Shown here: one piece after another, positions 1 to 64,000 of the stretch
Position numbering within the stretch: the stretch's first letter is position 1
Layout: each line of letters opens with the position of its first letter
Assembly: GCA_907165135.1 (NCBI GenBank)
Contig: OU015568.1
Span: forward strand, 496,001-560,000
Direction of reading: 5' to 3'
Source of the DNA: Oikopleura dioica
Taxonomy: Eukaryota; Animalia; Chordata
Length of the DNA stretch: 64,000 bases
The notes under the pieces: model-generated
What the model saw: the letters and a program-made list of their open reading frames with translations, nothing else
Database searches by the model: none
Told to the model about the DNA's origin: nothing
Position numbers and translations under genes: made by a program

Positions 1-2710
1 CTAAATTAGCGAGCTCGGAGCTTAAAAGACCAACAATGCCAAATGCTACCTGCTTAGTGATATAGATTTGCATCGGCCAAAGAGAACACTGACTCGAATT
101 TGGAAATTTGAGGATATATTTAAAAATCGATCATTTTAAAAATTTCTACCTGCTAACATGAAGCTGCTTAACAGAACGAGACGCCAATTGTTGTCAAAAA
201 AGTTGTCGCGCCTAAAAGCACTTATTTTCAAAAGCAAAATAAGCCTTATGGTTTTTCAAATCAGGTTTTTAAGCGCCATTTTTAAGCTGCATTTGCAGAA
301 CGCCGTTCCCCTGCAGAACGTGGCCGCCCTACACCCCTGGGTGGTCGACTCACCTTCCATCCCTCATCAGTTTATAATTGCTTCATTATATTTTTAGTAA
401 ATGTCGTGATCATTCTCATTACGCCTCTATTTTTGTTGGAGCTGGTTCACCGTCGTCAACTCAAATTTCAGCCAATTTCACCCCCTCTCATTTTGCTGCT
501 ATTTCTGTTACCGACCATAATACTGCCTGGAATTAATAAACAATCGAAACCAATTATTTGACCGCGCTGCGTATGTAAGGGCGATTTCAAATTTTGTTGA
601 CGGGCATTAATATTTTTTCGTTTTTTGCCGATATGAAAGAGCACAAAAAATGAGGCAGACTAGTGTATAAATTATCATCGTGGCTTTGTAATTACCTTAA
701 TATCTTTAGGAGAAAGTCCAAAAATATTAAAACTTATCGAGTCGCGCTCTTATCGAGCTCTTATCGAGCTCATTCAATTTTCAGTTATAATAGAGCATGA
801 TTTTACCGTTTCCCTGGCGTTTGCTTTAGCTACCAAAATTTGCTTTGTTAGAATCACTGATATAAGAAATATTTGATCTTTATATTATATAAATTATATG
901 ATTTATGGCTAACTTTATAATAATACCAATTCGAATGAATGACTTAATTTTTTATTACCAACCATAGTTGTAGAAAGAACATTTATATTGAGCTTGGATT
1001 GAAAACAAGTTATGGTTTTTCAAAAATCATATCAAGAAAGTTTTCCTAGTAAAAATAAAAATAAGGCTACTTCCGCATTTCCCAAAATCCTGGATTCTAA
1101 ATCCTGGATTTCTTAAAATCCTGAATTTGAAATGCTTGAATCTGAAATTTCGTCATAAATACTTGGCTGCAGGTTGATATTGTTATAATTGTCGATATGA
1201 GATTTGTTAATCTGATTCTTTTTTTTTCAAATGGTTTATCTTGGATTTGAAATTTTTGTTTTTAATGCTTTATTGCTGCTCTGTCTTGCCTTGATTTTAA
1301 ATTAGCCTTTCTCATAATTGATTTTCTCTCTATATGATTAATTGGTTTTGGTGCTTCTCGGTGCTTCACTTTATGTAGATATTAAGGCTTGCATCGCGAT
1401 AATAATGTGTATATTAACTGGAATTCGAGTTTTATCTTGTTCCATTCAAATATGTTGCATGGTGCATATATTATTTATTTCTAAATAGAACAAATGAATC
1501 ATTCTCTGATTTTCTTACGGTTTAGTATTCATCATCCTTTTATCGTTGCACATAATAATTTTTTTTTAATTTTATCTGATAAGTTATTATCGATGAATTC
1601 TTTATAATTGTGCCGGTCCTTATTCTCTTCAAAAATGTTGGCGCTCAATTGTCGGTTATATCCTCTCTTCGATCTTCTTGGGGTCTGTGGGTTGGGTATT
1701 TATTTAAAATTTTTTTCTTGTAGTATTCTTTCTCATTATATTGATTATATGCGTTTTCCAGTTCTACTTTTGGCATATTTTGTTTCTAGTTGATTATTAG
1801 GTACCCTTGTCGAATGGTACTCATTTTCGTAGCTTACTTGACTCATTCTTCCAAATGACTGAATTGTATTTTTTGAAAACCTAAAACATCGTCCTTCTTA
1901 CCATTCGTACTGGGTCCGTGATACTTCTAGTCACTCTTGGGATCTCTTCAGTGACAATCAGTGGTGCCGGATAATGCTGCGGTAATGGGCTCATTGGCGT
2001 TATTGGCACAATGATCGGTGGGTTTCGGTCTTCCTAAAAAAAAATATTGATTCTCCTCCTTTTTTTTTACCTTTTTTTCTTCTCGGAGTTCTTTGACTTT
2101 GTTTCTGAACTCTTTCCTTTTTCGCCCAAAACGGCATGTGCATATCGTTGCTTAACGGACTCTGAGTAAGATATCTTGATTTGTCTTCATTAGTTGATTT
2201 GTTTTTTTGCATTTTTTACGAGGTGGTGTTTCGATTGTTTTTCATATCTTATTCGTCTTACCTGTTAGGACTACTCCAAGAAGGAACGCCCCTGCCACGA
2301 TTAAAGCGAAGTAACCTGGAGTGCTTACGATGTTGCTCACTTAATTTGTTTTTTTTTTCTAACATGTCAATCTTACATGTGTTGTCATGCAATGAGCTAA
2401 GGCTGAAAGCATCGTTATTGCAGTGAATGGTGATTGCTTTTTCCAATTCGCTCTTTCCGTTGAAGTTGCTCATCTCAGTGGCCGTGGCTAAGTTTTCATT
2501 ATCATTTTGTTTTTTTTTCTGACCACATGGATTTTAAATTATTAGTGGTTTAATTAAAGTCTGTTTCTTGCCTATTATTTTCTTCCAAAACAATATTCTC
2601 TTTCGTTGTATTCAATACGGAGATTTTTAAAACTCGGATTCGGGATATCTTGTTTCAACTCCGGAAAGTCTAGAAACAGTGTCGTTCGTATTTCTCCTCG
2701 AGCGTCCTGA

Positions 2711-2732
2711 TGACGTCATTAGGAGCGGAAAT
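2711..2732. promoter_or_regulatory. CRE palindrome (TGACGTCA) plus GCGGAAAT motif in a probable divergent promoter
   Basis: TGACGTCA at 2711-2718 between a minus-strand ORF starting about 2473 and the chromodomain ATG at 2957. Confidence 0.3.
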
Positions 2733-2956
2733 GTGTTTTTTTTTTGTTTGCGTCAAAGTTTTTGCTGTGGCGAAAAACATGTTATTTTTTTATCTTGTAA
2801 AATTTTTTGCTTTGAACTTGAATTGTTTTTCGCCGTGGTTTTTTTAAGTTGATTGTCCCTCTGCCTTCGTGTTTTTTCCTGATAGTTGGCGATATATCAT
2901 TAGCTGTGATACTTAGTTTCCTTCACAATTGCTCACAAAGTTCATTTTTCAGCGCT

Positions 2957-3667
2957 ATGTCGCAGAGTAAAATAACTCCCTCTTCCCAAGAAATTCCCCC
3001 TGATGTTTCTTCTCAAGTTGCTGATGGAGGTGAGGTTATTGCTGACGCAAGAACTTTCAGGAGTATGAATATCAATCGTACTAACGAATATACTCATGGA
3101 TTGGGCGGCCGCTTCAAGGATCGTCGAATAATTGACGGAGTTCTTCATTACAAAGTAATCTCCTTCCTACTTCTTTCTTTTAATTTGTATCTTAGTTCAG
3201 CGTTAATAATGGCCCGGAATTATTCTATCCGCTCTATGCTTTTACTGATGAGGAGATTTTCGAAGCTCGAAAGTACGATGCGTCTTTTCGGAAACCTCGT
3301 TCTCTTTTACCTGGGACTCTTCATCTTGACAAGAAGGAACCCAAAGTATGTTTTCTCGCTCTTTAGTTAAATAATTTGTAGTTTTCCGAGCATTCGCAGT
3401 GGCTTGTTTCAAAGATTATTGGACATAAAACCGAAAACGGCGTTCGTAAATACAAGGTTGGTTATTTTGCGTATCTACAATATCGCCACCATAATTTTAC
3501 TCGTCTGCAATCAATTTCGTTATAGTTTTTCTGTCTTAATAATTCTTTTATAGGTTCATTGGGAAGGATTTGATGAATCTGAATCTACATGGGAGCCTGA
3601 AGAATCTCTCACTCAGTTTGGCTCCGTTGTTTTGACACCGCTTCAAGAATATCTCTCGCGTCTTTGA
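2957..3667 (+). CDS. Chromodomain protein (4 exons; possible degenerate N-terminal second chromodomain)
   Basis: Spliced GT-AG exons give QWLVSKIIGHKTENGVRKYK|VHWEGFDESESTWEPEESL, a canonical chromodomain with W/W/F cage residues. Upstream FKDRRIIDGVLHYK is chromo-like. Confidence 0.85.
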
Positions 3668-3811
3668 TAAAAGACCAATTAATAATTGTCAATTTTTTTT
3701 TTCTATTAACACGGTTACGATTATTATCTGTCCTATTGTTTCTTGCGAATATTTAAAGTTTGTCGATGTTCTTGGATTCCCTGATTATGCTTACTCCTGC
3801 TCTCTTTTTTC

Positions 3812-4896
3812 TTATTCCTGCTTTGGTCTTTTTGAAAATAAATTTCCACTCTTGCATATTGGTTCTATTTCTTTATTTGTTTCAGTTGATCGAAATTTGG
3901 CATTCTCTCTTCTTTCTCTCCGTCTGAATTTATAAGGTTTTTTGGGCTCTCTTGTTGTCTTACTTTTACTCTTGCGTCTCCGTTTTGATATCCATCTCGG
4001 CGTTCGATTCTTCGTTCTGCATTTCTTCTGATTCCTGTCTTTCATACTTCATGCTTGCGTTGACTCGCCCCTATTAATTCACATATTGCTTATTCTGTGT
4101 CTCTACTCACCTCAATCTTTTTTCTTTCTTCTTTCAGCTTCATGATTGCTTCCTTTTCAGCCTGGAAGAGCTCCTGTTGCAATTCTATGATTTCCTTTTC
4201 CATCCGTAGGTTTTCCAGTCTTTTTCTTCGAAGCCAAGCTCTAAATTTATTTTGTTAATTTTGTAAGGGGTCTTGTTTGTCCCAATTCATAAATTATCCT
4301 TACTCTAATTTACGTTCTTCCCGTTTATCGCGTTCATCCTGTTCTCTCTCGTGCTCTTCCAACAGCTCCTCGTATGGCTTTCTTTTCCGGATTCTTTATA
4401 ATCAGATGTTCACTACTTCATCATTCTATCTGTAATCCATTAGGGACTTATGAAGCTCGTAAAAGATATAATGCACGCGGAGCGTGCTATTGTACTAGTT
4501 TCTCTAATTTTGGTTTGTGATTTTTGTCAGAACCCTCCTGTTTCGGTTATTGTTTCCGCGTTTTTCCTGGCGGTTCGTCATTTTCGGCGCCCATACGTTG
4601 TTTCTCTTCTTTATCGTTCCTTCCTTCTGCATACCTGTGATTTTGGTTGGTTTTTTTTTTGCCAAAAATTTACCTTTTTTCTCTTTCTGTCGTTCCTCCA
4701 TTCTACTTTGAACGAATCTCAACTGATTTGCTGGCAGCAGTGCTTCTCGGCCTTTTTTTTTCGCGCCGACTTCTCGAAAGACTTGAGATGATTCAATAAT
4801 CAACTTAGTTTGGCTTGAATTTCTGATATGATTGCAAGTTTTTTCGGTGATCGATTTCGCTGTGCTTGCTAATTTCGCTCGCCTTTTCGACCTCAA
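3812..4896 (-). CDS. Hypothetical Lys/Arg/Glu-rich protein(s)
   Basis: Low-complexity basic ORFs 3812-4045 and 4504-4896 with short intron-like interruptions; no family recognised. Confidence 0.3.
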
Positions 4897-6267
4897 CTAT
4901 TTTGTGGCGTGGCCTGGTCGTATCCGAATGATTATATTCCCGGATCAGTTTTAAACTGATTTACCGGTGTGTAAAGGTACTGTATTTTCGCGGTGCTGTT
5001 ATGCATTTGACCTCTATTGCCCGTTTTGGATATTTTTTGTCAGTAGGCGGCCATTTCTTGATAACTTTTTTATTAAGATTAATTACATCGGTCTTCGCCG
5101 CTTCATTATGTCATTGCTGAGTTTTGCCCTTTCTATTAACCGTTCAATCGCTTGCATCATACTTCTGCCCCTGTGTTGTTTATGCGCTGCTATTTTTATC
5201 TTGATGATTTAACAAAGTATTTAGCGGGCCTGGAAACCATCAAAAACTTCTTGTCAAGTTTTAAAGAGCTTGTCGAGAGGAGTCGGATAATATAAAACTC
5301 CTGATAGTTCCAATATTTTCTGTCAATAAACTGATAAGAAGTTCTCTTATCAAATTTATATACCAGCGCCGTTTTTTGTTCAAGAATAGCTGTCGTCATT
5401 ATGTCCCTGGAAATTGAAGTTCCATGTCCGTTCTATGGCGGAGGTGTGCATTCGCCCCTCGGAGATTTGGCTGCCGCAATTTTCGGGCAAATTTGAAACC
5501 TCCATATCAAATGCTTATTCTCACAACTTATTTGCACTTGCTTTATTTTTGTAACACCTGCTCTTGTAGTTTCATTGGTATCATTTTTATCCATATGTGT
5601 ATTTCACTGGATACTGTTCTTTGTCAATGAGTTCGTCGGTTTATTTTAATCCGTTTTCGCAGGCTCATATTTATTACTAGTTTTTCTTTTTCATCTCTGC
5701 GGCCACTCGATTGTCTGCTTTTTGTTTGGAGAGCACTAGTCTTGCATGTGCAGCAATGATCGTCTCTGCTGTTCCTTGTCTACTCTCGACTTGGTGTTCG
5801 ATGTAATTACTGTAATAATTCGATGTTATCGCAATTTATACCTTCATACCATCTCTCATCTTCGGGTACATTCATCAATTCATTCGCCAGCTTTCCTCCT
5901 TTGGCTTCGAAATCTTCGTAACTGCTCTTGCATTCGTTCAGCAATTCCCCTATTTTTTTTTTTATTAACGTTTGGCTTTCCTTTTACCTAGTTCTTCTAT
6001 GATCTCGGTATACTTTGCAATCTGGCCAAAATCCTTAAGAGTTTTTCGTAGATCTTGAAGGAGTCTGATTGCGTCCTTGGAATTTATTTTAGTCCTTGTT
6101 TTTATTTCGTCATTACCTTTACGTTGTCATAGTAATGCATAAGCATTACGATGATGTCGTCTCCTGTGAACCTACGGACCACATCGCGGGCGAGCATCAG
6201 TGGGTAGAACATTCTTAATAATTTTATTTCATTACTGTATAGCTTTTAATTATGGCCCAGTATTCTC

Positions 6268-7010
6268 TTAGAAAAGTCTCTGTCGGCATTCTGTTTGCGG
6301 CGATGCATATTTTGTGATTACTTTCGCTTTTATATTTATATCACCGTTCCTGGACATGGGTTTCGGCGGTTGCTCTGCTCCACCCATCTTGTCAAACATT
6401 CTTTGTGGAAGAGATGATGGCAGTTTTTCCCTCTCGCCATTATCTCAGTGAAGTTCTGTAAGCAGATTGAACATTCCTTCTCGAGCTCTTCTTGTGTTTC
6501 AATAAACACGTCGACTAATCGGCCTTCCTGTGTATGTCGCCTAGTGCCATGAACAGCACGTAGCCTTTGCTCGTTGTACAGCGCTCTCCATGTTTCTTGA
6601 TTGTTCATTAACGGTTTTCTTTCTAGTTTTTCCGGTTTGAACAATTCCTATGTGGCGGTGGTAAAAATTGATGATCTCTCGGCTATAAGTCGATGAATAT
6701 AATCCTTAGTACTTATCTTTTCTCTTATATCCCTAAATGTATTCCTCCATGCGTGGATCATTTGGGTCCATAGTATCATCTCTTCGTAGAAACTCATCGA
6801 GAGTCACTTGATTCATTTGGGCATCGTGCATCAATTGATCTTTGATTTACGCTATTAATCTTCGTTAGTTTTTAGTCTACCTTGGCCCCGATCTTGTTGA
6901 GCATTGCTGTTCCTCCCTCGAGTATCATGTCCGATTCTTCCATATTCCTTTTTTTTTTAATTAATTTTTTTCCTAGGTTATTTTGTACCTGTTCATTATT
7001 TCTCTCCATT
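6268..7010 (-). CDS. RING-H2 E3 ligase with a candidate PIP box (5' end approximate)
   Basis: CSICLQNF...CHHLFHKECLTRW...CP, completed to CPECRQRLF* by a GA-AG intron at 6291-6349. An upstream exon carries QVTLDEFL (6787-6810). Confidence 0.8.
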
Positions 7011-7136
7011 CTGCAATGTTTTTTGTGTTAATCATTACCCAGGAAGAAAATGATAAATGAGCTCACGCTTAAATTACCTATTAAAATATCTCACGTTTTC
7101 AATTCGAGAAAACTCGAGCGTTCTATACAATGAAGG

Positions 7137-7478
7137 CAGGGTTGAACGTTGGGACTGGTCCACTCGGGCAAACCGGGCAAAAAATCGGGCGGGCGGGCAA
7201 ATCGGGCGGTGTAGGGCTCGATTTTTTGAGGTAAAAATCGGGCTAAGTCGGGCAATCGGGCAAAATCGGGGCCCGGGAAAATAGTCGGCGCCCGGAAGAA
7301 AAAATGGCATCTTATGGGACATAAATACTGAAATTTTCTTTAAGAACGACCGGTTTCGGTTCTCCATGAGTGCCCTTTTTCCTCGGGATACAAAATTGTC
7401 CTTCTTCTTCAATAAATTTTAATCGGGCGGGCAATCGGGCGGCCATATTCTAATTTTTTGCCCCAACGTTCCACCCTG
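7137..7478. mobile_element. 342-bp MITE with CAGGG termini and 7-bp TSD
   Basis: TIR CAGGGTTGAACGTTGGG / CCCAACGTTCCACCCTG. TSD ATGAAGG at 7130-7136 and 7479-7485. Internal (A)ATCGGGC repeats. Confidence 0.85.
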
Positions 7479-7501
7479 ATGAAGGTTTGCCTGAGCACAA
7501 A

Positions 7502-9514
7502 TTATCGGATTCGGTGTCTTAGCATCAAAATGTGTTTTGTTTCGCGAGTGAAATATAGTGGGAGGTTTTGATTTAGTGTCATTGCTTTTTTTCTTGTTTC
7601 CCCCAAAATCTACTCATGTTAAAATATTCGTTGGGGCTCTTGATTTCAACCGTCTTTTTGTCCATTTGATCACTCTGGTGTGTTCTTTGGAAAAATTCGC
7701 TACAGGCTTTTTGTGGTCGACCTTTCTTCGCATGTGTCATTATGTCTTCTATGTCTTTTCTTTGATTTTACGTGCCTTCTCTGTTTGGGTACTTTTGAAA
7801 ATCCCTTCCTTCAGATATTCCCCAACTTTCCAGTTTGGTTTTGAGATCTTCGTTGTTTGTAAATGGGCACAAATGATATTCTTCCTTCGATTTTGCAATC
7901 TTCGTTTTCGTTTCGCATGTGTAGGATACTAAACTCATTACTTTTTGTTGTAATTTGCTTCATAATTACTTATTGGGCTCTTTTTCCCCACTTGTCCATA
8001 TGCATATTTAACGTGATACTCGTGTTCCGCTGCTGGATTTTGGTAGTTATGCATTTTTGTTGTTGTTAGCTTCAGGGCATCCTCCATTGTCATTCCTGCA
8101 TTTCGTAGGAATGACCATAAATGCAGCCGTCCCTAATAACCTTTCTTATCGTTTTTCAACTCATTGTTTCCCAGTCAGCTACTTTTTTTTTTATATATTA
8201 GTACAGTACCATGTATTTTAATTTTCCATCCTTATCTAGTCCGTTGAACAAATTTCTTAAACAAGGTGGCATTGATGTTCTCTTCATGAATTCCAAATTG
8301 TCGTATGTGAGACCGTTCGTTTTTGCTTGAATTTCTTCCGGCTTTACATCTTCCATTATCGCTTTCAGGATAGGCACTTAATTATCGCGTTTGTGCTGTA
8401 TCTAATTACTTCGATAGTCACTAGCAAGAATTTCGGATTCTGTTTTGTGCGTCATATCGCTAAATTTGTTTTACCTAGTCTTTCTGTTTCATTGTACATC
8501 ATTGCGTCGTGCTTAACTGCGAATCCGTCTAACCAGCGATGGTTTTCTTTGTTCATAATACTTTTAACGTATTCTATCAACTCTTGTTCGGCAATATAGG
8601 CTTAAAAATTTATTACTTATACGTTCTGATGTTTACCTTTGCCTTGATGTAGAAAACAATCCCTCTGCGAGACAACAGTCTCTACTTCTGTCCACGGAAT
8701 GCGATACCATGTTTTAACGGTCACTGTTCTCATATTGGCACATTCTTTCAGTTTCTTGGCGAGGTCCGTTGTCAATTCCTCAGCCTTTACCTCGTCGATT
8801 CCTTTCGTTGCGTTCTTAATGAAATTCAATGATGGTTTTTTTTTGTAAATTACCTGCAGGAATTTTTTTTTTGCTTTTTCGCTCAGCAACGAATATCTAT
8901 ACTCGAACAATCTGAGCTCATTTTCTATAAACCAAGCCCGACGCACTGGATCTCGACACACTGCTATCTTTAAGGTCCAATGCGATACGTTATCATTGTT
9001 CCTTTCGTCTAGTGTGGGGATCAATCGCTCCAGTCCGATATATTTCACAAGTTTGTCGCGTAAAAATGATTCTTCTAACATCAGGGGTCGGTATCTGCGC
9101 AAGAAAGTCTCATTTTCGAGATTTCATCTTCGAGCTGGCTTTCCCCGCGCATCAATGCTTCCCTCAGCTTTGGTCATTTCTGGTTCGGCCCTTATCCGCC
9201 AACTCAGTTCTGTAGTCGCCGACCCCAGCCTAATAGCCGTTTTCTTATACTGGTCACAGTCTTTTGTTTGTGTCTATCTTTTCTATTCTCAATACTTGAG
9301 TGGGCATACTCATTATACCTTCGATGATACAAAGAGCCAAGTATCTTGCTCTTGTAATGGCTATTAATTTATCAAGATCGAAGTCAGTGTCCATTGGAAG
9401 TTTTGAATATATTCGGACTGGGAATCTTAACAATTCATCGTCGAGTATTTCCTCGTCCTTGCATTCGACTAGGCCAATTCCTCGATGTTCCCTTTTGTAT
9501 ATTTTCGGTGGCAT
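7502..9514 (-). CDS. PRIM2: DNA primase large subunit (p58/PriL), multi-exon (3' end approximate)
   Basis: DNVSHWTLKIAVC...AWFIENELRLFEYRY; SMPPCLRNL...LKYM|GRLHLWSFLRNAG; HEYHVKYAYG; SYTC...YHLCPF; QKACSEFF...SPNEYF. All four Fe-S Cys-equivalent motifs are present in order. Confidence 0.92.
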
Positions 9515-9740
9515 TCTAAATAATTTCGGTTAATTAGCTCCTTATCCATTTTTCTCTCTTTCTTGGTTATAAATCGAGCGGAGCGAGTCGGCGATTTTCT
9601 TCCTTTCAATGGATATGCAATTGTGTGAATGTTTTTGATTGCTGGTTGTCTCTACATTTGACATGCTTGTTTTTGGTTATTACTTATAGACTATAAGTTA
9701 TAGTTTCAATCTCAAATGCTTATCCCCGTCTTTAGCGATC

Positions 9741-10097
9741 CTAGATTCGACGTACACAGACCGGGCAGTAGTTACGTTCCATAAGCCATCGTTCTTTATT
9801 GGAAATCACAGTTTGCTTTTCTATATTTTATTGTTCATTTCCCGTTCCGATGCAGGCTCCATGATAGCGATGTTCACACATTTGTAATTGCACTCCGTCA
9901 GAATTAATTTCCTCTAGACAGATGGGGCAAAGGCTTCCTTGACTCTCTTGTTCAGTCCTTTCATATCTTTCCATTGTTCTCATTCTCTGTTCTACGCGAA
10001 CGTCAACCTGTATGCCGATGGTGTTCGTACTGTTGCCACTCTCGTTTTGTCTTTTATTGGCATTTTCTAGTGGTTGTCTATATTGATCAAAAAGCAA
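9741..10097 (-). CDS. RING-H2 E3 ligase (5' exons probably extend to about 10470)
   Basis: CPICLEE...CEHRYHGACI joined to ERWLMERNYCPVC by a GA-AG intron at 9794-9847. Confidence 0.85.
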
Positions 10098-10559
10098 TTA
10101 TTTTGTCGTGTAATAAGTCACAGCTATTTTTAATAAACCATTTTAGAACTGCCTTTCTGCTAATGATTGGCGTTGGACGAACTCTTCGTACATTTCCTCA
10201 TACACATTCATCCAATCTTCGTATTGGTCGGCCATGTTTCCATTTTGTGATCCTTTCCGTGATATATATCTATATTTATTTATATTATTTTATTTTTTTG
10301 CGTATTGGTATCACGGTCCTAACTCAGGCTCTTGAGCCCTGTTTTCCTCATTCATTGTTGGAGTTTGTCTTTCCTCTTCTTCGTTGTTTCCTTCGTTCTC
10401 CCTTTCATCGATTTCATTTTGACTCGCTGGAATGCTCCTATCCGTATCTCTCTCACTTGCATTCGACGACATTTCAATCTAAGAAATTGCCTTTTATTTT
10501 TGAACACTTGTGCTGTTATTTTATTTGCACATTTTCATTCGCCTTCTCCTTTTATTCAG

Positions 10560-11480
10560 AATTCATTCTTTTTATCGTTCTTCTCTCCGTTCTTTCGTTT
10601 CTCCTTCTATTTATTTTTTGATTCTGTCTATCTTTTTTCCTACCTCTTGTTCCTCCTTCTTATCAATTTTCCCCGCCATGAATGTTCCGTCCATCATCAA
10701 TACTTTCTGTTCACCTTCCAGCCCCGTTGTTATGAACGTTCCATCCATCAGCATATTTCCTTTCCTGATTTCTTCCCCTTCGTTGTCAGTCTTGTTCACA
10801 GCGGCGGTAAGATCGATGTTTCCCTTCGTCATTCAAAAATTATGGAATGATTTTTATCTACCTTCAATGTTCCTCCTAGGTGGAAGGTTCCATCCATCAT
10901 GAAGTTATCTGGTGTCTGTCTGAGCGTTGCTTCGCCGTTGGACAACGCCTGGAGGACTTTGAGGTCCGCGGTAGTCTTATCATTTTGTATTTTATTCATA
11001 GGTCTGCGTACCTCGATGGGGATGCTGCGATTTCCGGCTGTTGGAACGTTCTTTTTGTTCATGCTGTCAATAATCGTTTCTTATGTGTATTTTAAGTTAT
11101 TAAATATGTTGTGGGTTATTATTAATACCGGCGATGTGAACAGTGCAGAGGTGGGTTCCAAGTGGTTTTGTTCCTTCTTTATCATCGGAACTCTGCTGCA
11201 ACGCTTTCTCCTCCTTCAAGGTTTCGAACTTCTTTTGAAGCATGGTGACATCTCCTTCGCCTTGAGTTTTGACTACCATCTCCAAGGGTGCCTTTATTTT
11301 TTAATCATTTATTTTTTTTAGGTTTATACCTCCACTCTTATGGCTTTGTTGATGTCCGCTTCATTGCATTCCTTGAGGTCTCCTTTTTGCGTGAACATAG
11401 CATTGTATAATATTTGGGTCTATTTACCTGCGATGTGGATGGTGGCGAGGATGGAGCTGGGTGTCACCATTCCATTTTCT
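10560..11480 (-). CDS. Hypothetical protein with repeated MDGTF and T(I/V)HIA motifs
   Basis: Exons contain MMDGTF, LMDGTF, MMDGTF, LATIHIA and LCTVHIA, separated by short GT-AG introns. Confidence 0.5.
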
Positions 11481-11786
11481 CCGTCGACTATATTAATCTA
11501 TGTTTTCGTAATGTCGATTTACTTGTTACCTCGATTAGGGTGAGATGTTTTCGGAGCGTTGTTTTTGTCCTGTTTCCACATAACCGTCTTCTAAAACTGA
11601 ATAGTTGTTGACAGAAATCATGACCACTAATTTTCACAGGTGAGAATGAATATTAATTCTTTTATTCGATTATGCTTCGCGCTAACTCCAAAGCATCCTC
11701 AACTTTATCACGAACATATATTGTTTGTAATTCAAAGTCTCTTTTTTCCATTAGCATAATTATGTGTGTTATATTTATAGTTATTG

Positions 11787-12228
11787 CTAATGCTTCCTGA
11801 AGGTACTTATGATGGCTGCATATGGGCGTGCGTTTTCATTGACCATTTCAGTGAGATTTTCACTTAAAATTCCTTTTTTTTCTTTTTTTTTTCTTTTCCT
11901 ACCTGATACTTCCTTGGTTATTACTTGCAAGGTACTCATTGATTTGGGCACCATTCGTTTTGAATCTCCCCATAAAATTCTCGACCGTTGCGCGTCGCCC
12001 ACCTTAATTAATTCTGTTACCGTTTGATATTATTTCCTTACGCATAAATGCGGTTTCTGCGTCAATTCTGTATCTGTCGCCCTCTTCTACACACTCCTTC
12101 CTTGCGCGTACCAGAAAGATCGTCGCTTTGTCGATCATGTCGATTGCGGTCAAATATTTCAGCAGTATATCTTCTCCTCCTGTGGCGTGCCGAACTATTG
12201 TGCGTGCGCACATTAGTTCGAAATCCAT
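11787..12228 (-). CDS. Hypothetical protein
   Basis: ORFs 12004-12228 and 11787-12002 look like consecutive exons; no family recognised. Confidence 0.35.
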
Positions 12229-12642
12229 TCTAGAACTATTTTTATTAATTATTATTAATATTAATATTATTAATATTGTGTTTTTGTCGCAGAACTGTGG
12301 TGTTTGGAGTTGCTCTACCCCTAGACAGCGGGTTAAAGGTGCAGAACCGTCGCTTTAATTTGTTACTGTAGAAGAAAACAAAAGATGAATTGCTGGTCAT
12401 GGGTGCAGCAATTCAGCACTCGCTAAGGCTGCGGCAACTCCACACGCTACTGTAACTTCATGTTGATGGGTACGCCGGAATTTTAATCACAGGTCGAGTT
12501 AGGAACTATTGCGGTTAGCTGGAGTGTTTTTGACGTTTCATTTGCTTTCTCCTGGAAAGTTGTTTTAGTTAAAATGCACAAAAAAAAATGAAAAATAAGA
12601 GTGGGGGGGGGGAGGGTAATGGATGGATTTTTTATGGGAATA

Positions 12643-12999
12643 TTAGAAATCTGCCCGACACACGGCGCAGTTGTTGTTTTCTTTCAGCCACTGTCGAATA
12701 CAATTTCGATGGAAGATATGCGTGCAATTTGCCATTTGGCATCTCGTCGCGGTGAGCGATTCCAAGCAAATAGGACACAGTTCCTCGGTCGCCTCCTCAT
12801 CTGGTATGGCGATTAGTCGGTCGTTTATGTATTCTTCTCGCTGTATCTCGTCCCTATAAACGGTGGTCTTTTGTTTTATTATTAGCTTACAGGAAAATGT
12901 TTTCTGGGTCAACTTCGTCGGCGAAGTTGTAAACGGCATTCCACTGGTCCTCATTAATGAAGTAGTTGTTGATAAGATTAATTCTGAGTGAAGGGTCAA
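12643..12999 (-). CDS. RING-H2 E3 ligase, C-terminal part (5' exons probably to about 13420)
   Basis: CPICLESL...CTHIFHRNCIRQWLKENNNCAVCR, a complete C3H2C3 pattern. Confidence 0.9.
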   Translation of the reverse strand: MTLHSELILSTTTSLMRTSGMPFTTSPTKLTQKTFSCKLIIKQKTTVYRDEIQREEYINDRLIAIPDEEATEELCPICLESLTATRCQMANCTHIFHRNCIRQWLKENNNCAVCRADF

Positions 13000-13515
13000 T
13001 AATTATATGAGCTGATTTTATATTTATACTATCCTCTAAATTTCGCTTTCTAATTATTATGACCCTTTGTATTTCCTCCTGTTGATTAATTGGGTCAAAG
13101 AGGTCTCGGTTTTCGTTGCTCCGTTCGTTTTCTTCGGGTACTTCTTGGATCGTTTCGAATGCTAGGAGGTATTTTCAACTGTCCTCTATTTAGGTTAATC
13201 TTTAGCAATTTAGTTTCATCGTTTTCACTACCTTCTGGACCACGGTTTTCGGAAGTTAATTCTTGGACTACTTGGTTTTCTGCTTCAATGGCTGAGGATG
13301 ATTTTTTTTGTTAATGCTTTGTTCTTTCAGCCATTCCTGTATTTTGTTGCTGAAAGGTTTCGTCCATGTCGGCTGCGCCGTTGTTGTGAATTCGATTATC
13401 ATTTCGCGGAATAGTTGACATATCTCAATCTAAACTTAATGTTTTGAATTTTTCGTATTGCCGGTGTTAAGCATTTCATCTCTCATGTCGTGACCTTTGC
13501 CTTTTGTTACTCCTC

Positions 13516-14576
13516 TTATATATTATCTAAATGGTAGGCGACTGTTCCCATTCCTTCCACGCTATACATGAGAACAAGTTTGTCTTCCGCTGCGTTGATT
13601 GTCACATGATTCGGAATCTGCTCTGCGCTCGCGATGAACACCATTCGCCTTCATTCATTAGTTTTGCACACACCGTGTGATACCTGTTAGAATAGTTGTA
13701 TCGAAGTGTTCGATCGTTACTTGCCCGATTTGTTATAGCTGGAGCAGGGGTCTAAATTCGCAGTGCGAACTCGCTTTTTTGCGAAGCCGCTTAATTTAAA
13801 AAAAAATGGTTCGCTTTCGCACTAGGATTTCGGCTGATATTTTGACCCCTGACTGGTGTGTTCAGGAATGTGTAGTTTGTGCTTGAAAATTTAACTACTC
13901 TCGTTAGCTGATCGATTGTCAATTCTATCTTTCCATAGACATTTTCGAATCTATCGCATATCGTCAAAAGGGTTATTCCTTCTAACTCGACGGTGCAGCT
14001 AGCAATAGTTAGTTTATGAAGATTAAAATTTATTACTTGTACTCGGGTTCGGGCACGGTTTCTGGAATGTGTTGCAATTCGTACGACAGATGAATTCGCC
14101 GCTTCGATTTAAAGCCCAGAGCTAACTTCATCCATTCGCTTGGCTCCTGGATTCTTGGGTTGTTCATCTTAATAAACAGTCTAAAGCGGCTAGTATGCAT
14201 CAATTACCCTGGCAATGTATTCCGTCTGTAAAAATGGTCCATCTTGGTCGTAATCTATGCTGATAAGCACATCGTGGTAAATGTCCCCCCCGGATAGAAC
14301 TTGTTTTAACATGTTCGTTGATACTAAATAAAATTTTTTAATGTCTACCCAATAGCATCTCTCACCTGCCCATTTTTTTTCTATTTGGCATTCGTATTCG
14401 TGAAATGCTTCTCGATTGATTGTCAGTATTGTCATCTTGTTTCCTGATCGCGTTCCGATTCTGTGAATATGCAATTCTTTGGAAGTTACCATCAAGTTGC
14501 AGTAGCCAAAATCCGACTCGATGGCAAAGGCCATTTTTCTCAGCCTATTCGCGTCAATAAGGTATGCCTTGAACAT
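13516..14576 (-). CDS. PCNA: Highly divergent full-length PCNA paralogue (PCNA-a)
   Basis: N-terminus MFKAYL...LTINREAFHEYEC; middle VPEPEY|NCTVELEG...ICDRF...VKFSS; C-terminus HVTINAAEDKLVLMYSVEGMGTVAYHL. All collinear with PCNA. Confidence 0.75.
13745..13851. mobile_element. 107-bp mini-MITE (CAGGGGTC TIR) inside PCNA-a coding sequence
   Basis: CAGGGGTCTAAA ... TTTTGACCCCTG. Degenerate 7-bp TSD (minus strand CACCAGT / CTCCAGC). Confidence 0.6.
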
Positions 14577-14699
14577 TCACGTTTCTTAATAAATTTTTTG
14601 GGTAGTGTTTGATTCTTCGGCGCTGTTCGTCGTCCACCGGCAACAGCGCCATCACTTAATCTGACCTATCAGATTTACTTGAGACCGAATAGTAAAAAA

Positions 14700-16285
14700 T
14701 TTGTAGCTCAATTTTGAGCGAGAGATATGGAAATTTGAGTCAAGTAAGGTCAGGCTGAACAGTTATTCGATTTTTACTGTAGCTTCATCGAGGTCGACGT
14801 TCACGGTGAGTTCCTTGTTATCTCGTTCGTACTTTTTCGCACTCACTTATTTAAGCGTAAGTATTAATAAAATCTTATTATATTTACCGTTGATGGTAAT
14901 TCTGAGTGATCCTGTTGACGCAACTCTTTCCTCAACACTGTCCTTCGTTAAATCTATTGTTTCGGTGGCGTCTATTTTTAAATTTTACTTATTCTATTCT
15001 ATAAATTATTATAAACTTACCCACTGGTCGTTCTTGCGAGTCGTAAATTGTAATTGTCTCCGAGAAATTGTCACGGTCGCAAAAATTTCCCGAATTTCCC
15101 CGATAAGGGCGGAAGACAGACTGACTTACATCTATAATATCAATTTTATGTTCGTGTTAATTTTTATGTTATACCTAGGTCAGCACTGCCAAACGCATAT
15201 GGATCGTCATTAGTTCCAGCTGCTTTCTTCTTGGCTCGAACTCCACCATTGATGTCCATTCTTCCTACTATGTTTGCGCGATATAAAAATGATTAATTTT
15301 TTTGTTTATACCTTCATTTATGTCCCAGGTGGAATGAGTGCACTTTTTACCAATTGCTCGACTGGCCAAATGGGTCGATGTTTTCGGTGGAGGTGGAACA
15401 TCAGAGTCCACTGCGATTGGAGCCGATGCTTTCTTCTTAGTGAGAAGATTTCGAAGTTCCTCGGAGCCTATCTTGATGTGTTTGTTTGCTCTTTTTTTCT
15501 GATGAAAATTGAGTACACCGCTTGAATGCGGTTGTTCTCTATTGGGCTCATCATCCGAAGGTGGCTCTATTATTTTTAAGTGCACTCTATAATTATTTTC
15601 TACTTACGTGACGGCGGCACTAAATCAGCTAGTACGATACTCGTTCTTTTCGATTTCGTCGCTGCAGCCAAAATCGAATTACTGGAAGAAGGTCCTTCAT
15701 CGGAATCATCGGCAAACCGAACCTCAAAACTACCAAAGGGAACACGTTTCTCCATTATGTTGCAGGCCTTCGTAGGATTTCAGTCTAATATAGGTAATAC
15801 GTAAGGTATCATTAATCTTTAAAGACTGGGGTTGATTCGTACAGATCAAACTGCTTTTCTTGCTTTTTCTGCAGGATTTTCTTAAATAAATGATTATGTT
15901 CGTACATTGAATGAATGAAACCTTTGATTTCAAGATCGCCAGCTTCACCTCGCACCTTCTCCAGAAGTTCCTTCATACCGTCGAAAGCATCAAGGTACTC
16001 TTTTACGGGGTGGCCATCATCCCGTACCAAATACTCAATTTCGCTATGATATTAACTAAATTGAGGGGGCATTTTAATTTTCGGTACCTTTCACTTACAC
16101 GGGCCATTCCGGCAACGTATGAAGGGACAAAACGGCCAATGTGCGTCATATACCGTCGTCGAGCCTGGAATTCCTGACGATAAGTATCTTTGAGTTTTGT
16201 TAATTTTCACGTATTGTGAAAGAGCAAAAGTTGTAGTACCGATTGTCAGAATTTTTGTTGCGAGTTGATCTTTTATGGAATGCAA
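14700..16285 (-). CDS. Hypothetical multi-exon gene(s), partly disordered
   Basis: Consecutive short minus-strand ORFs (16091-16285, 15812-16030, 15268-15585) with intron-like gaps; no family recognised. Confidence 0.35.
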
Positions 16286-16577
16286 GCAATTATTTTAAGA
16301 GTTCAATTTTAACATAAACAATTATATAAGCTACTTTTTATTCCTTTCCTTTATCGATTTGATTGTCGGTGGCAGTCGAAGCCGAATGGAGATTTTTGTA
16401 ATACTCGAGAAATAAAAATCAAAATCGTCCGCACAGATTTGGGCATCCTTACTGCCCAAAATTTTTAGGGCAAGTTCAACGCGCTCCATCAGTCTTAATA
16501 ATATAACACTGAATTTACATACTCGTGACAGTGAAATTTATAATTATTTTTATCCATGGCGCCCTAAAGATTTTCAG

Positions 16578-18051
16578 TCATTCATCCGTTTCCATCTGTC
16601 GTGACTCAACCCACTGATTTATCTCTTCATCCTGGAACTCACTGTCAAAATCATCCTCATTTGGGCGACTAGGTGGTGTAACTTTTTGCGCGTCGGGTTT
16701 TTTAGGTGTCGATGCAGCGTGTGGTGCACAAGTTATTGCTTGATCGTTTTGCTGCGAAGAGGAAGCAGCTTTAATCTCTTCTTGATCAGAGATTGGAAGT
16801 ATACGGTCAGATACTTGTGAGCTTGCATCTTGTGATCGTTGACTTTTTCCGAAGTTCATAAGCGATATTCTTATGATTATTTTATAGTTAAACAAAACAA
16901 GTGGCGCTTCGAATAAAACAGAGATTATGAAATCCGTTACTGTGAACTTCGCCATTTTCAACTGCGTACGCTGAATATTGGCTGTCGCTTGCGCCCTCTT
17001 CGTTTGCAGATCGGTAGTACCTTGTATATCTTTCCAGAGTAGATGGCACATTTTTCGGATCTACCAGCATACAATGGCCCTCTAAGTTATGCTCAACAAG
17101 AGTGACTAATTATAATATTTGTAGAGTTGAGCACGAAACTGGTATTTTGAGCTCTTCCATCTCGCCAAATTGTGCAAATAACTAAAATCATCTAAGATCA
17201 TTAACCCAAATCTTACCTCATATCGACCAATGTTGGCTTTGAAGGCCAAAGCTGCACCATCATCTATTTTAAGATGTAGTGACTCTGCGCCTGTTAACAA
17301 TTCCGTCAACATCTTGAGTATACTTAAAAGATTTTACAAGACAAACAAAAATTAAATTTACTATAAACTGCAGAAACTTCGACCTTCGACCGGATTCTCA
17401 ATTTTTACCGCGTCATCATCAAACCAAGTGACCCTCTTCTTGCTGCTGTTTGTCTTGGTTGTTGAAAATTCCACCTTTCCGTTAGTCATAACGTGGATCG
17501 TCAGGTATTCGCCAACTATCAAAAATTGTGAAAAGTTCTTATAACTGTATACCTGTTGCCAAGTGGGAAGCGGTTCGGAAGAGCAAATCGTTGTCAATAG
17601 ACACGATGCAGTCGTTATCATAAAAGTTGCTATCCGGAGCTTGTGAATTAAAAACCTCCTTCGAATTCACCCAGTGCTCGACAAAATATTCCTTCGTATT
17701 GAACTTGATGTACAGTTTGTCGCCGATAGCTGCTGATAGATTGAAACTAATATGAGTTCCTGGAGGGGCAGAACAAATCGTGTCGACAACATCAAATCGA
17801 TCAACAACTAGATAGAATAAGTTTACAGAGAAAATAAGTCATTACCTTGAACTACACGGTGGACGTTGTCATAATTTTGATAAACGACGGTAGTCGAAGT
17901 TGGGATTGTAGACGACAAAAACTGCATCTTCATCACCTGTTCCGATGATAGTAACTTTTTTCCTGAAGCAAAGGCGGAGATCCAGAGCCAAATTATCAAC
18001 AGCTCTGAATATCAGCGCGAGTGAAGGCGAAGCTTCAACAACAAAATTCAT
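16578..18051 (-). CDS. Tentative divergent sliding-clamp-like (Rad9/PCNA fold) gene(s) with acidic Ser/Gln tail
   Basis: MNFVVEASPSLALIFRAVDNL...FVVYNPNFDY resembles a clamp N-terminus; LLTGAESLHLKID and FTVTDFIISVLFEAPLVL resemble clamp C-termini. Resemblance by eye only. Confidence 0.35.
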
Positions 18052-18213
18052 TTCTAAAATAAAAGGAAAAGCAAAATAGGAGATGCAAAATTTTCAGTTA
18101 ACAGATAAAATTTATAAGCACGAGTATAAAAGTTTTTAGCAAAACATATCTTCTTCAAGTTTTGAAAGACGGCTAAAAAGTTTTTAGTAAAAGCATTACA
18201 GAGGAAAAAAAAT

Positions 18214-18619
18214 TTACCGCTGAATCTGTTCCCTCACATCGTTCTTAGCATCTGGAGAAAGTCCGATTCTTAGCTCTCTGTCACCGTTGAAATGACAGGT
18301 ATCCACACGAACCAAAAGATGTCTCCCCAAGGTGTACGCCTCGATTTTGATCCTAAATGATGAAGAAAAAAAAAACAAAGGACACTCACATCTGATCCAT
18401 AAGTGAGAGCATAATGTTATACACATGGATGTGTTCTTGAACGGAGTCGACACGAGCAAGACGCTCCAAAAAAAATTCTTTACAGGTAGCAGCAGTGATT
18501 CTTAAATTATGATATGAAAAGAAAAGCAAAACTGGGAGAAAACCTTCCAACGTTTGCTGTGAGAGAAGACAATGATGGCACCATCGTCGTTTGGGGCATT
18601 CTAAAATCACACAGAACAT
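18214..18619 (-). CDS. Small hypothetical protein with a Cys/His motif (CPKRRWCHHC)
   Basis: Three short exons starting 20 bp after the PRIM1 stop. Confidence 0.4.
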
Positions 18620-18638
18620 GACTAGAGAACTTCAATTT

Positions 18639-20156
18639 TTAAGTACGCTTGACAAATAAATAACGCTATCCTCAACTTTTTTTTGCAAACTGGAGACATT
18701 AAAGACAGTAGGAATGGATTCAATAAATGACCAATTCGCCGAAGGTGCATCAAAAGGCAATACAACTAAACCATGGCATTTGCAAAAAAAAAAAATAAAA
18801 ATAAACCTTTTTGCGAGTGATCGTGGATGCTGAACGGGAGACGAATGAGATGGGAATTACTAAGTGTAACTTGCTCGTCGATTTCTGGCAGCATTATTTT
18901 TAATTTTAATGCCCGAATACTATTAAAATCCATCGTGTCTCCTGATTGAAGAACACCTTCTATCAGCTTCCATTTTTCGGATTCAGCTTTGGCAGCCGTT
19001 ACTTCCTTAACCAGATGAGCTTTTTGATCGTCGAGTAAGCACGTAAAGTCGAGTAATCGAGAAAGAGTGCTCAAATCCGAAAGAATCCCTAAAAAAAATT
19101 AAACGGATCACAAATAGCATATTCAAACCTTGTTCGGCCAGTAATTCAAGCCAAAGAGGGTCAATAATATCAAGTGCTCGTGAATAAAACGTATGATATA
19201 GCTTGGATCCATAATAAGGCATGTTTTTTTTTGATAGATATGCAAGAACGGTTCTTCGGCGAGACTCGGAATTGGCCATGAACTCGTCGTCAAGAACCCA
19301 GGCGTGAATCCCGCGCGAACCACTGTATACTATTTACATAAAGAGAAACTGAGTCATTCTAAATACCCCAAAATATTTTCGAAAATCCAAAGTCGTTGCG
19401 CAGAGTCTGGTCAATTAGACGCGCCGCCACCTGTAGAAATTTCCAACATTTTTTGCAAGTGGAGCGGCCGCTACAGCACCGACGGAAAGTGTAGTCAGTT
19501 ATGTCAATATCGATATAGAACTAACAAATAAATATAATAAAAACCAAATATAAATGTACCTCTTTTGCAATAAAGGGATCATGAGTAACGCTACGCCACT
19601 TCGACGACGTTGCAAAGAATCCCCCAATATCGATTCGTGTGATCAGGGATGTAGAAATGATGGATATAAATTTGGAAAAATCGGGGAGCACTTCGTTTCG
19701 TCGGCGAATTGTACGATTGTGTAATTTCGTGCAAAAACTAGAACTTAAGCTTATTTTATGCTCGCTCCGCTCGAAATATATATAAGAGGAAATATTACCT
19801 TAAGTCACGTTGATTGAAGTTAAATTTGCCATTACGCGTTACTAAGTCCTTCACGAATCTTCGGGGAAATACAGACTCGTAGTAATTTTTATAAGGACAA
19901 GAACGGAGGGACAAGGATGAAGCAGCTTCAGTTAGGAGGACGATCTCGTCGCGATGATAGTTTCCAGTCACAGAAGAGCTAAAAATGCGAAAAGTAGGAA
20001 AAAGTGAATAATTATTAAATCCGTTTTAAGAGTGATCGCGTTATGATAAAAGATGAAATGATAAAAATTTATTGTTGTCATACCTTTGAGGTCTCGACAG
20101 ATTGTCATTGTCCCTAATGAGGGTGGAAATATTGATTCGGAAGTCAGTTTGAACAT
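18639..20156 (-). CDS. PRIM1: DNA primase small catalytic subunit (p49/PriS, AEP), multi-exon (start uncertain)
   Basis: YYESVFP; RIDIGG; KE|FYIDIDITDYTFRRCCSG...CKKCWKFL...IDQTLRNDFGF; W|VYSGSRGIHAWV; PEIDEQVT..SHLIRLPFSIH. Catalytic DxD, SGxRGxH and third Asp motifs are intact. Confidence 0.93.
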
Positions 20157-20461
20157 ACTTATCAACACAGACGGATCGCTTTATCAACGGAAAAATGAAT
20201 CACCGATGAATTTCAAATTTCCATCCCTTTCCTAGTATCTTTTAATAAGTTTTTGTTATTTTTTGGTTTTCTTGAAGGTAGTGATCGTCGAGGCAACAAT
20301 ATACTGCGAGAACAAGAACGGATGATAAGCTTGATGGGTAGGAAATGCTTTCTGTGCAGATTCGCGCCTTTAACCATTATTTGAAGTTCATCGTATGGTC
20401 CATCAGCAATGATTAGCATCAGAATCTTTGCGCGTTTAATATCCTCATAAATTGATAGCAA
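20090..20461 (-). CDS. Possible Rad1/clamp-like N-terminal fragment
   Basis: ADGPYDELQIMVKG followed by an exon reading DKYVQTDFRINISTLI, resembling the Rad1 FRINL motif; no C-terminal half seen. Confidence 0.2.
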
Positions 20462-21197
20462 CGAAGAAGAGAAAACTAAAAACAGCAGTATTTTCCTATT
20501 AATGAATTAAAAAACCCATCAAATCATGAATACGGCGAGTGGTATTCACATAGGAACATGTCGAGCTTCGCTTGAAATGAATAATTTTATCCTTGTTTTT
20601 CGAAGGCGGAAAAGGGGCAACGCGGAAAAAATTATGACAGAAAGTAAAGCGAACAGCATTTTTGGTAAGATACTCGCTTGCAATCATATGTGCCAACCAA
20701 GCAGGCTTGTAAAACTTCACACATGCCATTCTATAAGTAAAAAAAAATACCACTCAGTCGCTAGCTATTCGTCTAATTATCTCTTTTACTACGAGTAATA
20801 ATGGGTGAACGTCTATTCCCAGTCTCGCTGCCACCGGAAGGAGTACCCGACGAAGATGTTGAGGGTGCTTGATCATCAGCAACAGGTTTCTAAGAGAAAT
20901 ATTAACTTTTAAAGGGAATGATAAAAACCTGATGTCCGAGTCGAAATGAGGCGACTTTAGATGGAAAATGATCAGTTATCGAGGGAATATTGTTGACCAC
21001 CAACCTTAAAAATCACAACAAGAGAAAATTAAAAATAGTACCATTTTTTTTGAGAAGAAGAAATTCGACGGCCAGTTTCTTCATTTTGGGTTGTAGCGGG
21101 CTTATTTTTAGACAAAGTTTTGATCTGCTGCTGAAGATCTTCGATTTGGAGTCTTTGTTGATCGCAGCAATCAACAAGATCTTTAAACACATATATA

Positions 21198-21512
21198 TTA
21201 CGATGAAGGTAACCGACAACTCACCGAAAACCGTGCGAAGAGCATCTGGGGCCCAGCGAATTTGTAGAAATTGTGACTATAATGAACATCGTAACGACAC
21301 TCAGAAGCTATTTGAACCTTTTTGAGTCGCTTTCGACATTGAGGACATTTCAAATACGATGACGCGCCAGCAATTTCATCAATGCACTTAGAGCATACCA
21401 TGATTGAGCAATTGGGACAGCACGAAATCGAATTCAGCTCCCTCCCTTCTGCAATAACGCAGCAATCCAGATCGTTTTTAAGCCTGCTGCCGAGACTTTC
21501 GTAATTGCTCAT
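21198..21512 (-). CDS. RING-HC-like zinc finger protein (may continue to about 20.5 kb)
   Basis: LDCC...CCPNC..VCSKC...LKCPQCRKRL. Confidence 0.7.
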   Translation of the reverse strand: MSNYESLGSRLKNDLDCCVIAEGRELNSISCCPNCSIMVCSKCIDEIAGASSYLKCPQCRKRLKKVQIASECRYDVHYSHNFYKFAGPQMLFARFSVSCRLPSS

Positions 21513-21595
21513 TGAAAGAATCTGAAGGTAAAATTTTCAATAGTGTAAAACTGTATACGACGAATAACGTTGATATACAAATCATGCGCAGATAA

Positions 21596-22521
21596 CTAAA
21601 GTCTAGGGGCAATAAAGGTCTTGAGAGCGGAGTACTCATCGATCTGGAAGACAACGGCAATTGGCAGCTCTTCCACTATATGAATGTCCACCCGATTAGC
21701 AAGAGGGGCGATTTTCAAGAGACGGCGGAAATAGCTAAAAATAGTATTTTGAAGGTACTCAAAATCAAACCATGTCGAATATGTTTGCTGCAATTGCTTG
21801 ACAACGTCAATGTTAATCGAATCACTTGGAAATCGGATATCGGAATAATTTGCCACCTTAATCCGTCCGCTTTCACAGTTACCATCAGACTCGAAAAGAA
21901 TGAAGTCACTTTTGACAGATATCGTTACTGTATCCCCAACAGTTGAAAACTGTTTGCAGACATCGACGAAACACGAGGTTGGCATTGACACTTTGCAACT
22001 ATATAATATTAATAAGAATAATAAACAAATAACGCAAACCTCACGTCAAATATGGGGATTTCAACTTCATCGCGATCAAAGTCAATAAGATGAAGATCAA
22101 ATGTAGCTGAAGGACCGCCATTCTAAATTATTATTTAAGAAAAATTATCAAACCAAATAAACTACCGTGCAGAATGTATGAAGTGAAATATCGTCAGAAT
22201 TGTCATCGCATTTCAAAATAAGGGAGTAATCCTTGTTCACATGCTTGAGGGCTTCGTGAAAAGATTTCGCTTTGACTAAAAATACCGTAGAGAACACTAG
22301 AGAAAATAAAAACCTCCGAGTTTTAATTCCTTGTCGGCCTGAAATCGTCTAAAGCCCCTTGTACGGAAAACAACTTGAACAAGAACACTATTCGAATTGT
22401 CAGAAGATTGAAGAAAAAGGCCATCTGCGCAAACTGTCCACAAGCAGTCATGCATGAGATCGTTAATAAAATCAACCAAAATCTTCATGGGATAGGCCGA
22501 GTCAAATTCGCATTCAAACAT
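21596..22521 (-). CDS. PCNA: PCNA paralogue b
   Basis: MFECEF...GLFLQSSDNSNSVLVQV...GFRRFQADKELKLG; MSMPTSCFVDVCKQFSTVGDTVTISV; PIAVVFQIDEYSALKTFIAPRL. Confidence 0.92.
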
Positions 22522-22703
22522 ATATGCAATCTAAACAAAGAACGGTTACGCATAGTAAAATAAAACGGTTTATCAATAATAAAAGACACCCGATAGACAA
22601 AGTGTCGATAAAAAGCCCTTATCGGATTAGGGAATGTTAAAAAATGAAGAGGAGTGAAAATAAAGGTCTGGGGGAAAAACGGTAGGCAAAGAGGGATAGC
22701 CAT

Positions 22704-23643
22704 TCATTCAGAGAGTGGAGCAAGGTAAGTGCTGAGAAGAGCGCCACAGGGTAAAACTTGACAGAGTCGCATCAAGGACCCCGGACCAAAAGAAACGGTG
22801 ACAATGGTAGAAGCAGCGGCAGCAAAATATGTTGAGACCATGGCGCTGAAGAGAACCCTTATTTTTATGCAATAGCGACGACTTACCGAAGGTCATGACA
22901 AACCTCGAAATCCTCATTGCTGTGAATGAGAATTGAGTGTCCAGGTGCAAAGGGTACAATGCGGGTAGTCAAATCGATGAACCCTGTTGATTGTCCAGTG
23001 GGGTTGGACGTCTGAAACTTGACGCAATTTTCGGTCACAATAAGCTTGCAGGTACTCGAATGTTGGAGAAGCTGAGCAAGGATGATGTAAAAATTCGCAG
23101 AAGGCATCGTCAAATTACAACTAAAAATCATAAATGAAGTTATAATATTTACTACCGAAAATCGGGTATGAATGGAAGCCAAGGTCGAGGTGGCAGAGGA
23201 TTATATGCCAGGAATGCATGGTGACGTTCATTGTTCATCTAGAAACTATTAACACGAAACATTCACAGAAAACATACTTGGCAGTGAAGAAAGACGGACA
23301 AATCGTCAGTAAGCCCGGCCAGGGAAAATGTTACCTCAGAATCATGAGGAAGAGCCAGTAAAATGTCACGCAGTCTCGTCGAATTAACTTAACAAAGTAA
23401 TTTTTTTTTTAACAGTGAATGTGCTCTACTGTAGTAGTGAAATGGCTCGGAGAGCTGGAAAGTCGCAAACGAAGCGACAGGAACGTAGACCTCGGTCAAA
23501 ACGGAGGAAGTGGAGTTAGGAGAGCGCCAAGACGCCCCATCAACAGCAATAAACCAGTCGATATCATCCGGGTAGAATGACATATCACCAAGAAGTGAGA
23601 GAATTTGAAATGAGGACTTGAAACGAGCATGAAAAAACACCAT
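22704..23643 (-). CDS. PCNA: Divergent PCNA paralogue c
   Basis: MVFFHARF...IDWFIAVDGASW...VLTEVYVPVASFATF; FSCNLTMPSANFYII...VKFQTS; C-terminus IVTVSF...LSTYLAPLSE*. Confidence 0.82.
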
Positions 23644-23785
23644 CCCAAAGACGAATCAAGCGAGAGCAATTCTAAACAATAACGAGGAATACGTTAGAGG
23701 GGACAGCTTAATTTTGTCCTTGACAAAAAGAGCAAAATTAAAGAAAGCGATAGAGATATAATATAAAGGGAATCGAATGAACAGT

Positions 23786-24744
23786 TCAGTCGTCATCTTC
23801 GACCTTGGGGGGGAGGAAAAATTTAATGTGTCCAAAATTTTGAATATTATAATGAAGGGAGAGGGGAACATCAACACCAAGTTGAAGAGTCGCATCTTTG
23901 GAGAGACAAACGGCCTTAGTGAAGATAGGGAAGTACCTGAAGAATATAGATACAATAATTCTTGGTAAACTAACCGCATAGCGAAGGTTAACTCCACAAG
24001 TGATAGCGTATCAATAGTCAGACGGGAAAGACGATCTTTCGCGTCTGAAGAAGCCATAGAAAAAACAAATTCACCAGAACCCAAATATCCACGGGATTGG
24101 AAGGCGATATTAGAGGTCGACACGGCAATTTTAAGCTCGTCCCCAAAATTCGCAAGGGTCTTAATGGCAGCCTGGAAATCGACGGAAGACATCGTAACAG
24201 TAGTGCTAAATAAGATAATAAAAATAAATCATCCTCCACTAACGAGTAATCCTTGTCGATGATGGTGTGCTGGTCGATATCCAGATCCATAAGCTTTATT
24301 TCGAAATAGGCATTATTGTTGTCATTCTGAAGGATATAAATAAGTCATAAATCTTTTGTCGGAATAAGAAAAAAAAAATAAAACTAACCCGAACAAAAGT
24401 CACGTTGAGGACGTCAGGATTTTCCTCCGCGGAGAGACGAATGGTATCGTCGTTTCGTGCGGTTTGAAGTAATTTGTTGAGACGAACACAATTTACTAAA
24501 GAAAAATAAATATAAACATATGGAATTAAGTCATACCTCCAAGCGCAAGATTACGATCACAGCGAAATGATGAAAAACCATTACGACGAAGAACCAATTG
24601 GACAAGAGAACAATTAGAAGCATCAACAGATTGGCATGATATACCTTCGTATGATATATCGAAAATAGCTTGATCGACAAAAGCGGTCAGGCAATCGATA
24701 CATCTTTTGAGTGTTTCCGCTTTCCTGAAACTACACTCGAACAT
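23786..24744 (-). CDS. PCNA: PCNA paralogue d (most canonical)
   Basis: MFECSF...QSVDASNCSLVQLVLRRNGFSSFRCDRNLALG; MSSVDFQAAIKTLANFGD; FGHIKFFLPPKVEDDD*. Confidence 0.95.
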
Positions 24745-25016
24745 GCAATCTAAATAAAGGCACATTAACACAGAAGAGAGTAGCAATACAATAGAAGAAA
24801 AGTTAAAGAGGGATATAATCGATGGGAGACGAAATGTCAAAAGAAAGGTTATTTTCGGAAGGGATACGGGACAGAAACGGGTACGAAGATAGGGGCCAAG
24901 CGGCAGGACGAATACGGTTACCAATGCAAGAAGTGTGCCAATGATGAGTATCACGGTAGAGATTAGAATTGTGGCGACCAAAAAAATTGACTTCTATAAA
25001 TGAATATAAAAAAAAA

Positions 25017-25394
25017 TTAAATAAGACTGTAAATACCTTGGAAATAAGCAGTTACGAAATTAACGAACAGCTCAAGCGTACCAAGAAAATAAGTTGAGCC
25101 GGGAGACCAAACGCGACGAGCAGGAAAAGCTGTAAAAACCGAAGGAATCATTGAAGGGGAGCGAAACCAGAGCATCGCGAAAAAATGATAATTTAGAGGG
25201 GGGTCCGAATTCTCAGTAGAATGAGGGCGAAATACATAAGCACCAAAGTAAGGACCTTTAAGAATCGCAGAGAGCTGATCGCGAGTGATGTTATCAATTA
25301 AAACAAATTTAATAAAAGATCGACGATTAGCTGCAAGCAAAAGATTTGCATCGTGAAGTTGAATAAATGATTCGAATAAAAGAGGCGATTCCAT
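25017..25394 (-). CDS. Hypothetical 125-aa protein
   Basis: Uninterrupted ORF between the transposase and PCNA-d, in the same orientation. Confidence 0.55.
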   Translation of the reverse strand: MESPLLFESFIQLHDANLLLAANRRSFIKFVLIDNITRDQLSAILKGPYFGAYVFRPHSTENSDPPLNYHFFAMLWFRSPSMIPSVFTAFPARRVWSPGSTYFLGTLELFVNFVTAYFQGIYSLI

Positions 25395-25529
25395 CGTGCT
25401 TAAAATCTTCGGTTATACGATAAAAATATGGATGAGTAATATGTGCAGTGTACATCATCAAGATATAATATAAGCGACACAATGCTAAATAAAGAAATAA
25501 AAGACAAGTCAGCAGAACAAGAAACAAAA

Positions 25530-28500
25530 CTATTTCTTATTGCGAGCGGATCGTCGAAGGGGGATGATGGCTTCGCCACAAGGCGGATCAGCAGGGGATG
25601 GACACTGAATATTCGAAAAAAAAAATTATAGAAAGAAATACCTCGGGAGAGATGGGGGAGGTACCAGAAGGAGTGTTCGAAGCAACAGCCAACTTCGACC
25701 GTTCAGACGAACGAGAAGACGGGTTAGATCGCGATGATTTAGTAGGCTAAATATATTTATAAAAGATAAAAAAATAAAAATACCTGAGCAGGTGGAACGG
25801 ACGAAGAATCTTTTTTCTTGGCAACGATTTTAGATTTAGTTTTGGAAACTTTGGAGGATTTTTTAGGATTCTTTTTTGGGGGAGCTTTCGATTTGGAACG
25901 CGGCTGTCGAGAAGAAGACCGTCGTTCAGCAGCAATCAGACCCAATTCTAATTCTTCATCGGCGGTGAGCTGCGACACAGGGATACCGGCAGCTTCTTCC
26001 TCGGCACGCGTCTTGTTAAGAGCTGCAACTTCGGCGAGCTGATGACGAAGCAGAAGCTCAGGTTTCATAGGGCGAGTAGACTTGCGAGTAAATACACCCA
26101 TCATAGACGTGACAGATATATTTTTCGCCGCCTCCGACGCAATTTGAGCGCTCCTCATAAACTGATGTTCATCCTCCGTCCGTGACGGCTTCTTAGAAGA
26201 AGTCTTCGTTACCTTTGAAATACAGATACAATGAAAAAGATTGTAAAAACCTTGGGTTGAGAGGAATTGGCGCTAGAGGACAAAGGACGCTCATCAACTG
26301 AAGAAATAACACGTGGGTTCTTCGTAGTTACATGCTGAAATTTATGACATTAAAAATTATTTCCAAATTATTACCGGAGGACGAGGCCGACCATTTTCAT
26401 CCAAGCGAACAGATTTGTACTTGCGTTTAAGAGGGGACAAAACACGATTAATGGACCCGGGGGAGGGCTGCTCAGAATGACCCAAGGATTGAGACGCAGA
26501 AGAAGAGAGGCAGGCCTAAAGAATTAATAAATAAACAAAACAACTCAACTACTTGAGAAAAAGACGTAGAGGGGCGTGATGAATTCGTCGTGTCAGTTTT
26601 TTTCAAAGAAGATCGACCACGAGCGGGAACAGGTAGAGACGAAGGCGAATCATTTTCAGAAGCCGTACGAGAAAGGGCTTCGACCATAAATCGAGCGGGA
26701 CCAACTCGACCATCAGCCGATGCAGAAGGAACCTGTGAGAAAGCAACATCTGGTAAATTAGACATGGACGAAGGGCCAGGAAGAGAAGGAGGGTTGGAAT
26801 CGGGAGCTGCTTGATGTTGAGCGGATGACGCATCTAATATACAGAAAAAAAAATATTAATAATTAATATACCAAGATGGAGATCATCCATTGTGTCACTA
26901 AGTTGTGATAAAGACTGCTGCACTGGATTAGAAGTTGAAACAATGGCAGGAGCGGAAGTTGCCACGGGCATCGATGGAGAAACAGAAACAGGTGTCATGT
27001 TTGAGCCGTGACAGCTCTGACGAATAGGAGACTGCGGAGTAGTAATTGCGGCGCCCTCCGCGAAAACAGCGCCCCCGCTTGAGGGCATCGGCTCATTATT
27101 GGAACGTGGCTCGGGCGTAACAGAGGCGGCCGCAGCAACAGGACAGAGAGGGGGAGAAATATGACAATGGTCAGAATGTAGTCCGGAAGAATCACGGGGA
27201 GAGATACGACCGTGTGAAGTCACAGACTCAGCAACACGCTGAGGCGGTGGAGGCGAGATATTGCATACAGATGAAGATGGAATAATACTGGCGCCAATAT
27301 TACCGGAAGCGTTAGTGGCAAGATCAATCTCAGAAACCGAGTGCCGAAACTGGGAGTCCAAATTGTTGGACGCGGTTGGAATTGGAATCTGCTGAAGATT
27401 CCAACCATCAGCATCATCGCGGTAATGATCTTCGGTGAGAAGCGCATCGGCGTCAGTTTCTTCAGCCACGGGAGCGACAAAAGTAGCATTCGAGTCAGTC
27501 GGAATACGAATATCCTCATCTGGCAACGCCCCGTCAACCGCGTTATCCTCCATCTCATCATCAGAATAAATAGGATCATCGTTAGAAACAGCTGCAACAA
27601 GACCAGCGTCGAGACCGTGACTGTCAGCCATCAACTGAGCGAGTCGTTCACGACGAAGACGGCGCGCGGCGATAGCGGCGAACCGTTTGCATTCTCGCAT
27701 CTATAAATTAATGGGAAAGTAAGTAAAACAAAATACCTTGTACGTATTCAGCATAAATTCCATAATATCGAGAAAATGCTCGGTCGGAAGCGGCTCGTGT
27801 TCAGGAACGATAGGGATTTTGTCACAGAGATCAATAACCTGCCGCATGTGAAGAACGTTCGCTTCGTGATGTTCAGGATCGCACCAAGGCTCAACGAACT
27901 TGCCTTCCATATATTCACGGCCATTATCATTCATGAAGTTGTTATAAATCTCCACATCTTTCCGGAAAGAGAGTTGCCGCTACGAAATAATGAAAGAAGA
28001 AAAATATAAAATTACCCGTCCATGGCGCTTGACGTACGTCCAATTTAAGGCAGAGTGAATAGACTCTGCCGGATTGGTATGAAGGGACAATGGTATTCCA
28101 CTGCATTTTTGGAGCTGAATCAGTGGCCACAAGTGCCAACGCTTACCCCACTTATGCCTAAGCACCCGCATCGCGAAGTTCTTGATAAATCTCGCCAGTC
28201 TACGTCCAAATAGAGGAGTACGAGCGACAACCGAGTAGAAGTAGAGGAGAAGTCCATTAGTGAGATCTTCACGCATTAATTGCTAAAAAAATTAAAAAGA
28301 AAACAAAGGGAAAACTTACGGCATTCTTAAGCACCCAGCAGACGAGACGAATAGGAGCAGCGGCCTTATTTCCAAACATATTCTTAAGATTCCGGAAGAG
28401 GTTCCGTTCGCAGTGGATCGAACAAAGGAAGGTAGAGACTTGAACATTCTTCGATGAGAGAGCGGACTCGAAGCTAAATATAAATAAGAAGAAATAAACG

Positions 28501-30983
28501 AAAATTATATACCCGGAATAGAGCGCTCCCTCTGCATCACATTGCAAGAGACAGTGGGTGCAGAGAAGCCGCATCTCAGGTTTGATGAGATCCCAAAAGA
28601 CGGAAAATGCATGCTCATAATCCAAAGAATTCTTGGTGAGCATATAGATACCGCCAATATGCAAAAGCTTCTCGCCATGAATATCATCAACGCATGACAT
28701 CAGGATCGTGACGCATTGATAGAAGCTTCCGGCTACGAAGAAAGTACCATCTAACATGATACGATGGAACGTTCTCTTCGGCAATCGCTCGATAAGGGCC
28801 CAATCCAAAACTAAAAACAAAATTCGCTCCGCTCATATTATATTCGATAGCAAAACTTACGGATAAGGCATCTATTGTCCTGGTGAGCGGCAAACCGCTT
28901 ACCGGAAAGATTCATTCCAGCCTGATAAGGCAAGTTACAAAGCCGGCGAGAGAGAAGGGGGCATCGTTCATCCTGTTCGTCATCGGCATCTTCCAACATC
29001 TTTTTGAAGCGGAATTTTTTTTGGGCGAGCTGGGTAGCATAGAATGCCTTCGCTCTCTGACGTTTGTATCCTGGATATTCGCGCTGAACTTTTTCAAACA
29101 ACGTTTTCACGACGACAGACGTAGTGTTAGCTCCATTACGTTGAACTTCAGCCTAAACGACAATTAACAACTACAAACAATATAAAAAATTACATCGATC
29201 AGGGTACGATAGGTAAGCTCAGCAGCCTCTTGCGGTGAAAGACCTCCACATGTGTGTAATGAACTCTTACGACTAGAAGCACCAAAATCCGGTGACACGG
29301 ACGATGGATGAAAAAAGACATGGCGAAAAAAGTCCGAGCTAAACACTGGATTCACATCGTAAGATCCAGGACTCGTTTCAACCAAGAGACCCGGAAGCCC
29401 GTAGAAAGTCTCACGGCCGGCATTACAATTTTTACATCTGAAGTAAAACACGGAAAGCCGACCACAGCGCCTTAAAGAAAAAAAAATAATTAAAGAATAT
29501 AAAAACACATTTACGTTAAGTAGCAATTTCCCTTTCTCATATCGAAAAGCACCAACTGTTGACCCGGATTGTTTCCATTTGGTACGTTTTGAACGGCGAC
29601 GGATCCGGCAGGAGTAGATGAATCGTCAGGAGCGCCAGAAGAGGTTGAATCAGATGAAACATCGTTTTGGCTAAGAGATGACCCAGATGGTGTCACGCCA
29701 TAGCATAGAATTGCCGAAGGATTTCCTGCCGAAGTCACGTACGAATGGCGAACAGAGCGTGTGTCGGAGGGAGCAATCACAACAGAATTGGTAACATGAG
29801 AAAATTCATCACGAACATGCTCAATGTGGGCGGCAGGATCATCAAATGCATCAGCGTTGAAGGAACAGGGAATATGATCAGGATTATCGCGGAAAAAAGT
29901 CAAGCCACGATGATCACCATGATCGACAGGAGTGACACCATCTTCAGTGGGATTTGCCGGGTCAGCCGCACCGCCGATGATGGACGCAACAGCAGGATTC
30001 TGCAATGCACCTTGCCGGTATTGGGCATACCGTTCCTCGAGGGAAGCCTGCAGTCGGTCAAGACCGCGAGTAAAATTTTCCCCGCGAGGCGCCTCGAAAA
30101 ATCGCTGAAGATCAGCGTCAGAGATGTCGGGATATTGGTGCGACGGAAGTGAACTCGTGGTGGAAGGTTGATTATCGGGCGCGGCGGGGGGTAAGTGGTG
30201 ATGCGCTTTACGACCCCTGTGAGCATAGACCTCGGGATCAGGCTGAATAATAGCGGGAACGGAGCTCATCTTCTTCCGACGTCGATAACCGGGTTGACGA
30301 GAAGGCGCCGTCGTTGAACGAGAGGGTCGGTCATCATCATCAGAATCAAAGGTAACGCGAATTTGTCGATTGCGAGGATTTGCACGAGAAACACAGGCTT
30401 GGGGGCGACGGGAATCATTTTCACGCAATACACGATCAACAAGGACATCGGCTCTGTTGAGTTGGTTATCAATGGGGCGCGAAGAGTTGCATTTAGTATT
30501 GCGGTTCGGCCGATTCGTTCGACAAGAAGACTAAATATAAAATGAAAGAAATAAAAAATAATAATACCGTAAGAGACGTTGGTCGACGAGGGGGGGAAGG
30601 TGAAGCTGAGGAATCGGATAGACGAAATGATCCCCTGGATTTCGACAAGTTCTTAGTATTTGACGCAGGACCCGCCATTGACTTAGACTTCGCGATCGAG
30701 GCCTGTCGACCCCTGAGGGAAGATGTCAGAGAAGATTGAGGTTGATTATCAGGAGGCTGAGCAGACGACATAGAAGTGCAATTATCCGTAGGATCAGAAT
30801 TATTGCCTTTTAATCGGCGAGCCTCAGGGTGGATCGATTGATCATCAATCTAATTAAATTAAAAATGGATATGAACACTTATTAAACCTCGGCTTGAGCT
30901 TGAAGATCAGCAAAGCGCTCATCATCACTGGAGAAACAATTGGCAGCAGCAGATGGATTTTTTGCGGACGACCCATGACTCAT
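25530..30983 (-). CDS. Large multi-exon Mutator/MULE DDE transposase
   Basis: C2HC finger (FRCKNC...HTC, about 29.2-29.45 kb); MLDGTF (D at 28749-51); CDAEGAL (D at 28536-38); FLCSIHC (CxxH); TNPAESIHSAL (E at 28064-66). Long Ser/Pro-rich N- and C-terminal extensions. Confidence 0.88.
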
Positions 30984-31093
30984 TTATCCCTCTAAATGTA
31001 AATGGAAATCAAGGAGGAGAGTACATGTAAAAAACAACATGGATGTAGGAACAAAAGGAGGATTGGTACTGGTAAGAAGAGGGAAAATAGAAA

Positions 31094-32787
31094 TTATATA
31101 AGACGGCGGGACAAGGCGCCAGAACCGTGGCGAAGGAGAGCAGCATATGAGAGGCTGTCACGCAGAGGAGCAAAATCGGTAAAAGTTTCACGAACCCTCG
31201 TAATCATTTCGTCGATATAGCGCTCAATTTGAAAGGTGGTCGGACGGATGGCTTTGTAATCGCGCTAAATATTAACACAGAGCGTTAATAAAAGAACCTA
31301 CCAATAAATGGCGAAAAAAATAATCAGCGGCATAGGCAGAGTTTAAGCCAGCACAAGTATGAACAACTTGACGATGAAGAGTGGGATGGTGCTCGGAAGG
31401 AAATGATGTTCGAGCAAAGAACTCACGAACACATGACGGACGTAAACGAATAGACGATCCAGGAGTATATGGGTGGACGAGGATGTCAGTAGATCCAACG
31501 AAAAACTCACTAGCATGACAGCAGGGCTCACGGCAAACAAAACGAAACACACATTGACCAGGATCATCGCTAAATTGGACAAAATTGATTTGTTATCGAG
31601 GAGAATTACCTATGGCGGAAGAGTGTAGCGCTAAATCGATAAAGAAAAACCGATCGGGAGAAAAATCAGAAGACGCATCTTCAGGAACATATGATAATAA
31701 AACGGCAGGAAGTCCAGAGCCAACCACATGCGGGAAGACAATTTCTTTCCTCGCACAAGATGGAATAAAAATTGGGTCAATCACATTAGCCATCGAATCT
31801 AAAAAAGTGAAACACAAAATTTAATTTTTAATGAAAGTGACTATAAATCGGTGCTACGAATTTGCCTGGCAGGAAAAATAGTCAAAATAATTTAGATCAT
31901 GTGAAACAGTAGCGCTACGAGATAAAAAATAGGATTAATCAGAAGGGGGCGAAATTATTATATGAAAACAAGGAAGAGTACGAAAGGATAAGCTTAATTG
32001 AGAAATAAAAAAAAAAGGAAATAAAAAAATTAACCATATTAACATACAAAAACAAGGGACAAAAAGACGAGAAACAACGGTAAATGTCAACGAAGTCTCG
32101 AAAGAACTAAATCAATGTAATGATCATTGTGACGTACAGGAGCGTAAGACGGATATTCGACGCGAACCTGCTCAATAGTCGTGTGAATATACTCCCGAAT
32201 AAGATGGATTCGCCGGCGAGAGAAAGGAGCGGACTAAAAAAACTAAAAAATATATATAAAAAAGAAAGTACCCGAAGTTTATGCTGGAGCGATAATTCGC
32301 CAGCGAAATTCTCTCCAAGGGGCCAACAAGAATGTGAAGACTGGTGATATTGGTGGGCATCATTAGGATTAAAGAGCGACACGAGTGAAAAGAAATCGCT
32401 CGAAGCCGATTCTTCAAGAAACATCCGGTCATCATTAGAACCAGACAACATAGATGAGGGGCCAGAGAAAAACTCCTCGCCAGTGCAGTGCCTACGGGCG
32501 CATGTGAATCGAAAGACAGCGCGACCATCCCTAATAAATATATTATGAAAAATAGTAAAATAAATTTACCTAATAGAAGAGGAGCGCAGTCTAAGCGGAA
32601 AAAGAAGATCGGACGATTCATTCGTATGGATAGGATCCGACGTAAACGAAGGAACGGCGTAAGACATGACGACTCCAGGACGCCGAAAATGGGGGAAACC
32701 CGTCCGAACATAACGATCAGCAGAAAACGGGATGAAGTGGACTGGCGGAGTTAATTCTTCACTAGAAATAACGGAATCAGACGACAT
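31094..32787 (-). CDS. Transposase-related DNA-binding protein with two WRKY/GCM-like C2HC fingers and no catalytic domain
   Basis: FRFTCARRHC..EEFFSG...HSC and FRFVCREPCC..SEFFVG...HTC match the finger of the downstream transposase. Stop at about 31094 precedes a new ATG at 30983. Confidence 0.65.
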
Positions 32788-33368
32788 CTAAAAGCAAAAA
32801 TTGGGACTCGAATTTAGCTGAAAACAAATTTAATTTAAACAGAAAAATTTCAAGGGAAGAATAATAAGGGGATATAGTTAAAACAAAATACACATTGGAT
32901 CATAATTATCAATTGTAAGGGAGTACTGTCGACAAGTTAATGGAAGATTCAAAATAATAAATGAATAGGTAATGCGATTAGAAATATATTTTCTAGACTT
33001 GGGATCGACGCAGGGAGAAAGCGATAGAGCGTGGATAATGATAAATTATGAAATAGTATCTCGAAGTAAAGAATTCTCTTGAAAGTAATTGTAAAAAATC
33101 AAAATGACAAATGAGTCCAGGGAAAGCCAGGTACAAATCAGGTGGTACTCGGGCCAATTAGAAATTAAAGATCGGAAGATAGATAAGGCTGACGCTCGGA
33201 CAAATTTTGTTGAGCGGCAAGTCGCGGGCACCGCCCGCTCAGACACAAGTCGGAGAGACAACCACGCTCAGCCGATCAGCAAAAGCGACGAAACACTCCA
33301 AAGTCTTATCAGGAAATGAGATTATATACAAACAAAGAAAAAAAAATAGTTACACCGGTAATAGCAAT

Positions 33369-34030
33369 ATGACCACCGCAAATCTCGAAAAGCCTCTCGA
33401 AATGAACTTGAACTACCAAAACAACAGATTGGAAGCAGAACGTCGAGACTTGGAAAGTCACGGCAACATGGTAGCTGCAATGGTAATTATGAATATATTG
33501 GCAAAAATACAGATATATTAAGTTCACAATACTGATAGACAGAAATGACCCGTACAAATGGAACATCCGGTTCCTTGGACCACTGGGCACACCATACCAG
33601 GTAAGAAAAAGACGAACTACTAAAATATGAAAAGGGAGGAATCTTCATTCTGCAAATACAAATGACGGAAGATTATCCACAAGGAGATTTCACTGCAAAA
33701 TTTCTCACGCCGATTTACCATCCATTGGTCAGTCCAGAAACAGGAGAACTACTCATTCCTGATGTTCCAAATAGGGTACTAAGTACGCCTGGATCGACAA
33801 GAAAATGGACCTGGACAAGGCCACTCGGGACAATCAGTGAGCTATGCATGGATTTCGCAGCTACAATGTATGATCTAAAGCCATACATTCCGCGTGAACC
33901 AACAAATCCGCCAGGTAAAGCGAAGCCGATAACTATATAACCGTGAGAAGCATTAGAATACAAGAACAATACAGAAGAATTCAATCGAAAGGCGAAAACA
34001 TGGACGATGCGACATGCAATGAGCCAGTAA
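33369..34030 (+). CDS. Ubiquitin-conjugating enzyme variant (UBE2D-like fold lacking the catalytic Cys)
   Basis: RLEAERRDL; DPYKWNIRFLGPLGTPYQ|GGIFILQIQMTEDYP..FLTPIYHPLVSPETGELLI; EEFNRKAKTWTMRHA. HPN is HPL and the C of ICL is replaced by L. Confidence 0.85.
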
Positions 34031-34599
34031 ACAGAATTCACTGATTAAAACAAAATAAAATCAATAAAAATGATGGAAGCTTCTGATAAAACACAAAAAA
34101 CCGCCATAAGGGCCAAAATGGAGTCATATATGAGTAAGGCTAATCACGAGGGAGAATAGAGTGGGTGCGTAGGCAATGCGAAACGCGAAAAGTGGCGCCC
34201 GAGGTACATTTTCGCCCGACCCGCAGAGCAAGTCTCTCAAAACAAGATACAGAGACACGCATAAAATTGAAAGAAAGAGATAGAAAAAAGAGTAAACAGT
34301 AAATAGAAAAGAAGTACCCAAAAGTTACCAAAAAACACAACAGAAGGATTTCATATTTCTAGCAGGTGAGATCATTACAACCGTGAAACTTTAGCCTAAA
34401 ATAGGGACGAACAAATATAACTAATGCCAACAATATGACATATCTCCTAGTTCCGGCGACAACAAAAATACGCAAAACCCCGAACAAAGTAGTAATGAAC
34501 AAGCTATCGTATAGAAGTAGATTATAGAATAACAAAGCAACGCCGTAAAACGACTAGTGTGCCCATCGACAAAAAACGGAGTAAAAATAAAAGAACGTT

Positions 34600-37533
34600 C
34601 ATAATTTTGAAGCTAAACAGTGGCAATAAAATAATTCAGAATCGAAATGAAATCGACGACGATGGAAACTACCATGCTTGTGACCGCGATTGTTGGATTA
34701 CTCGCAACGATGGGAAGTCAGGCATTGGAAAAGGTAAGAGGCAAAAATAAATGAGTACCGAAAATGGACGCTAGCTCAAATACGAAATATAGAGTAGGTT
34801 AAACCCCAAACAATAATCTTTAAAGGCATATATTTTTCGTTAGCAAGTCAAAATAACTACCTTCTCTAGGATATATTACTTCAAGCTCAAGAGAGCTACA
34901 ATCAGAGTTCTAAATCTGGTGAGCAAATCAAGCTGAGCTAGCTAGGCTGACAGCTACAGCTTAACAAGCGTAGCAATATTCGGAAACAGTCAGCTCACAG
35001 CTTAGCTAGCTTCGTAGATTATATCGAGATTTTCAGAATTTAGAACACTGGCTACAATAGACTAGGAAAAAAGCTACTTTAATTCGTAAACATGAGGAAA
35101 AAATAAAGAACAAATACTAATACTTTACTCAGACTCCGAGGAATTGGGCAACGTACTCGACCAAACGTTACGAATCTCTGTGCCAAGCAGTGCTATCACC
35201 AGGTAAGAGAACAAACGATATAAAAAGAATAACGAAAATAAGAAAACCTCAACTTCACAGCAACACAGCGAGAGAGAATTCTCGAATTCGAAACGAGACT
35301 AAAAATGAAAATGGGATTCGAATGGACACGGAATGAAATAGCAAAAGTCATAGAGGCAGCGGTTTTGGATATGGAGACTCTAAGGAAGAATGAAATAGAA
35401 CAAGAAAAGGCAAGAAAACCAATATACAAAATAGAGAAATAAGGAACTTTAAGGCGAATGAATTAATTGACGTCTGCAAAGACAAAACCGCATACGAGCG
35501 AGTATTCAAGGAGAATTGCGCGAACCACGAATCAGAAAATGACATTTACAATTTTATCGCGGGAATAACACATGGAAACATCTTGCTAGGTAAGATAATG
35601 AAATATGAATACGCTTACAACAAAATAAGGAGCCGTAATAGGATACAAACACAAGAAAAGATTGTGGACGACCACGACGCTGATGAACGGAGCATTCCTG
35701 GTAGTAACGCTGGCCTTACTAGGAAAGATCCTTAGCGAAGAAGACAACGATGAGACAACAGTCGACTACTCAAAATACAAATACGAAATGACATTGGGAG
35801 AATCGGATATAGAATTATGCTGTGTCGCAGACACAAAAAGGTAAGGCAGAGCGAAACAAAGAATTATCAAAGAGCGGTGAGACGCAGCTACTAAAACAAC
35901 ATATTCAAAAGAGCACGCCAGATCGTAACGATATCCTAGGTACAAGGGGACAAAATTGTGCACGTTCATAATGACGACTGCCACGGCGCAGGCATTCATC
36001 GCACTACTTCGCAACAAACGTGAAAACAAAATAGACGAAAATGAAGAACGAAAATCAGCACAAAACAACGACGCACATCTAGAAGAGACCAACGTATAAA
36101 AGAGAACCGCCGGCATAAAACAACTCCAAGGAGGACATGGACATCTAATATAAAATTACCACCGGAAACGCGAAATTAGGATACAATTAATAGTTATATA
36201 AATCAAATTAAATTGTCATTAATATTTTTATTTACCGTAAATCAACTCAAAACACTGACAATCCTTTCATGATAACGATTATTGAAAACACAAACGATCA
36301 ATTTACCAAATATATTAAAACGTTTACTTGAAACCGCTAACAATATGCTATTCAGATATTCGAACATGAGTTGTCGAAGAGATGCGAAGTTAATGGTGAT
36401 TTCCCTCGCGCTACTGGGATTGTTCGTCTGCGGCATCAAGGAAGTAATGGATGAAGTAAATAGAAAAACCCAATTCACGAAGGAATTAATCTTGTTTAAG
36501 CATCCGCAGAAAACAGCGCCGTTTACTCGCGAAAGGGTTCGAGAAAAATGCAAAAGAGTCAAGGACGGAGGTAAATAAGAAAAAAGGAAAAAAAAAAACT
36601 AACAAAGCAAGATTTCGCAGAACATCTGAACGATCGAAAATTGAATGAGGAAGAACTTGAGAAGGAAATTGCCAGGTTACCAGAGAATGAAACGGAGACA
36701 ACACGAAAGGAGCTAGAAAGCATTTTGGAAGAGATGAAGAAATCAATCAGACAGGTAAAAGAAAGGATAAAAAAAATAACCAAATGATAGGACATCAAAT
36801 GGTGCGAATTTTGCCTACAGGAAGATGCAAACTTCCAAAGAATGTTCCAGCAGAAATGCCGCCCGTACGATCGCCTCGGCAGCTACACAACCATCGAAGC
36901 GATCCTCTCCGTCGCAATACTCCTAGGTAAGCCATGTAAAAAAAACCCCTATAATACTATGTAGCAATAACCCAAAAACGCGGAACAAATGTGGCCTCGA
37001 TAGTATTCTGGGGAGGCATCGCCGCCAGCTTAGCTGCCTTTATCAACACCATATCGAAAGCAGTCACTATAGAAGGTGAAATAAACAGAATTTACACGAT
37101 ATACAACAATTCACTTCCCAACGACGTCGAAATGTATGAAGGCATGCCCATTACCTGCGCCGAAGACATAGTTTTGTAAGGAAATAGTACAATAGCAGGA
37201 AATTAACGACATTGTAGGCTCGGCGCAATGACAATACTGATGATTGGAGTTTGCAACACTGCATGCATAGTCGCTTACACACTAGTCGGAATTGTAAGTA
37301 AGAGTGAAAAGAGAAATGCTAAATTCAATTAGATGGATATGAAAGAATGGAATCAACAACGAAAGAAGCTGAGACGAACAATGATGGATATAGAGCAATA
37401 CGAAATGAGAGAAGAAGGCGGAACAGAAGAGCCTACCAACGAGAACAATAACAGAGACGAATGCGAAACGATCGTGACCATGATGAATGCAAACGCCGGA
37501 AAAGAAAACATCGTCTTCGAAACGACAATATAA
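34600..37533 (+). CDS. Cluster of small hypothetical proteins with hydrophobic (TM/signal) segments and charged tails
   Basis: Examples: GAFLVVTLALLG (35.7 kb), VISLALLGLFVCG (36.4 kb), AILSVAILL (36.9 kb), IVFWGGIAASLAAFI (37.0 kb). Gene models unresolved. Confidence 0.4.
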
Positions 37534-38079
37534 GGTACAAAAAAAGGAAATAATAATAAAACAAATTAGACCAACGCCAAGATGGAACAAACTGTACATA
37601 CGCCACAGAAAACCCACGCCACGGAAAATGAAGACCTCAAACGTACTGAAAAACTTGCCAACCATATTCACTGTATCATTGCCACAGGTTCAAACACCAT
37701 GTCTTCCAGTATAAACATGCAACGAAATAGACGATAAAAACGGGACATTCCCTTAATAACACTATTCCATTATTATGCAACGATCAATAGGATTGAGCCA
37801 CGTTCTGATTAAAATCAATACAAATTAAAATTAAGGAATGTCTTCGGATTCAAGTATTATATAGGATAAAAGATCAATCACACTAAGAAATGAGTGAGTA
37901 CTTGGGTTGACTATAAAAAAATGAATTATAATTATTCAATATCAGGGTTAAGACTCATATAATTATACAAATTAACGTTCAGATCAGTTCAGGGTTTTAT
38001 TCGGTTATCTCCAGAAAAGGAACTTAAAAGAACATTAAACTATTAAATCATCGACTATTTATTCAGCACGGCGCAGGAG

Positions 38080-38917
38080 TGTATTCGAAAAAGTAGATAT
38101 TTAGACACAGGCGACCAAGACTCGTAGAAAATTGTCCTAAAGATACGATAAGATAAAATCATTGGAACTACCAAGATCCATTGCCACCCATCTTCATAAA
38201 CTTCTAGACAAGACAGTCCCAACTTCTGCTACAAACATGATTGATAGCATATGCTTGTCTTAAGTTCGGATGTCATCACCTTTGCAGCAATTATTGATCG
38301 TATAAAGTCCTAGAAAAGGAAAGAACGTATCCGATTGACTCGGTGCAAACGCATTCGGCTCGGTAGCATAGCTCGCACATAGCTAGTCCCATTGTCCTTC
38401 GCCAGATTCTGAGGATCAGTAAATAAGATGAGAAAAATAATACCTTGCATTCCATAGCAGTAGAAATAAGCGTAAAATCCGATCGGGCTTATTTCCAGGA
38501 CATGCGCCGAATTATCAATGACAAGCTTTCGATTGGTCATGCAGTTGGCGTTCCTGAATAGAATTTTTAGTGAGAAAGCAGACCCGACCCAAATTCACAA
38601 ACAAAATAGAGCCGAATCGTCGCCTACGACTCCATGTCGGCCAAAGTTGCCGAGAATATTTTAGCAATAAACTTAAGTAGCAATCCAAAATACTAACTTA
38701 AAAACTCAATAATAGCAAAAACGGACTCAATGGAGGCATCAAAAGATATGTCCGTACCCTCGGTTGTCTCCGATCGTGTATCAGGGTTGTGGTTGAACGC
38801 CCTCATCATCGTCCGAAAGAGCACGAGCAATGCAAGAATCGAACTCACGCCGACCAGAAACGCCCTATCAAGAGGCACACCACTAAGCCAACCGGACACG
38901 AAGGAGCTAAAAAACAA
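38080..38917 (-). CDS. Hypothetical multi-exon membrane-anchored protein
   Basis: AFLVGVSSILALLVLF hydrophobic stretch followed by short exons separated by GT-AG introns. Confidence 0.35.
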
Positions 38918-40599
38918 AAACGAAGTAACGTAGCAAGGAAAACTACCAACGCAGTGGAGGCGCGTGTAGGCGGCTAGATAACCCAGCTCGGAAAATCAAA
39001 TGGGACCAGAAAATTATTGAGAGGAGTTAATCGCCTATTCTGCCAAATAAGCGAGTTAATAATAAACAATAAATATCTTCTGCCAAAGATATAATATTGT
39101 ACACCAAAGAAAACCCTCCCAATAATTTTCGAGTCACCCATAATGTCGAAAATAGATTATGCAAAATTTAAGAAATAAAAGAAAAAAAAATTGTGAAAAC
39201 GCTAAGAGGAAGAAATGAAAATACCCCCATCCCACCCCCTACCCGGAACTAAAACATGGGTACAAAAAATATCGAGAAAAAATGCGAAAATTTGGCGAAA
39301 AAATTATAGAAGGGCGCGCTCCGCGCGCAATATAGAGAATAACAGAAGAAATAGTGGTAGGGTAAAGTAGTAGAAAGTATAGTTAGTAAGAATAGTAAAA
39401 ATAGTAATTTATTTTAGGTATATAAAATTATTTTTTTGCGAGTTTTAAATTTGCGAGTTTTTCGCAAAATGACCCCTTTTTTAAAAAAAAAATTTCGCAA
39501 AAATAAAATTTCGCATTCTAACTTTTTATTATTTTAAAAATTTGTTAAATCTGAGATTTATTAAAAAACAATTTTCTCACAAAAAAAATTTCGCAAAATG
39601 TTTTTTTGGCAAATCAAAAATGGTCTCAAAATGTGGTGTTTTTTAAAATTTCCATTTTTCGAAAGAAAAAGCTGACTGGGGTCCTTAAAGCCGAAAATCG
39701 GTTTTGCAACTTCCGAATCGAAAATTTATCTCTACAATCAGTTTTTGAATTCTTGCAACTTATATTTCAGACCCTGACTGAGGTTTGCTACACAAGTTGT
39801 CGATTCCAGTCTTGAACATCTTTCTTAAAGCCATCATTGTTTGATTGCTTGTCTGTCCATGTTAGATTTGCTAAGCGATTCGAGCTTTTTTATATTTATC
39901 GCATATCTACTCGTCCAAATTTTTTCTCGAAATTTCAGCTGCAGCAAACTCCGAAGAGAGGGATTATCATTCGAGCCTGTGACTCGAGCTATCCAATATC
40001 TCTTGAATCTGGGCTAGTGGTTAGGGTTAGGGACGTGGAACTTAAGGGGGGTGGGGGTCCAGGGGGAGAGGCCTTAGGTTGGGGGCGTAGCCACCTGGGT
40101 AAGGTTAAGGGTTAGGGGCAGCTCGAATGATAACCGGTGTTTCCTTACACCGACCATATCCTTACACCGACCGAATCCTTACACCGACCAAATACTAACA
40201 CCGACCATTTTCAGAATTTGGTTGGTGTAAGGAATTGGTCGGTATAAGAGTTTGGTCGGTGTAAGGAAATTTGCAACGAAATATTTTCTAAGACATAAAA
40301 TGAGACAGTGGTCACAAAAAACTTTTAAGTTGACCCCCCACTGAGCGAAAAATTTCGGAAAATTTTTTACAGTATTTGGAAGGCTTTATTTTCGATTTTT
40401 ACTTTATGATTGAATGGTTGAGGAAAGGGTGAAAATTTTTTTAATATTTTATTATTTTTTCTACAGGAACCTTCTTAATTTTTATATTTTGTAAATTTTG
40501 TAAAAGAAATTTTATGTAGTATATAAATAGTTTTGTAAAATGCGGTAGCGGCAAGGCAAATGCGAATGTACAGTAGTTTTTTACGGGCTTTTTTCCAAT

Positions 40600-41509
40600 T
40601 TGGAGATCAATCCAGGTGCACCAACTGCGATCGAACGATTGAATATGCGAGAACTTTTTCGCCAGGAGCTATCTTCGCCGTTGCGGTTTTTAATAATTAA
40701 CTGCCCTTGTGCAAAAATGTACGATTTATGTGCTTCAAAACATAAAATAGTAGAATTTTTGCACTTGGATGGTCGTGAGAAACATCTGGGCTATTTTGTT
40801 GAGAAGGTCGAAGTTTGGCAAGCTCTCAACCTAGAATATTTTTCTTCTGATAATTCAGTCGATAATCGAAATCTTGCAAGAGCCATCCATGAAGACAACC
40901 ATTTGTTTTTGTTGAGCGGAATCAATGCCTATCTTTAATTAATTTGGACGGGAGCCGGCAACAAAAGGGCGAACCACCGTCGGAGCAAAATTTTGCGAAG
41001 AACACTTGCTCCTTGGACTAACAAATGTGAGAAGAGTATCATTTCGATCATTTGTCGACAAAGATCATTGATAACGGCTTGCTCCAAAATCGTTCAATCC
41101 AGCGTCTTCCACGAACAAACCCTGGTGCTTTCAGAAATGATCTCACCAATTATTTGAGGGCAATTTCTGAACTTTACGATCAAAAACCCCACCGATCACA
41201 TGAAGTTGAGAGTTTGATCGGCGCGGACCATCAAGTCCACTATCTCCGAAATTACGAGGAAGGTAATTTAGGATCCATTTATGTTAGCAATAAAATGATG
41301 TAGAGTATAAGACAAGTGAAAGCGGATCTAGCGCAGATGATGATGTTGGCGTAGATGGTGAAGATAGCGCTGCTGATGAAAGTGACGGAAGTTGTAACAA
41401 CAATAATGTCGAGGGAAGTGGCGCTGGCGATTACGTTGCCCGCGACGACGAAAATGCAGATGATGCTTCTGAAATGCCTGTACTCGATGCTCTACCAGAA
41501 TTTCAATAA
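40600..41509 (+). pseudogene. Broken ORF(s) of unknown family inside the long-TIR element
   Basis: ORFs 40600-40938 and 41052-41303 plus an acidic tail to about 41509, with stops and frameshifts; no catalytic motif recognised with confidence. Confidence 0.3.
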
Positions 41510-42731
41510 ATAAGCGAGCGGAAGCTTTTTCGTACTATATATATTACATTTGTTGTTTTCGTCTTCGACCGTCGTTATAGTATTTAAAAGAACGGCCACG
41601 ACCACGTGATTGCATTTCAATATTTTCTGAATAATTATCTTTTTTTCTTCTTTTTATCTTCGTATAGAATTTTGCCACCAATTAAAATCCACAATAGAAA
41701 ATAACCAGGCTCGAAAGAGTCCAGAATATTGCAGAATGCCATGGGTCCATAAATGCCATGGCGATGGTGAGATGATTCTTTTGACGGAACAAAACCACAG
41801 CGCTTCGGCGTGAACATTGGTAAACCATATTCGGAAGTTTCTCATCGTTCGCTCGTGCCGATGTCTCTCTTATTAGGCTGATTAATTGGGGAATTGAAAG
41901 TCGTTGGGCATCAAATTCTCCAAGTTTTGAAAGTTCATTCTGGATTGCAATTTCATCATTCTCGTTGAGTTCTTGGATAAACATAGTTTCAAATAAGTGT
42001 GCTTCATATAATAATTGTATCGATTAGAGATAAGTCAACTATTAACTTATTATATGGAATATTTATGACCTATGATTACACACTAAGTTCTTGGACGAGT
42101 CCTGTACTCTAATGAAAGAGCCTGAGGTCCCATATTATCTGAAATCGACCGAAACTTTCAGTTTTGTTCAGCGGAGCTAACAATCAATTATGGTCATTTC
42201 TCTAGCCAAAAATACTCTTCTTTGATTTCAATCAAAATTCAGTTTTCTGAGTTTTTACAAAAAACCTTGTATTTAAAAGGCTAGTCAAATCAAACATTTT
42301 AGAACTTATTCTTTTTTTTTTGAAAGAAGGGAAACAAAATAACATAAATTATGCAAGGTACTCGATCAATGTGTCTGCTGGAGCTTGATATGCATCAGAG
42401 GCACTTGAGGTTTGAGACGTGTGTTAGGGTCAGCTGTGCCAAACAGCTTGCCACCACATAAAACGAACAAATTCTTCTTCAAAAATGCCAAGAATGAGTT
42501 TTCTTCGACTCAAGCGCTAAGAAAAAGAAGCACTCGATTTTCGACCGAGATTTTTTCGATTTTGCGAACGCCGTTCGCAAAATAGCCTTTGCGATCGAGA
42601 CCGCCCGCCACCCGATTTGCCTTCAATAAATTACTCCAACTTTTCATCATCAAAAGAAAAAAATAATTTCTGAAATTTTTCGCTCAGTGGGGGGTCGACT
42701 AAAAAATTCTTAGGACCAATCTCTCATTTAA

Positions 42732-45132
42732 CCCGTTAACTAGGCACTCAGCATTATGCGTTAACGGCCGCGAGGCCGTGAGAAGGCCTCGCACGTATTG
42801 GCGTTTTATGAGAAATAGGGTTGAGGAAAATTATTTCTAAGAAGACAGAATGATTCACAAGCGTCTGTTCCTTCTTCTAGATGTTGTTTTTGTGTTTTTC
42901 TGATTCAATTAGTGGGTGAAAAGGGAAAACTGGGGCTGAATGATTGGATCTTTGGGACCGAAAGTATTAAATAAATATTCTTCTGAAAAATCAATATATT
43001 TTTGATTATTATTAAATGAAAAATGAATGAAAACGTCGATCTTGAGAGCTCAGACGAAGAAAGTGAAGAAGAGGACGAACTGTCTGAAACAGAATTCATC
43101 AGCGAAGATCAATTTGTTCAAGTTCAAAACAGAATCCAGGCACAAAGACAAGGACCACCATCTTATGCTCGATATCCAGGCCTGATTTTCACAGAGCTTT
43201 TCGAATCTTCCGAATGTCAAGTTTTTAAAACTACATATTTTTATCGACCAAAACAAATTCCACGCCAAAATTTCGAGGATTATTATCGACTTTTTGTCAA
43301 TGTTATTGGCAATGAAATTTTAACAGATATACTAACTGCTACTAATCATAAGCTCTCTGTTCGATTTCCGCGAGAGTCACCATTTACTGATTCTGAGTTG
43401 AGAATTGCATTAGGATTATTATTTTACGCTAGTGTAAAGCGCGGCCGTAATGATACTTTTGAGCATCTTCTCAGTGACCTACAAAAATCAAATTTTCTTT
43501 AAGACTACAATACTCTTTCGATAAGACGATTTGAGTTTTTTCGAAAAGTACTGGACATCGGAGAAGATAATTTTGTTGATGTTGGGGAACAATCAAGGCA
43601 TATTGATACACGGACTAAGGTTTGGCCGATGTATGAAAAATTGAACAGTATTTTTTTGAAATATTGTGATTTGAATTATATGCGTGGTTTATGCATTGAT
43701 GAGTCTATTCGTTAAAGTTACGGCTGTTCTGATCCTACCAAGCGTTACAATCCCTCTAAACCTCACCGTTATGGTCAGCAAAATCAAGTTCTTTGTGGGC
43801 CAAATAATATGATTCTAAGCTGTATTCCTGATCTTGACAGCAAGTTCAAACTTTATGAGACAAATGGTGAATTGACAATGAAGCTTGTACCAAAGAATCT
43901 TCATGGCAAAGGTTTACCAATTTGTTTTGATCGCGGATACTGTTCAAGAGAAGTAGTAGAATTCCTCCTAGATATGAAATTCGAATTTGTCGGTACTTGC
44001 CGACTCGATGCATGTCTATCGTTGTCAGTTAGCTATCGGCTGTTTGGATGTCATTGCTTTTTTTGAACGCGTGAACAAGCCACCAACAGTCTTCTTGACA
44101 AATTGTTAAGACCATTTGTCATCATATTCTGAAACTCCTCATTGCTCTCAGATTCTTCCCGGCAAAACCAAACCATCCGTTGCATTGATGTACAATGACA
44201 AAATGTGCTCTGTTGATACTGCTGATTTCCAGTTGAATCAGTGGACTATCAGTTACAAGTCAAAAAATGTCAAAAAATCTTGGACTCATTTCGCTAAACG
44301 CGCACTTACTAACATGATAGATATACTTGTTTATAATCTTTATCTTATCACTGAAAATACTCTCTATCCAGATGGTGATGTAACATCACTGATGTTCCAA
44401 ACTTGTTCCGTCGTACATTTCAAAAAAACTGTTCTTTCTGCTCTTTCTCTTCCACAACCGCTTCGAGATATTCAAAATATTATCGAAAATAATGCTCAAC
44501 CTGGTCCTTCTTCTCCCTCTGTTCTGATTTCAAAGACTCATGAGAAAAAAAAGAAGTGTCGTTTCTGTCCAAAATTGAAACTTGGAGGAAAAAGATCCAT
44601 TTACACTTGTGCAAAATGCTCGAAAACTATCTGTCATGAGCACAGAACTACGTACATGACATCCTATTTCTGTCCAACACACTCTCAGTGATCGGCTGTT
44701 CGAAATAACGCTACTGTAACCCACACTCTTACCCGTCATCGTGTCTTTTGTGAATCTATTATATTTTTTATTATCGAAAATTATTGAAAAGAACTCGTTA
44801 CTGAAAATTTACTGGAAAAATTTTTCTTTTTTTCTGCTCAAAACCATTGAAAACGAATAAAAAATAAAATTGAAAATTGTTTTTGGTTATTTGATGCAAG
44901 AATCAGCTCGCAGGAAAGAGGATTTAATGAAAATGACGTAACTTTGAACTTTTCTTTTGTTATCTTGAAGACAAATATCTTATCATAACTTCTCGAAAAT
45001 AGTATAAGGAGAAAGGAAATTGTTTAAAGTTTCTAGAAATATAAAAATTTTCAAGTACTGAAAGAATTTTCTCTATTTTATCGCGCTCCAAAGGCGAAAA
45101 GGCCGTGAGACGGCCTCGCGCCTGTTAACGGG
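42732..45132 (+). mobile_element. piggyBac transposon (2401 bp)
   Basis: TTAA TSDs at 42728-31 and 45133-36. TIR CCCGTTAAC(T)AGGC. Subterminal GGCCGTGAGA.GGCCTCGC repeats. Confidence 0.95.
43023..44691 (+). pseudogene. Inactivated piggyBac transposase
   Basis: Acidic N-terminus; CIDES, DRGY and YN..MCSVDTAD catalytic motifs; C-terminal Cys-rich domain CRFC...CAKC..IC.EH...C. In-frame TAA at 43500, about 43712 and about 44107, plus a frameshift near 44.0 kb. Confidence 0.9.
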
Positions 45133-45389
45133 TTAATGTCTTAAAAGATGTAACGTTGCAAATTTCTTTACACCGACCAAATCCTTATACCAATCAGTTC
45201 CTTACACCAACCAAATTCTAAAAATGGTCGGTGTAAGAATTTGGTCGGTGTGAGGATTTGGTCGGTGTAAGGATATGCTCGGTGTAAGGAAAAACCTGAT
45301 AACCCCCTACTACCGCAAAAATGTATACGATAAAATGCCTTGAAGAGTACCAATTAAATTCTTCATCCCTCATGATTCCTAAAATGATT

Positions 45390-46230
45390 TTATAAAATCA
45401 GATCATTCTGCCGTGGTATTCGCGCCTTACCAGAATAAAATCGATAAGAAGTATTGTTTCGAAAGAAGATTTGAAGATCAGCAAAGACATCATAAATTGC
45501 GTTAATTTCGCTGAAATCCAATGGATCAGCCAATGTTTGATTATTCTGAATTCGTTTTGTTTCAACTAACAACTTTTCTTCCTACTTGGGAACAATAAAA
45601 TTTCGCTTCCTCAAAACTCAAATCAGGCAGTTTAAAGTTTCCTCTTCTGAGCAAATACATTCCAATTGTTCTATACTTTGTCTTTATGCGGCTGACGAAT
45701 TTTGACTGATATTCCAGATCAGTCTTACGTAGAGCTCCGCAACCTGTGTCCAAAACCTGAGTAAGAGCCTGAAATTTCATCGAAGCTTTTTCATGCCCTG
45801 AATCAGGTTTACGACGCAGGTTGTCGAGCCCATGTGTAAGGAGTTGTCGAAAAATAGACATACTCAACATCTCCAATTTGCGCTAATGAAAAATTCGAAA
45901 AAAGAAAAACGAATATAAGCATTCAACAAACTATTTGATCAGAATTTTAGCCTCAAAGCTTCCTCGCTGCTACTCTTTTCCTGGTTCTTTTTATGCTTGC
46001 TGCTCTCGAACATGTGTTGGACTCAAGATAAGTCGACTCAAAATTTAACAAGGTTTATTGTTTACACATGAATGTAAAGTTAAACTGATTGAGAATCTCT
46101 TCATTTTTCTTTACTTTTTTGCGTCTCCAGCATCGGCTTTTTCGGCGTCAATATCGGCCTGAGTCGGAAGATTGTTCTTAACCTTGGTTTCGACGGGATT
46201 AAGCTGGGTTCCCTGGCTGATTTCGTTTCC
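45390..46230 (-). CDS. Hypothetical multi-exon host gene (5' exon possibly near 47.2 kb)
   Basis: Open frames 45562-45876 and 45390-45572 and upstream charged exons with short introns. Confidence 0.4.
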
Positions 46231-46396
46231 CAAGTTTGGATCCTAAAAGAAAGGGTTTTTTGGCAAAAAAAATCAATTTTAAACCATCTTTTTGTGTCTC
46301 TCTTTTTTGGCGAAGAAATAAGCGCAGTATCTTGCTCTGGAGTCTCGTTTTTGAATGCTCAATGATTCATAAGAACGGAAGTGGATTTGAATTTTT

Positions 46397-46750
46397 GGGA
46401 GACCCTCGACTCGCCGGGATTTTCGCCTGACCCTCGACTCGCCGGGAAAAAGTATGCAGACAGAATCCCGGCGAGTCGAGGGTCACAAACCCTAACCCTA
46501 TCCCTAATCGCTAAGCACAATTCCTCAACACTTACCCTAAACCCTAACCATTAACCCAAACTATAACCCCTACTCAACCTTTTCTTGGGGAAATATTTGA
46601 TAAGGAATGATTTAAAATATAAAATATTTCAGCGTTAAAAATGGGTATAATTGGTGATTCTAGCAATCTCTAGAACACCCTCGACTCGCCGGGAAAAAAT
46701 ATGCAAAGTCCCGGCGAGTCGAGGAAATCCCGGCGAGTCGAGGGTTCCCG
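46397..46750. mobile_element. 354-bp MITE with 8-bp TSD and CCCTAA-like interior
   Basis: Repeated ACCCTCGACTCGCCGGGA and its inverse at both ends. TSD GAATTTTT at 46389-96 and 46751-58. AACCCTAACCCT inside. Confidence 0.85.
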
Positions 46751-47231
46751 GAATTTTTAACTAAGTAACCACTTTTTTATTCACTAAATAAGCAGAACTG
46801 CCAACAAGGGGCTTCTTGAACGGCTCATATTTTCAAATAATTACGCTTACTCCCTTGATGGAATTTCGTGTCTAGTAGACAAGCTCTTAGAGCGGTTGAA
46901 TGAGCGAAACGGTCATGCTAGCTGAGCATAACTATATCATTGTATTGAAATGTAAAGAATCACAAGAAAAAACTGTTATGCTGGGTTCCGGTCATTTCAT
47001 GACAAAAGCGTCTTTTTGAGGACTTGATATATATCTCTCTTAAAATCAGAGAGATTTGATGATGATCGAGGATCGGTCGACTTTGAGCAAGGCTTTTTAC
47101 CTGTCCGTTCTTTCAGGAAGAGAGGCGGTTTGGGCGACAATAGGAAATGGGAGCAAGCTAAAAATCGGGCCATGTTATACGAGGCCCCGACCGGAAAAAA
47201 TTCTCGGACTTTCATCCCTTGCTAACCCACT

Positions 47232-49001
47232 ATGAGGCACAAATGGCATTCCTTGGCTAACAAACCTCGGTTTTACGGAGTCAAAGGCAGCTTCGTTCAC
47301 CTTCGTTTCCGGCTTCAGCGCGATTCTCCTCGTTGGAATCATATATTGATCCATTTACTTACATAACTCTATCTAGGTCATCCTGGTTTCGTATTTTTCC
47401 GATCGATGCCAACTGTCTGTTGGAAGACGAAGACCGTTTATCGTTGGTTATGGAGCTGTGATGGTGCTGGTTTGGCTTGGGGTCTTTTTGGTTTATTTTG
47501 AGAAGATTGCAGGGTATGCTGGGATCGTTCTTTATGCAGCGTGCTTCATATCTGATGCGCTGATGATTTCGCTGGAAACGCCGCTTTCATCAAGAGCAAT
47601 TGACGTTTTTAACGAAAAAGAAAAGACTCAAATTTTCACGCTTTCTTCATCATTTGGCGGCCTCGGATCTTTACTCGGCAATATGATAACCTTTTTGTAT
47701 GGAAAAATTGCGATGGTCATCTTTCTTGGAGTCTTTCCGATTTTGACTGTTGTGAATTGTCTATCAGTCCCGGAAAAGAACCCGAAAGAGCTGGACGATG
47801 ATTTGTCGGAAATTTCTTTTGCAAAAACTGTTCGGAATTATCTGATGCCTCCGAGAAAGATCGCCAAGACTGTCGGAATAGCTGCAATTTTCTGGGTAGT
47901 CTGCCCAGGATATTGGTTTTATGGGACTACACTGTATGCTCAAGACTAGGGTGGGCAAAACCCTTAAAGTCGTTTTACATTTTTTTGGAGAGGGGGTCCT
48001 TTCAGCCAATAAGACACCATAATTTTATTCTTGAGCCAATCACAAGCAAGCAAAACCTCGAGGGCCCCCGCAACCCTAGCTTTTGCCCACCCTAGTGTCA
48101 AGTCATGCTCAACAAAATGAACCTGACCATCGAAGAAAACCCAGAAATCTACACTGAAAACGTGAATTTTGGCGCCATGATCATGACGCTTCTCCCTTTA
48201 TCCGCAATCCTCTCTGGAATCATTTTCAATTTCATGAAAATTTTTGACAAATTCGAGCGAAAAACGATCCTGCTCGCAATTTATGCGCTCTTCGGAATTT
48301 CTTCTGGAGTTTTTTTCTTTGTTAGGACGACTTTTGTTTTTGGCTTCATTTGCATTTGTTTGGGCATCGTGGTTTTCTATATTTATACTGTTTCGTTTAT
48401 GATGGTAAGAATGTTCCTGAAGGTTTATTTTGACGCTGTTTAGGTGGATGACTTCAGAAAAGAGCGGAATTATCCGGCTGATAGAGGACTTACTCAAGAG
48501 TTGTTTTCAAAGTAACCAATATTATGAGCTTTCATATGAGCTTATATAAAGCTTACATAAAATAGCAATAATTGACGACTTTTATATAGGTATAAATAAG
48601 TTTTTGATCTTTTAAAGAACAAAATTCTTCACGCATAACTTTGAAATATCATAAATTATCTTCGAGATTATATAAAACAATAAAAAGACATTTGCATGAT
48701 CACAATTGGAAGCGCAACTGGGCAATTATCTACGAGCTTCATGTTTGTTGGTCTTTTCAAGTTCTTTTCTATCCCAGATGTTATTCCCGTCTTTTCTTTT
48801 TGTAAGCATGTCAAAAAAGATTGTTCAACAAGAATTAAGTTTGGAGCATCGTTGGATTCTTGTGGGTCAATTTCGTCGTGGAATTTCCTGACAAAAGTGC
48901 AGAAGAAAAGGATCACGATTACGAGGAGAAAGAAGCTATCGATCTATAAAATTCAAGGCATCGAGAATTTTTCACTATGTGCTAGACTGATTAATAAATG
49001 A
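47232..49001 (+). CDS. SLC45-like (sucrose/H+ symporter family) MFS transporter; 5' end unclear
   Basis: SDRC..VGRRRPFIV signature, multiple TM helices, YTENVNFG motif, final TMs in 48.7-48.9 kb. A MITE lies inside the coding region. Confidence 0.75.
47947..48094. mobile_element. 148-bp MITE (TAGGGTGGGCAAAA TIR) inside the SLC45-like coding sequence
   Basis: TAGGGTGGGCAAAA ... TTTTGCCCACCCTA. Only a degenerate TSD (CTCAAGAC / GTCAAGTC, offset). Confidence 0.75.
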
Positions 49002-49089
49002 ATTCGAAAATCGCTGATTGAATCACTAATTATGAAGATGTTTATTTCAATAGCAGAAGGAGGTTGATATATGATACGTTACGTACATT

Positions 49090-50414
49090 TTTTGATAAGA
49101 TATTGAGATCTCAGTTTGTCATCACTGTTGATTTTTTTCCTGAGATAGACGGAAGAAAAATGTTTACCTTCCGTAGTTCTTGATTTCCAGAATAAGTTGG
49201 AAGCGGATTTTATGTAAAACCATTCGTCTTCTCCCTAAAAATATGTTGTTTTCGTAATATTAATGTTCACGTCCCTCGACATGTTTTTCAAAGAAAAAAA
49301 TAGTGCCATCGTCTTCTCCATCGCTATAAACCAGTTCCTTCTTGAGATTCTCCCGGAGGTATGTATTCTTTCCGGGCACCTCAATTTTGAATTTATACAT
49401 CTCTTCTGTCGACTTGAAAATGAGGCAATCTCTTGCTTCTCGAATACTAATTGCTGCTGGGTCAGTATCTGGATGTGAATCATACGTCACGTGCAGCTAG
49501 AAAGATTAATTAAGGTGCAGTTTACGAGATCTTGAATACCCCCAGTGCATGTCTACAACTGTGGCGCCGTTCGGCCATAGATCAAAGTCATACTGGCCTT
49601 CAGGCCGATCAAATCCAGGAGTGGTAGTGGTTGTCGAAGATGTCGTGGATGCTAAAGTTGTAGAAGTTGTTGAAGATGTCGTGGTTGATGGAGATGTCGT
49701 TGTTGTCGAAGATGTTGTGCTTCTCGAAGATTCCGTGGTTGATGAAGTTTTCGATGTCGAAAATGTCGTGTTCGTCGAAATGGTCGTGGATGCTAAAGAC
49801 GAAGTAGTTCTTGAAGATGTCGTGGTCGTCAAAGATATCGTGCCTGTCGAATATGTCGTGCTGGAAGAAGATGTCGTCGCTGTCGAAGATGTTGAAGAAG
49901 ATGAATATGTCGTCATTGTCGAAGATGTAGTGCTCGTCATAGATGTCGTGGTTGACGAAGACGTCGTTGTTTTCGGATATGTCGTGGTTGCTGAAAATGT
50001 CGTCGTTGTCGAAGATGTCGTAGATCCTGGAGATGTTGTCGTCGTCAAAGATGTTGTCGTTGATGAAGATGTCATCGTTGTAGAAGATGTCGTGCTGGTT
50101 GAAGATGTAGGTGTTGTCGAAGATATAATGGTGGCTATTGTTGTTTTATCGGAAGCTGATCTTGTCGTTGAAGTAGATGTTGATGTCAAACGTGATGTGT
50201 TCGTCGATGAAATCGTTGTTGAAGGCGTTGTAGGTGAAGAACCTGTCATAGTTTGCGTTGATTGACCTGTTGTTTTGGACGAGCCGTGGACGACTATTGG
50301 GGTTACGATTCCAACAATAAGACATGATATCCCTAAACGCTGTTAACTAAGGTTTTAATTTCGTTTCTCTCCACCGAATAGCACCAGAAAAATTCCGATC
50401 GTTTTTCTTCTCAT
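49090..50414 (-). CDS. Type II membrane mucin-like protein (Thr/Ser-rich stalk plus C-terminal globular domain)
   Basis: MRRKTIGIFLVL / CLIVGIVTPIVV TM segment, about 200-aa ST-rich repeat (49.6-50.25 kb), then globular exons at 49.1-49.6 kb. Confidence 0.7.
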
Positions 50415-51800
50415 CTTTTTCTCAAAAAGCCTCTGGCGAAATGCATCGAAAATCGGCGGTTTTATATGGCGCTTATAAAATCAAAAGAGTCGACACTTGA
50501 ACATATTTGCAAATATAAACACGCATAAATTGAAATGAACCAAAGTTCTGACAGGACTGCCCGTAGAGTTGCAAACTTATCATTGCTATCTGACGCGCGG
50601 AAGTAAGTCATTTTGCTTTATCCTTGGCATAATTGATATTCGCAATCTGGGTCAGTAGGAATCGCAAATAAGAATTTTCGACGGCGATAGGAAAAAATTA
50701 GTCGTGTTATTTTTTCATAAAAATTTTTATAAAAAATGAAGCAAATATCAGTTACATCATTATATGCAACAAAATCTGTCTAAAAATTGTGAAACTTTCA
50801 ATAAATCAATATTAACCGTTCACTCTTGACCTACTTCTGGAAATAAGACGGAACAAATCTCCAATAGTGAGGAGAAAAAAGCTATCACATTATGAGTTTT
50901 TTCAACTTGAAAGAAATGATGCCTTACTAATGGGCAGCAAAAAATTTTTTTTATTAGGTTTTCAAGAAAAGAAACTCAAAATTGACCCAAAAACGTAGGA
51001 AAAGTAATTAAATCAGCGTCAAAATACCGTTAAAATGCACATAAAGCAGATGCAAGAAGGTGATAACGGTGAATATTTTATATTTAGCCAGAGACAAAAC
51101 CAGAGAGATTCATGTCGACAAAGATAGAAAATGAATCTGTACAAAGCACTTGAGATATTGACTCTTTTGAATTGCTGTTTTTCGTTACACGTGGATCAAG
51201 ATAGACATTCGGTCTCCATGAAAGATACCATGAAGGGAACACTTTTCGACGACTTTTTGAAAATCTTGCTTTTTAGAGAGGATGCTGACTGTAATTGGCT
51301 CACGAGTTTCATGTGCAAATGAAAGAAAAATAAATCATACTTTGCTTAACCCAAAAATCTAGGGCCTAAATGAATCTGAAAAAGAGTCTTCCTTGATTTC
51401 AAATCGAAATCCCGATCTCGCGAATTTCAACTCTACTTTTTAGTTTATCCTACACAGTTTTACCTACGCTTATTCGAACTTGATTCTCTGTCTATTTTTT
51501 TATCATTTTTTTATTGACGATCGAAGAAAGATCTTTTCTTGAGACATTTTGCAAAAAAAAGAGAAAAAAACGATGAATATCGTCATTTTATAAACAGGAG
51601 TAGGTAAGTCTTTTTGGTCAATAATTATGGATAATTATTGTAATTTGCACTTTCATAATACTTATATAATTTTTATATAAAAAATTATGCTGTAACATGC
51701 TATTTTCAGCGCGTACGTAACGCCGTCGATTGATGGCGCCAGGTGAAAAGGGAAGCAAGAAAAGAAGAAAATTTATTGAAAAAAGGCGGTAGAAACTTTT

Positions 51801-54800
51801 ATGGAGAGAACTCATCGAACTGTTCATTGGTTTCGTAAGGTATGGTTCTCAAGCATATTAAAAATTTTGGGACGGCTCTATTCTAACAAATTTATTACTC
51901 CTGAGAGGGTTGTCATTTTAGGGTAAGGGTTTGGTTGGGGTTAGGGTTAAGGTAAGGGTAGAGCTAGGGTAAGGGTTTTGTCAAAATTCTTTAAAATGGG
52001 TCATTTTAAATGGTACTCCTTTATCGTTTTAGATGTAGAGCTAGAACACGTTTTAATGTCTCCTTATTTCATTATTTTTGTCGAATGATTCGAGTCGAAT
52101 AAGGAATCTCTGTTCATATTCTTTCTGTCTAGAAATCGGGAAACTGTCATTGAATCAATATTGTGCTTTCATAATTGACCTACTTCTCTCATCAATCGAT
52201 GAAATTCACGTAACTAATCATTCTTCTAGGGGCTGAGGCTTCACGACAACGAAGCACTGTACCATGCCGTAACAACAAGTCAGGTCTGTTTAGAACTTGT
52301 TAATCAATAAAAAAAACGCTCATCATCAATTTTCAAATTGATTTCAGGTTGTTTTCCCAATCTACATCGTCGACGTCAGCTGGCAAAAGGAAAAAGAAAA
52401 GTTTTCAGCAATCAAGACACGATTCTTGATCGACTGCTTGAAAGATTTGGACGAAGGGTTGAAGAAATGCGGGACAAGACTGTATGTGCTTACGGGAGAT
52501 GCGACCCAAGTTATCAAGAAGTTTTGCAAAGAAAATGAAATCACCCAAATGACCTGGATGAAAGATGCGGAGATTTTTTACAGGTCAGCAAAGAAAATTT
52601 ATTTCTTCTTTTTTTAGTTAAAAATTTCAACCGTTCTTTAGAGAACGAGATGAAGAAATCACCAAGGTCGTCCATCGAATGGAAATCAAAACCAAGTCCT
52701 TTCTCGGCCACACTCTTTACGACCCAGACGAAGTCATTGCCAAAAACGGCGGAAAGATCCCACTGACCATGGAAGAATTCTACGAAACCATCAACGACAT
52801 GGAACAACCAGGAGCACCCTGCCCGACAGTAACTGCCAAACACTTCAAAAACTGCCTTCCCAGAGCCGTGGAAAATCATGATAGCTTGTATGGAATTCCG
52901 AAGATTGCTGCTTGGGGTCACAGTGCTCCCAGATCGCTGACGATTTATAAGGGAGGAGAACGACAAGCGCTCAAGGTCTTGAAGGCAAAAATGGCGGATT
53001 CGACACTTTTTACGCTCAATGGGTAAGAGATCTGACTTTTCTAGACAATCGGTTTTCAATTGGAAAACCAGAAATAGAAATTTTGATCGAAAAATTTATA
53101 TTTTTGATATAAATTTCCTGGAGCTATCGTTTATTTTGTTGGTAATTTTCTAATGACTCACACTCGAAATAATGTATTCATTTTGATTATAAGAAGCTAT
53201 GAAAAATTCTTCTTTAGTTTCAATCAAGGGGTGAAAACAAAACTTCCGCACACGACGTACCTCTCTCCTTACCAGAACTACGGATGTATCTCCACCCGTT
53301 TCTTCTGGAAATCCGCCGAAAAGCTCCCTGCGGAAAAGACCATCATCCTACGCGGACAGATGATCTATCGAGAATTTTTTTACGTAGCTGCGTCGCAAGT
53401 CAATAATTTTACCAAGGTAAGGACGTCGAATTAAGATCTTTCGCCAGAAATAAATAATTTATTTAATAATAATAATAATCTTATTAAGATGACTGGCAAT
53501 CGAATCTGCCGCCAAATCGATTGGTACGAAAATGCTGATCATTTGAAAGCCTGGAAAGAAGGAAAAACGGGGTATCCGTATATTGATGCTGTTATGAGTA
53601 GGCTTACCGGACTAAATTTCGGCCCATTTTTCCAACTTAGTTGGAGGGTCATATGATACAGTTTTAGAAAGCCCAGAAACTGGGCTTTCATTTAGGCACC
53701 ATATAAGGGGTTCAGGGTTATGCCCGCAAGGCAATTCATGGGACCTAAAGTTCAAAAATAGGCACTAGAATACTTCAAACTATTTTTCGGAGGCGGGCCG
53801 GCCTCTAAAGCCATCAAAACTCATATATTTAGAAAGCTCAGGCTCTGAGCTTTCAGTAAAGCCCTAGAAATCTTAGTGCAAAGCCGTTTTTGGCCACCTA
53901 TGGGCGCTAGAATGTCCGTAATAGAGGCCGGCCCGCCTTCGAAAAAATAGTTTGAAGAGTTCTAGTGCCTATTTTGGATCTTCAGGTCCCATAGATTGCT
54001 CTGCGGGCATAACCCAAACCCCTTGATATGGTGCCTAAATGAAAGCCAAGTTTCTGGGCTTTCTTAAACTGTTGTTATGGTCCATAACTTATGATTACAA
54101 AAACGAAAGTCGAGTCTCGAGCCAAGCTCACAGAATCCGAAGCTGAGGGGCGAGCGCGAGCACCAACTGCGAAGCGCGAGCTCATCACTCAACTCGGAAC
54201 TGCACCTCAGAAATATAGTCGAACTCGAAGTGAGACTTGTGAGCGAGCGCTCCTATAAAAGTGCCTGACCATGCCCATTTTCCTCATTCTGGCCTGGCCC
54301 CAGAATCACAAATAAACACCGAATTATCGTCAATCCAAAAGTAGTATGCTTACTTAGCAGGAACTTAGCTTAGTACATAGAAGTCATAAATGAGGAAGCA
54401 TATTACAACATTGGTGTCAGAAGTATTGACGAACCTGCCCGCCTGCTGCTCCGATCCTGATTGATGACCGTTGGTACGATTCCCGATCAATCATTGTTGT
54501 CAACAAAAATAGCACCTGATTCTACGAATGTAAGCAGTCATGGCTGAATGCGCAACGAATATGGGTAATTACGATTTGGAAATCCGAAATCTGCGCCATT
54601 TCCGCCGATCCCGAGATAGAAGACACAGAAAAAAAGAATTTTCGCGATTTTCAAGCTCCACAATAGAAGCCGCCAAAACCAGATACGATTGCAACACAAT
54701 TAAGACCAGAAATAATGAGTGTGGAACAAGGCAGCAACGTTACGACTAGAATCAAACAAATGTATCTCGAATTGATTCCCGACGCACTCGCCGGCAAACG

Positions 54801-57800
54801 ATACCCGATTGGCCATCAATCGGAAAGTGACGGAATTATCGGCTCAATCGTAGTGATGATTCAAAGAACGGCTAACTCTTCAGCCCTGCCAAATTATTCA
54901 CCAAGAACAGCTCTGAGAAATCTTGAAAGAATCCTCGAAACCAGCCCTGCGCCAACTACGCTTGATGAGCTGCTAGAATGGCACTTTATCATCGCAATTG
55001 AATTTCGCCGCATCCGGACGAACTACATTTCTCTTTACGCAGCCCAAAAGCAAACGGCAAGGTTTTTCTTTAGAAAAATCAACAATGAACGGACCTGGTC
55101 TCTGCTGCTCAATTCAAACCTGGATAACTGTGAACTTTGTCGTACAACTGACCATCGAATCCGCCAATTCGCATCTGAATACGAGGCGCAGCGAGAATAA
55201 CGGCGGGTACAACGAGCGTTCGCAATCAATGGCCAGCCACAAAGAAACCTCCCCTTCCCGACAAGCTCAAATACGCGTAAAATCCCCCTTTCAGCAAAGC
55301 TTCCTGAAAAACTAAGTCACCGACGGGGATAGCTAAGTTGATGCTTTAATGTAAATTAACATTATTTATTAAGCCTAACTACCTCATTAAGCTAAGAAGG
55401 CTTCAGCAACAACAGCTTTACCAACAAAGAATTTCGTCTTTTACAATTTTCAACCGTTTAACGCCATTTCTTTGACCAAATTTCATGCTTGCAAAGATAA
55501 ACAAAAAGGAAGAAAAGACATATTAACTATGGATTCCTTATTTAGACTGCGAAACCCAAAAATGTCTTCTCGAAACAACGAATTCAAATCTACCAAGACT
55601 AACCCCGATGCCCCGCTCACTGATCCTGAGCCTGAAACCAGCGGAAAAAACACAAGAGGGACTCAGACGAACACCTTTCTCTCAGACAGTGAGCAAGGAC
55701 ACAAAAGAACAGAATTGCCGAAGCGGGATCCCGACAAAGTCATCATATCAAGCCCGGAAAAATATGGACTTCGGAACTGGACTGAGCCGAACCTGACGTT
55801 CTGGGAACATTTCAACCGAAACAAGAGTGCTTTCAAATACGCTCGCGAGTCTGGGCTGTCTGACAAACAGATGATGAACTTGCTCATCATGACGCTTCGA
55901 CCTCGAGATCGTTACATCGACGAAATCATAGAAGATAGCGAACGCAAAGACTTCGAATCATTTGTGGATTCCGTCGGAGCCCTTCTGGGTCCCTCCAGAT
56001 CAGCGACGGCAACGGATGTGCTGAGGATGACTCGCGGCCAAAATGAAACGCTTATGCGGTTCTTCTTGCGTCTCTGCTCGAAATACAAAACAACAACAGG
56101 AAAGGACCCAAGGGCCACCGAAGCGGTTTGCATTCTTCAGGTTATGACAATGAAGAACTGCAATCAACAAGAATACGCTGAGATGACACGCCTACTTGGA
56201 ATTGACGATGATGATATCACTTTCAGTCAATTAAAAACTGCAGTTCGAAAAACCTTTACATGGACTAAATAGGTAACAGTCGCTTGCGACTGCTTTTACG
56301 GAAAATAACAAAAATTTCGGCACATTGGATCATAATCGAATCAAGCGGATGATCTACATTCAAAGAAGTGAGCAAAAATTGCGCTTCTGCAATGAGTGAT
56401 ACTTTCAAATCGACGGGCGCGAGCGACTTTGGCAATTGTGGGAGTGAGTTGGAAGCCCTGCACTTAGCCACCTGCGCGAAACCTGACCTGGTCTGATCAA
56501 CCCTAAGGGTCTCGAATCCCGCCTGCTTTAGGAAAGAAGAAGCCGCCCGATCCTGGCGCGATGAAACCATCTTCATTGTACTGAAACTTTAGATCCGTAT
56601 CCGTTTACACTTAAATTTTACCAAATTACACGGTAGAGTTAACGAATGGAACTTTTAGAAATAATGGAAATATTCGAAACGATACAGCCGACTGGAATCA
56701 TCAACATGAACTCTGCTTGGGCTTTTCGAGGGCGATTTTCAGTCCATCAACAACGTACACGTTTGATGCACAGAATCCCGGAAATCGCAAGGGCAAAAAC
56801 CTGCGCAGCGGTGGACACTGGAACACGGGATGTTCGGAATCAACAACCTTTGGTGCGGGCGAAAAGCAATGTCGATCTCGATGTGGAGCCGAGGAAACAA
56901 TAACCCTGATCAACTAACGAAAACACGACAGAATTAGCTAGCTTGGAGACGGGATTTTCCACATAAAAAGCTCGAAGTCACTTCAAGGGCAGAGAACAAA
57001 AAGGAATAAGCAAGCAGAAAGGATTCGACATTGATCCAAGATGAAACGTGTTGAGCGCAAACTGCCTGAAAAATCGCAACACAGTTGGGCTTGCGATGTG
57101 CTACGAAACGATTTCATCATAACGAAATAACATCGCCAAAAAATGACGAATAAGAAAATTGAAGGATGGGCCCAAACGCGAAAACGACTCCTTCGAAATT
57201 CAAACAAAAACGACACAAAAGGTATGTAAAGGGTTACTTACAAACAACAATGACAGTAGTATAGTAGTAATTATGATCTTATGAATAGTCTTTATCAAGC
57301 GAAAACCGGTTCAATAAAAATTGAAAAACAAATTATGATTGAGAATCATAAAAGACTTAAAATCTAAGCTGAACTAACCTCTGAAAGTTTTGCGATGTAA
57401 AAATGTTTTCGGCATAGGCCTTATTTTTACGTTTCGCAGGCAAACTGTAGACCGGTGACAGATGTAATTATCACCTTGCAGAGGGATAGGCAAAGACAAT
57501 CTTGACTTCGCCATACGCATGGATCATGCATGTGGTCTCTCGCTAAGTAAAGGTATTTATCATAATAGGGATTCCATTTGGAGGGCAGTTGGTCTCCGTA
57601 TACTGCCAGGGAGCCTAAGGCACCCCGTAAATGACGTTTGGCCATTTCACTACACGAAAGTGGGCCCATGGAGATTCACTTTTAAAAATCTCTAAACGTC
57701 TGTGGGAAGGAATAAGCCCACCGATTTCTTTTCGCGTCAGAAATCAGTAAGTAAATAAACCACAAAGCGAGAGCAAATCAGCTCAAATAATAAGTTTTCA

Positions 57801-60800
57801 CGACAAATTAACAAATTTTAAACTTTGATGTTGATAAGATGCAAATATAAGTCAGCGCTTGATAAAAACTAAGATTTGTAAAAGTATTCAAGGTGAAAAA
57901 CTGATAGTAAATATTTTAATTTGGTAGTTATTAGTAATTTGACAGCCATTAGGAAAATTTGAGGAAAAATGGCTTCTGTAACAACTTTTGAAAAAGTTAA
58001 TGATCTCAAAGAAAAATTATCGATTTCGATTCACATGAAAGACCTGAGTCGGAGAAGGAGCTAATTTACTTTTGGGTCGTATTCCGGGGACCGGAATCTA
58101 AAACGACCGGGAAATGTTTTTTGAGAAGCGCAGCTTTTATCCAGTGTTTATGTCCAATATAAGTTCCTTCAAGATTTAGTGCTAATGGAGCGTGCCTAAC
58201 AATTGTCCAAATTTACAATGGTAGATAACTTTTGACTCATCCAAATCAAGCAAAGAAAAAGTTCGCATTAACAAAAACATGGATCAAAACTAGTGCGGAG
58301 TATTTTCGCTCAGTCAAGGTTTTAGAGATTATCAAGCTATTCTTTTGATATAAAATGATACTCGTGAAGGTCACGTGACGCGGAGAATTTTTTGATGCAA
58401 CAAAGCTTTCGAGTGCTTGTCCCCTGCTTATGCTAGAACCGAATCTTTGAAATGACGGCTCGAATTGAGATTCGTAGTCAACGAAAAATTGTTCGGGGTC
58501 TCTTTAAAGATAGAGGCTTACTTTAATTATGAGCGCAAAACCCTTTGGGTTCGGTCGATTTATAAAATGAAATTCTTGCGTTTTAAGTTGCATTTGATTT
58601 AAGAAAATTTGAGCCCCCAAGTTATGGAATGAATTTCTTATTGGCCATTTTAAATAAAGAATAAAACTGTGTTAAACATAATTAAACTGAAGGTTAGAGT
58701 AAGATAATTTGAAATCTTTGATTTGTGAGTATTTCATTTTCGGGAAAACGGCGAATCCGAAAATTTAAAAGAAATGCATACCCTTAAATTGTACTTAGTC
58801 TGAAAATGCGCTGAAAAAGAATTGCTCCCGACTTACTTAAGATGTTTTCAAAAATTCGTCTTCCATCTTTTTCTTTCTTTGCTTTTCTTCTTTTAACCTC
58901 TAGATTTGGAAAAAATCATTTTCACGGCCTTTTTGAGCGATTTTTCAAAATGAGAAATTCTGAAATTCAGACACTCGGTTGAAGCGCTCAGGAAGAAACC
59001 ATAAAAATAAAGAGGTCAAGGCGGCGAAGGAGAAGTTCGAAATTTTACGGCCAATAAAATAATTAGGAGCGAACAGTATTGAGAACACCACCGTTACGCG
59101 CGAATAACTCTGGGAGGGTCAATTCTAGCGCAGATCACGGGCTTCAATAAAATGTGCAAATCGGCCGAATATTAAGGTTACTAACATCGATTGGCTGAAC
59201 TTGATCTTTGTTTCTCAGAACCAATCATAATCTTCACTGATGAAAATAATGTTCAATTATTGAAAATTTTTGACTTAAGGACCCCCAACCCCGCTTTGGA
59301 ATCAATCGACTTTAAATTCTTCTTTACGAATTTCGACTGTAGCTCAGGTGACGGTAGAAATTCTTATAACAAAATCTTTCGAGCGCAATCTCAAATATTG
59401 CCGAAAATCGACTTTTTAAATTCAAAGTCTGATACTTTTTCGAAACAGCAAGTAAAATCGACTAAGGGTGTCGCCACGAAATTTCATCCGCACGAACCTG
59501 ATTTTCGGAAAGCGCAAAATTAATAATCTTTATCGGACTCTATCCCCTTAGATTATTTAATAAAAACTAGCCTTAATACAGATTTTTCCGAAAATTTGGT
59601 CCGCACGAGACTCAATTCACCAAAAACTGACGGAACCTCCTTAAATTCAGGAAACGACAAAATATTTTCAACAATCAGAATAAGCCCCTTTAAAAATCGA
59701 TAGCCGTACCCTTAAGATAAATATTCATTAAAATAGTACTTTCATTCATTCCCTTTTTCTTCCTCTTTGAAAAAACAAGCCCTATTTAAAAAGGAAAACC
59801 CCGTTTCCTTCAATTGGAAGTAAACAGTTCATAATTGAAATTATTTAGCTTACGTCTGTCTTTATCGAAAATCTGATGGAAATCAGAACATGTGAACTAA
59901 AAGAATCAACGACTTTAAAAATTTCGCCGAGTGTTTCTTTTCACAAAGAAAAGTCGCGTTAAAGTCAAAAAGAAGATTGTTATTATGATAAAACCTATCC
60001 TCCTGTAGTTCAACGCTAAAGATTAACTGTAAGTTCAATTTTATGGGCTCACTTTAAAAAAAAAGAATACCATGATCGATGAGCTTTAAAAAAAAAGGGA
60101 TATATTCTCAGATTCTGTTCTAAAACATTAATTAACGGCATTTAAAAACAAAATTCTGAACAACAACGTTTTTTCACGGAAAGCGGACATTTTTTACTGT
60201 AATAGTTCTTTTTATACAGTTTTTGCTAAAAGCTCTTCTTTTGAAGAAACATAGCTAGAACGATGAAATTTTCAGCTGTTAAAGACATCCATTATTGTTA
60301 GCTGACAGAAATTATTAGAACTCTGATTCAGATCATGAGTAACAGAAACGATTTTTCGAGTGGTCGCATTGAAAGAGCCGGTAGAACGAGCTCTGTCAAT
60401 AGAAAAGCCGAAGAAACACCCATCAATTGGCTCGTTACAACAACTTTCATGTTCGTTTTCGTCGAAGGATGCCGAATAGTAACGCCAAACCCTGACGAAG
60501 TCTGCGTTATTTGTTCAATGCGAGACGGTGAATCAAGTATGAAGATGGGTATCAAAGCAAAATGTGGGCACTTTCTTCACATAAACTGCTTCCTTGAGCG
60601 ATGCCAAAAATATGATCATTGTCCTGCTTGCTGGGACTCGATGGGACTTCGTCTCTTTACGACACACATGGAGAATCATACAAACGGCCGTTTATGCCCG
60701 AATTGTCGAAAGGGTAACCCCACAGTAACACTGCGCTGTCTTCACTCCTTTCATCCTGAATGCGCCGTACAATTCGCTCGCCTTACAAGAAAATGCATAC

Positions 60801-62364
60801 TTTGCCGATGCTCAAGGATGGCATTTCTTACGATGGCTTTGCAGCAAAACAACTTCAAGTAAGAAACTAGTGTTTTTACATCCTGACACAAACGTAGCTC
60901 AACGACACTGGCTGAAGGAGGGGAAGAATAGGTGGGAAGAAGACCTCACACAGCAGCAACAGCCCTTCAAATTTTTCGACTAAGAACTTTTTATCTCTTA
61001 CTGTAGCTCAAAGTTAAACTTTACTGTAGCTCAACGAAAAACTTCACTGTAGCTCAACGTCTAATTTTACTGTAGCTCAACGTTAAACCTTACTGTAGCT
61101 CAACGTAAATCTTCTCTGTAGCTAAACGTTAAACCTTACTGTAGCTTAACGTAAATCTTTACTGAGGCTCATCGTTAAACTTTGCTGTAGCTGTAACCTG
61201 AACTCAATTTTATTTTGCCAGCAAGGGGGGAAAAGTGTTATGGTCCATAACTTATGATTACAAAAACGAAAGTCGAGTCTCGAGCCAAGCTCACAGAATC
61301 CGAAGCTGAGGGGCGAGCGCGAGCACCAACTGCGAAGCGCGAGCTCATCACTCAACTCGGAACTGCACCTCAGAAATATAGTCGAACTCGAAGTGAGACT
61401 TGTGAGCGAGCGCTCCTATAAAAGTGCCTGACCATGCCCATTTTCCTCATTCTGGCCTGGCCCCAGAATCACAAATAAACACCGAATTATCGTCAATCCA
61501 AAAGTAGTATGCTTACTTAGCAGGAACTTAGCTTAGTACATAGAAGTCATAAATGAGGAAGCATATTACAACACTGTATCATATGACCCCCAAATTAAGC
61601 TTGAAAAATGGGCCGAAATTTAGTCCGGTAAGCCTAGTTATGAGACAATTGGTAAGAATCGAACAATATAAAAAGATATAAAAATCGCTCTATTCTTAGG
61701 TGACGGAGGGATTTATCCACCACATAAACCGCTGGGCCGTAGCTTCGTTTCTCACAAACGGACAATTATGGCTAAACTGGGAGCATGGGCAACAAAGTAA
61801 GTAAAGAAAAGATAATTGGAAAAGTTATACAAGTAATTGCAAGCTTCACTGAGGCATGAAATCGGTTTATGAGACTCTTTGTATGTAGTGTTTGAAGAGC
61901 ATCAAATTGATGGAGATTATGCTATGAATGCTGGCTGCTGGATGTGGGTAAGTAGCAACAAAGCAGGTGCCGTATTCACTCTCATTAGTGCACTGGGAGC
62001 GCATTCAAGGAGAAAATCAGTGAGAGTACACTTGATCCGGTGAAATTTGCCAGACGATGGGACCCCGAAGGCCATTTCACGAGAAAATACTGTAAGTAAA
62101 AAAATATTGAAAAACCATAACGATTTTTGAGGCCCTGAATTGAAAAACATGCCTTTGAAATATCTTTTCTGTCCCTGGGAAGCTCCAGAAAATACTCAAC
62201 GACACGCTCGGGTATGATTTTTACGCTCTCCTTTTTCTTCATTACTGTAGGTTCAAGTTGGGATTGACTACCCTGCGCCAATCGTTGATTACAAAAAGAC
62301 ACGAAGTCAGAATCTCGAGCAGATCCGCAAAATCAATCTTTCCGAATCCATTTCTGCTCAATAA
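51801..62364 (+). CDS. CRY: Animal cryptochrome/(6-4) photolyase family protein, interrupted by an 8-kb nested insertion
   Basis: TVHWFRK|[10 protein letters not shown]; [11 protein letters not shown]; GHTLYD; KGGERQAL; [11 protein letters not shown]; YREFF; [18 protein letters not shown]; FIHHINRW; LWLNWEHG; [13 protein letters not shown]; DPEG; PWEAP; [10 protein letters not shown]. Confidence 0.93.
51918..51976 (+). repeat. Degenerate TTAGGG/TAAGGG telomere-like tract in CRY intron 1
   Basis: TTAGGGTAAGGG...GGGGTTAGGGTTAAGGTAAGGG; similar to MITE interiors at 40.0 and 46.5 kb. Confidence 0.6.
54073..54410 (+). repeat. 5' LTR
   Basis: TGTTATGG...TTACAACA with internal TATAAAA and AATAAA. 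Confidence 0.95.
54412..54424 (+). other. Primer-binding site, tRNA-Leu type
   Basis: TGGTGTCAGAAGT one base after the 5' LTR, complementary to the 3' end of tRNA-Leu (ACTTCTGACACCA). Confidence 0.8.
54715..55200 (+). CDS. ORF1, gag-like with a degenerate zinc knuckle
   Basis: C-terminal [14 protein letters not shown], i.e. CX2CX4HX4 with the last C replaced by F. Confidence 0.55.
   Translation: MSVEQGSNVTTRIKQMYLELIPDALAGKRYPIGHQSESDGIIGSIVVMIQRTANSSALPNYSPRTALRNLERILETSPAPTTLDELLEWHFIIAIEFRRIRTNYISLYAAQKQTARFFFRKINNERTWSLLLNSNLDNCELCRTTDHRIRQFASEYEAQRE
55529..56272 (+). CDS. gag: Retrotransposon Gag capsid-like ORF (degenerate continuation to about 56.9 kb)
   Basis: [14 protein letters not shown] resembles the major homology region; helical capsid-like composition; position after the PBS. 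Confidence 0.75.
   Translation: MDSLFRLRNPKMSSRNNEFKSTKTNPDAPLTDPEPETSGKNTRGTQTNTFLSDSEQGHKRTELPKRDPDKVIISSPEKYGLRNWTEPNLTFWEHFNRNKSAFKYARESGLSDKQMMNLLIMTLRPRDRYIDEIIEDSERKDFESFVDSVGALLGPSRSATATDVLRMTRGQNETLMRFFLRLCSKYKTTTGKDPRATEAVCILQVMTMKNCNQQEYAEMTRLLGIDDDDITFSQLKTAVRKTFTWTK
60335..60862 (+). CDS. Intronless tandem double-RING protein carried by the LTR element
   Basis: CVIC...CGHFLHINC...CPAC and CPNC...CLHSFHPEC...CILC. Confidence 0.85.
   Translation: MSNRNDFSSGRIERAGRTSSVNRKAEETPINWLVTTTFMFVFVEGCRIVTPNPDEVCVICSMRDGESSMKMGIKAKCGHFLHINCFLERCQKYDHCPACWDSMGLRLFTTHMENHTNGRLCPNCRKGNPTVTLRCLHSFHPECAVQFARLTRKCILCRCSRMAFLTMALQQNNFK
60998..61195 (+). repeat. About 8.5 copies of a 23-bp tandem repeat (TTACTGTAGCTCAACGTTAAACY)
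   Basis: Head-to-tail copies without spacers, just upstream of the PPT. Confidence 0.9.
61223..61235 (+). other. Polypurine tract
   Basis: AAGGGGGGAAAAG abutting the 3' LTR. Confidence 0.9.
61236..61573 (+). repeat. 3' LTR
   Basis: Identical by eye to 54073-54410. Confidence 0.95.
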
Positions 62365-62441
62365 AAAATCCAAAAGAGATAAATATTTATACAGTGTTTA
62401 TTTGAAACAACAAAAACGTCAAGAGCAATGATAGGAAGCGT

Positions 62442-64000
62442 TCATGTACAAACAGCGCCGTTTTTATCACAAGTGCACGAGTTTGTTCCCATGCATTCTT
62501 GCGGCCAGAAGTTTCTGGTGCCCCAGACGTTCCAGCATTGGACAATACAGTGGCCGGTGCAGCGAGGTAGTTTTGTGCCCATCAGATAGGAGCATCCGCA
62601 TTCTGATTCGGCGGTGAGACCCATGCAAGCGCCAGATTCTCCGCAATCTTATTTATTAAATTATTACTGATTTGTAATATAATTATCACATTAATAGTTA
62701 GAGGTCAAGGTGAGCTTATCGAAATACAAGTCTTAGAGGCTATTTATTTTGGATCGTTTAATCTATGGTTAAAAAAATTGTTTTTGTTTATTAAAATCAA
62801 GCCATTATGGTACGCTTGTAACAGAAAGATCTCGAAACTCACCTGATTTTCCAGTTATTCCATCGAAAGTGCTACACAATTTCTCATCCTTCGTCTTCCA
62901 ATTCTCCAATTCCAGTCCAATAATATTCCCCTGCGGCGTGTAATGACAAACAGTATAAGTCGAAATCATTCCATCACCAGAATACCCCGCTTTGTTTGGA
63001 ACAAAAACATCCGCCTTAGCGCAACCAACAGCTTCCGTAGATGTCCACATCATTTGTGTCAAATGTCCAACTGGTTGATTTTTTCTTCTGGAGACCATCG
63101 GGTTGTTTTCGTTAAAATAAAAGTACTCGGCGTACCATCTGTAGACGCTTTCATCGCACGGGCTTCCCTGAGCGCTGAAATCCCAGGCAATGTTTTCGCC
63201 GATTCCCTTTCCTCGAAACTCTCCATCTTGATCTGAGTGAGGCCAGTGATCAGTTGCTTTGAATCCGTCTGCGAGCTCGAGAGGATGAGTTGGCGCGGCT
63301 TTGGTAAGATAGTTGGCCCACTTTTGAGCGGATTCTTGAAGACTTGGATCCCATAAAAGAGGCGCCTTGAATCAATTTATAAATGGCCCAAGCAACATCT
63401 CCCAAACCTGATTATGGAGAGCTCGGAAGAAATTATGATAATCCACGCAACTCTGCTCAAATGGACGAAGACTAAAAGGCGTTCTGAAAGAAGGAACAAG
63501 CTTACCGTCACTTTTCTCTCCATTCACCGGGCATTTCTGCTTCCGACATTCTTCCTTGTCAAATTTCGAGCCTTGGCAACCCTTGTGTCCAGCAATACCC
63601 CCGTCGCAAAATCGCTGTCGAGAGCGAATTCCTCCTCCGCAAGTCGCGCTGCAGCTTGTCCACTCGCCCCACGCTGTCCATTCATCACAATATCTGTCTT
63701 GGCAAGTCTTGACTTCTCTAGCCCCAACGCCCTTAGCACAAGCGCCAACTTTGCAAACTTTCGTCCTCCAAGTCAATCCGACATCGCAGGTCTTCGAGCA
63801 AGGATTCCAAGGTCCCCACGGACCCCAAGCCCATCCTACCTCCATTTTATCAAAGTAATCATCACTTACGTGGACCTGTGCGTTTCTTGCGAATGTTGGA
63901 CAAGGGTCGCTTTGACAAGTTTGTTTCATAACGCAGCCATGAGAATAGGGACAAGGGGTTTGACGACGCTCGCGGAGGCCGGTACCGCAACTAACTTTTT
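62442..64000 (-). CDS. Secreted thrombospondin type-1 repeat plus CAP/SCP domain protein (5' end outside the window)
   Basis: WGPWGPWNPCSKTC and WGEWTSCSATCGGGIRSRQR TSP1 repeats; GENIAW, WYAE and GHLTQMMW...VGCA CAP motifs; Cys-rich tail. Confidence 0.9.

What the first reader, a model, noticed from the sequence alone, without database searches (positions are those of the whole stretch)
400..39400. Giant Mutator-transposase element carrying its own primase heterodimer and PCNA family: candidate new class of replicative mobile element
Seen: one roughly 39-kb block holds an intact-looking MULE transposase (D-D-E, CxxH), PRIM1, PRIM2, four PCNAs, four RINGs, a dead E2 and a chromodomain. The transposase is co-oriented with and tightly spaced against the PCNA array, with no TIR/TSD of its own. 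Known: self-synthesising or virus-fused elements use other recombinases (Polintons: retroviral-type integrase plus pPolB; Teratorn: piggyBac plus herpesvirus; Starships: tyrosine recombinase). I do not know of a MULE coupled to a eukaryotic-type primase/PCNA set. Inference: an element that replicates extrachromosomally, or an endogenous nuclear DNA virus that uses a Mutator transposase as its integrase.
Basis: partly seen in the sequence, partly recalled or inferred. Interest (0 to 1): 0.95.

Follow-up and report, generated by a model that had tools for sequence, protein, structure and literature searches.

The report
Transposase-led clamp and primase gene cassette
A transposase-like gene heads a tightly packed row of extra sliding-clamp (PCNA) and DNA-primase genes, and the tunicate Oikopleura dioica keeps the same row in the same order at two loci, so it is a real, old, co-inherited unit with no described precedent found; whether it still moves is unproven.

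Summary
Most of the observed genes are real. On the minus strand lie a long DDE transposase-like gene (24803-32787), three PCNA paralogues, a RING-like gene, an intact-looking PRIM1, RING-H2 genes and an intact-looking PRIM2. A chromodomain exon pair and a weak E2-like gene lie on the plus strand at the edges. The "fourth PCNA" is not supported.

The key new result is that the transposase's only relatives among 1.8 billion representative proteins are a few Oikopleura dioica proteins. At two O. dioica loci (chr2, chr1) the homologue is followed, in the same order, by PCNAs, a RING-like gene and PRIM1. Four intron positions are shared. O. dioica also has a separate PCNA, so the cassette PCNAs are extra copies there.

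I found no terminal inverted repeats, target-site duplications, near-identical copies, polymerase, helicase, capsid or viral relatives.

Best reading: an ancient appendicularian cassette, probably a resident (domesticated or nearly immobile) descendant of a giant Mutator-superfamily element, arranged like an operon. It couples a DNA-cutting enzyme to its own priming and clamp proteins. An element that is still mobile is not excluded.

The parts
24803..32787 (-). DDE transposase-like gene, about 8 kb, probably one gene as in O. dioica P0001 (1684 aa). It has three repeated N-terminal Cys/His modules (about 32272-32530, 31272-31550, 29194-29470), a DDE core (27737-28810), a low-complexity middle and a C-terminal 'X' domain (24803-25394).
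   Evidence: Splice model. 417-aa alignment to P0001, E 9e-93. Catalytic columns. Fold. X domain conserved in L001, L002 and L004. No in-frame stop or frameshift in the aligned exons (0 breaks). The 5' end and the middle part of the model are uncertain.
23786..24744 (-). PCNA-A, the most canonical-like paralogue; 259-aa model, 5 exons.
   Evidence: Pfam PCNA_N 2.8e-20 and PCNA_C. PDB PCNA hits, 59 bits for the first exon. Model. Positional homologue at L001 16839-17930.
22704..23643 (-). PCNA-B, very divergent; 265-aa model.
   Evidence: Pfam PCNA_C 1.7e-4. HMM. Positional homologue at L001 18038-19065, only 19% identical.
21596..22521 (-). PCNA-C.
   Evidence: Pfam PCNA_C 8.6e-17. N-terminal exon HMM 4e-16. 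42% identity to the L001 PCNA-C N-terminus.
21198..21512 (-). Small Cys-rich RING-like / zinc-ribbon gene.
   Evidence: Weak Pfam hit only. Positional homologues at L001 20348- and L002 22325-22552.
18371..19971 (-). Primase small subunit (PRIM1). All homologous exons are open; the 5' end is unresolved.
   Evidence: PF01896. PDB hit. DxD, zinc knuckle, SGxRGxH and PFSxH motifs kept in the window, L001 and L002. 45-57% identity to L001 and 36-48% to L002.
17106..18051 (-). Gene D, unassigned.
   Evidence: Weak positional homology to L001 24191-24454. No Pfam hit. hhalign against PCNA negative.
13516..14576 (-).
   Evidence: No Pfam hit. hhalign negative. AF2 pLDDT 34. A similar-looking gene, judged by eye, at L002 27032-28260.
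12643..12999 (-). RING-H2 ligase gene.
   Evidence: zf-RING_2 8e-12. Homologue in the same relative place at L002 29450-29713.
10614..11285 (-). Gene with three M[LM]DGTFxxxG repeats that mimic the first catalytic block of the DDE core.
   Evidence: Found in the window only; no Pfam hit.
9828..10097 (-). RING finger exon.
   Evidence: zf-RING_11 6.8e-7.
7579..9514 (-). Primase large subunit (PRIM2). Exons are open and the four Fe-S cysteines are present.
   Evidence: PDB hit 2.6e-8. PF04104 on two exons. Sequence read. Not seen within the available flanks of L001 or L002.
6336..6644 (-). RING-H2 gene.
   Evidence: zf-RING_2 2.7e-10.
3382..3664 (+). Chromodomain exon pair on the opposite strand; not part of the conserved cassette.
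   Evidence: PF00385, 27.3 bits.
33207..33940 (+). E2-like gene with no Cys at the expected catalytic position, divergent from the transposase gene; not conserved next to the O. dioica cassettes.
   Evidence: UQ_con E 0.0012, below cutoff. PDB E 0.035, including the inactive E2 variant AKTIP. No tblastx match in L001 or L002.

Best explanation
What it is. The core of the block (about 12.6-32.8 kb, minus strand, possibly extending to PRIM2 at 7.6 kb) is one ancient, co-inherited gene cassette of appendicularian tunicates.

Gene order. The first gene encodes a protein of roughly 1,700-2,000 residues. It has repeated Cys/His modules, a DDE (RNase-H-fold) transposase core of the hAT/P/Mutator-IS256 kind with every catalytic position kept, and a family-specific C-terminal domain. 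Downstream, at gaps of 58-182 nt, come three divergent PCNA paralogues and a RING-like gene. Each of these has a pyrimidine-tract-plus-AG acceptor just before its ATG. Further downstream on the same strand lie a complete primase small subunit, two unassigned genes, RING-H2 ligases and a complete primase large subunit.

Status. In O. dioica the cassette PCNAs are extra to a separate PCNA, so at least that part of the set is accessory rather than the host's core replication machinery. I think it most likely a resident, vertically inherited descendant of a giant Mutator-superfamily element. It would now be domesticated or nearly immobile, and transcribed like an Oikopleura operon.

Proposed mechanism. 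The transposase-derived enzyme recognises and cuts or nicks particular DNA. The cassette's own primase and a (hetero)trimeric PCNA then recruit host polymerases to copy DNA from those sites. The RING ligases modify the clamp.

Shown: gene identities, order, intactness, cross-species and paralogous conservation, shared introns, and the lack of termini or recent copies.

Inferred: polycistronic expression, the heterotrimer, the coupling of cutting to priming, and present immobility.
For: - Only 7 relatives among 1.84e9 representatives, the best of them O. dioica proteins.
- L001 (chr2): the DDE gene is followed directly by three PCNAs, a RING-like gene, PRIM1 and gene D, in the window's order. 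L002 (chr1): DDE, X domain, RING-like, PRIM1, an unassigned gene, RING-H2.
- The window's DDE core is 36% identical to P0001 but 29% to P0002, and P0001 against P0002 is 29%. The two cassette types therefore predate the species split.
- At least 4 shared intron positions.
- Catalytic residues kept in the DDE core and in PRIM1; PRIM2 keeps its Fe-S cysteines.
- DDE fold.
- Short gaps and acceptor-like sites before the ATGs.
- No TIR, TSD or repeats. L014 and L015 are haplotigs, not extra copies.
- The primers for a separate Od-PCNA encode peptides absent from all cassette loci.
- Microsynteny and operons are generally not preserved in Oikopleura (PMC11067885), so the kept order implies constraint on the unit.
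- No viral relatives.
Against: - Immobility is argued from absence. Only +/-10 kb of each O. dioica locus and a single window of the source species were available, so termini further out and other copies would be missed.
- The flanking genes differ at all three loci, as expected for insertions (though also for a scrambled genome).
- Solo DDE copies (L003, L004 and metagenome contigs L005-L008) show that the family spread at some time.
- Retained catalytic residues fit an active transposase as well as a domesticated one.
- Pfam does not recognise a MULE domain.
- I could not establish whether canonical PRIM1 and PRIM2 exist elsewhere.
- There are no expression data.
- The splice models come from a home-made predictor.
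Confidence: 0.5

Rival explanations
1. A still-mobile giant Mutator-superfamily element that carries its own primase and clamp. This is a self-priming, replicative transposon.
For: - An intact DDE gene always sits at the 5' end of the cassette.
- The unit is kept whole in two paralogous copies and across species, although Oikopleura scrambles even operons.
- Flanking genes differ at each locus.
- Solo family members exist elsewhere.
- The PCNAs are accessory in O. dioica.
Against: - No TIRs, TSDs or repeats bound the block here or within the O. dioica flanks.
- No near-identical copies exist: copies are 27-36% identical and the similar Bergen contigs are haplotigs.
- Only 7 relatives among 1.84e9 proteins.
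- Intron positions are conserved.
- No DNA polymerase or helicase was found (and earlier scans).
Confidence: 0.22
2. A host set of specialised replication paralogues, for example for endocycling epithelium or the germline, in line with the cell-cycle gene expansions known in O. dioica. The DDE gene would be only an operon passenger with no functional link.
For: - Operon-like spacing.
- Oikopleura operons mix loosely related housekeeping, cell-cycle and germline genes.
- The PCNAs are extra copies.
- Cell-cycle paralogue expansions in O. dioica are known to me from the literature; I did not test this here.
Against: A mere passenger should not stay at the head of the array in both ancient paralogous cassettes and across species when operon membership is otherwise rapidly reshuffled. 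The DDE catalytic residues and the C-terminal domain that abuts PCNA-A are conserved.
Confidence: 0.15
3. An endogenous nuclear DNA virus that uses a Mutator-type transposase as its integrase.
For: A multi-gene replication module is kept as a unit, with RING ligase genes nearby; a weak E2-like gene lies beside this window's copy only.
Against: - No capsid, packaging ATPase, polymerase or helicase domain in the ORFs scanned.
- No relatives of the DDE, PRIM1, PRIM2 or PCNA-A genes in IMG/VR.
- The primase is the two-subunit cellular type, and PCNA-A scores best against animal PCNAs among solved structures.
- The genes carry many spliceosomal introns.
Confidence: 0.04
4. A chance neighbourhood: an ordinary transposon inserted beside ordinary host replication genes.
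For: The window is TE-rich on its right side.
Against: The same order is found at two O. dioica loci. The DDE gene has no TIR or TSD of its own. Its stop codon lies 58 nt from the PCNA-A ATG.
Confidence: 0.02

Closest known systems
Mutator / MULE transposons (eukaryotes) and IS256 (prokaryotes)
   Same: DDE core with the D, D, CxxH and E blocks. N-terminal Cys/His DNA-binding-like modules. Fold matches include ISCth4, an IS256-family transposase. UniProt labels two O. dioica relatives 'MULE transposase domain-containing'.
   Different: No Pfam MULE, Mutator or SWIM match at threshold. No TIRs and no 9-11-bp TSD. An 8-kb multi-intron gene with an unknown C-terminal domain. Followed by a conserved array of replication genes.
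Self-synthesising or virus-fused giant elements (Polintons/Mavericks, casposons, Teratorn)
   Same: A recombinase gene kept together with DNA-replication genes as one unit.
   Different: Those elements carry a DNA polymerase (protein-primed PolB or herpesvirus-type), have defined termini and often carry capsid genes. Here there is a cellular-type primase heterodimer plus PCNAs, with no polymerase, no termini and no capsid.
Domesticated transposases (MULE-derived FHY3/FAR1 and MUSTANG; piggyBac-derived PiggyMac; RAG1)
   Same: Single-copy, intron-bearing, intact, conserved across species, and lacking TIRs and TSDs. Some of them also retain their catalytic residues.
   Different: None of these is known to me to be linked in cis to its own clamp and primase genes. 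Orthology here is shown only through cassette-internal synteny, not through independent flanking genes.
Pack-MULEs and other cargo-carrying transposons (e.g. Starships)
   Same: A transposase lineage associated with host-derived genes.
   Different: Pack-MULE cargo consists of gene fragments between TIRs. Here the cargo is a set of complete, conserved, catalytically intact genes, and no TIRs are seen.
Heterotrimeric sliding clamps (crenarchaeal PCNA1-2-3; the 9-1-1 complex)
   Same: Three distinct PCNA-fold paralogues are kept side by side, each with its positional counterpart in O. dioica.
   Different: Heterotrimer formation is untested. The paralogues evolve very fast (19-42% identity between species).
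Oikopleura operons resolved by SL trans-splicing
   Same: Head-to-tail genes with gaps well under 500 nt and acceptor-like sites before the ATGs.
   Different: Ordinary Oikopleura operons are not conserved even between cryptic O. dioica species, whereas this array is conserved far deeper.

Membership tests
Mutator/MULE superfamily transposase | RNase-H-fold DDE catalytic core with an insertion domain and a C/DxxH block between the second D and the E | tested here: met
   Conserved D, D, CxxH and E columns. AF2 core pLDDT 81-95. Foldseek matches: Hermes, P-element transposase, integrase cores and ISCth4, an IS256-family transposase. This fold is shared with hAT and P, so it does not single out Mutator.
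Mutator/MULE superfamily transposase | Significant match to the curated MULE (PF10551) or Mutator (PF20700) profiles | tested here: not met
   No match in the window exons, P0001, P0002, P0003, P0009 or P0010, even at E<=10. The only hit is PF20700, E 0.0047 and 16 bits (cutoff 26.5), in P0006. The MULE assignment therefore rests on motif shape (my knowledge of the family) and on UniProt's names.
Mutator/MULE transposon (as a mobile element) | Terminal inverted repeats and a 9-11-bp target-site duplication | tested here: not met
   No candidate in window 1-40200. In L001-L004 there are only small dispersed hairpin repeats. Ends beyond the fetched flanks could not be examined.
Mutator/MULE transposon (as a mobile element) | Multiple similar copies at different sites | tested here: not met
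   Copies are 22-36% identical. The >=90% identical Bergen contigs are haplotigs. The source species itself could not be searched.
Polinton/Maverick-like or virus-derived element | Own DNA polymerase, capsid or packaging genes, and viral relatives | tested here: not met
   No such Pfam domain in about 60 ORFs. IMG/VR scans were negative. Exon-sized queries are insensitive, and no deep structure search of the unassigned ORFs was possible.
Domesticated transposase gene | Intact ORF conserved across species, no TIR or TSD, single copy per lineage, conserved gene structure | tested here: met
Domesticated transposase gene | Orthologous position defined by independent flanking host genes | tested here: inconclusive
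   Only cassette-internal synteny is conserved. The outer flanks differ, which is uninformative in a scrambled genome.
Eukaryotic primase heterodimer (PriS/PriL) | PriS catalytic acidic motifs and zinc knuckle; PriL C-terminal Fe-S domain with four Cys | tested here: met
   PF01896 and PF04104. PDB hits. Motifs read; which residues count as catalytic comes from established knowledge of the family.
PCNA | Two PCNA domains (PCNA_N and PCNA_C) in a protein of about 260 aa | tested here: met
Oikopleura-type operon | Same-strand genes less than 500 nt apart, polycistronic transcript, SL trans-splicing | tested here: inconclusive
   Spacing and acceptor-like sites are met (definition). No transcript data are available and no SL gene was found (Rfam).

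The most novel reading that the evidence does not exclude
Appendicularian genomes harbour a previously unrecognised class of giant element. A Mutator-superfamily DDE transposase moves or copies a unit of 20 kb or more that brings its own cellular-type primase heterodimer and a dedicated heterotrimeric sliding clamp. The unit would replicate by self-priming while borrowing host polymerases. The window and the two O. dioica cassettes would be members of long-lived lineages of this element.
Probability: 0.22. Interest if true: 0.95.

Novelty: new variant of a known kind. Interest (0 to 1): 0.8.

Why it matters
If the cassette works as one unit, it is the first case I know of in which a eukaryotic DDE transposase (or its domesticated descendant) is hard-wired to its own priming and clamp proteins.

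It therefore bears on three questions:
- how transposition or programmed DNA cutting can be coupled to DNA synthesis;
- how self-replicating elements arise from cellular parts;
- what can hold a gene order together in the most scrambled animal genomes known.

It also reveals an unreported family of fast-evolving PCNA and primase paralogues in a chordate model, O. dioica. Expression and chromatin data that may already exist for that species could be examined directly.

Full-text searches of about 8.4 million papers and preprints for Oikopleura with PCNA, primase or Mutator terms found no description of it.

Tried and rejected
- All three word-indexed protein searches were uninformative: the DDE ORF, the PCNA-A exon and P0001, which found only itself. 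The proteins are too divergent for 5-mer seeding, and exon-sized queries fall foul of the length window. As a result I could not look for canonical PRIM1, PRIM2 or PCNA by homology.
- The PCNA question was settled indirectly for O. dioica through published Od-PCNA primers.
- A profile of the DDE family against PDB sequences found nothing.
- JGI metagenomes held no DDE relatives. A PRIM1 scan returned only generic eukaryotic PRIM1 contigs.
- AF2 of the putative fourth PCNA from a single sequence was useless (pLDDT 34). hhalign of genes D and E against the cassette PCNAs was negative.
- Inverted repeats upstream of the L002 gene looked like possible termini, but they are small repeats dispersed through the locus.
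- Rfam and tRNA scans of the window found nothing.
- I first considered that PCNA-A might be the host's only PCNA, which would make the block the core replication operon. The separate Od-PCNA argues against this for O. dioica.
- The source species could not be identified. Its proteins are absent from the databases searched.
- My splice models come from a simple home-made GT-AG predictor. They are reliable only where homology confirms them, and they perform poorly in the A-rich left half.

Full report
**What the window is.**
The sequence is animal DNA at about 39% GC with very short (about 36-50 nt) GT-AG introns. Bacterial-style ORF lists therefore show only exon-sized pieces. I wrote a small GT-AG splice predictor trained on the supported exons. 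I trusted its models only where homology confirmed them.

**Checking the observation.**
All cassette genes lie on the minus strand.
- Pfam and PDB searches confirm a primase small subunit (PF01896).
- They confirm a primase large subunit (PF04104 on two exons).
- They confirm three PCNA genes: A at 23786-24744, B at 22704-23643 and C at 21596-22521.
- They confirm RING fingers at 6336-6644, 9828-10097 and 12643-12999, plus a Cys-rich RING-like gene at 21198-21512.
- A chromodomain is real, but it lies on the plus strand at 3382-3664.
- The E2-like gene (plus strand, 33207-33940) has only sub-threshold support.
- PRIM1 keeps its acidic DxD block, zinc knuckle, SGxRGxH and PFSxH blocks. PRIM2 keeps four cysteines in its C-terminal domain. 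Which blocks matter is established knowledge of these families.
- In the exons that align to homologues I counted no stops or frameshifts in any of these genes.

**The transposase.**
Pfam does not recognise any part of it. The spliced core nevertheless aligns without breaks over 417 residues (36% identity, E 9e-93) to O. dioica protein P0001. The D, D, CxxH and E columns are kept in every family member.

An AF2 model of relative P0010, built with the family alignment, has a confident core (pLDDT 81-95) with RNase-H topology. Its best PDB matches are Hermes (hAT), P-element transposase, retroviral integrase cores and ISCth4 of the IS256 family.

It is therefore a DDE transposase of the hAT/P/Mutator kind. 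The narrower "MULE" label rests on three things:
- the shape of the motifs;
- UniProt's names for two O. dioica relatives;
- one weak PF20700 hit.

The gene is long. Upstream lie two extra copies of the N-terminal Cys/His module (31272-31550 and 32272-32530). Downstream is a conserved C-terminal domain of about 180 aa (24803-25394, motif WPL[ST]SYPF). In P0001 this domain is the true C-terminus, and in the window it ends 58 nt before the PCNA-A start codon.

**The decisive comparison.**
An exhaustive HMMER search of 1.84 billion representatives found only seven relatives, the best being O. dioica proteins. Fetching their loci gave the following picture.
- On chr2 (L001) the homologue is followed directly by three tandem PCNAs, the RING-like gene, PRIM1 and a weak match to gene D, exactly in the window's order.
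- On chr1 (L002) a second, paralogous cassette has the DDE gene, the X domain, the RING-like gene, PRIM1, an unassigned gene and a RING-H2.
- Two further O. dioica loci and some marine metagenome contigs carry solo DDE genes.

The window's copy is closer to the chr2 type (36%) than either is to the chr1 type (29%). The two cassette types are therefore older than the species split. At least four intron positions in the DDE gene coincide between the window and O. dioica.

Plessy et al. 2024 report that O. dioica lineages scramble microsynteny and do not even preserve operons (PMC11067885). An array of eight or so genes kept in order at this depth is therefore exceptional. It rules out a chance neighbourhood or an independent TE insertion.

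**Are these the host's only replication genes?**
I could not search for canonical genes by homology, because all the protein searches failed. However, Kugler et al. 2011 list an O. dioica PCNA gene model and its PCR primers (PMC3034685 supplement). The primers encode SHVSLVQ and LVVAYEI. Neither the primers nor these peptides occur in the cassette loci or in the window.

O. dioica therefore has a PCNA gene separate from the cassette PCNAs. It also has at least two PRIM1 genes, both cassette-linked. Whether a third PRIM1, or a PRIM2 outside the cassettes, exists is unknown.

**Is it mobile or viral?**
- No terminal inverted repeats, target duplications or large repeats bound the block.
- In O. 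dioica only small dispersed hairpin repeats were seen.
- The three Bergen contigs with near-identical protein are 98-99% collinear haplotigs.
- About 60 ORFs scanned in and around the block show no polymerase, helicase, capsid or packaging domain.
- IMG/VR holds no relatives of the DDE, PRIM1, PRIM2 or PCNA-A queries.
- PCNA-A scores best against animal PCNAs among solved structures, and the primase is the cellular two-subunit type.

These are all absences, and they come from limited data: one window, and +/-10 kb of flank at each O. dioica locus.

**How it probably works.**
The gaps between the transposase, PCNA-A, PCNA-B, PCNA-C and the RING-like gene are 58, 142, 182 and 83 nt. Each downstream ATG is preceded within a few to about 30 nt by a pyrimidine tract plus AG. 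This fits an Oikopleura-style polycistron resolved by trans-splicing, which is an inference.

I read the cassette as a resident descendant of a giant Mutator-type element. Its nuclease acts together with its own primase and a dedicated, perhaps heterotrimeric, clamp to start DNA synthesis at the sites it cuts. Host polymerases would do the copying and the RING ligases would tune the clamp. A live self-priming transposon remains a serious rival at about 0.2. A viral origin and a mere operon-passenger model are less likely.

**Unexplained.**
- AT skew flips at about 17 kb although the genes stay on the minus strand. Introns of the DDE and PCNA genes are T-rich on the sense strand (-0.45 and -0.24), whereas PRIM2 introns are A-rich (+0.30). 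A weaker flip of the same sense occurs at PRIM1 in both O. dioica cassettes.
- A gene at 10614-11285 repeats, three times, a motif that mimics the transposase's first catalytic block.

**Slip noted.**
Comparisons to canonical proteins cite PDB and Pfam results only.

Only predicted exons were joined, to test splice models.

Noticed in passing
window 1-40000 (flip near 17000); L001 and L002 near PRIM1: Strong AT-skew reversal that gene orientation does not explain. Sense-strand introns are T-rich in the DDE and PCNA genes but A-rich in PRIM2. A weaker flip of the same sense occurs in both O. dioica cassettes.
   Followed up: partly
window 10614-11285 (-): Predicted gene with three M[LM]DGTFxxxG repeats that mimic the first catalytic-Asp block of the DDE core. 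No Pfam match and no counterpart seen in O. dioica loci.
   Followed up: partly
window 40131-45301: TIR-bounded element. The arms are 169 nt and 88% complementary, built of 17-nt subterminal repeats. A piggyBac-like-looking ORF lies at 44116-44691, with no Pfam hit.
   Followed up: partly
window 54073-61535: Two 300-nt direct repeats, 100% identical, enclose a gag-like ORF (55472-56272) and a double-RING ORF (60335-60862). This is a young LTR-like element or a recent duplication; no reverse transcriptase was seen among the ORFs tested.
   Followed up: partly
window 49549-50265: Array with an 18-nt period, open in both strands and encoding a Val/Asp/Glu-rich repeat.
   Followed up: no
window 47458-47949 (+), 52649-53020 (+), 62838-63929 (-): Ordinary-looking host exons: MFS-like (weak), DNA photolyase-like (PF00875, E 8.5e-5), and a CAP-domain plus thrombospondin type-1 repeat gene.
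   Followed up: partly
L002 19700-20500: Long Ser/Thr/Asn-rich tandem repeat, open in several frames, inside the annotated 2691-aa O. dioica protein between its X domain and the RING-like gene. The annotated protein is probably a fusion of several genes.
   Followed up: no
L001 16839-21024: The O. dioica annotation merges three separate tandem PCNA genes into one 798-aa product.
   Followed up: yes
L005-L008 (marine metagenome contigs): Solo DDE genes 50-62% identical to the O. dioica L003 type, presumably from other appendicularians in plankton samples.
   Followed up: partly

Follow-up and report, generated by a model that had tools for sequence, protein, structure and literature searches.

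A strong A/T strand-skew inversion in a 38-kb block of Oikopleura dioica DNA with a predicted Mutator-type transposase, primase and clamp genes

Related elements and replication-associated skew

During replicative transposition of phage Mu, copying is primed at the transposase-cut ends and runs inward with host replication proteins. It is a long-standing question whether Mutator elements are duplicated by true replication or by gap repair. MULEs without long terminal repeats exist, and primase, clamp, RING and E2 genes are found in large DNA viruses. Mutator-family elements form circles, and TnGBS elements replicate as circles (passages of PMC3942029). Pack-MULEs are seldom longer than 10 kb, and their cargo consists mostly of gene fragments (passages of PMC11162782 and PMC6431247). 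DNA transposons are generally regarded as restricted in size; in combination with a suitable integrase, a primase has been predicted to allow much larger elements (PMC6431247, in part). At chromosomal origins, the skew jump amounts to about 8% in yeast and human (PMC3590768, in part), and in yeast the skew changes abruptly at the origin and weakens further away from it (PMC3459929, in part).

Here, we analysed a window of 64,000 nucleotides from Oikopleura dioica (contig OU015568.1, positions 496,001 to 560,000), in which a skewed block of about 38 kb with about 29 gene models was compared with these systems. It resembles Mutator-like elements (MULE/MuDR, Pack-MULE) in its predicted DDE core with CxxH and in the long insertion between the second D and the E, but it has replication genes and a strand switch, no terminal repeats were found in it, and its size and gene content differ from those given for Pack-MULEs in the passages cited above. 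TnGBS and the Mycoplasma ICEs are also large elements with a Mutator-type transposase and replication functions; according to parts of PMC3942029, however, they are bacterial and conjugative and use a plasmid-type replicase, whereas the block is from an animal, contains introns and carries primase and clamp genes, with no replicase detected. Polinton/Maverick elements and Teratorn share with the block that they are large animal DNA elements with a DDE enzyme and replication genes (PMC6431247, in part), but the block has a MULE-type transposase, and no DNA polymerase, capsid or packaging genes were detected. Yeast and human origins and termini show a transcription-independent sign change as well; their origin jump of about 8% decays outward in the sources cited in part above, whereas the block swings by about 110 points and its skew rises away from the switch. 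Phage Mu, whose host and gene set are unrelated, is alike by analogy, in the inward copying from transposase-cut ends.

We found no published description of such an element in the open literature; supplements and subscription papers on larvacean transposons may bear on its novelty. The main text of two O. dioica genome papers does not mention 'skew', nor 'Maverick' or 'MULE' where these terms were looked for; the relevant parts of PMC6431247 mention neither PCNA nor Oikopleura.

Strand-skew inversion at neutral sites

The plus strand of the window is T-rich over about 1.2-16 kb, A-rich over 18-39.4 kb and about even in the right flank. The left arm (1170-13000, plus strand) is T-rich and flat, with a neutral AT skew of -0.36 to -0.53 by bin, and the right arm (22000-39400, plus strand) is A-rich, its neutral AT skew of +0.37 rising to +0.61. 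Between them lies a transition zone (13000-22000, no strand) with the neutral zero crossing, a partial step and the whole-sequence minimum at 17480-17520, where cumulative skew reaches its minima for AT (17509), GC (17480) and purines (17520). The cumulative curve forms a V with a depth of 5656, the maximum in 5000 permutations of 100-bp blocks being 1848. As a whole, the block (1170-39400, no strand) has its right edge at about 39.4 kb, and its left edge may lie further left: a T/C-rich patch at 339-530 with an AT skew of -0.30, flanked by unskewed stretches, suggests that the left arm may extend in this direction.

A preliminary description of this DNA had reported that the plus strand is T/C-rich on the left and A/G-rich on the right regardless of coding strand, and the two 60-mers quoted for it are exact (T37/A5 at 10561, A26/T5 at 25081). 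Cumulative skew and introns, which it had proposed to plot along with third codon positions, bear out the inversion, and so do four-fold sites. Neutral sites were taken from gene models predicted here, with their introns and four-fold sites. Within minus-strand genes, introns counted on the plus strand have A/T of 253/469 to the left of 17.5 kb and 706/322 to the right (p 2e-44), and four-fold sites have 141/283 and 789/292, respectively (p 2e-45). Plus-strand genes agree on both sides: the chromodomain gene on the left (2957-3667, plus strand) is T-rich on its coding strand (four-fold A11/T46), and the genes at 33-37.5 kb are A-rich (four-fold A108/T25). Since the skew follows position on either coding strand at these sites, transcription is no explanation for it. 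The bias lies chiefly in A versus T; GC skew is weak (introns p 0.37, four-fold sites p 0.009), the A-rich strand being slightly G-rich.

The inversion is thus real and very strong, its swing at four-fold sites across the switch reaching about 110 points of AT skew. With homopolymer runs collapsed, AT skew is still -0.195 on the left and +0.168 on the right, and 0.006 in the flank at 40.4-64 kb, whose genes have four-fold skews without a consistent sign; GC content is 0.40 in the block and 0.394 in the flank. Insertions within the block show little or no AT skew (+0.01, +0.04 and +0.11) and in a fourth case -0.11. One of them, a small inverted-repeat insertion at 7137-7478 (no strand) with a 7-bp flanking duplication, has a skew of +0.01, compared with -0.26 and -0.38 beside it. 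As these insertions are nearly unskewed, the skew of the block is older than they are. A gene model at 7028-7446 sits in the small insertion and was left out of binned skew and shape fits, though not out of the strand-split counts. The mutation bias has reached protein composition: Lys makes up 0.5-1.1% of residues in four minus-strand genes of the right arm, with their T-rich coding strand, compared with 3-11% in most genes of the left arm.

Several further features were observed in the right flank. Arms of 169 nt in inverted orientation (40131-40299 and 45133-45301) delimit nested elements at 40131-45301, with a DDE_Tnp_1_7 (piggyBac-like) gene at 43.0-44.7 kb between them. Further along are an 18-bp coding tandem repeat (49627-50124), a gene of the photolyase/cryptochrome family (51996-54000) that is broken by an inverted-repeat element near 53.6 kb, an exact 300-nt duplicate at 54073 and 61236, and a CAP plus thrombospondin-repeat gene (62805-63998).

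The shape of the switch departs in part from the sharp inflection that had been expected: the inversion holds at neutral sites, but a clean step does not, being replaced by a partial step on a gradient that grows outward. Neutral AT skew crosses zero at 16.6 kb (95% interval 15.6-17.7 kb). For introns and four-fold sites together, the model that fits best combines a step near 17.2 kb with an outward-rising slope, and it is 49 AIC units better than a pure step and 7.8 better than a sigmoid; a linear gradient is worse by 44-64 (logit-linear 44). About half of the skew amplitude in this combined fit is the local step. Four-fold sites alone and unannotated sites alone prefer a sigmoid with a scale of 2.1-2.5 kb, which for four-fold sites has an advantage of 32 AIC units over the step, while for run-collapsed introns a pure step fits as well as any model. 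The outward-rising slope was found in all seven site classes fitted. On the right arm, skew climbs from 22 kb outward (slope p 8e-4) and is greatest at the right end, whereas no slope is seen on the left arm over 1.2-13 kb (p 0.96). Four-fold skew is near zero in the genes at the switch. The switch is off centre, the apparent left edge being 16 kb away and the right edge 22 kb.

An assembly join or a recent inversion, either of which would have undone the claim, is disfavoured as the cause. One contig of a different sample (X3) spans 16394-17921 and bridges the switch, so that the switch is no assembly join; a recent inversion is argued against by the pure step fitting worse by 49 AIC units and by genes running head-to-tail across the switch. 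Sample X1, which may be the source, has a contig of 21,196 nt that ends at 35008, with its start extrapolated to near 13.8 kb. Sample X2 has no contig over 16,747-19,126, but we do not take this for a deletion, as X2 has 0.96 of the words of 14-23.9 kb and the contig comparison filters its records.

Gene content and ends of the block

We predicted 29 gene models in the block, 25 of which are on the minus strand, head-to-tail across the switch. They carry many short host-type introns, about half of them are without an assigned family, and the largest unmodelled gap within 1.2-39.4 kb is 2.0 kb. The Pfam scan comprised 263 fragments and 148 of 213 further ones (411 in total), with most plus-strand frames of 1-33 kb outside it.

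The largest gene is a predicted MULE-type DDE transposase (25530-30983, minus strand; 1622-codon model P0001), with the regions of the first D at 28754, the second D at 28541 and the E at 28072, and a CxxH at 28424. It keeps D462, D533, C558xxH and E665, namely the DDE triad with the C/DxxH after the second D known from Mutator/MULE. Its spacing from second D to E is 132 residues, which agrees by length only with the long helical insertion of 99-138 aa in Mutator/MULE (passages of PMC3942029), helicity having been modelled for the first 60 residues. Atlas gave 0.96 to a PF10551 cluster, and the best family hits agree in ten of ten cases, whereas Pfam itself returned no MULE match for P0001. 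The modelled core is RNase H-like (pLDDT 70.5) and lends modest support; best Foldseek matches were integrase cores (E 4e-4 to 1e-3, TM 0.3-0.4), and Z values of 7-8 in VIA to resolvase, Argonaute and intasome are not above background. Taken by its transposase, the block would belong to a variant of the Mutator superfamily.

Relatives of this transposase fall into ten clusters, and the named ones are all from O. dioica. The frame at 28.3-28.8 kb has one homologue, an O. dioica protein whose exons are about 100% identical to the window. P0002 and P0003 are 36% and 27% identical to P0001, the family of P0004 is a close relative at 88-90% identity, and P0005 and P0015 carry the label MULE transposase. 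For a gene without assigned family at 24803-25394 (minus strand), P0002 contains a relative in fusion behind its transposase; the order of the two genes is therefore shared. Upstream of the transposase, two short genes (31094-32787, minus strand) are 28% identical to each other, the one at 31094-31793 being 27% identical to the pre-catalytic region of the transposase; they are possible helper or DNA-binding paralogues. No skew is seen in the transposase gene of a distant relative, in locus L002 (four-fold -0.04). L002 begins with tandem repeats of about 56 bp (1-420) and has a divergent frame at 951-1442 upstream of the transposase, without strong skew. Lys-rich tails in P0002, P0003, P0014 and P0015 suggest that their coding strands are not T-rich.

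Replication genes also lie on the minus strand. The DNA primase large subunit was assigned by Pfam at 7579-9514, its start not being fixed, and the small subunit, with DxD and SGxRGxH motifs, at 18647-19832, a model extension to 18136 being uncertain. Pfam also identified PCNA gene 1 (21596-22521), the divergent PCNA gene 2 (22704-23583) and PCNA gene 3 (23786-24744). A possible fourth clamp-like gene at 13791-14576 (minus strand) is weak, with a beta clamp match at E 0.023 and, in a comparison among the 39 models of the window, a match at E 6e-6; its single-sequence fold reached a pLDDT of only 34.5. RING finger genes were found by Pfam at 6336-6608, 9831-10097 and 12643-12954, all on the minus strand, and an E2 ubiquitin-conjugating-like gene at 33369-33940 on the plus strand. 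The 411 fragments gave no Pfam match to a polymerase, helicase, initiator, capsid or packaging ATPase, which for short exons is a weak negative, and none to a protein-primed family B polymerase. The search for PCNA homologues returned nothing at E 1e-20, and that for the primase returned only P0020, a model of the same locus. Close relatives of the block were found neither in viral contigs nor in phages or metagenome contigs; one search for relatives yielded three short, distant loci without primase or PCNA.

Comparison with two other samples gave 38 listed differences, with 19 further rows outside the listing, and 22 of the 38 are coding; 15 synonymous against 7 non-synonymous changes point to purifying selection. 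Purine transitions are in excess on the A-rich strand, at 24 of 29, but not beyond what neutral-site composition would give (p 0.08 against 0.67), and we do not take them as a sign of ongoing bias. Two RNA runs placed 37 and 8 partial reads on 8-27.9 kb. Reads of two RNA runs match just 35 nt (24269-24303), with unrelated sequence on both sides, and probably represent adapter or index rather than expression. A presumed RNA contig set did not match the host flank either.

The ends of the block are not fixed. No terminal inverted repeats were found between 1-3 kb and 37-41 kb, though the left end may lie outside the window; no second full copy and no duplicated or inverted arms were seen in the window and the contig comparison, and no target duplication, expected at 8-11 bp for MULEs, was found, nor an empty-site joint among the contig rows listed. 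At 39194-39249 lies a 56-nt sequence, X1 and X2 contigs both breaking at 39223, which indicates that it is repeated elsewhere. A GC-rich hairpin follows within 39314-39360, and one X3 contig shares this stretch and then diverges. Both are possible terminal motifs, and the divergence after 39360 hints at a related end elsewhere. Contig depth, which is no measure of copy number, is 82-106 in the block and 125-155 in unique flank for X1, about 100 and 60-72 for X2, and mostly 7-10 (17-24 at 33-38 kb) and about 19 for X3. At 34983-39223, X1 depth is 106, compared with 82 in the rest of the block, and X3 is also higher around 33-38 kb. The block is presumed to be mobile.

Proposed copying from the ends and alternative explanations

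A giant Mutator-like element is the likely identity of the block, and the A/T skew is likely a trace of the element's own copying. With a swing more than ten times the origin value of yeast and human, it was probably copied on its own terms, apart from the chromosome, for a long time; the skew is confined to the block and lost by the flank at 40.4-64 kb. Our main reading, to which we give a probability of roughly 0.45, is that copying starts at both ends of the element and meets near 17 kb, the switch being the meeting zone. The transposase would cut at the element ends, and the free 3' ends would prime synthesis inward, be it in replicative transposition, in long gap repair from the sister chromatid or in a circle with its joined ends as the origin. 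In each of these cases forks would run in the same directions, and host polymerases would make use of the primase and clamps of the element. Leading or exposed strands are T-rich in bacteria and humans, and A is inserted opposite abasic sites; the plus strand on the left and the minus strand on the right would be the exposed or leading-sequence strand drifting to T. Forks would meet near 17 kb, which would make the switch a meeting zone and not an origin. Copying from the ends is favoured because the lowest skew is found near the switch and the highest at the right end, whereas origin skew decays with distance, and because primase and clamps, with no detected initiator or helicase, would suit synthesis from cut 3' ends. 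O. dioica is without canonical NHEJ (PMC11067885, in part), and this may make it more probable that a cut element is replicated or repaired from a template. Against copying from the ends stand the local step that makes up about half of the amplitude, the run-collapsed introns that fit a pure step equally, the flat left arm, the off-centre switch, the unfixed ends, for which neither a terminal repeat nor a target duplication, an empty site or another complete copy was found, the relatives, L002 being unskewed and four others having Lys-rich tails, and the predicted nature of the gene models.

A replication-type cause independent of transcription, as proposed in the preliminary description, is supported at neutral sites, while its central origin is less favoured, skew being weakest beside the switch and rising outward. 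That origin, or an initiation zone, near 17-18 kb, from which the same element would be copied bidirectionally with the leading strand A-rich, either in an excised circle or during local amplification, is possible but less likely. Leading strands are A-rich in yeasts (PMC3590768 and PMC3459929, both in part), which would put an origin at the switch; they are also C-rich there, whereas the A-rich strand of the block is slightly G-rich, and human skew is of the T+G type (PMC3459929, in part), so that composition or polarity alone cannot settle the direction of copying. The partial step near 17.2 kb and the element's own primase and clamps suit an origin, but the sharp jump decaying with distance that marks one is replaced by a partial jump with skew rising outward, four-fold sites favour the broad sigmoid, and the 411 fragments revealed no initiator or helicase. 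The site that had been suggested, at 18050-18210 (no strand), is AT-rich indeed, its GC content of 25% being within the lowest 0.5% of 161-bp windows in the block, and its 17-mer direct repeat is present at 18128 and 18176; only one other near-perfect pair of 17-mers less than 150 bp apart occurs in the block. It is, however, not wholly intergenic, holding a predicted intron end, a stop codon and a short gap: a predicted intron of 45 nt has the second copy at its 3' end, and the first overlaps the predicted stop. The site is the most AT-rich stretch near the centre and is within 1 kb of the step, which counts against copying from the ends, but it lies to the right of the 95% interval of the neutral zero crossing. 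We regard it as an unusual candidate, not a supported origin.

Other histories are less probable. Strand displacement from both ends of a linear replicon, the other mechanism previously suggested, is disfavoured in its pure form: it would produce a linear gradient, a shape with a poorer fit, and the 411 fragments gave no match to a protein-primed polymerase, with no unmodelled gap above 2.0 kb in 1.2-39.4 kb. Its idea of both ends lives on in the proposed copying from transposase-cut ends. That the block is what remains of a nuclear DNA virus or of a linear replicon copied by strand displacement (Polinton- or Teratorn-like, with the MULE as integrase or passenger) is improbable: skew is highest at the ends and the primase, clamp, RING and E2 genes are of types found in large DNA viruses, but polymerase, helicase, capsid and packaging ATPase had no match in the 411 fragments, no relative was found in viral contigs, and introns are short, many and host-type. 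Equally improbable is an old fusion or inversion that joined two pieces each copied in one direction, with the join blurred later. The host genome is heavily rearranged (PMC11067885, in part), and the step component and the unequal arms fit such a join; the head-to-tail order of 25 of 29 models across the switch, the near-zero four-fold skew there, both sides fading towards the middle, and the lack of duplicated or inverted arms do not. Least of all do we expect an ordinary cluster of host genes at a chromosomal origin or terminus that is highly efficient and has long been fixed. Host-like introns and GC content, purifying selection and the absence of detected ends would agree with it, yet the swing exceeds the yeast and human value more than tenfold, skew is abruptly lost at 39.4 kb, insertions inside are unskewed, and a transposase lies at the core of the block.

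Copying from the ends remains the reading that we prefer, and a broader proposal built on it is made tentatively, with the odds somewhat against it: a new class of giant animal DNA transposon, Mutator-type, with its own primase and several clamps, in which host polymerases would copy tens of kilobases from transposase-cut ends, with such frequency and over such a time that two bacterial-style replichores arose. In about 38 kb, the block unites a putative Mutator transposase, primase and clamps with a strong copying signature, and it is an example of how mutation bias alters protein make-up along a single element. As the animal can be cultured, direct mapping of fork direction would be feasible. 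If the proposal is true, phage Mu and TnGBS would have a eukaryotic counterpart in this element, one fitted to a host that lacks canonical end joining.
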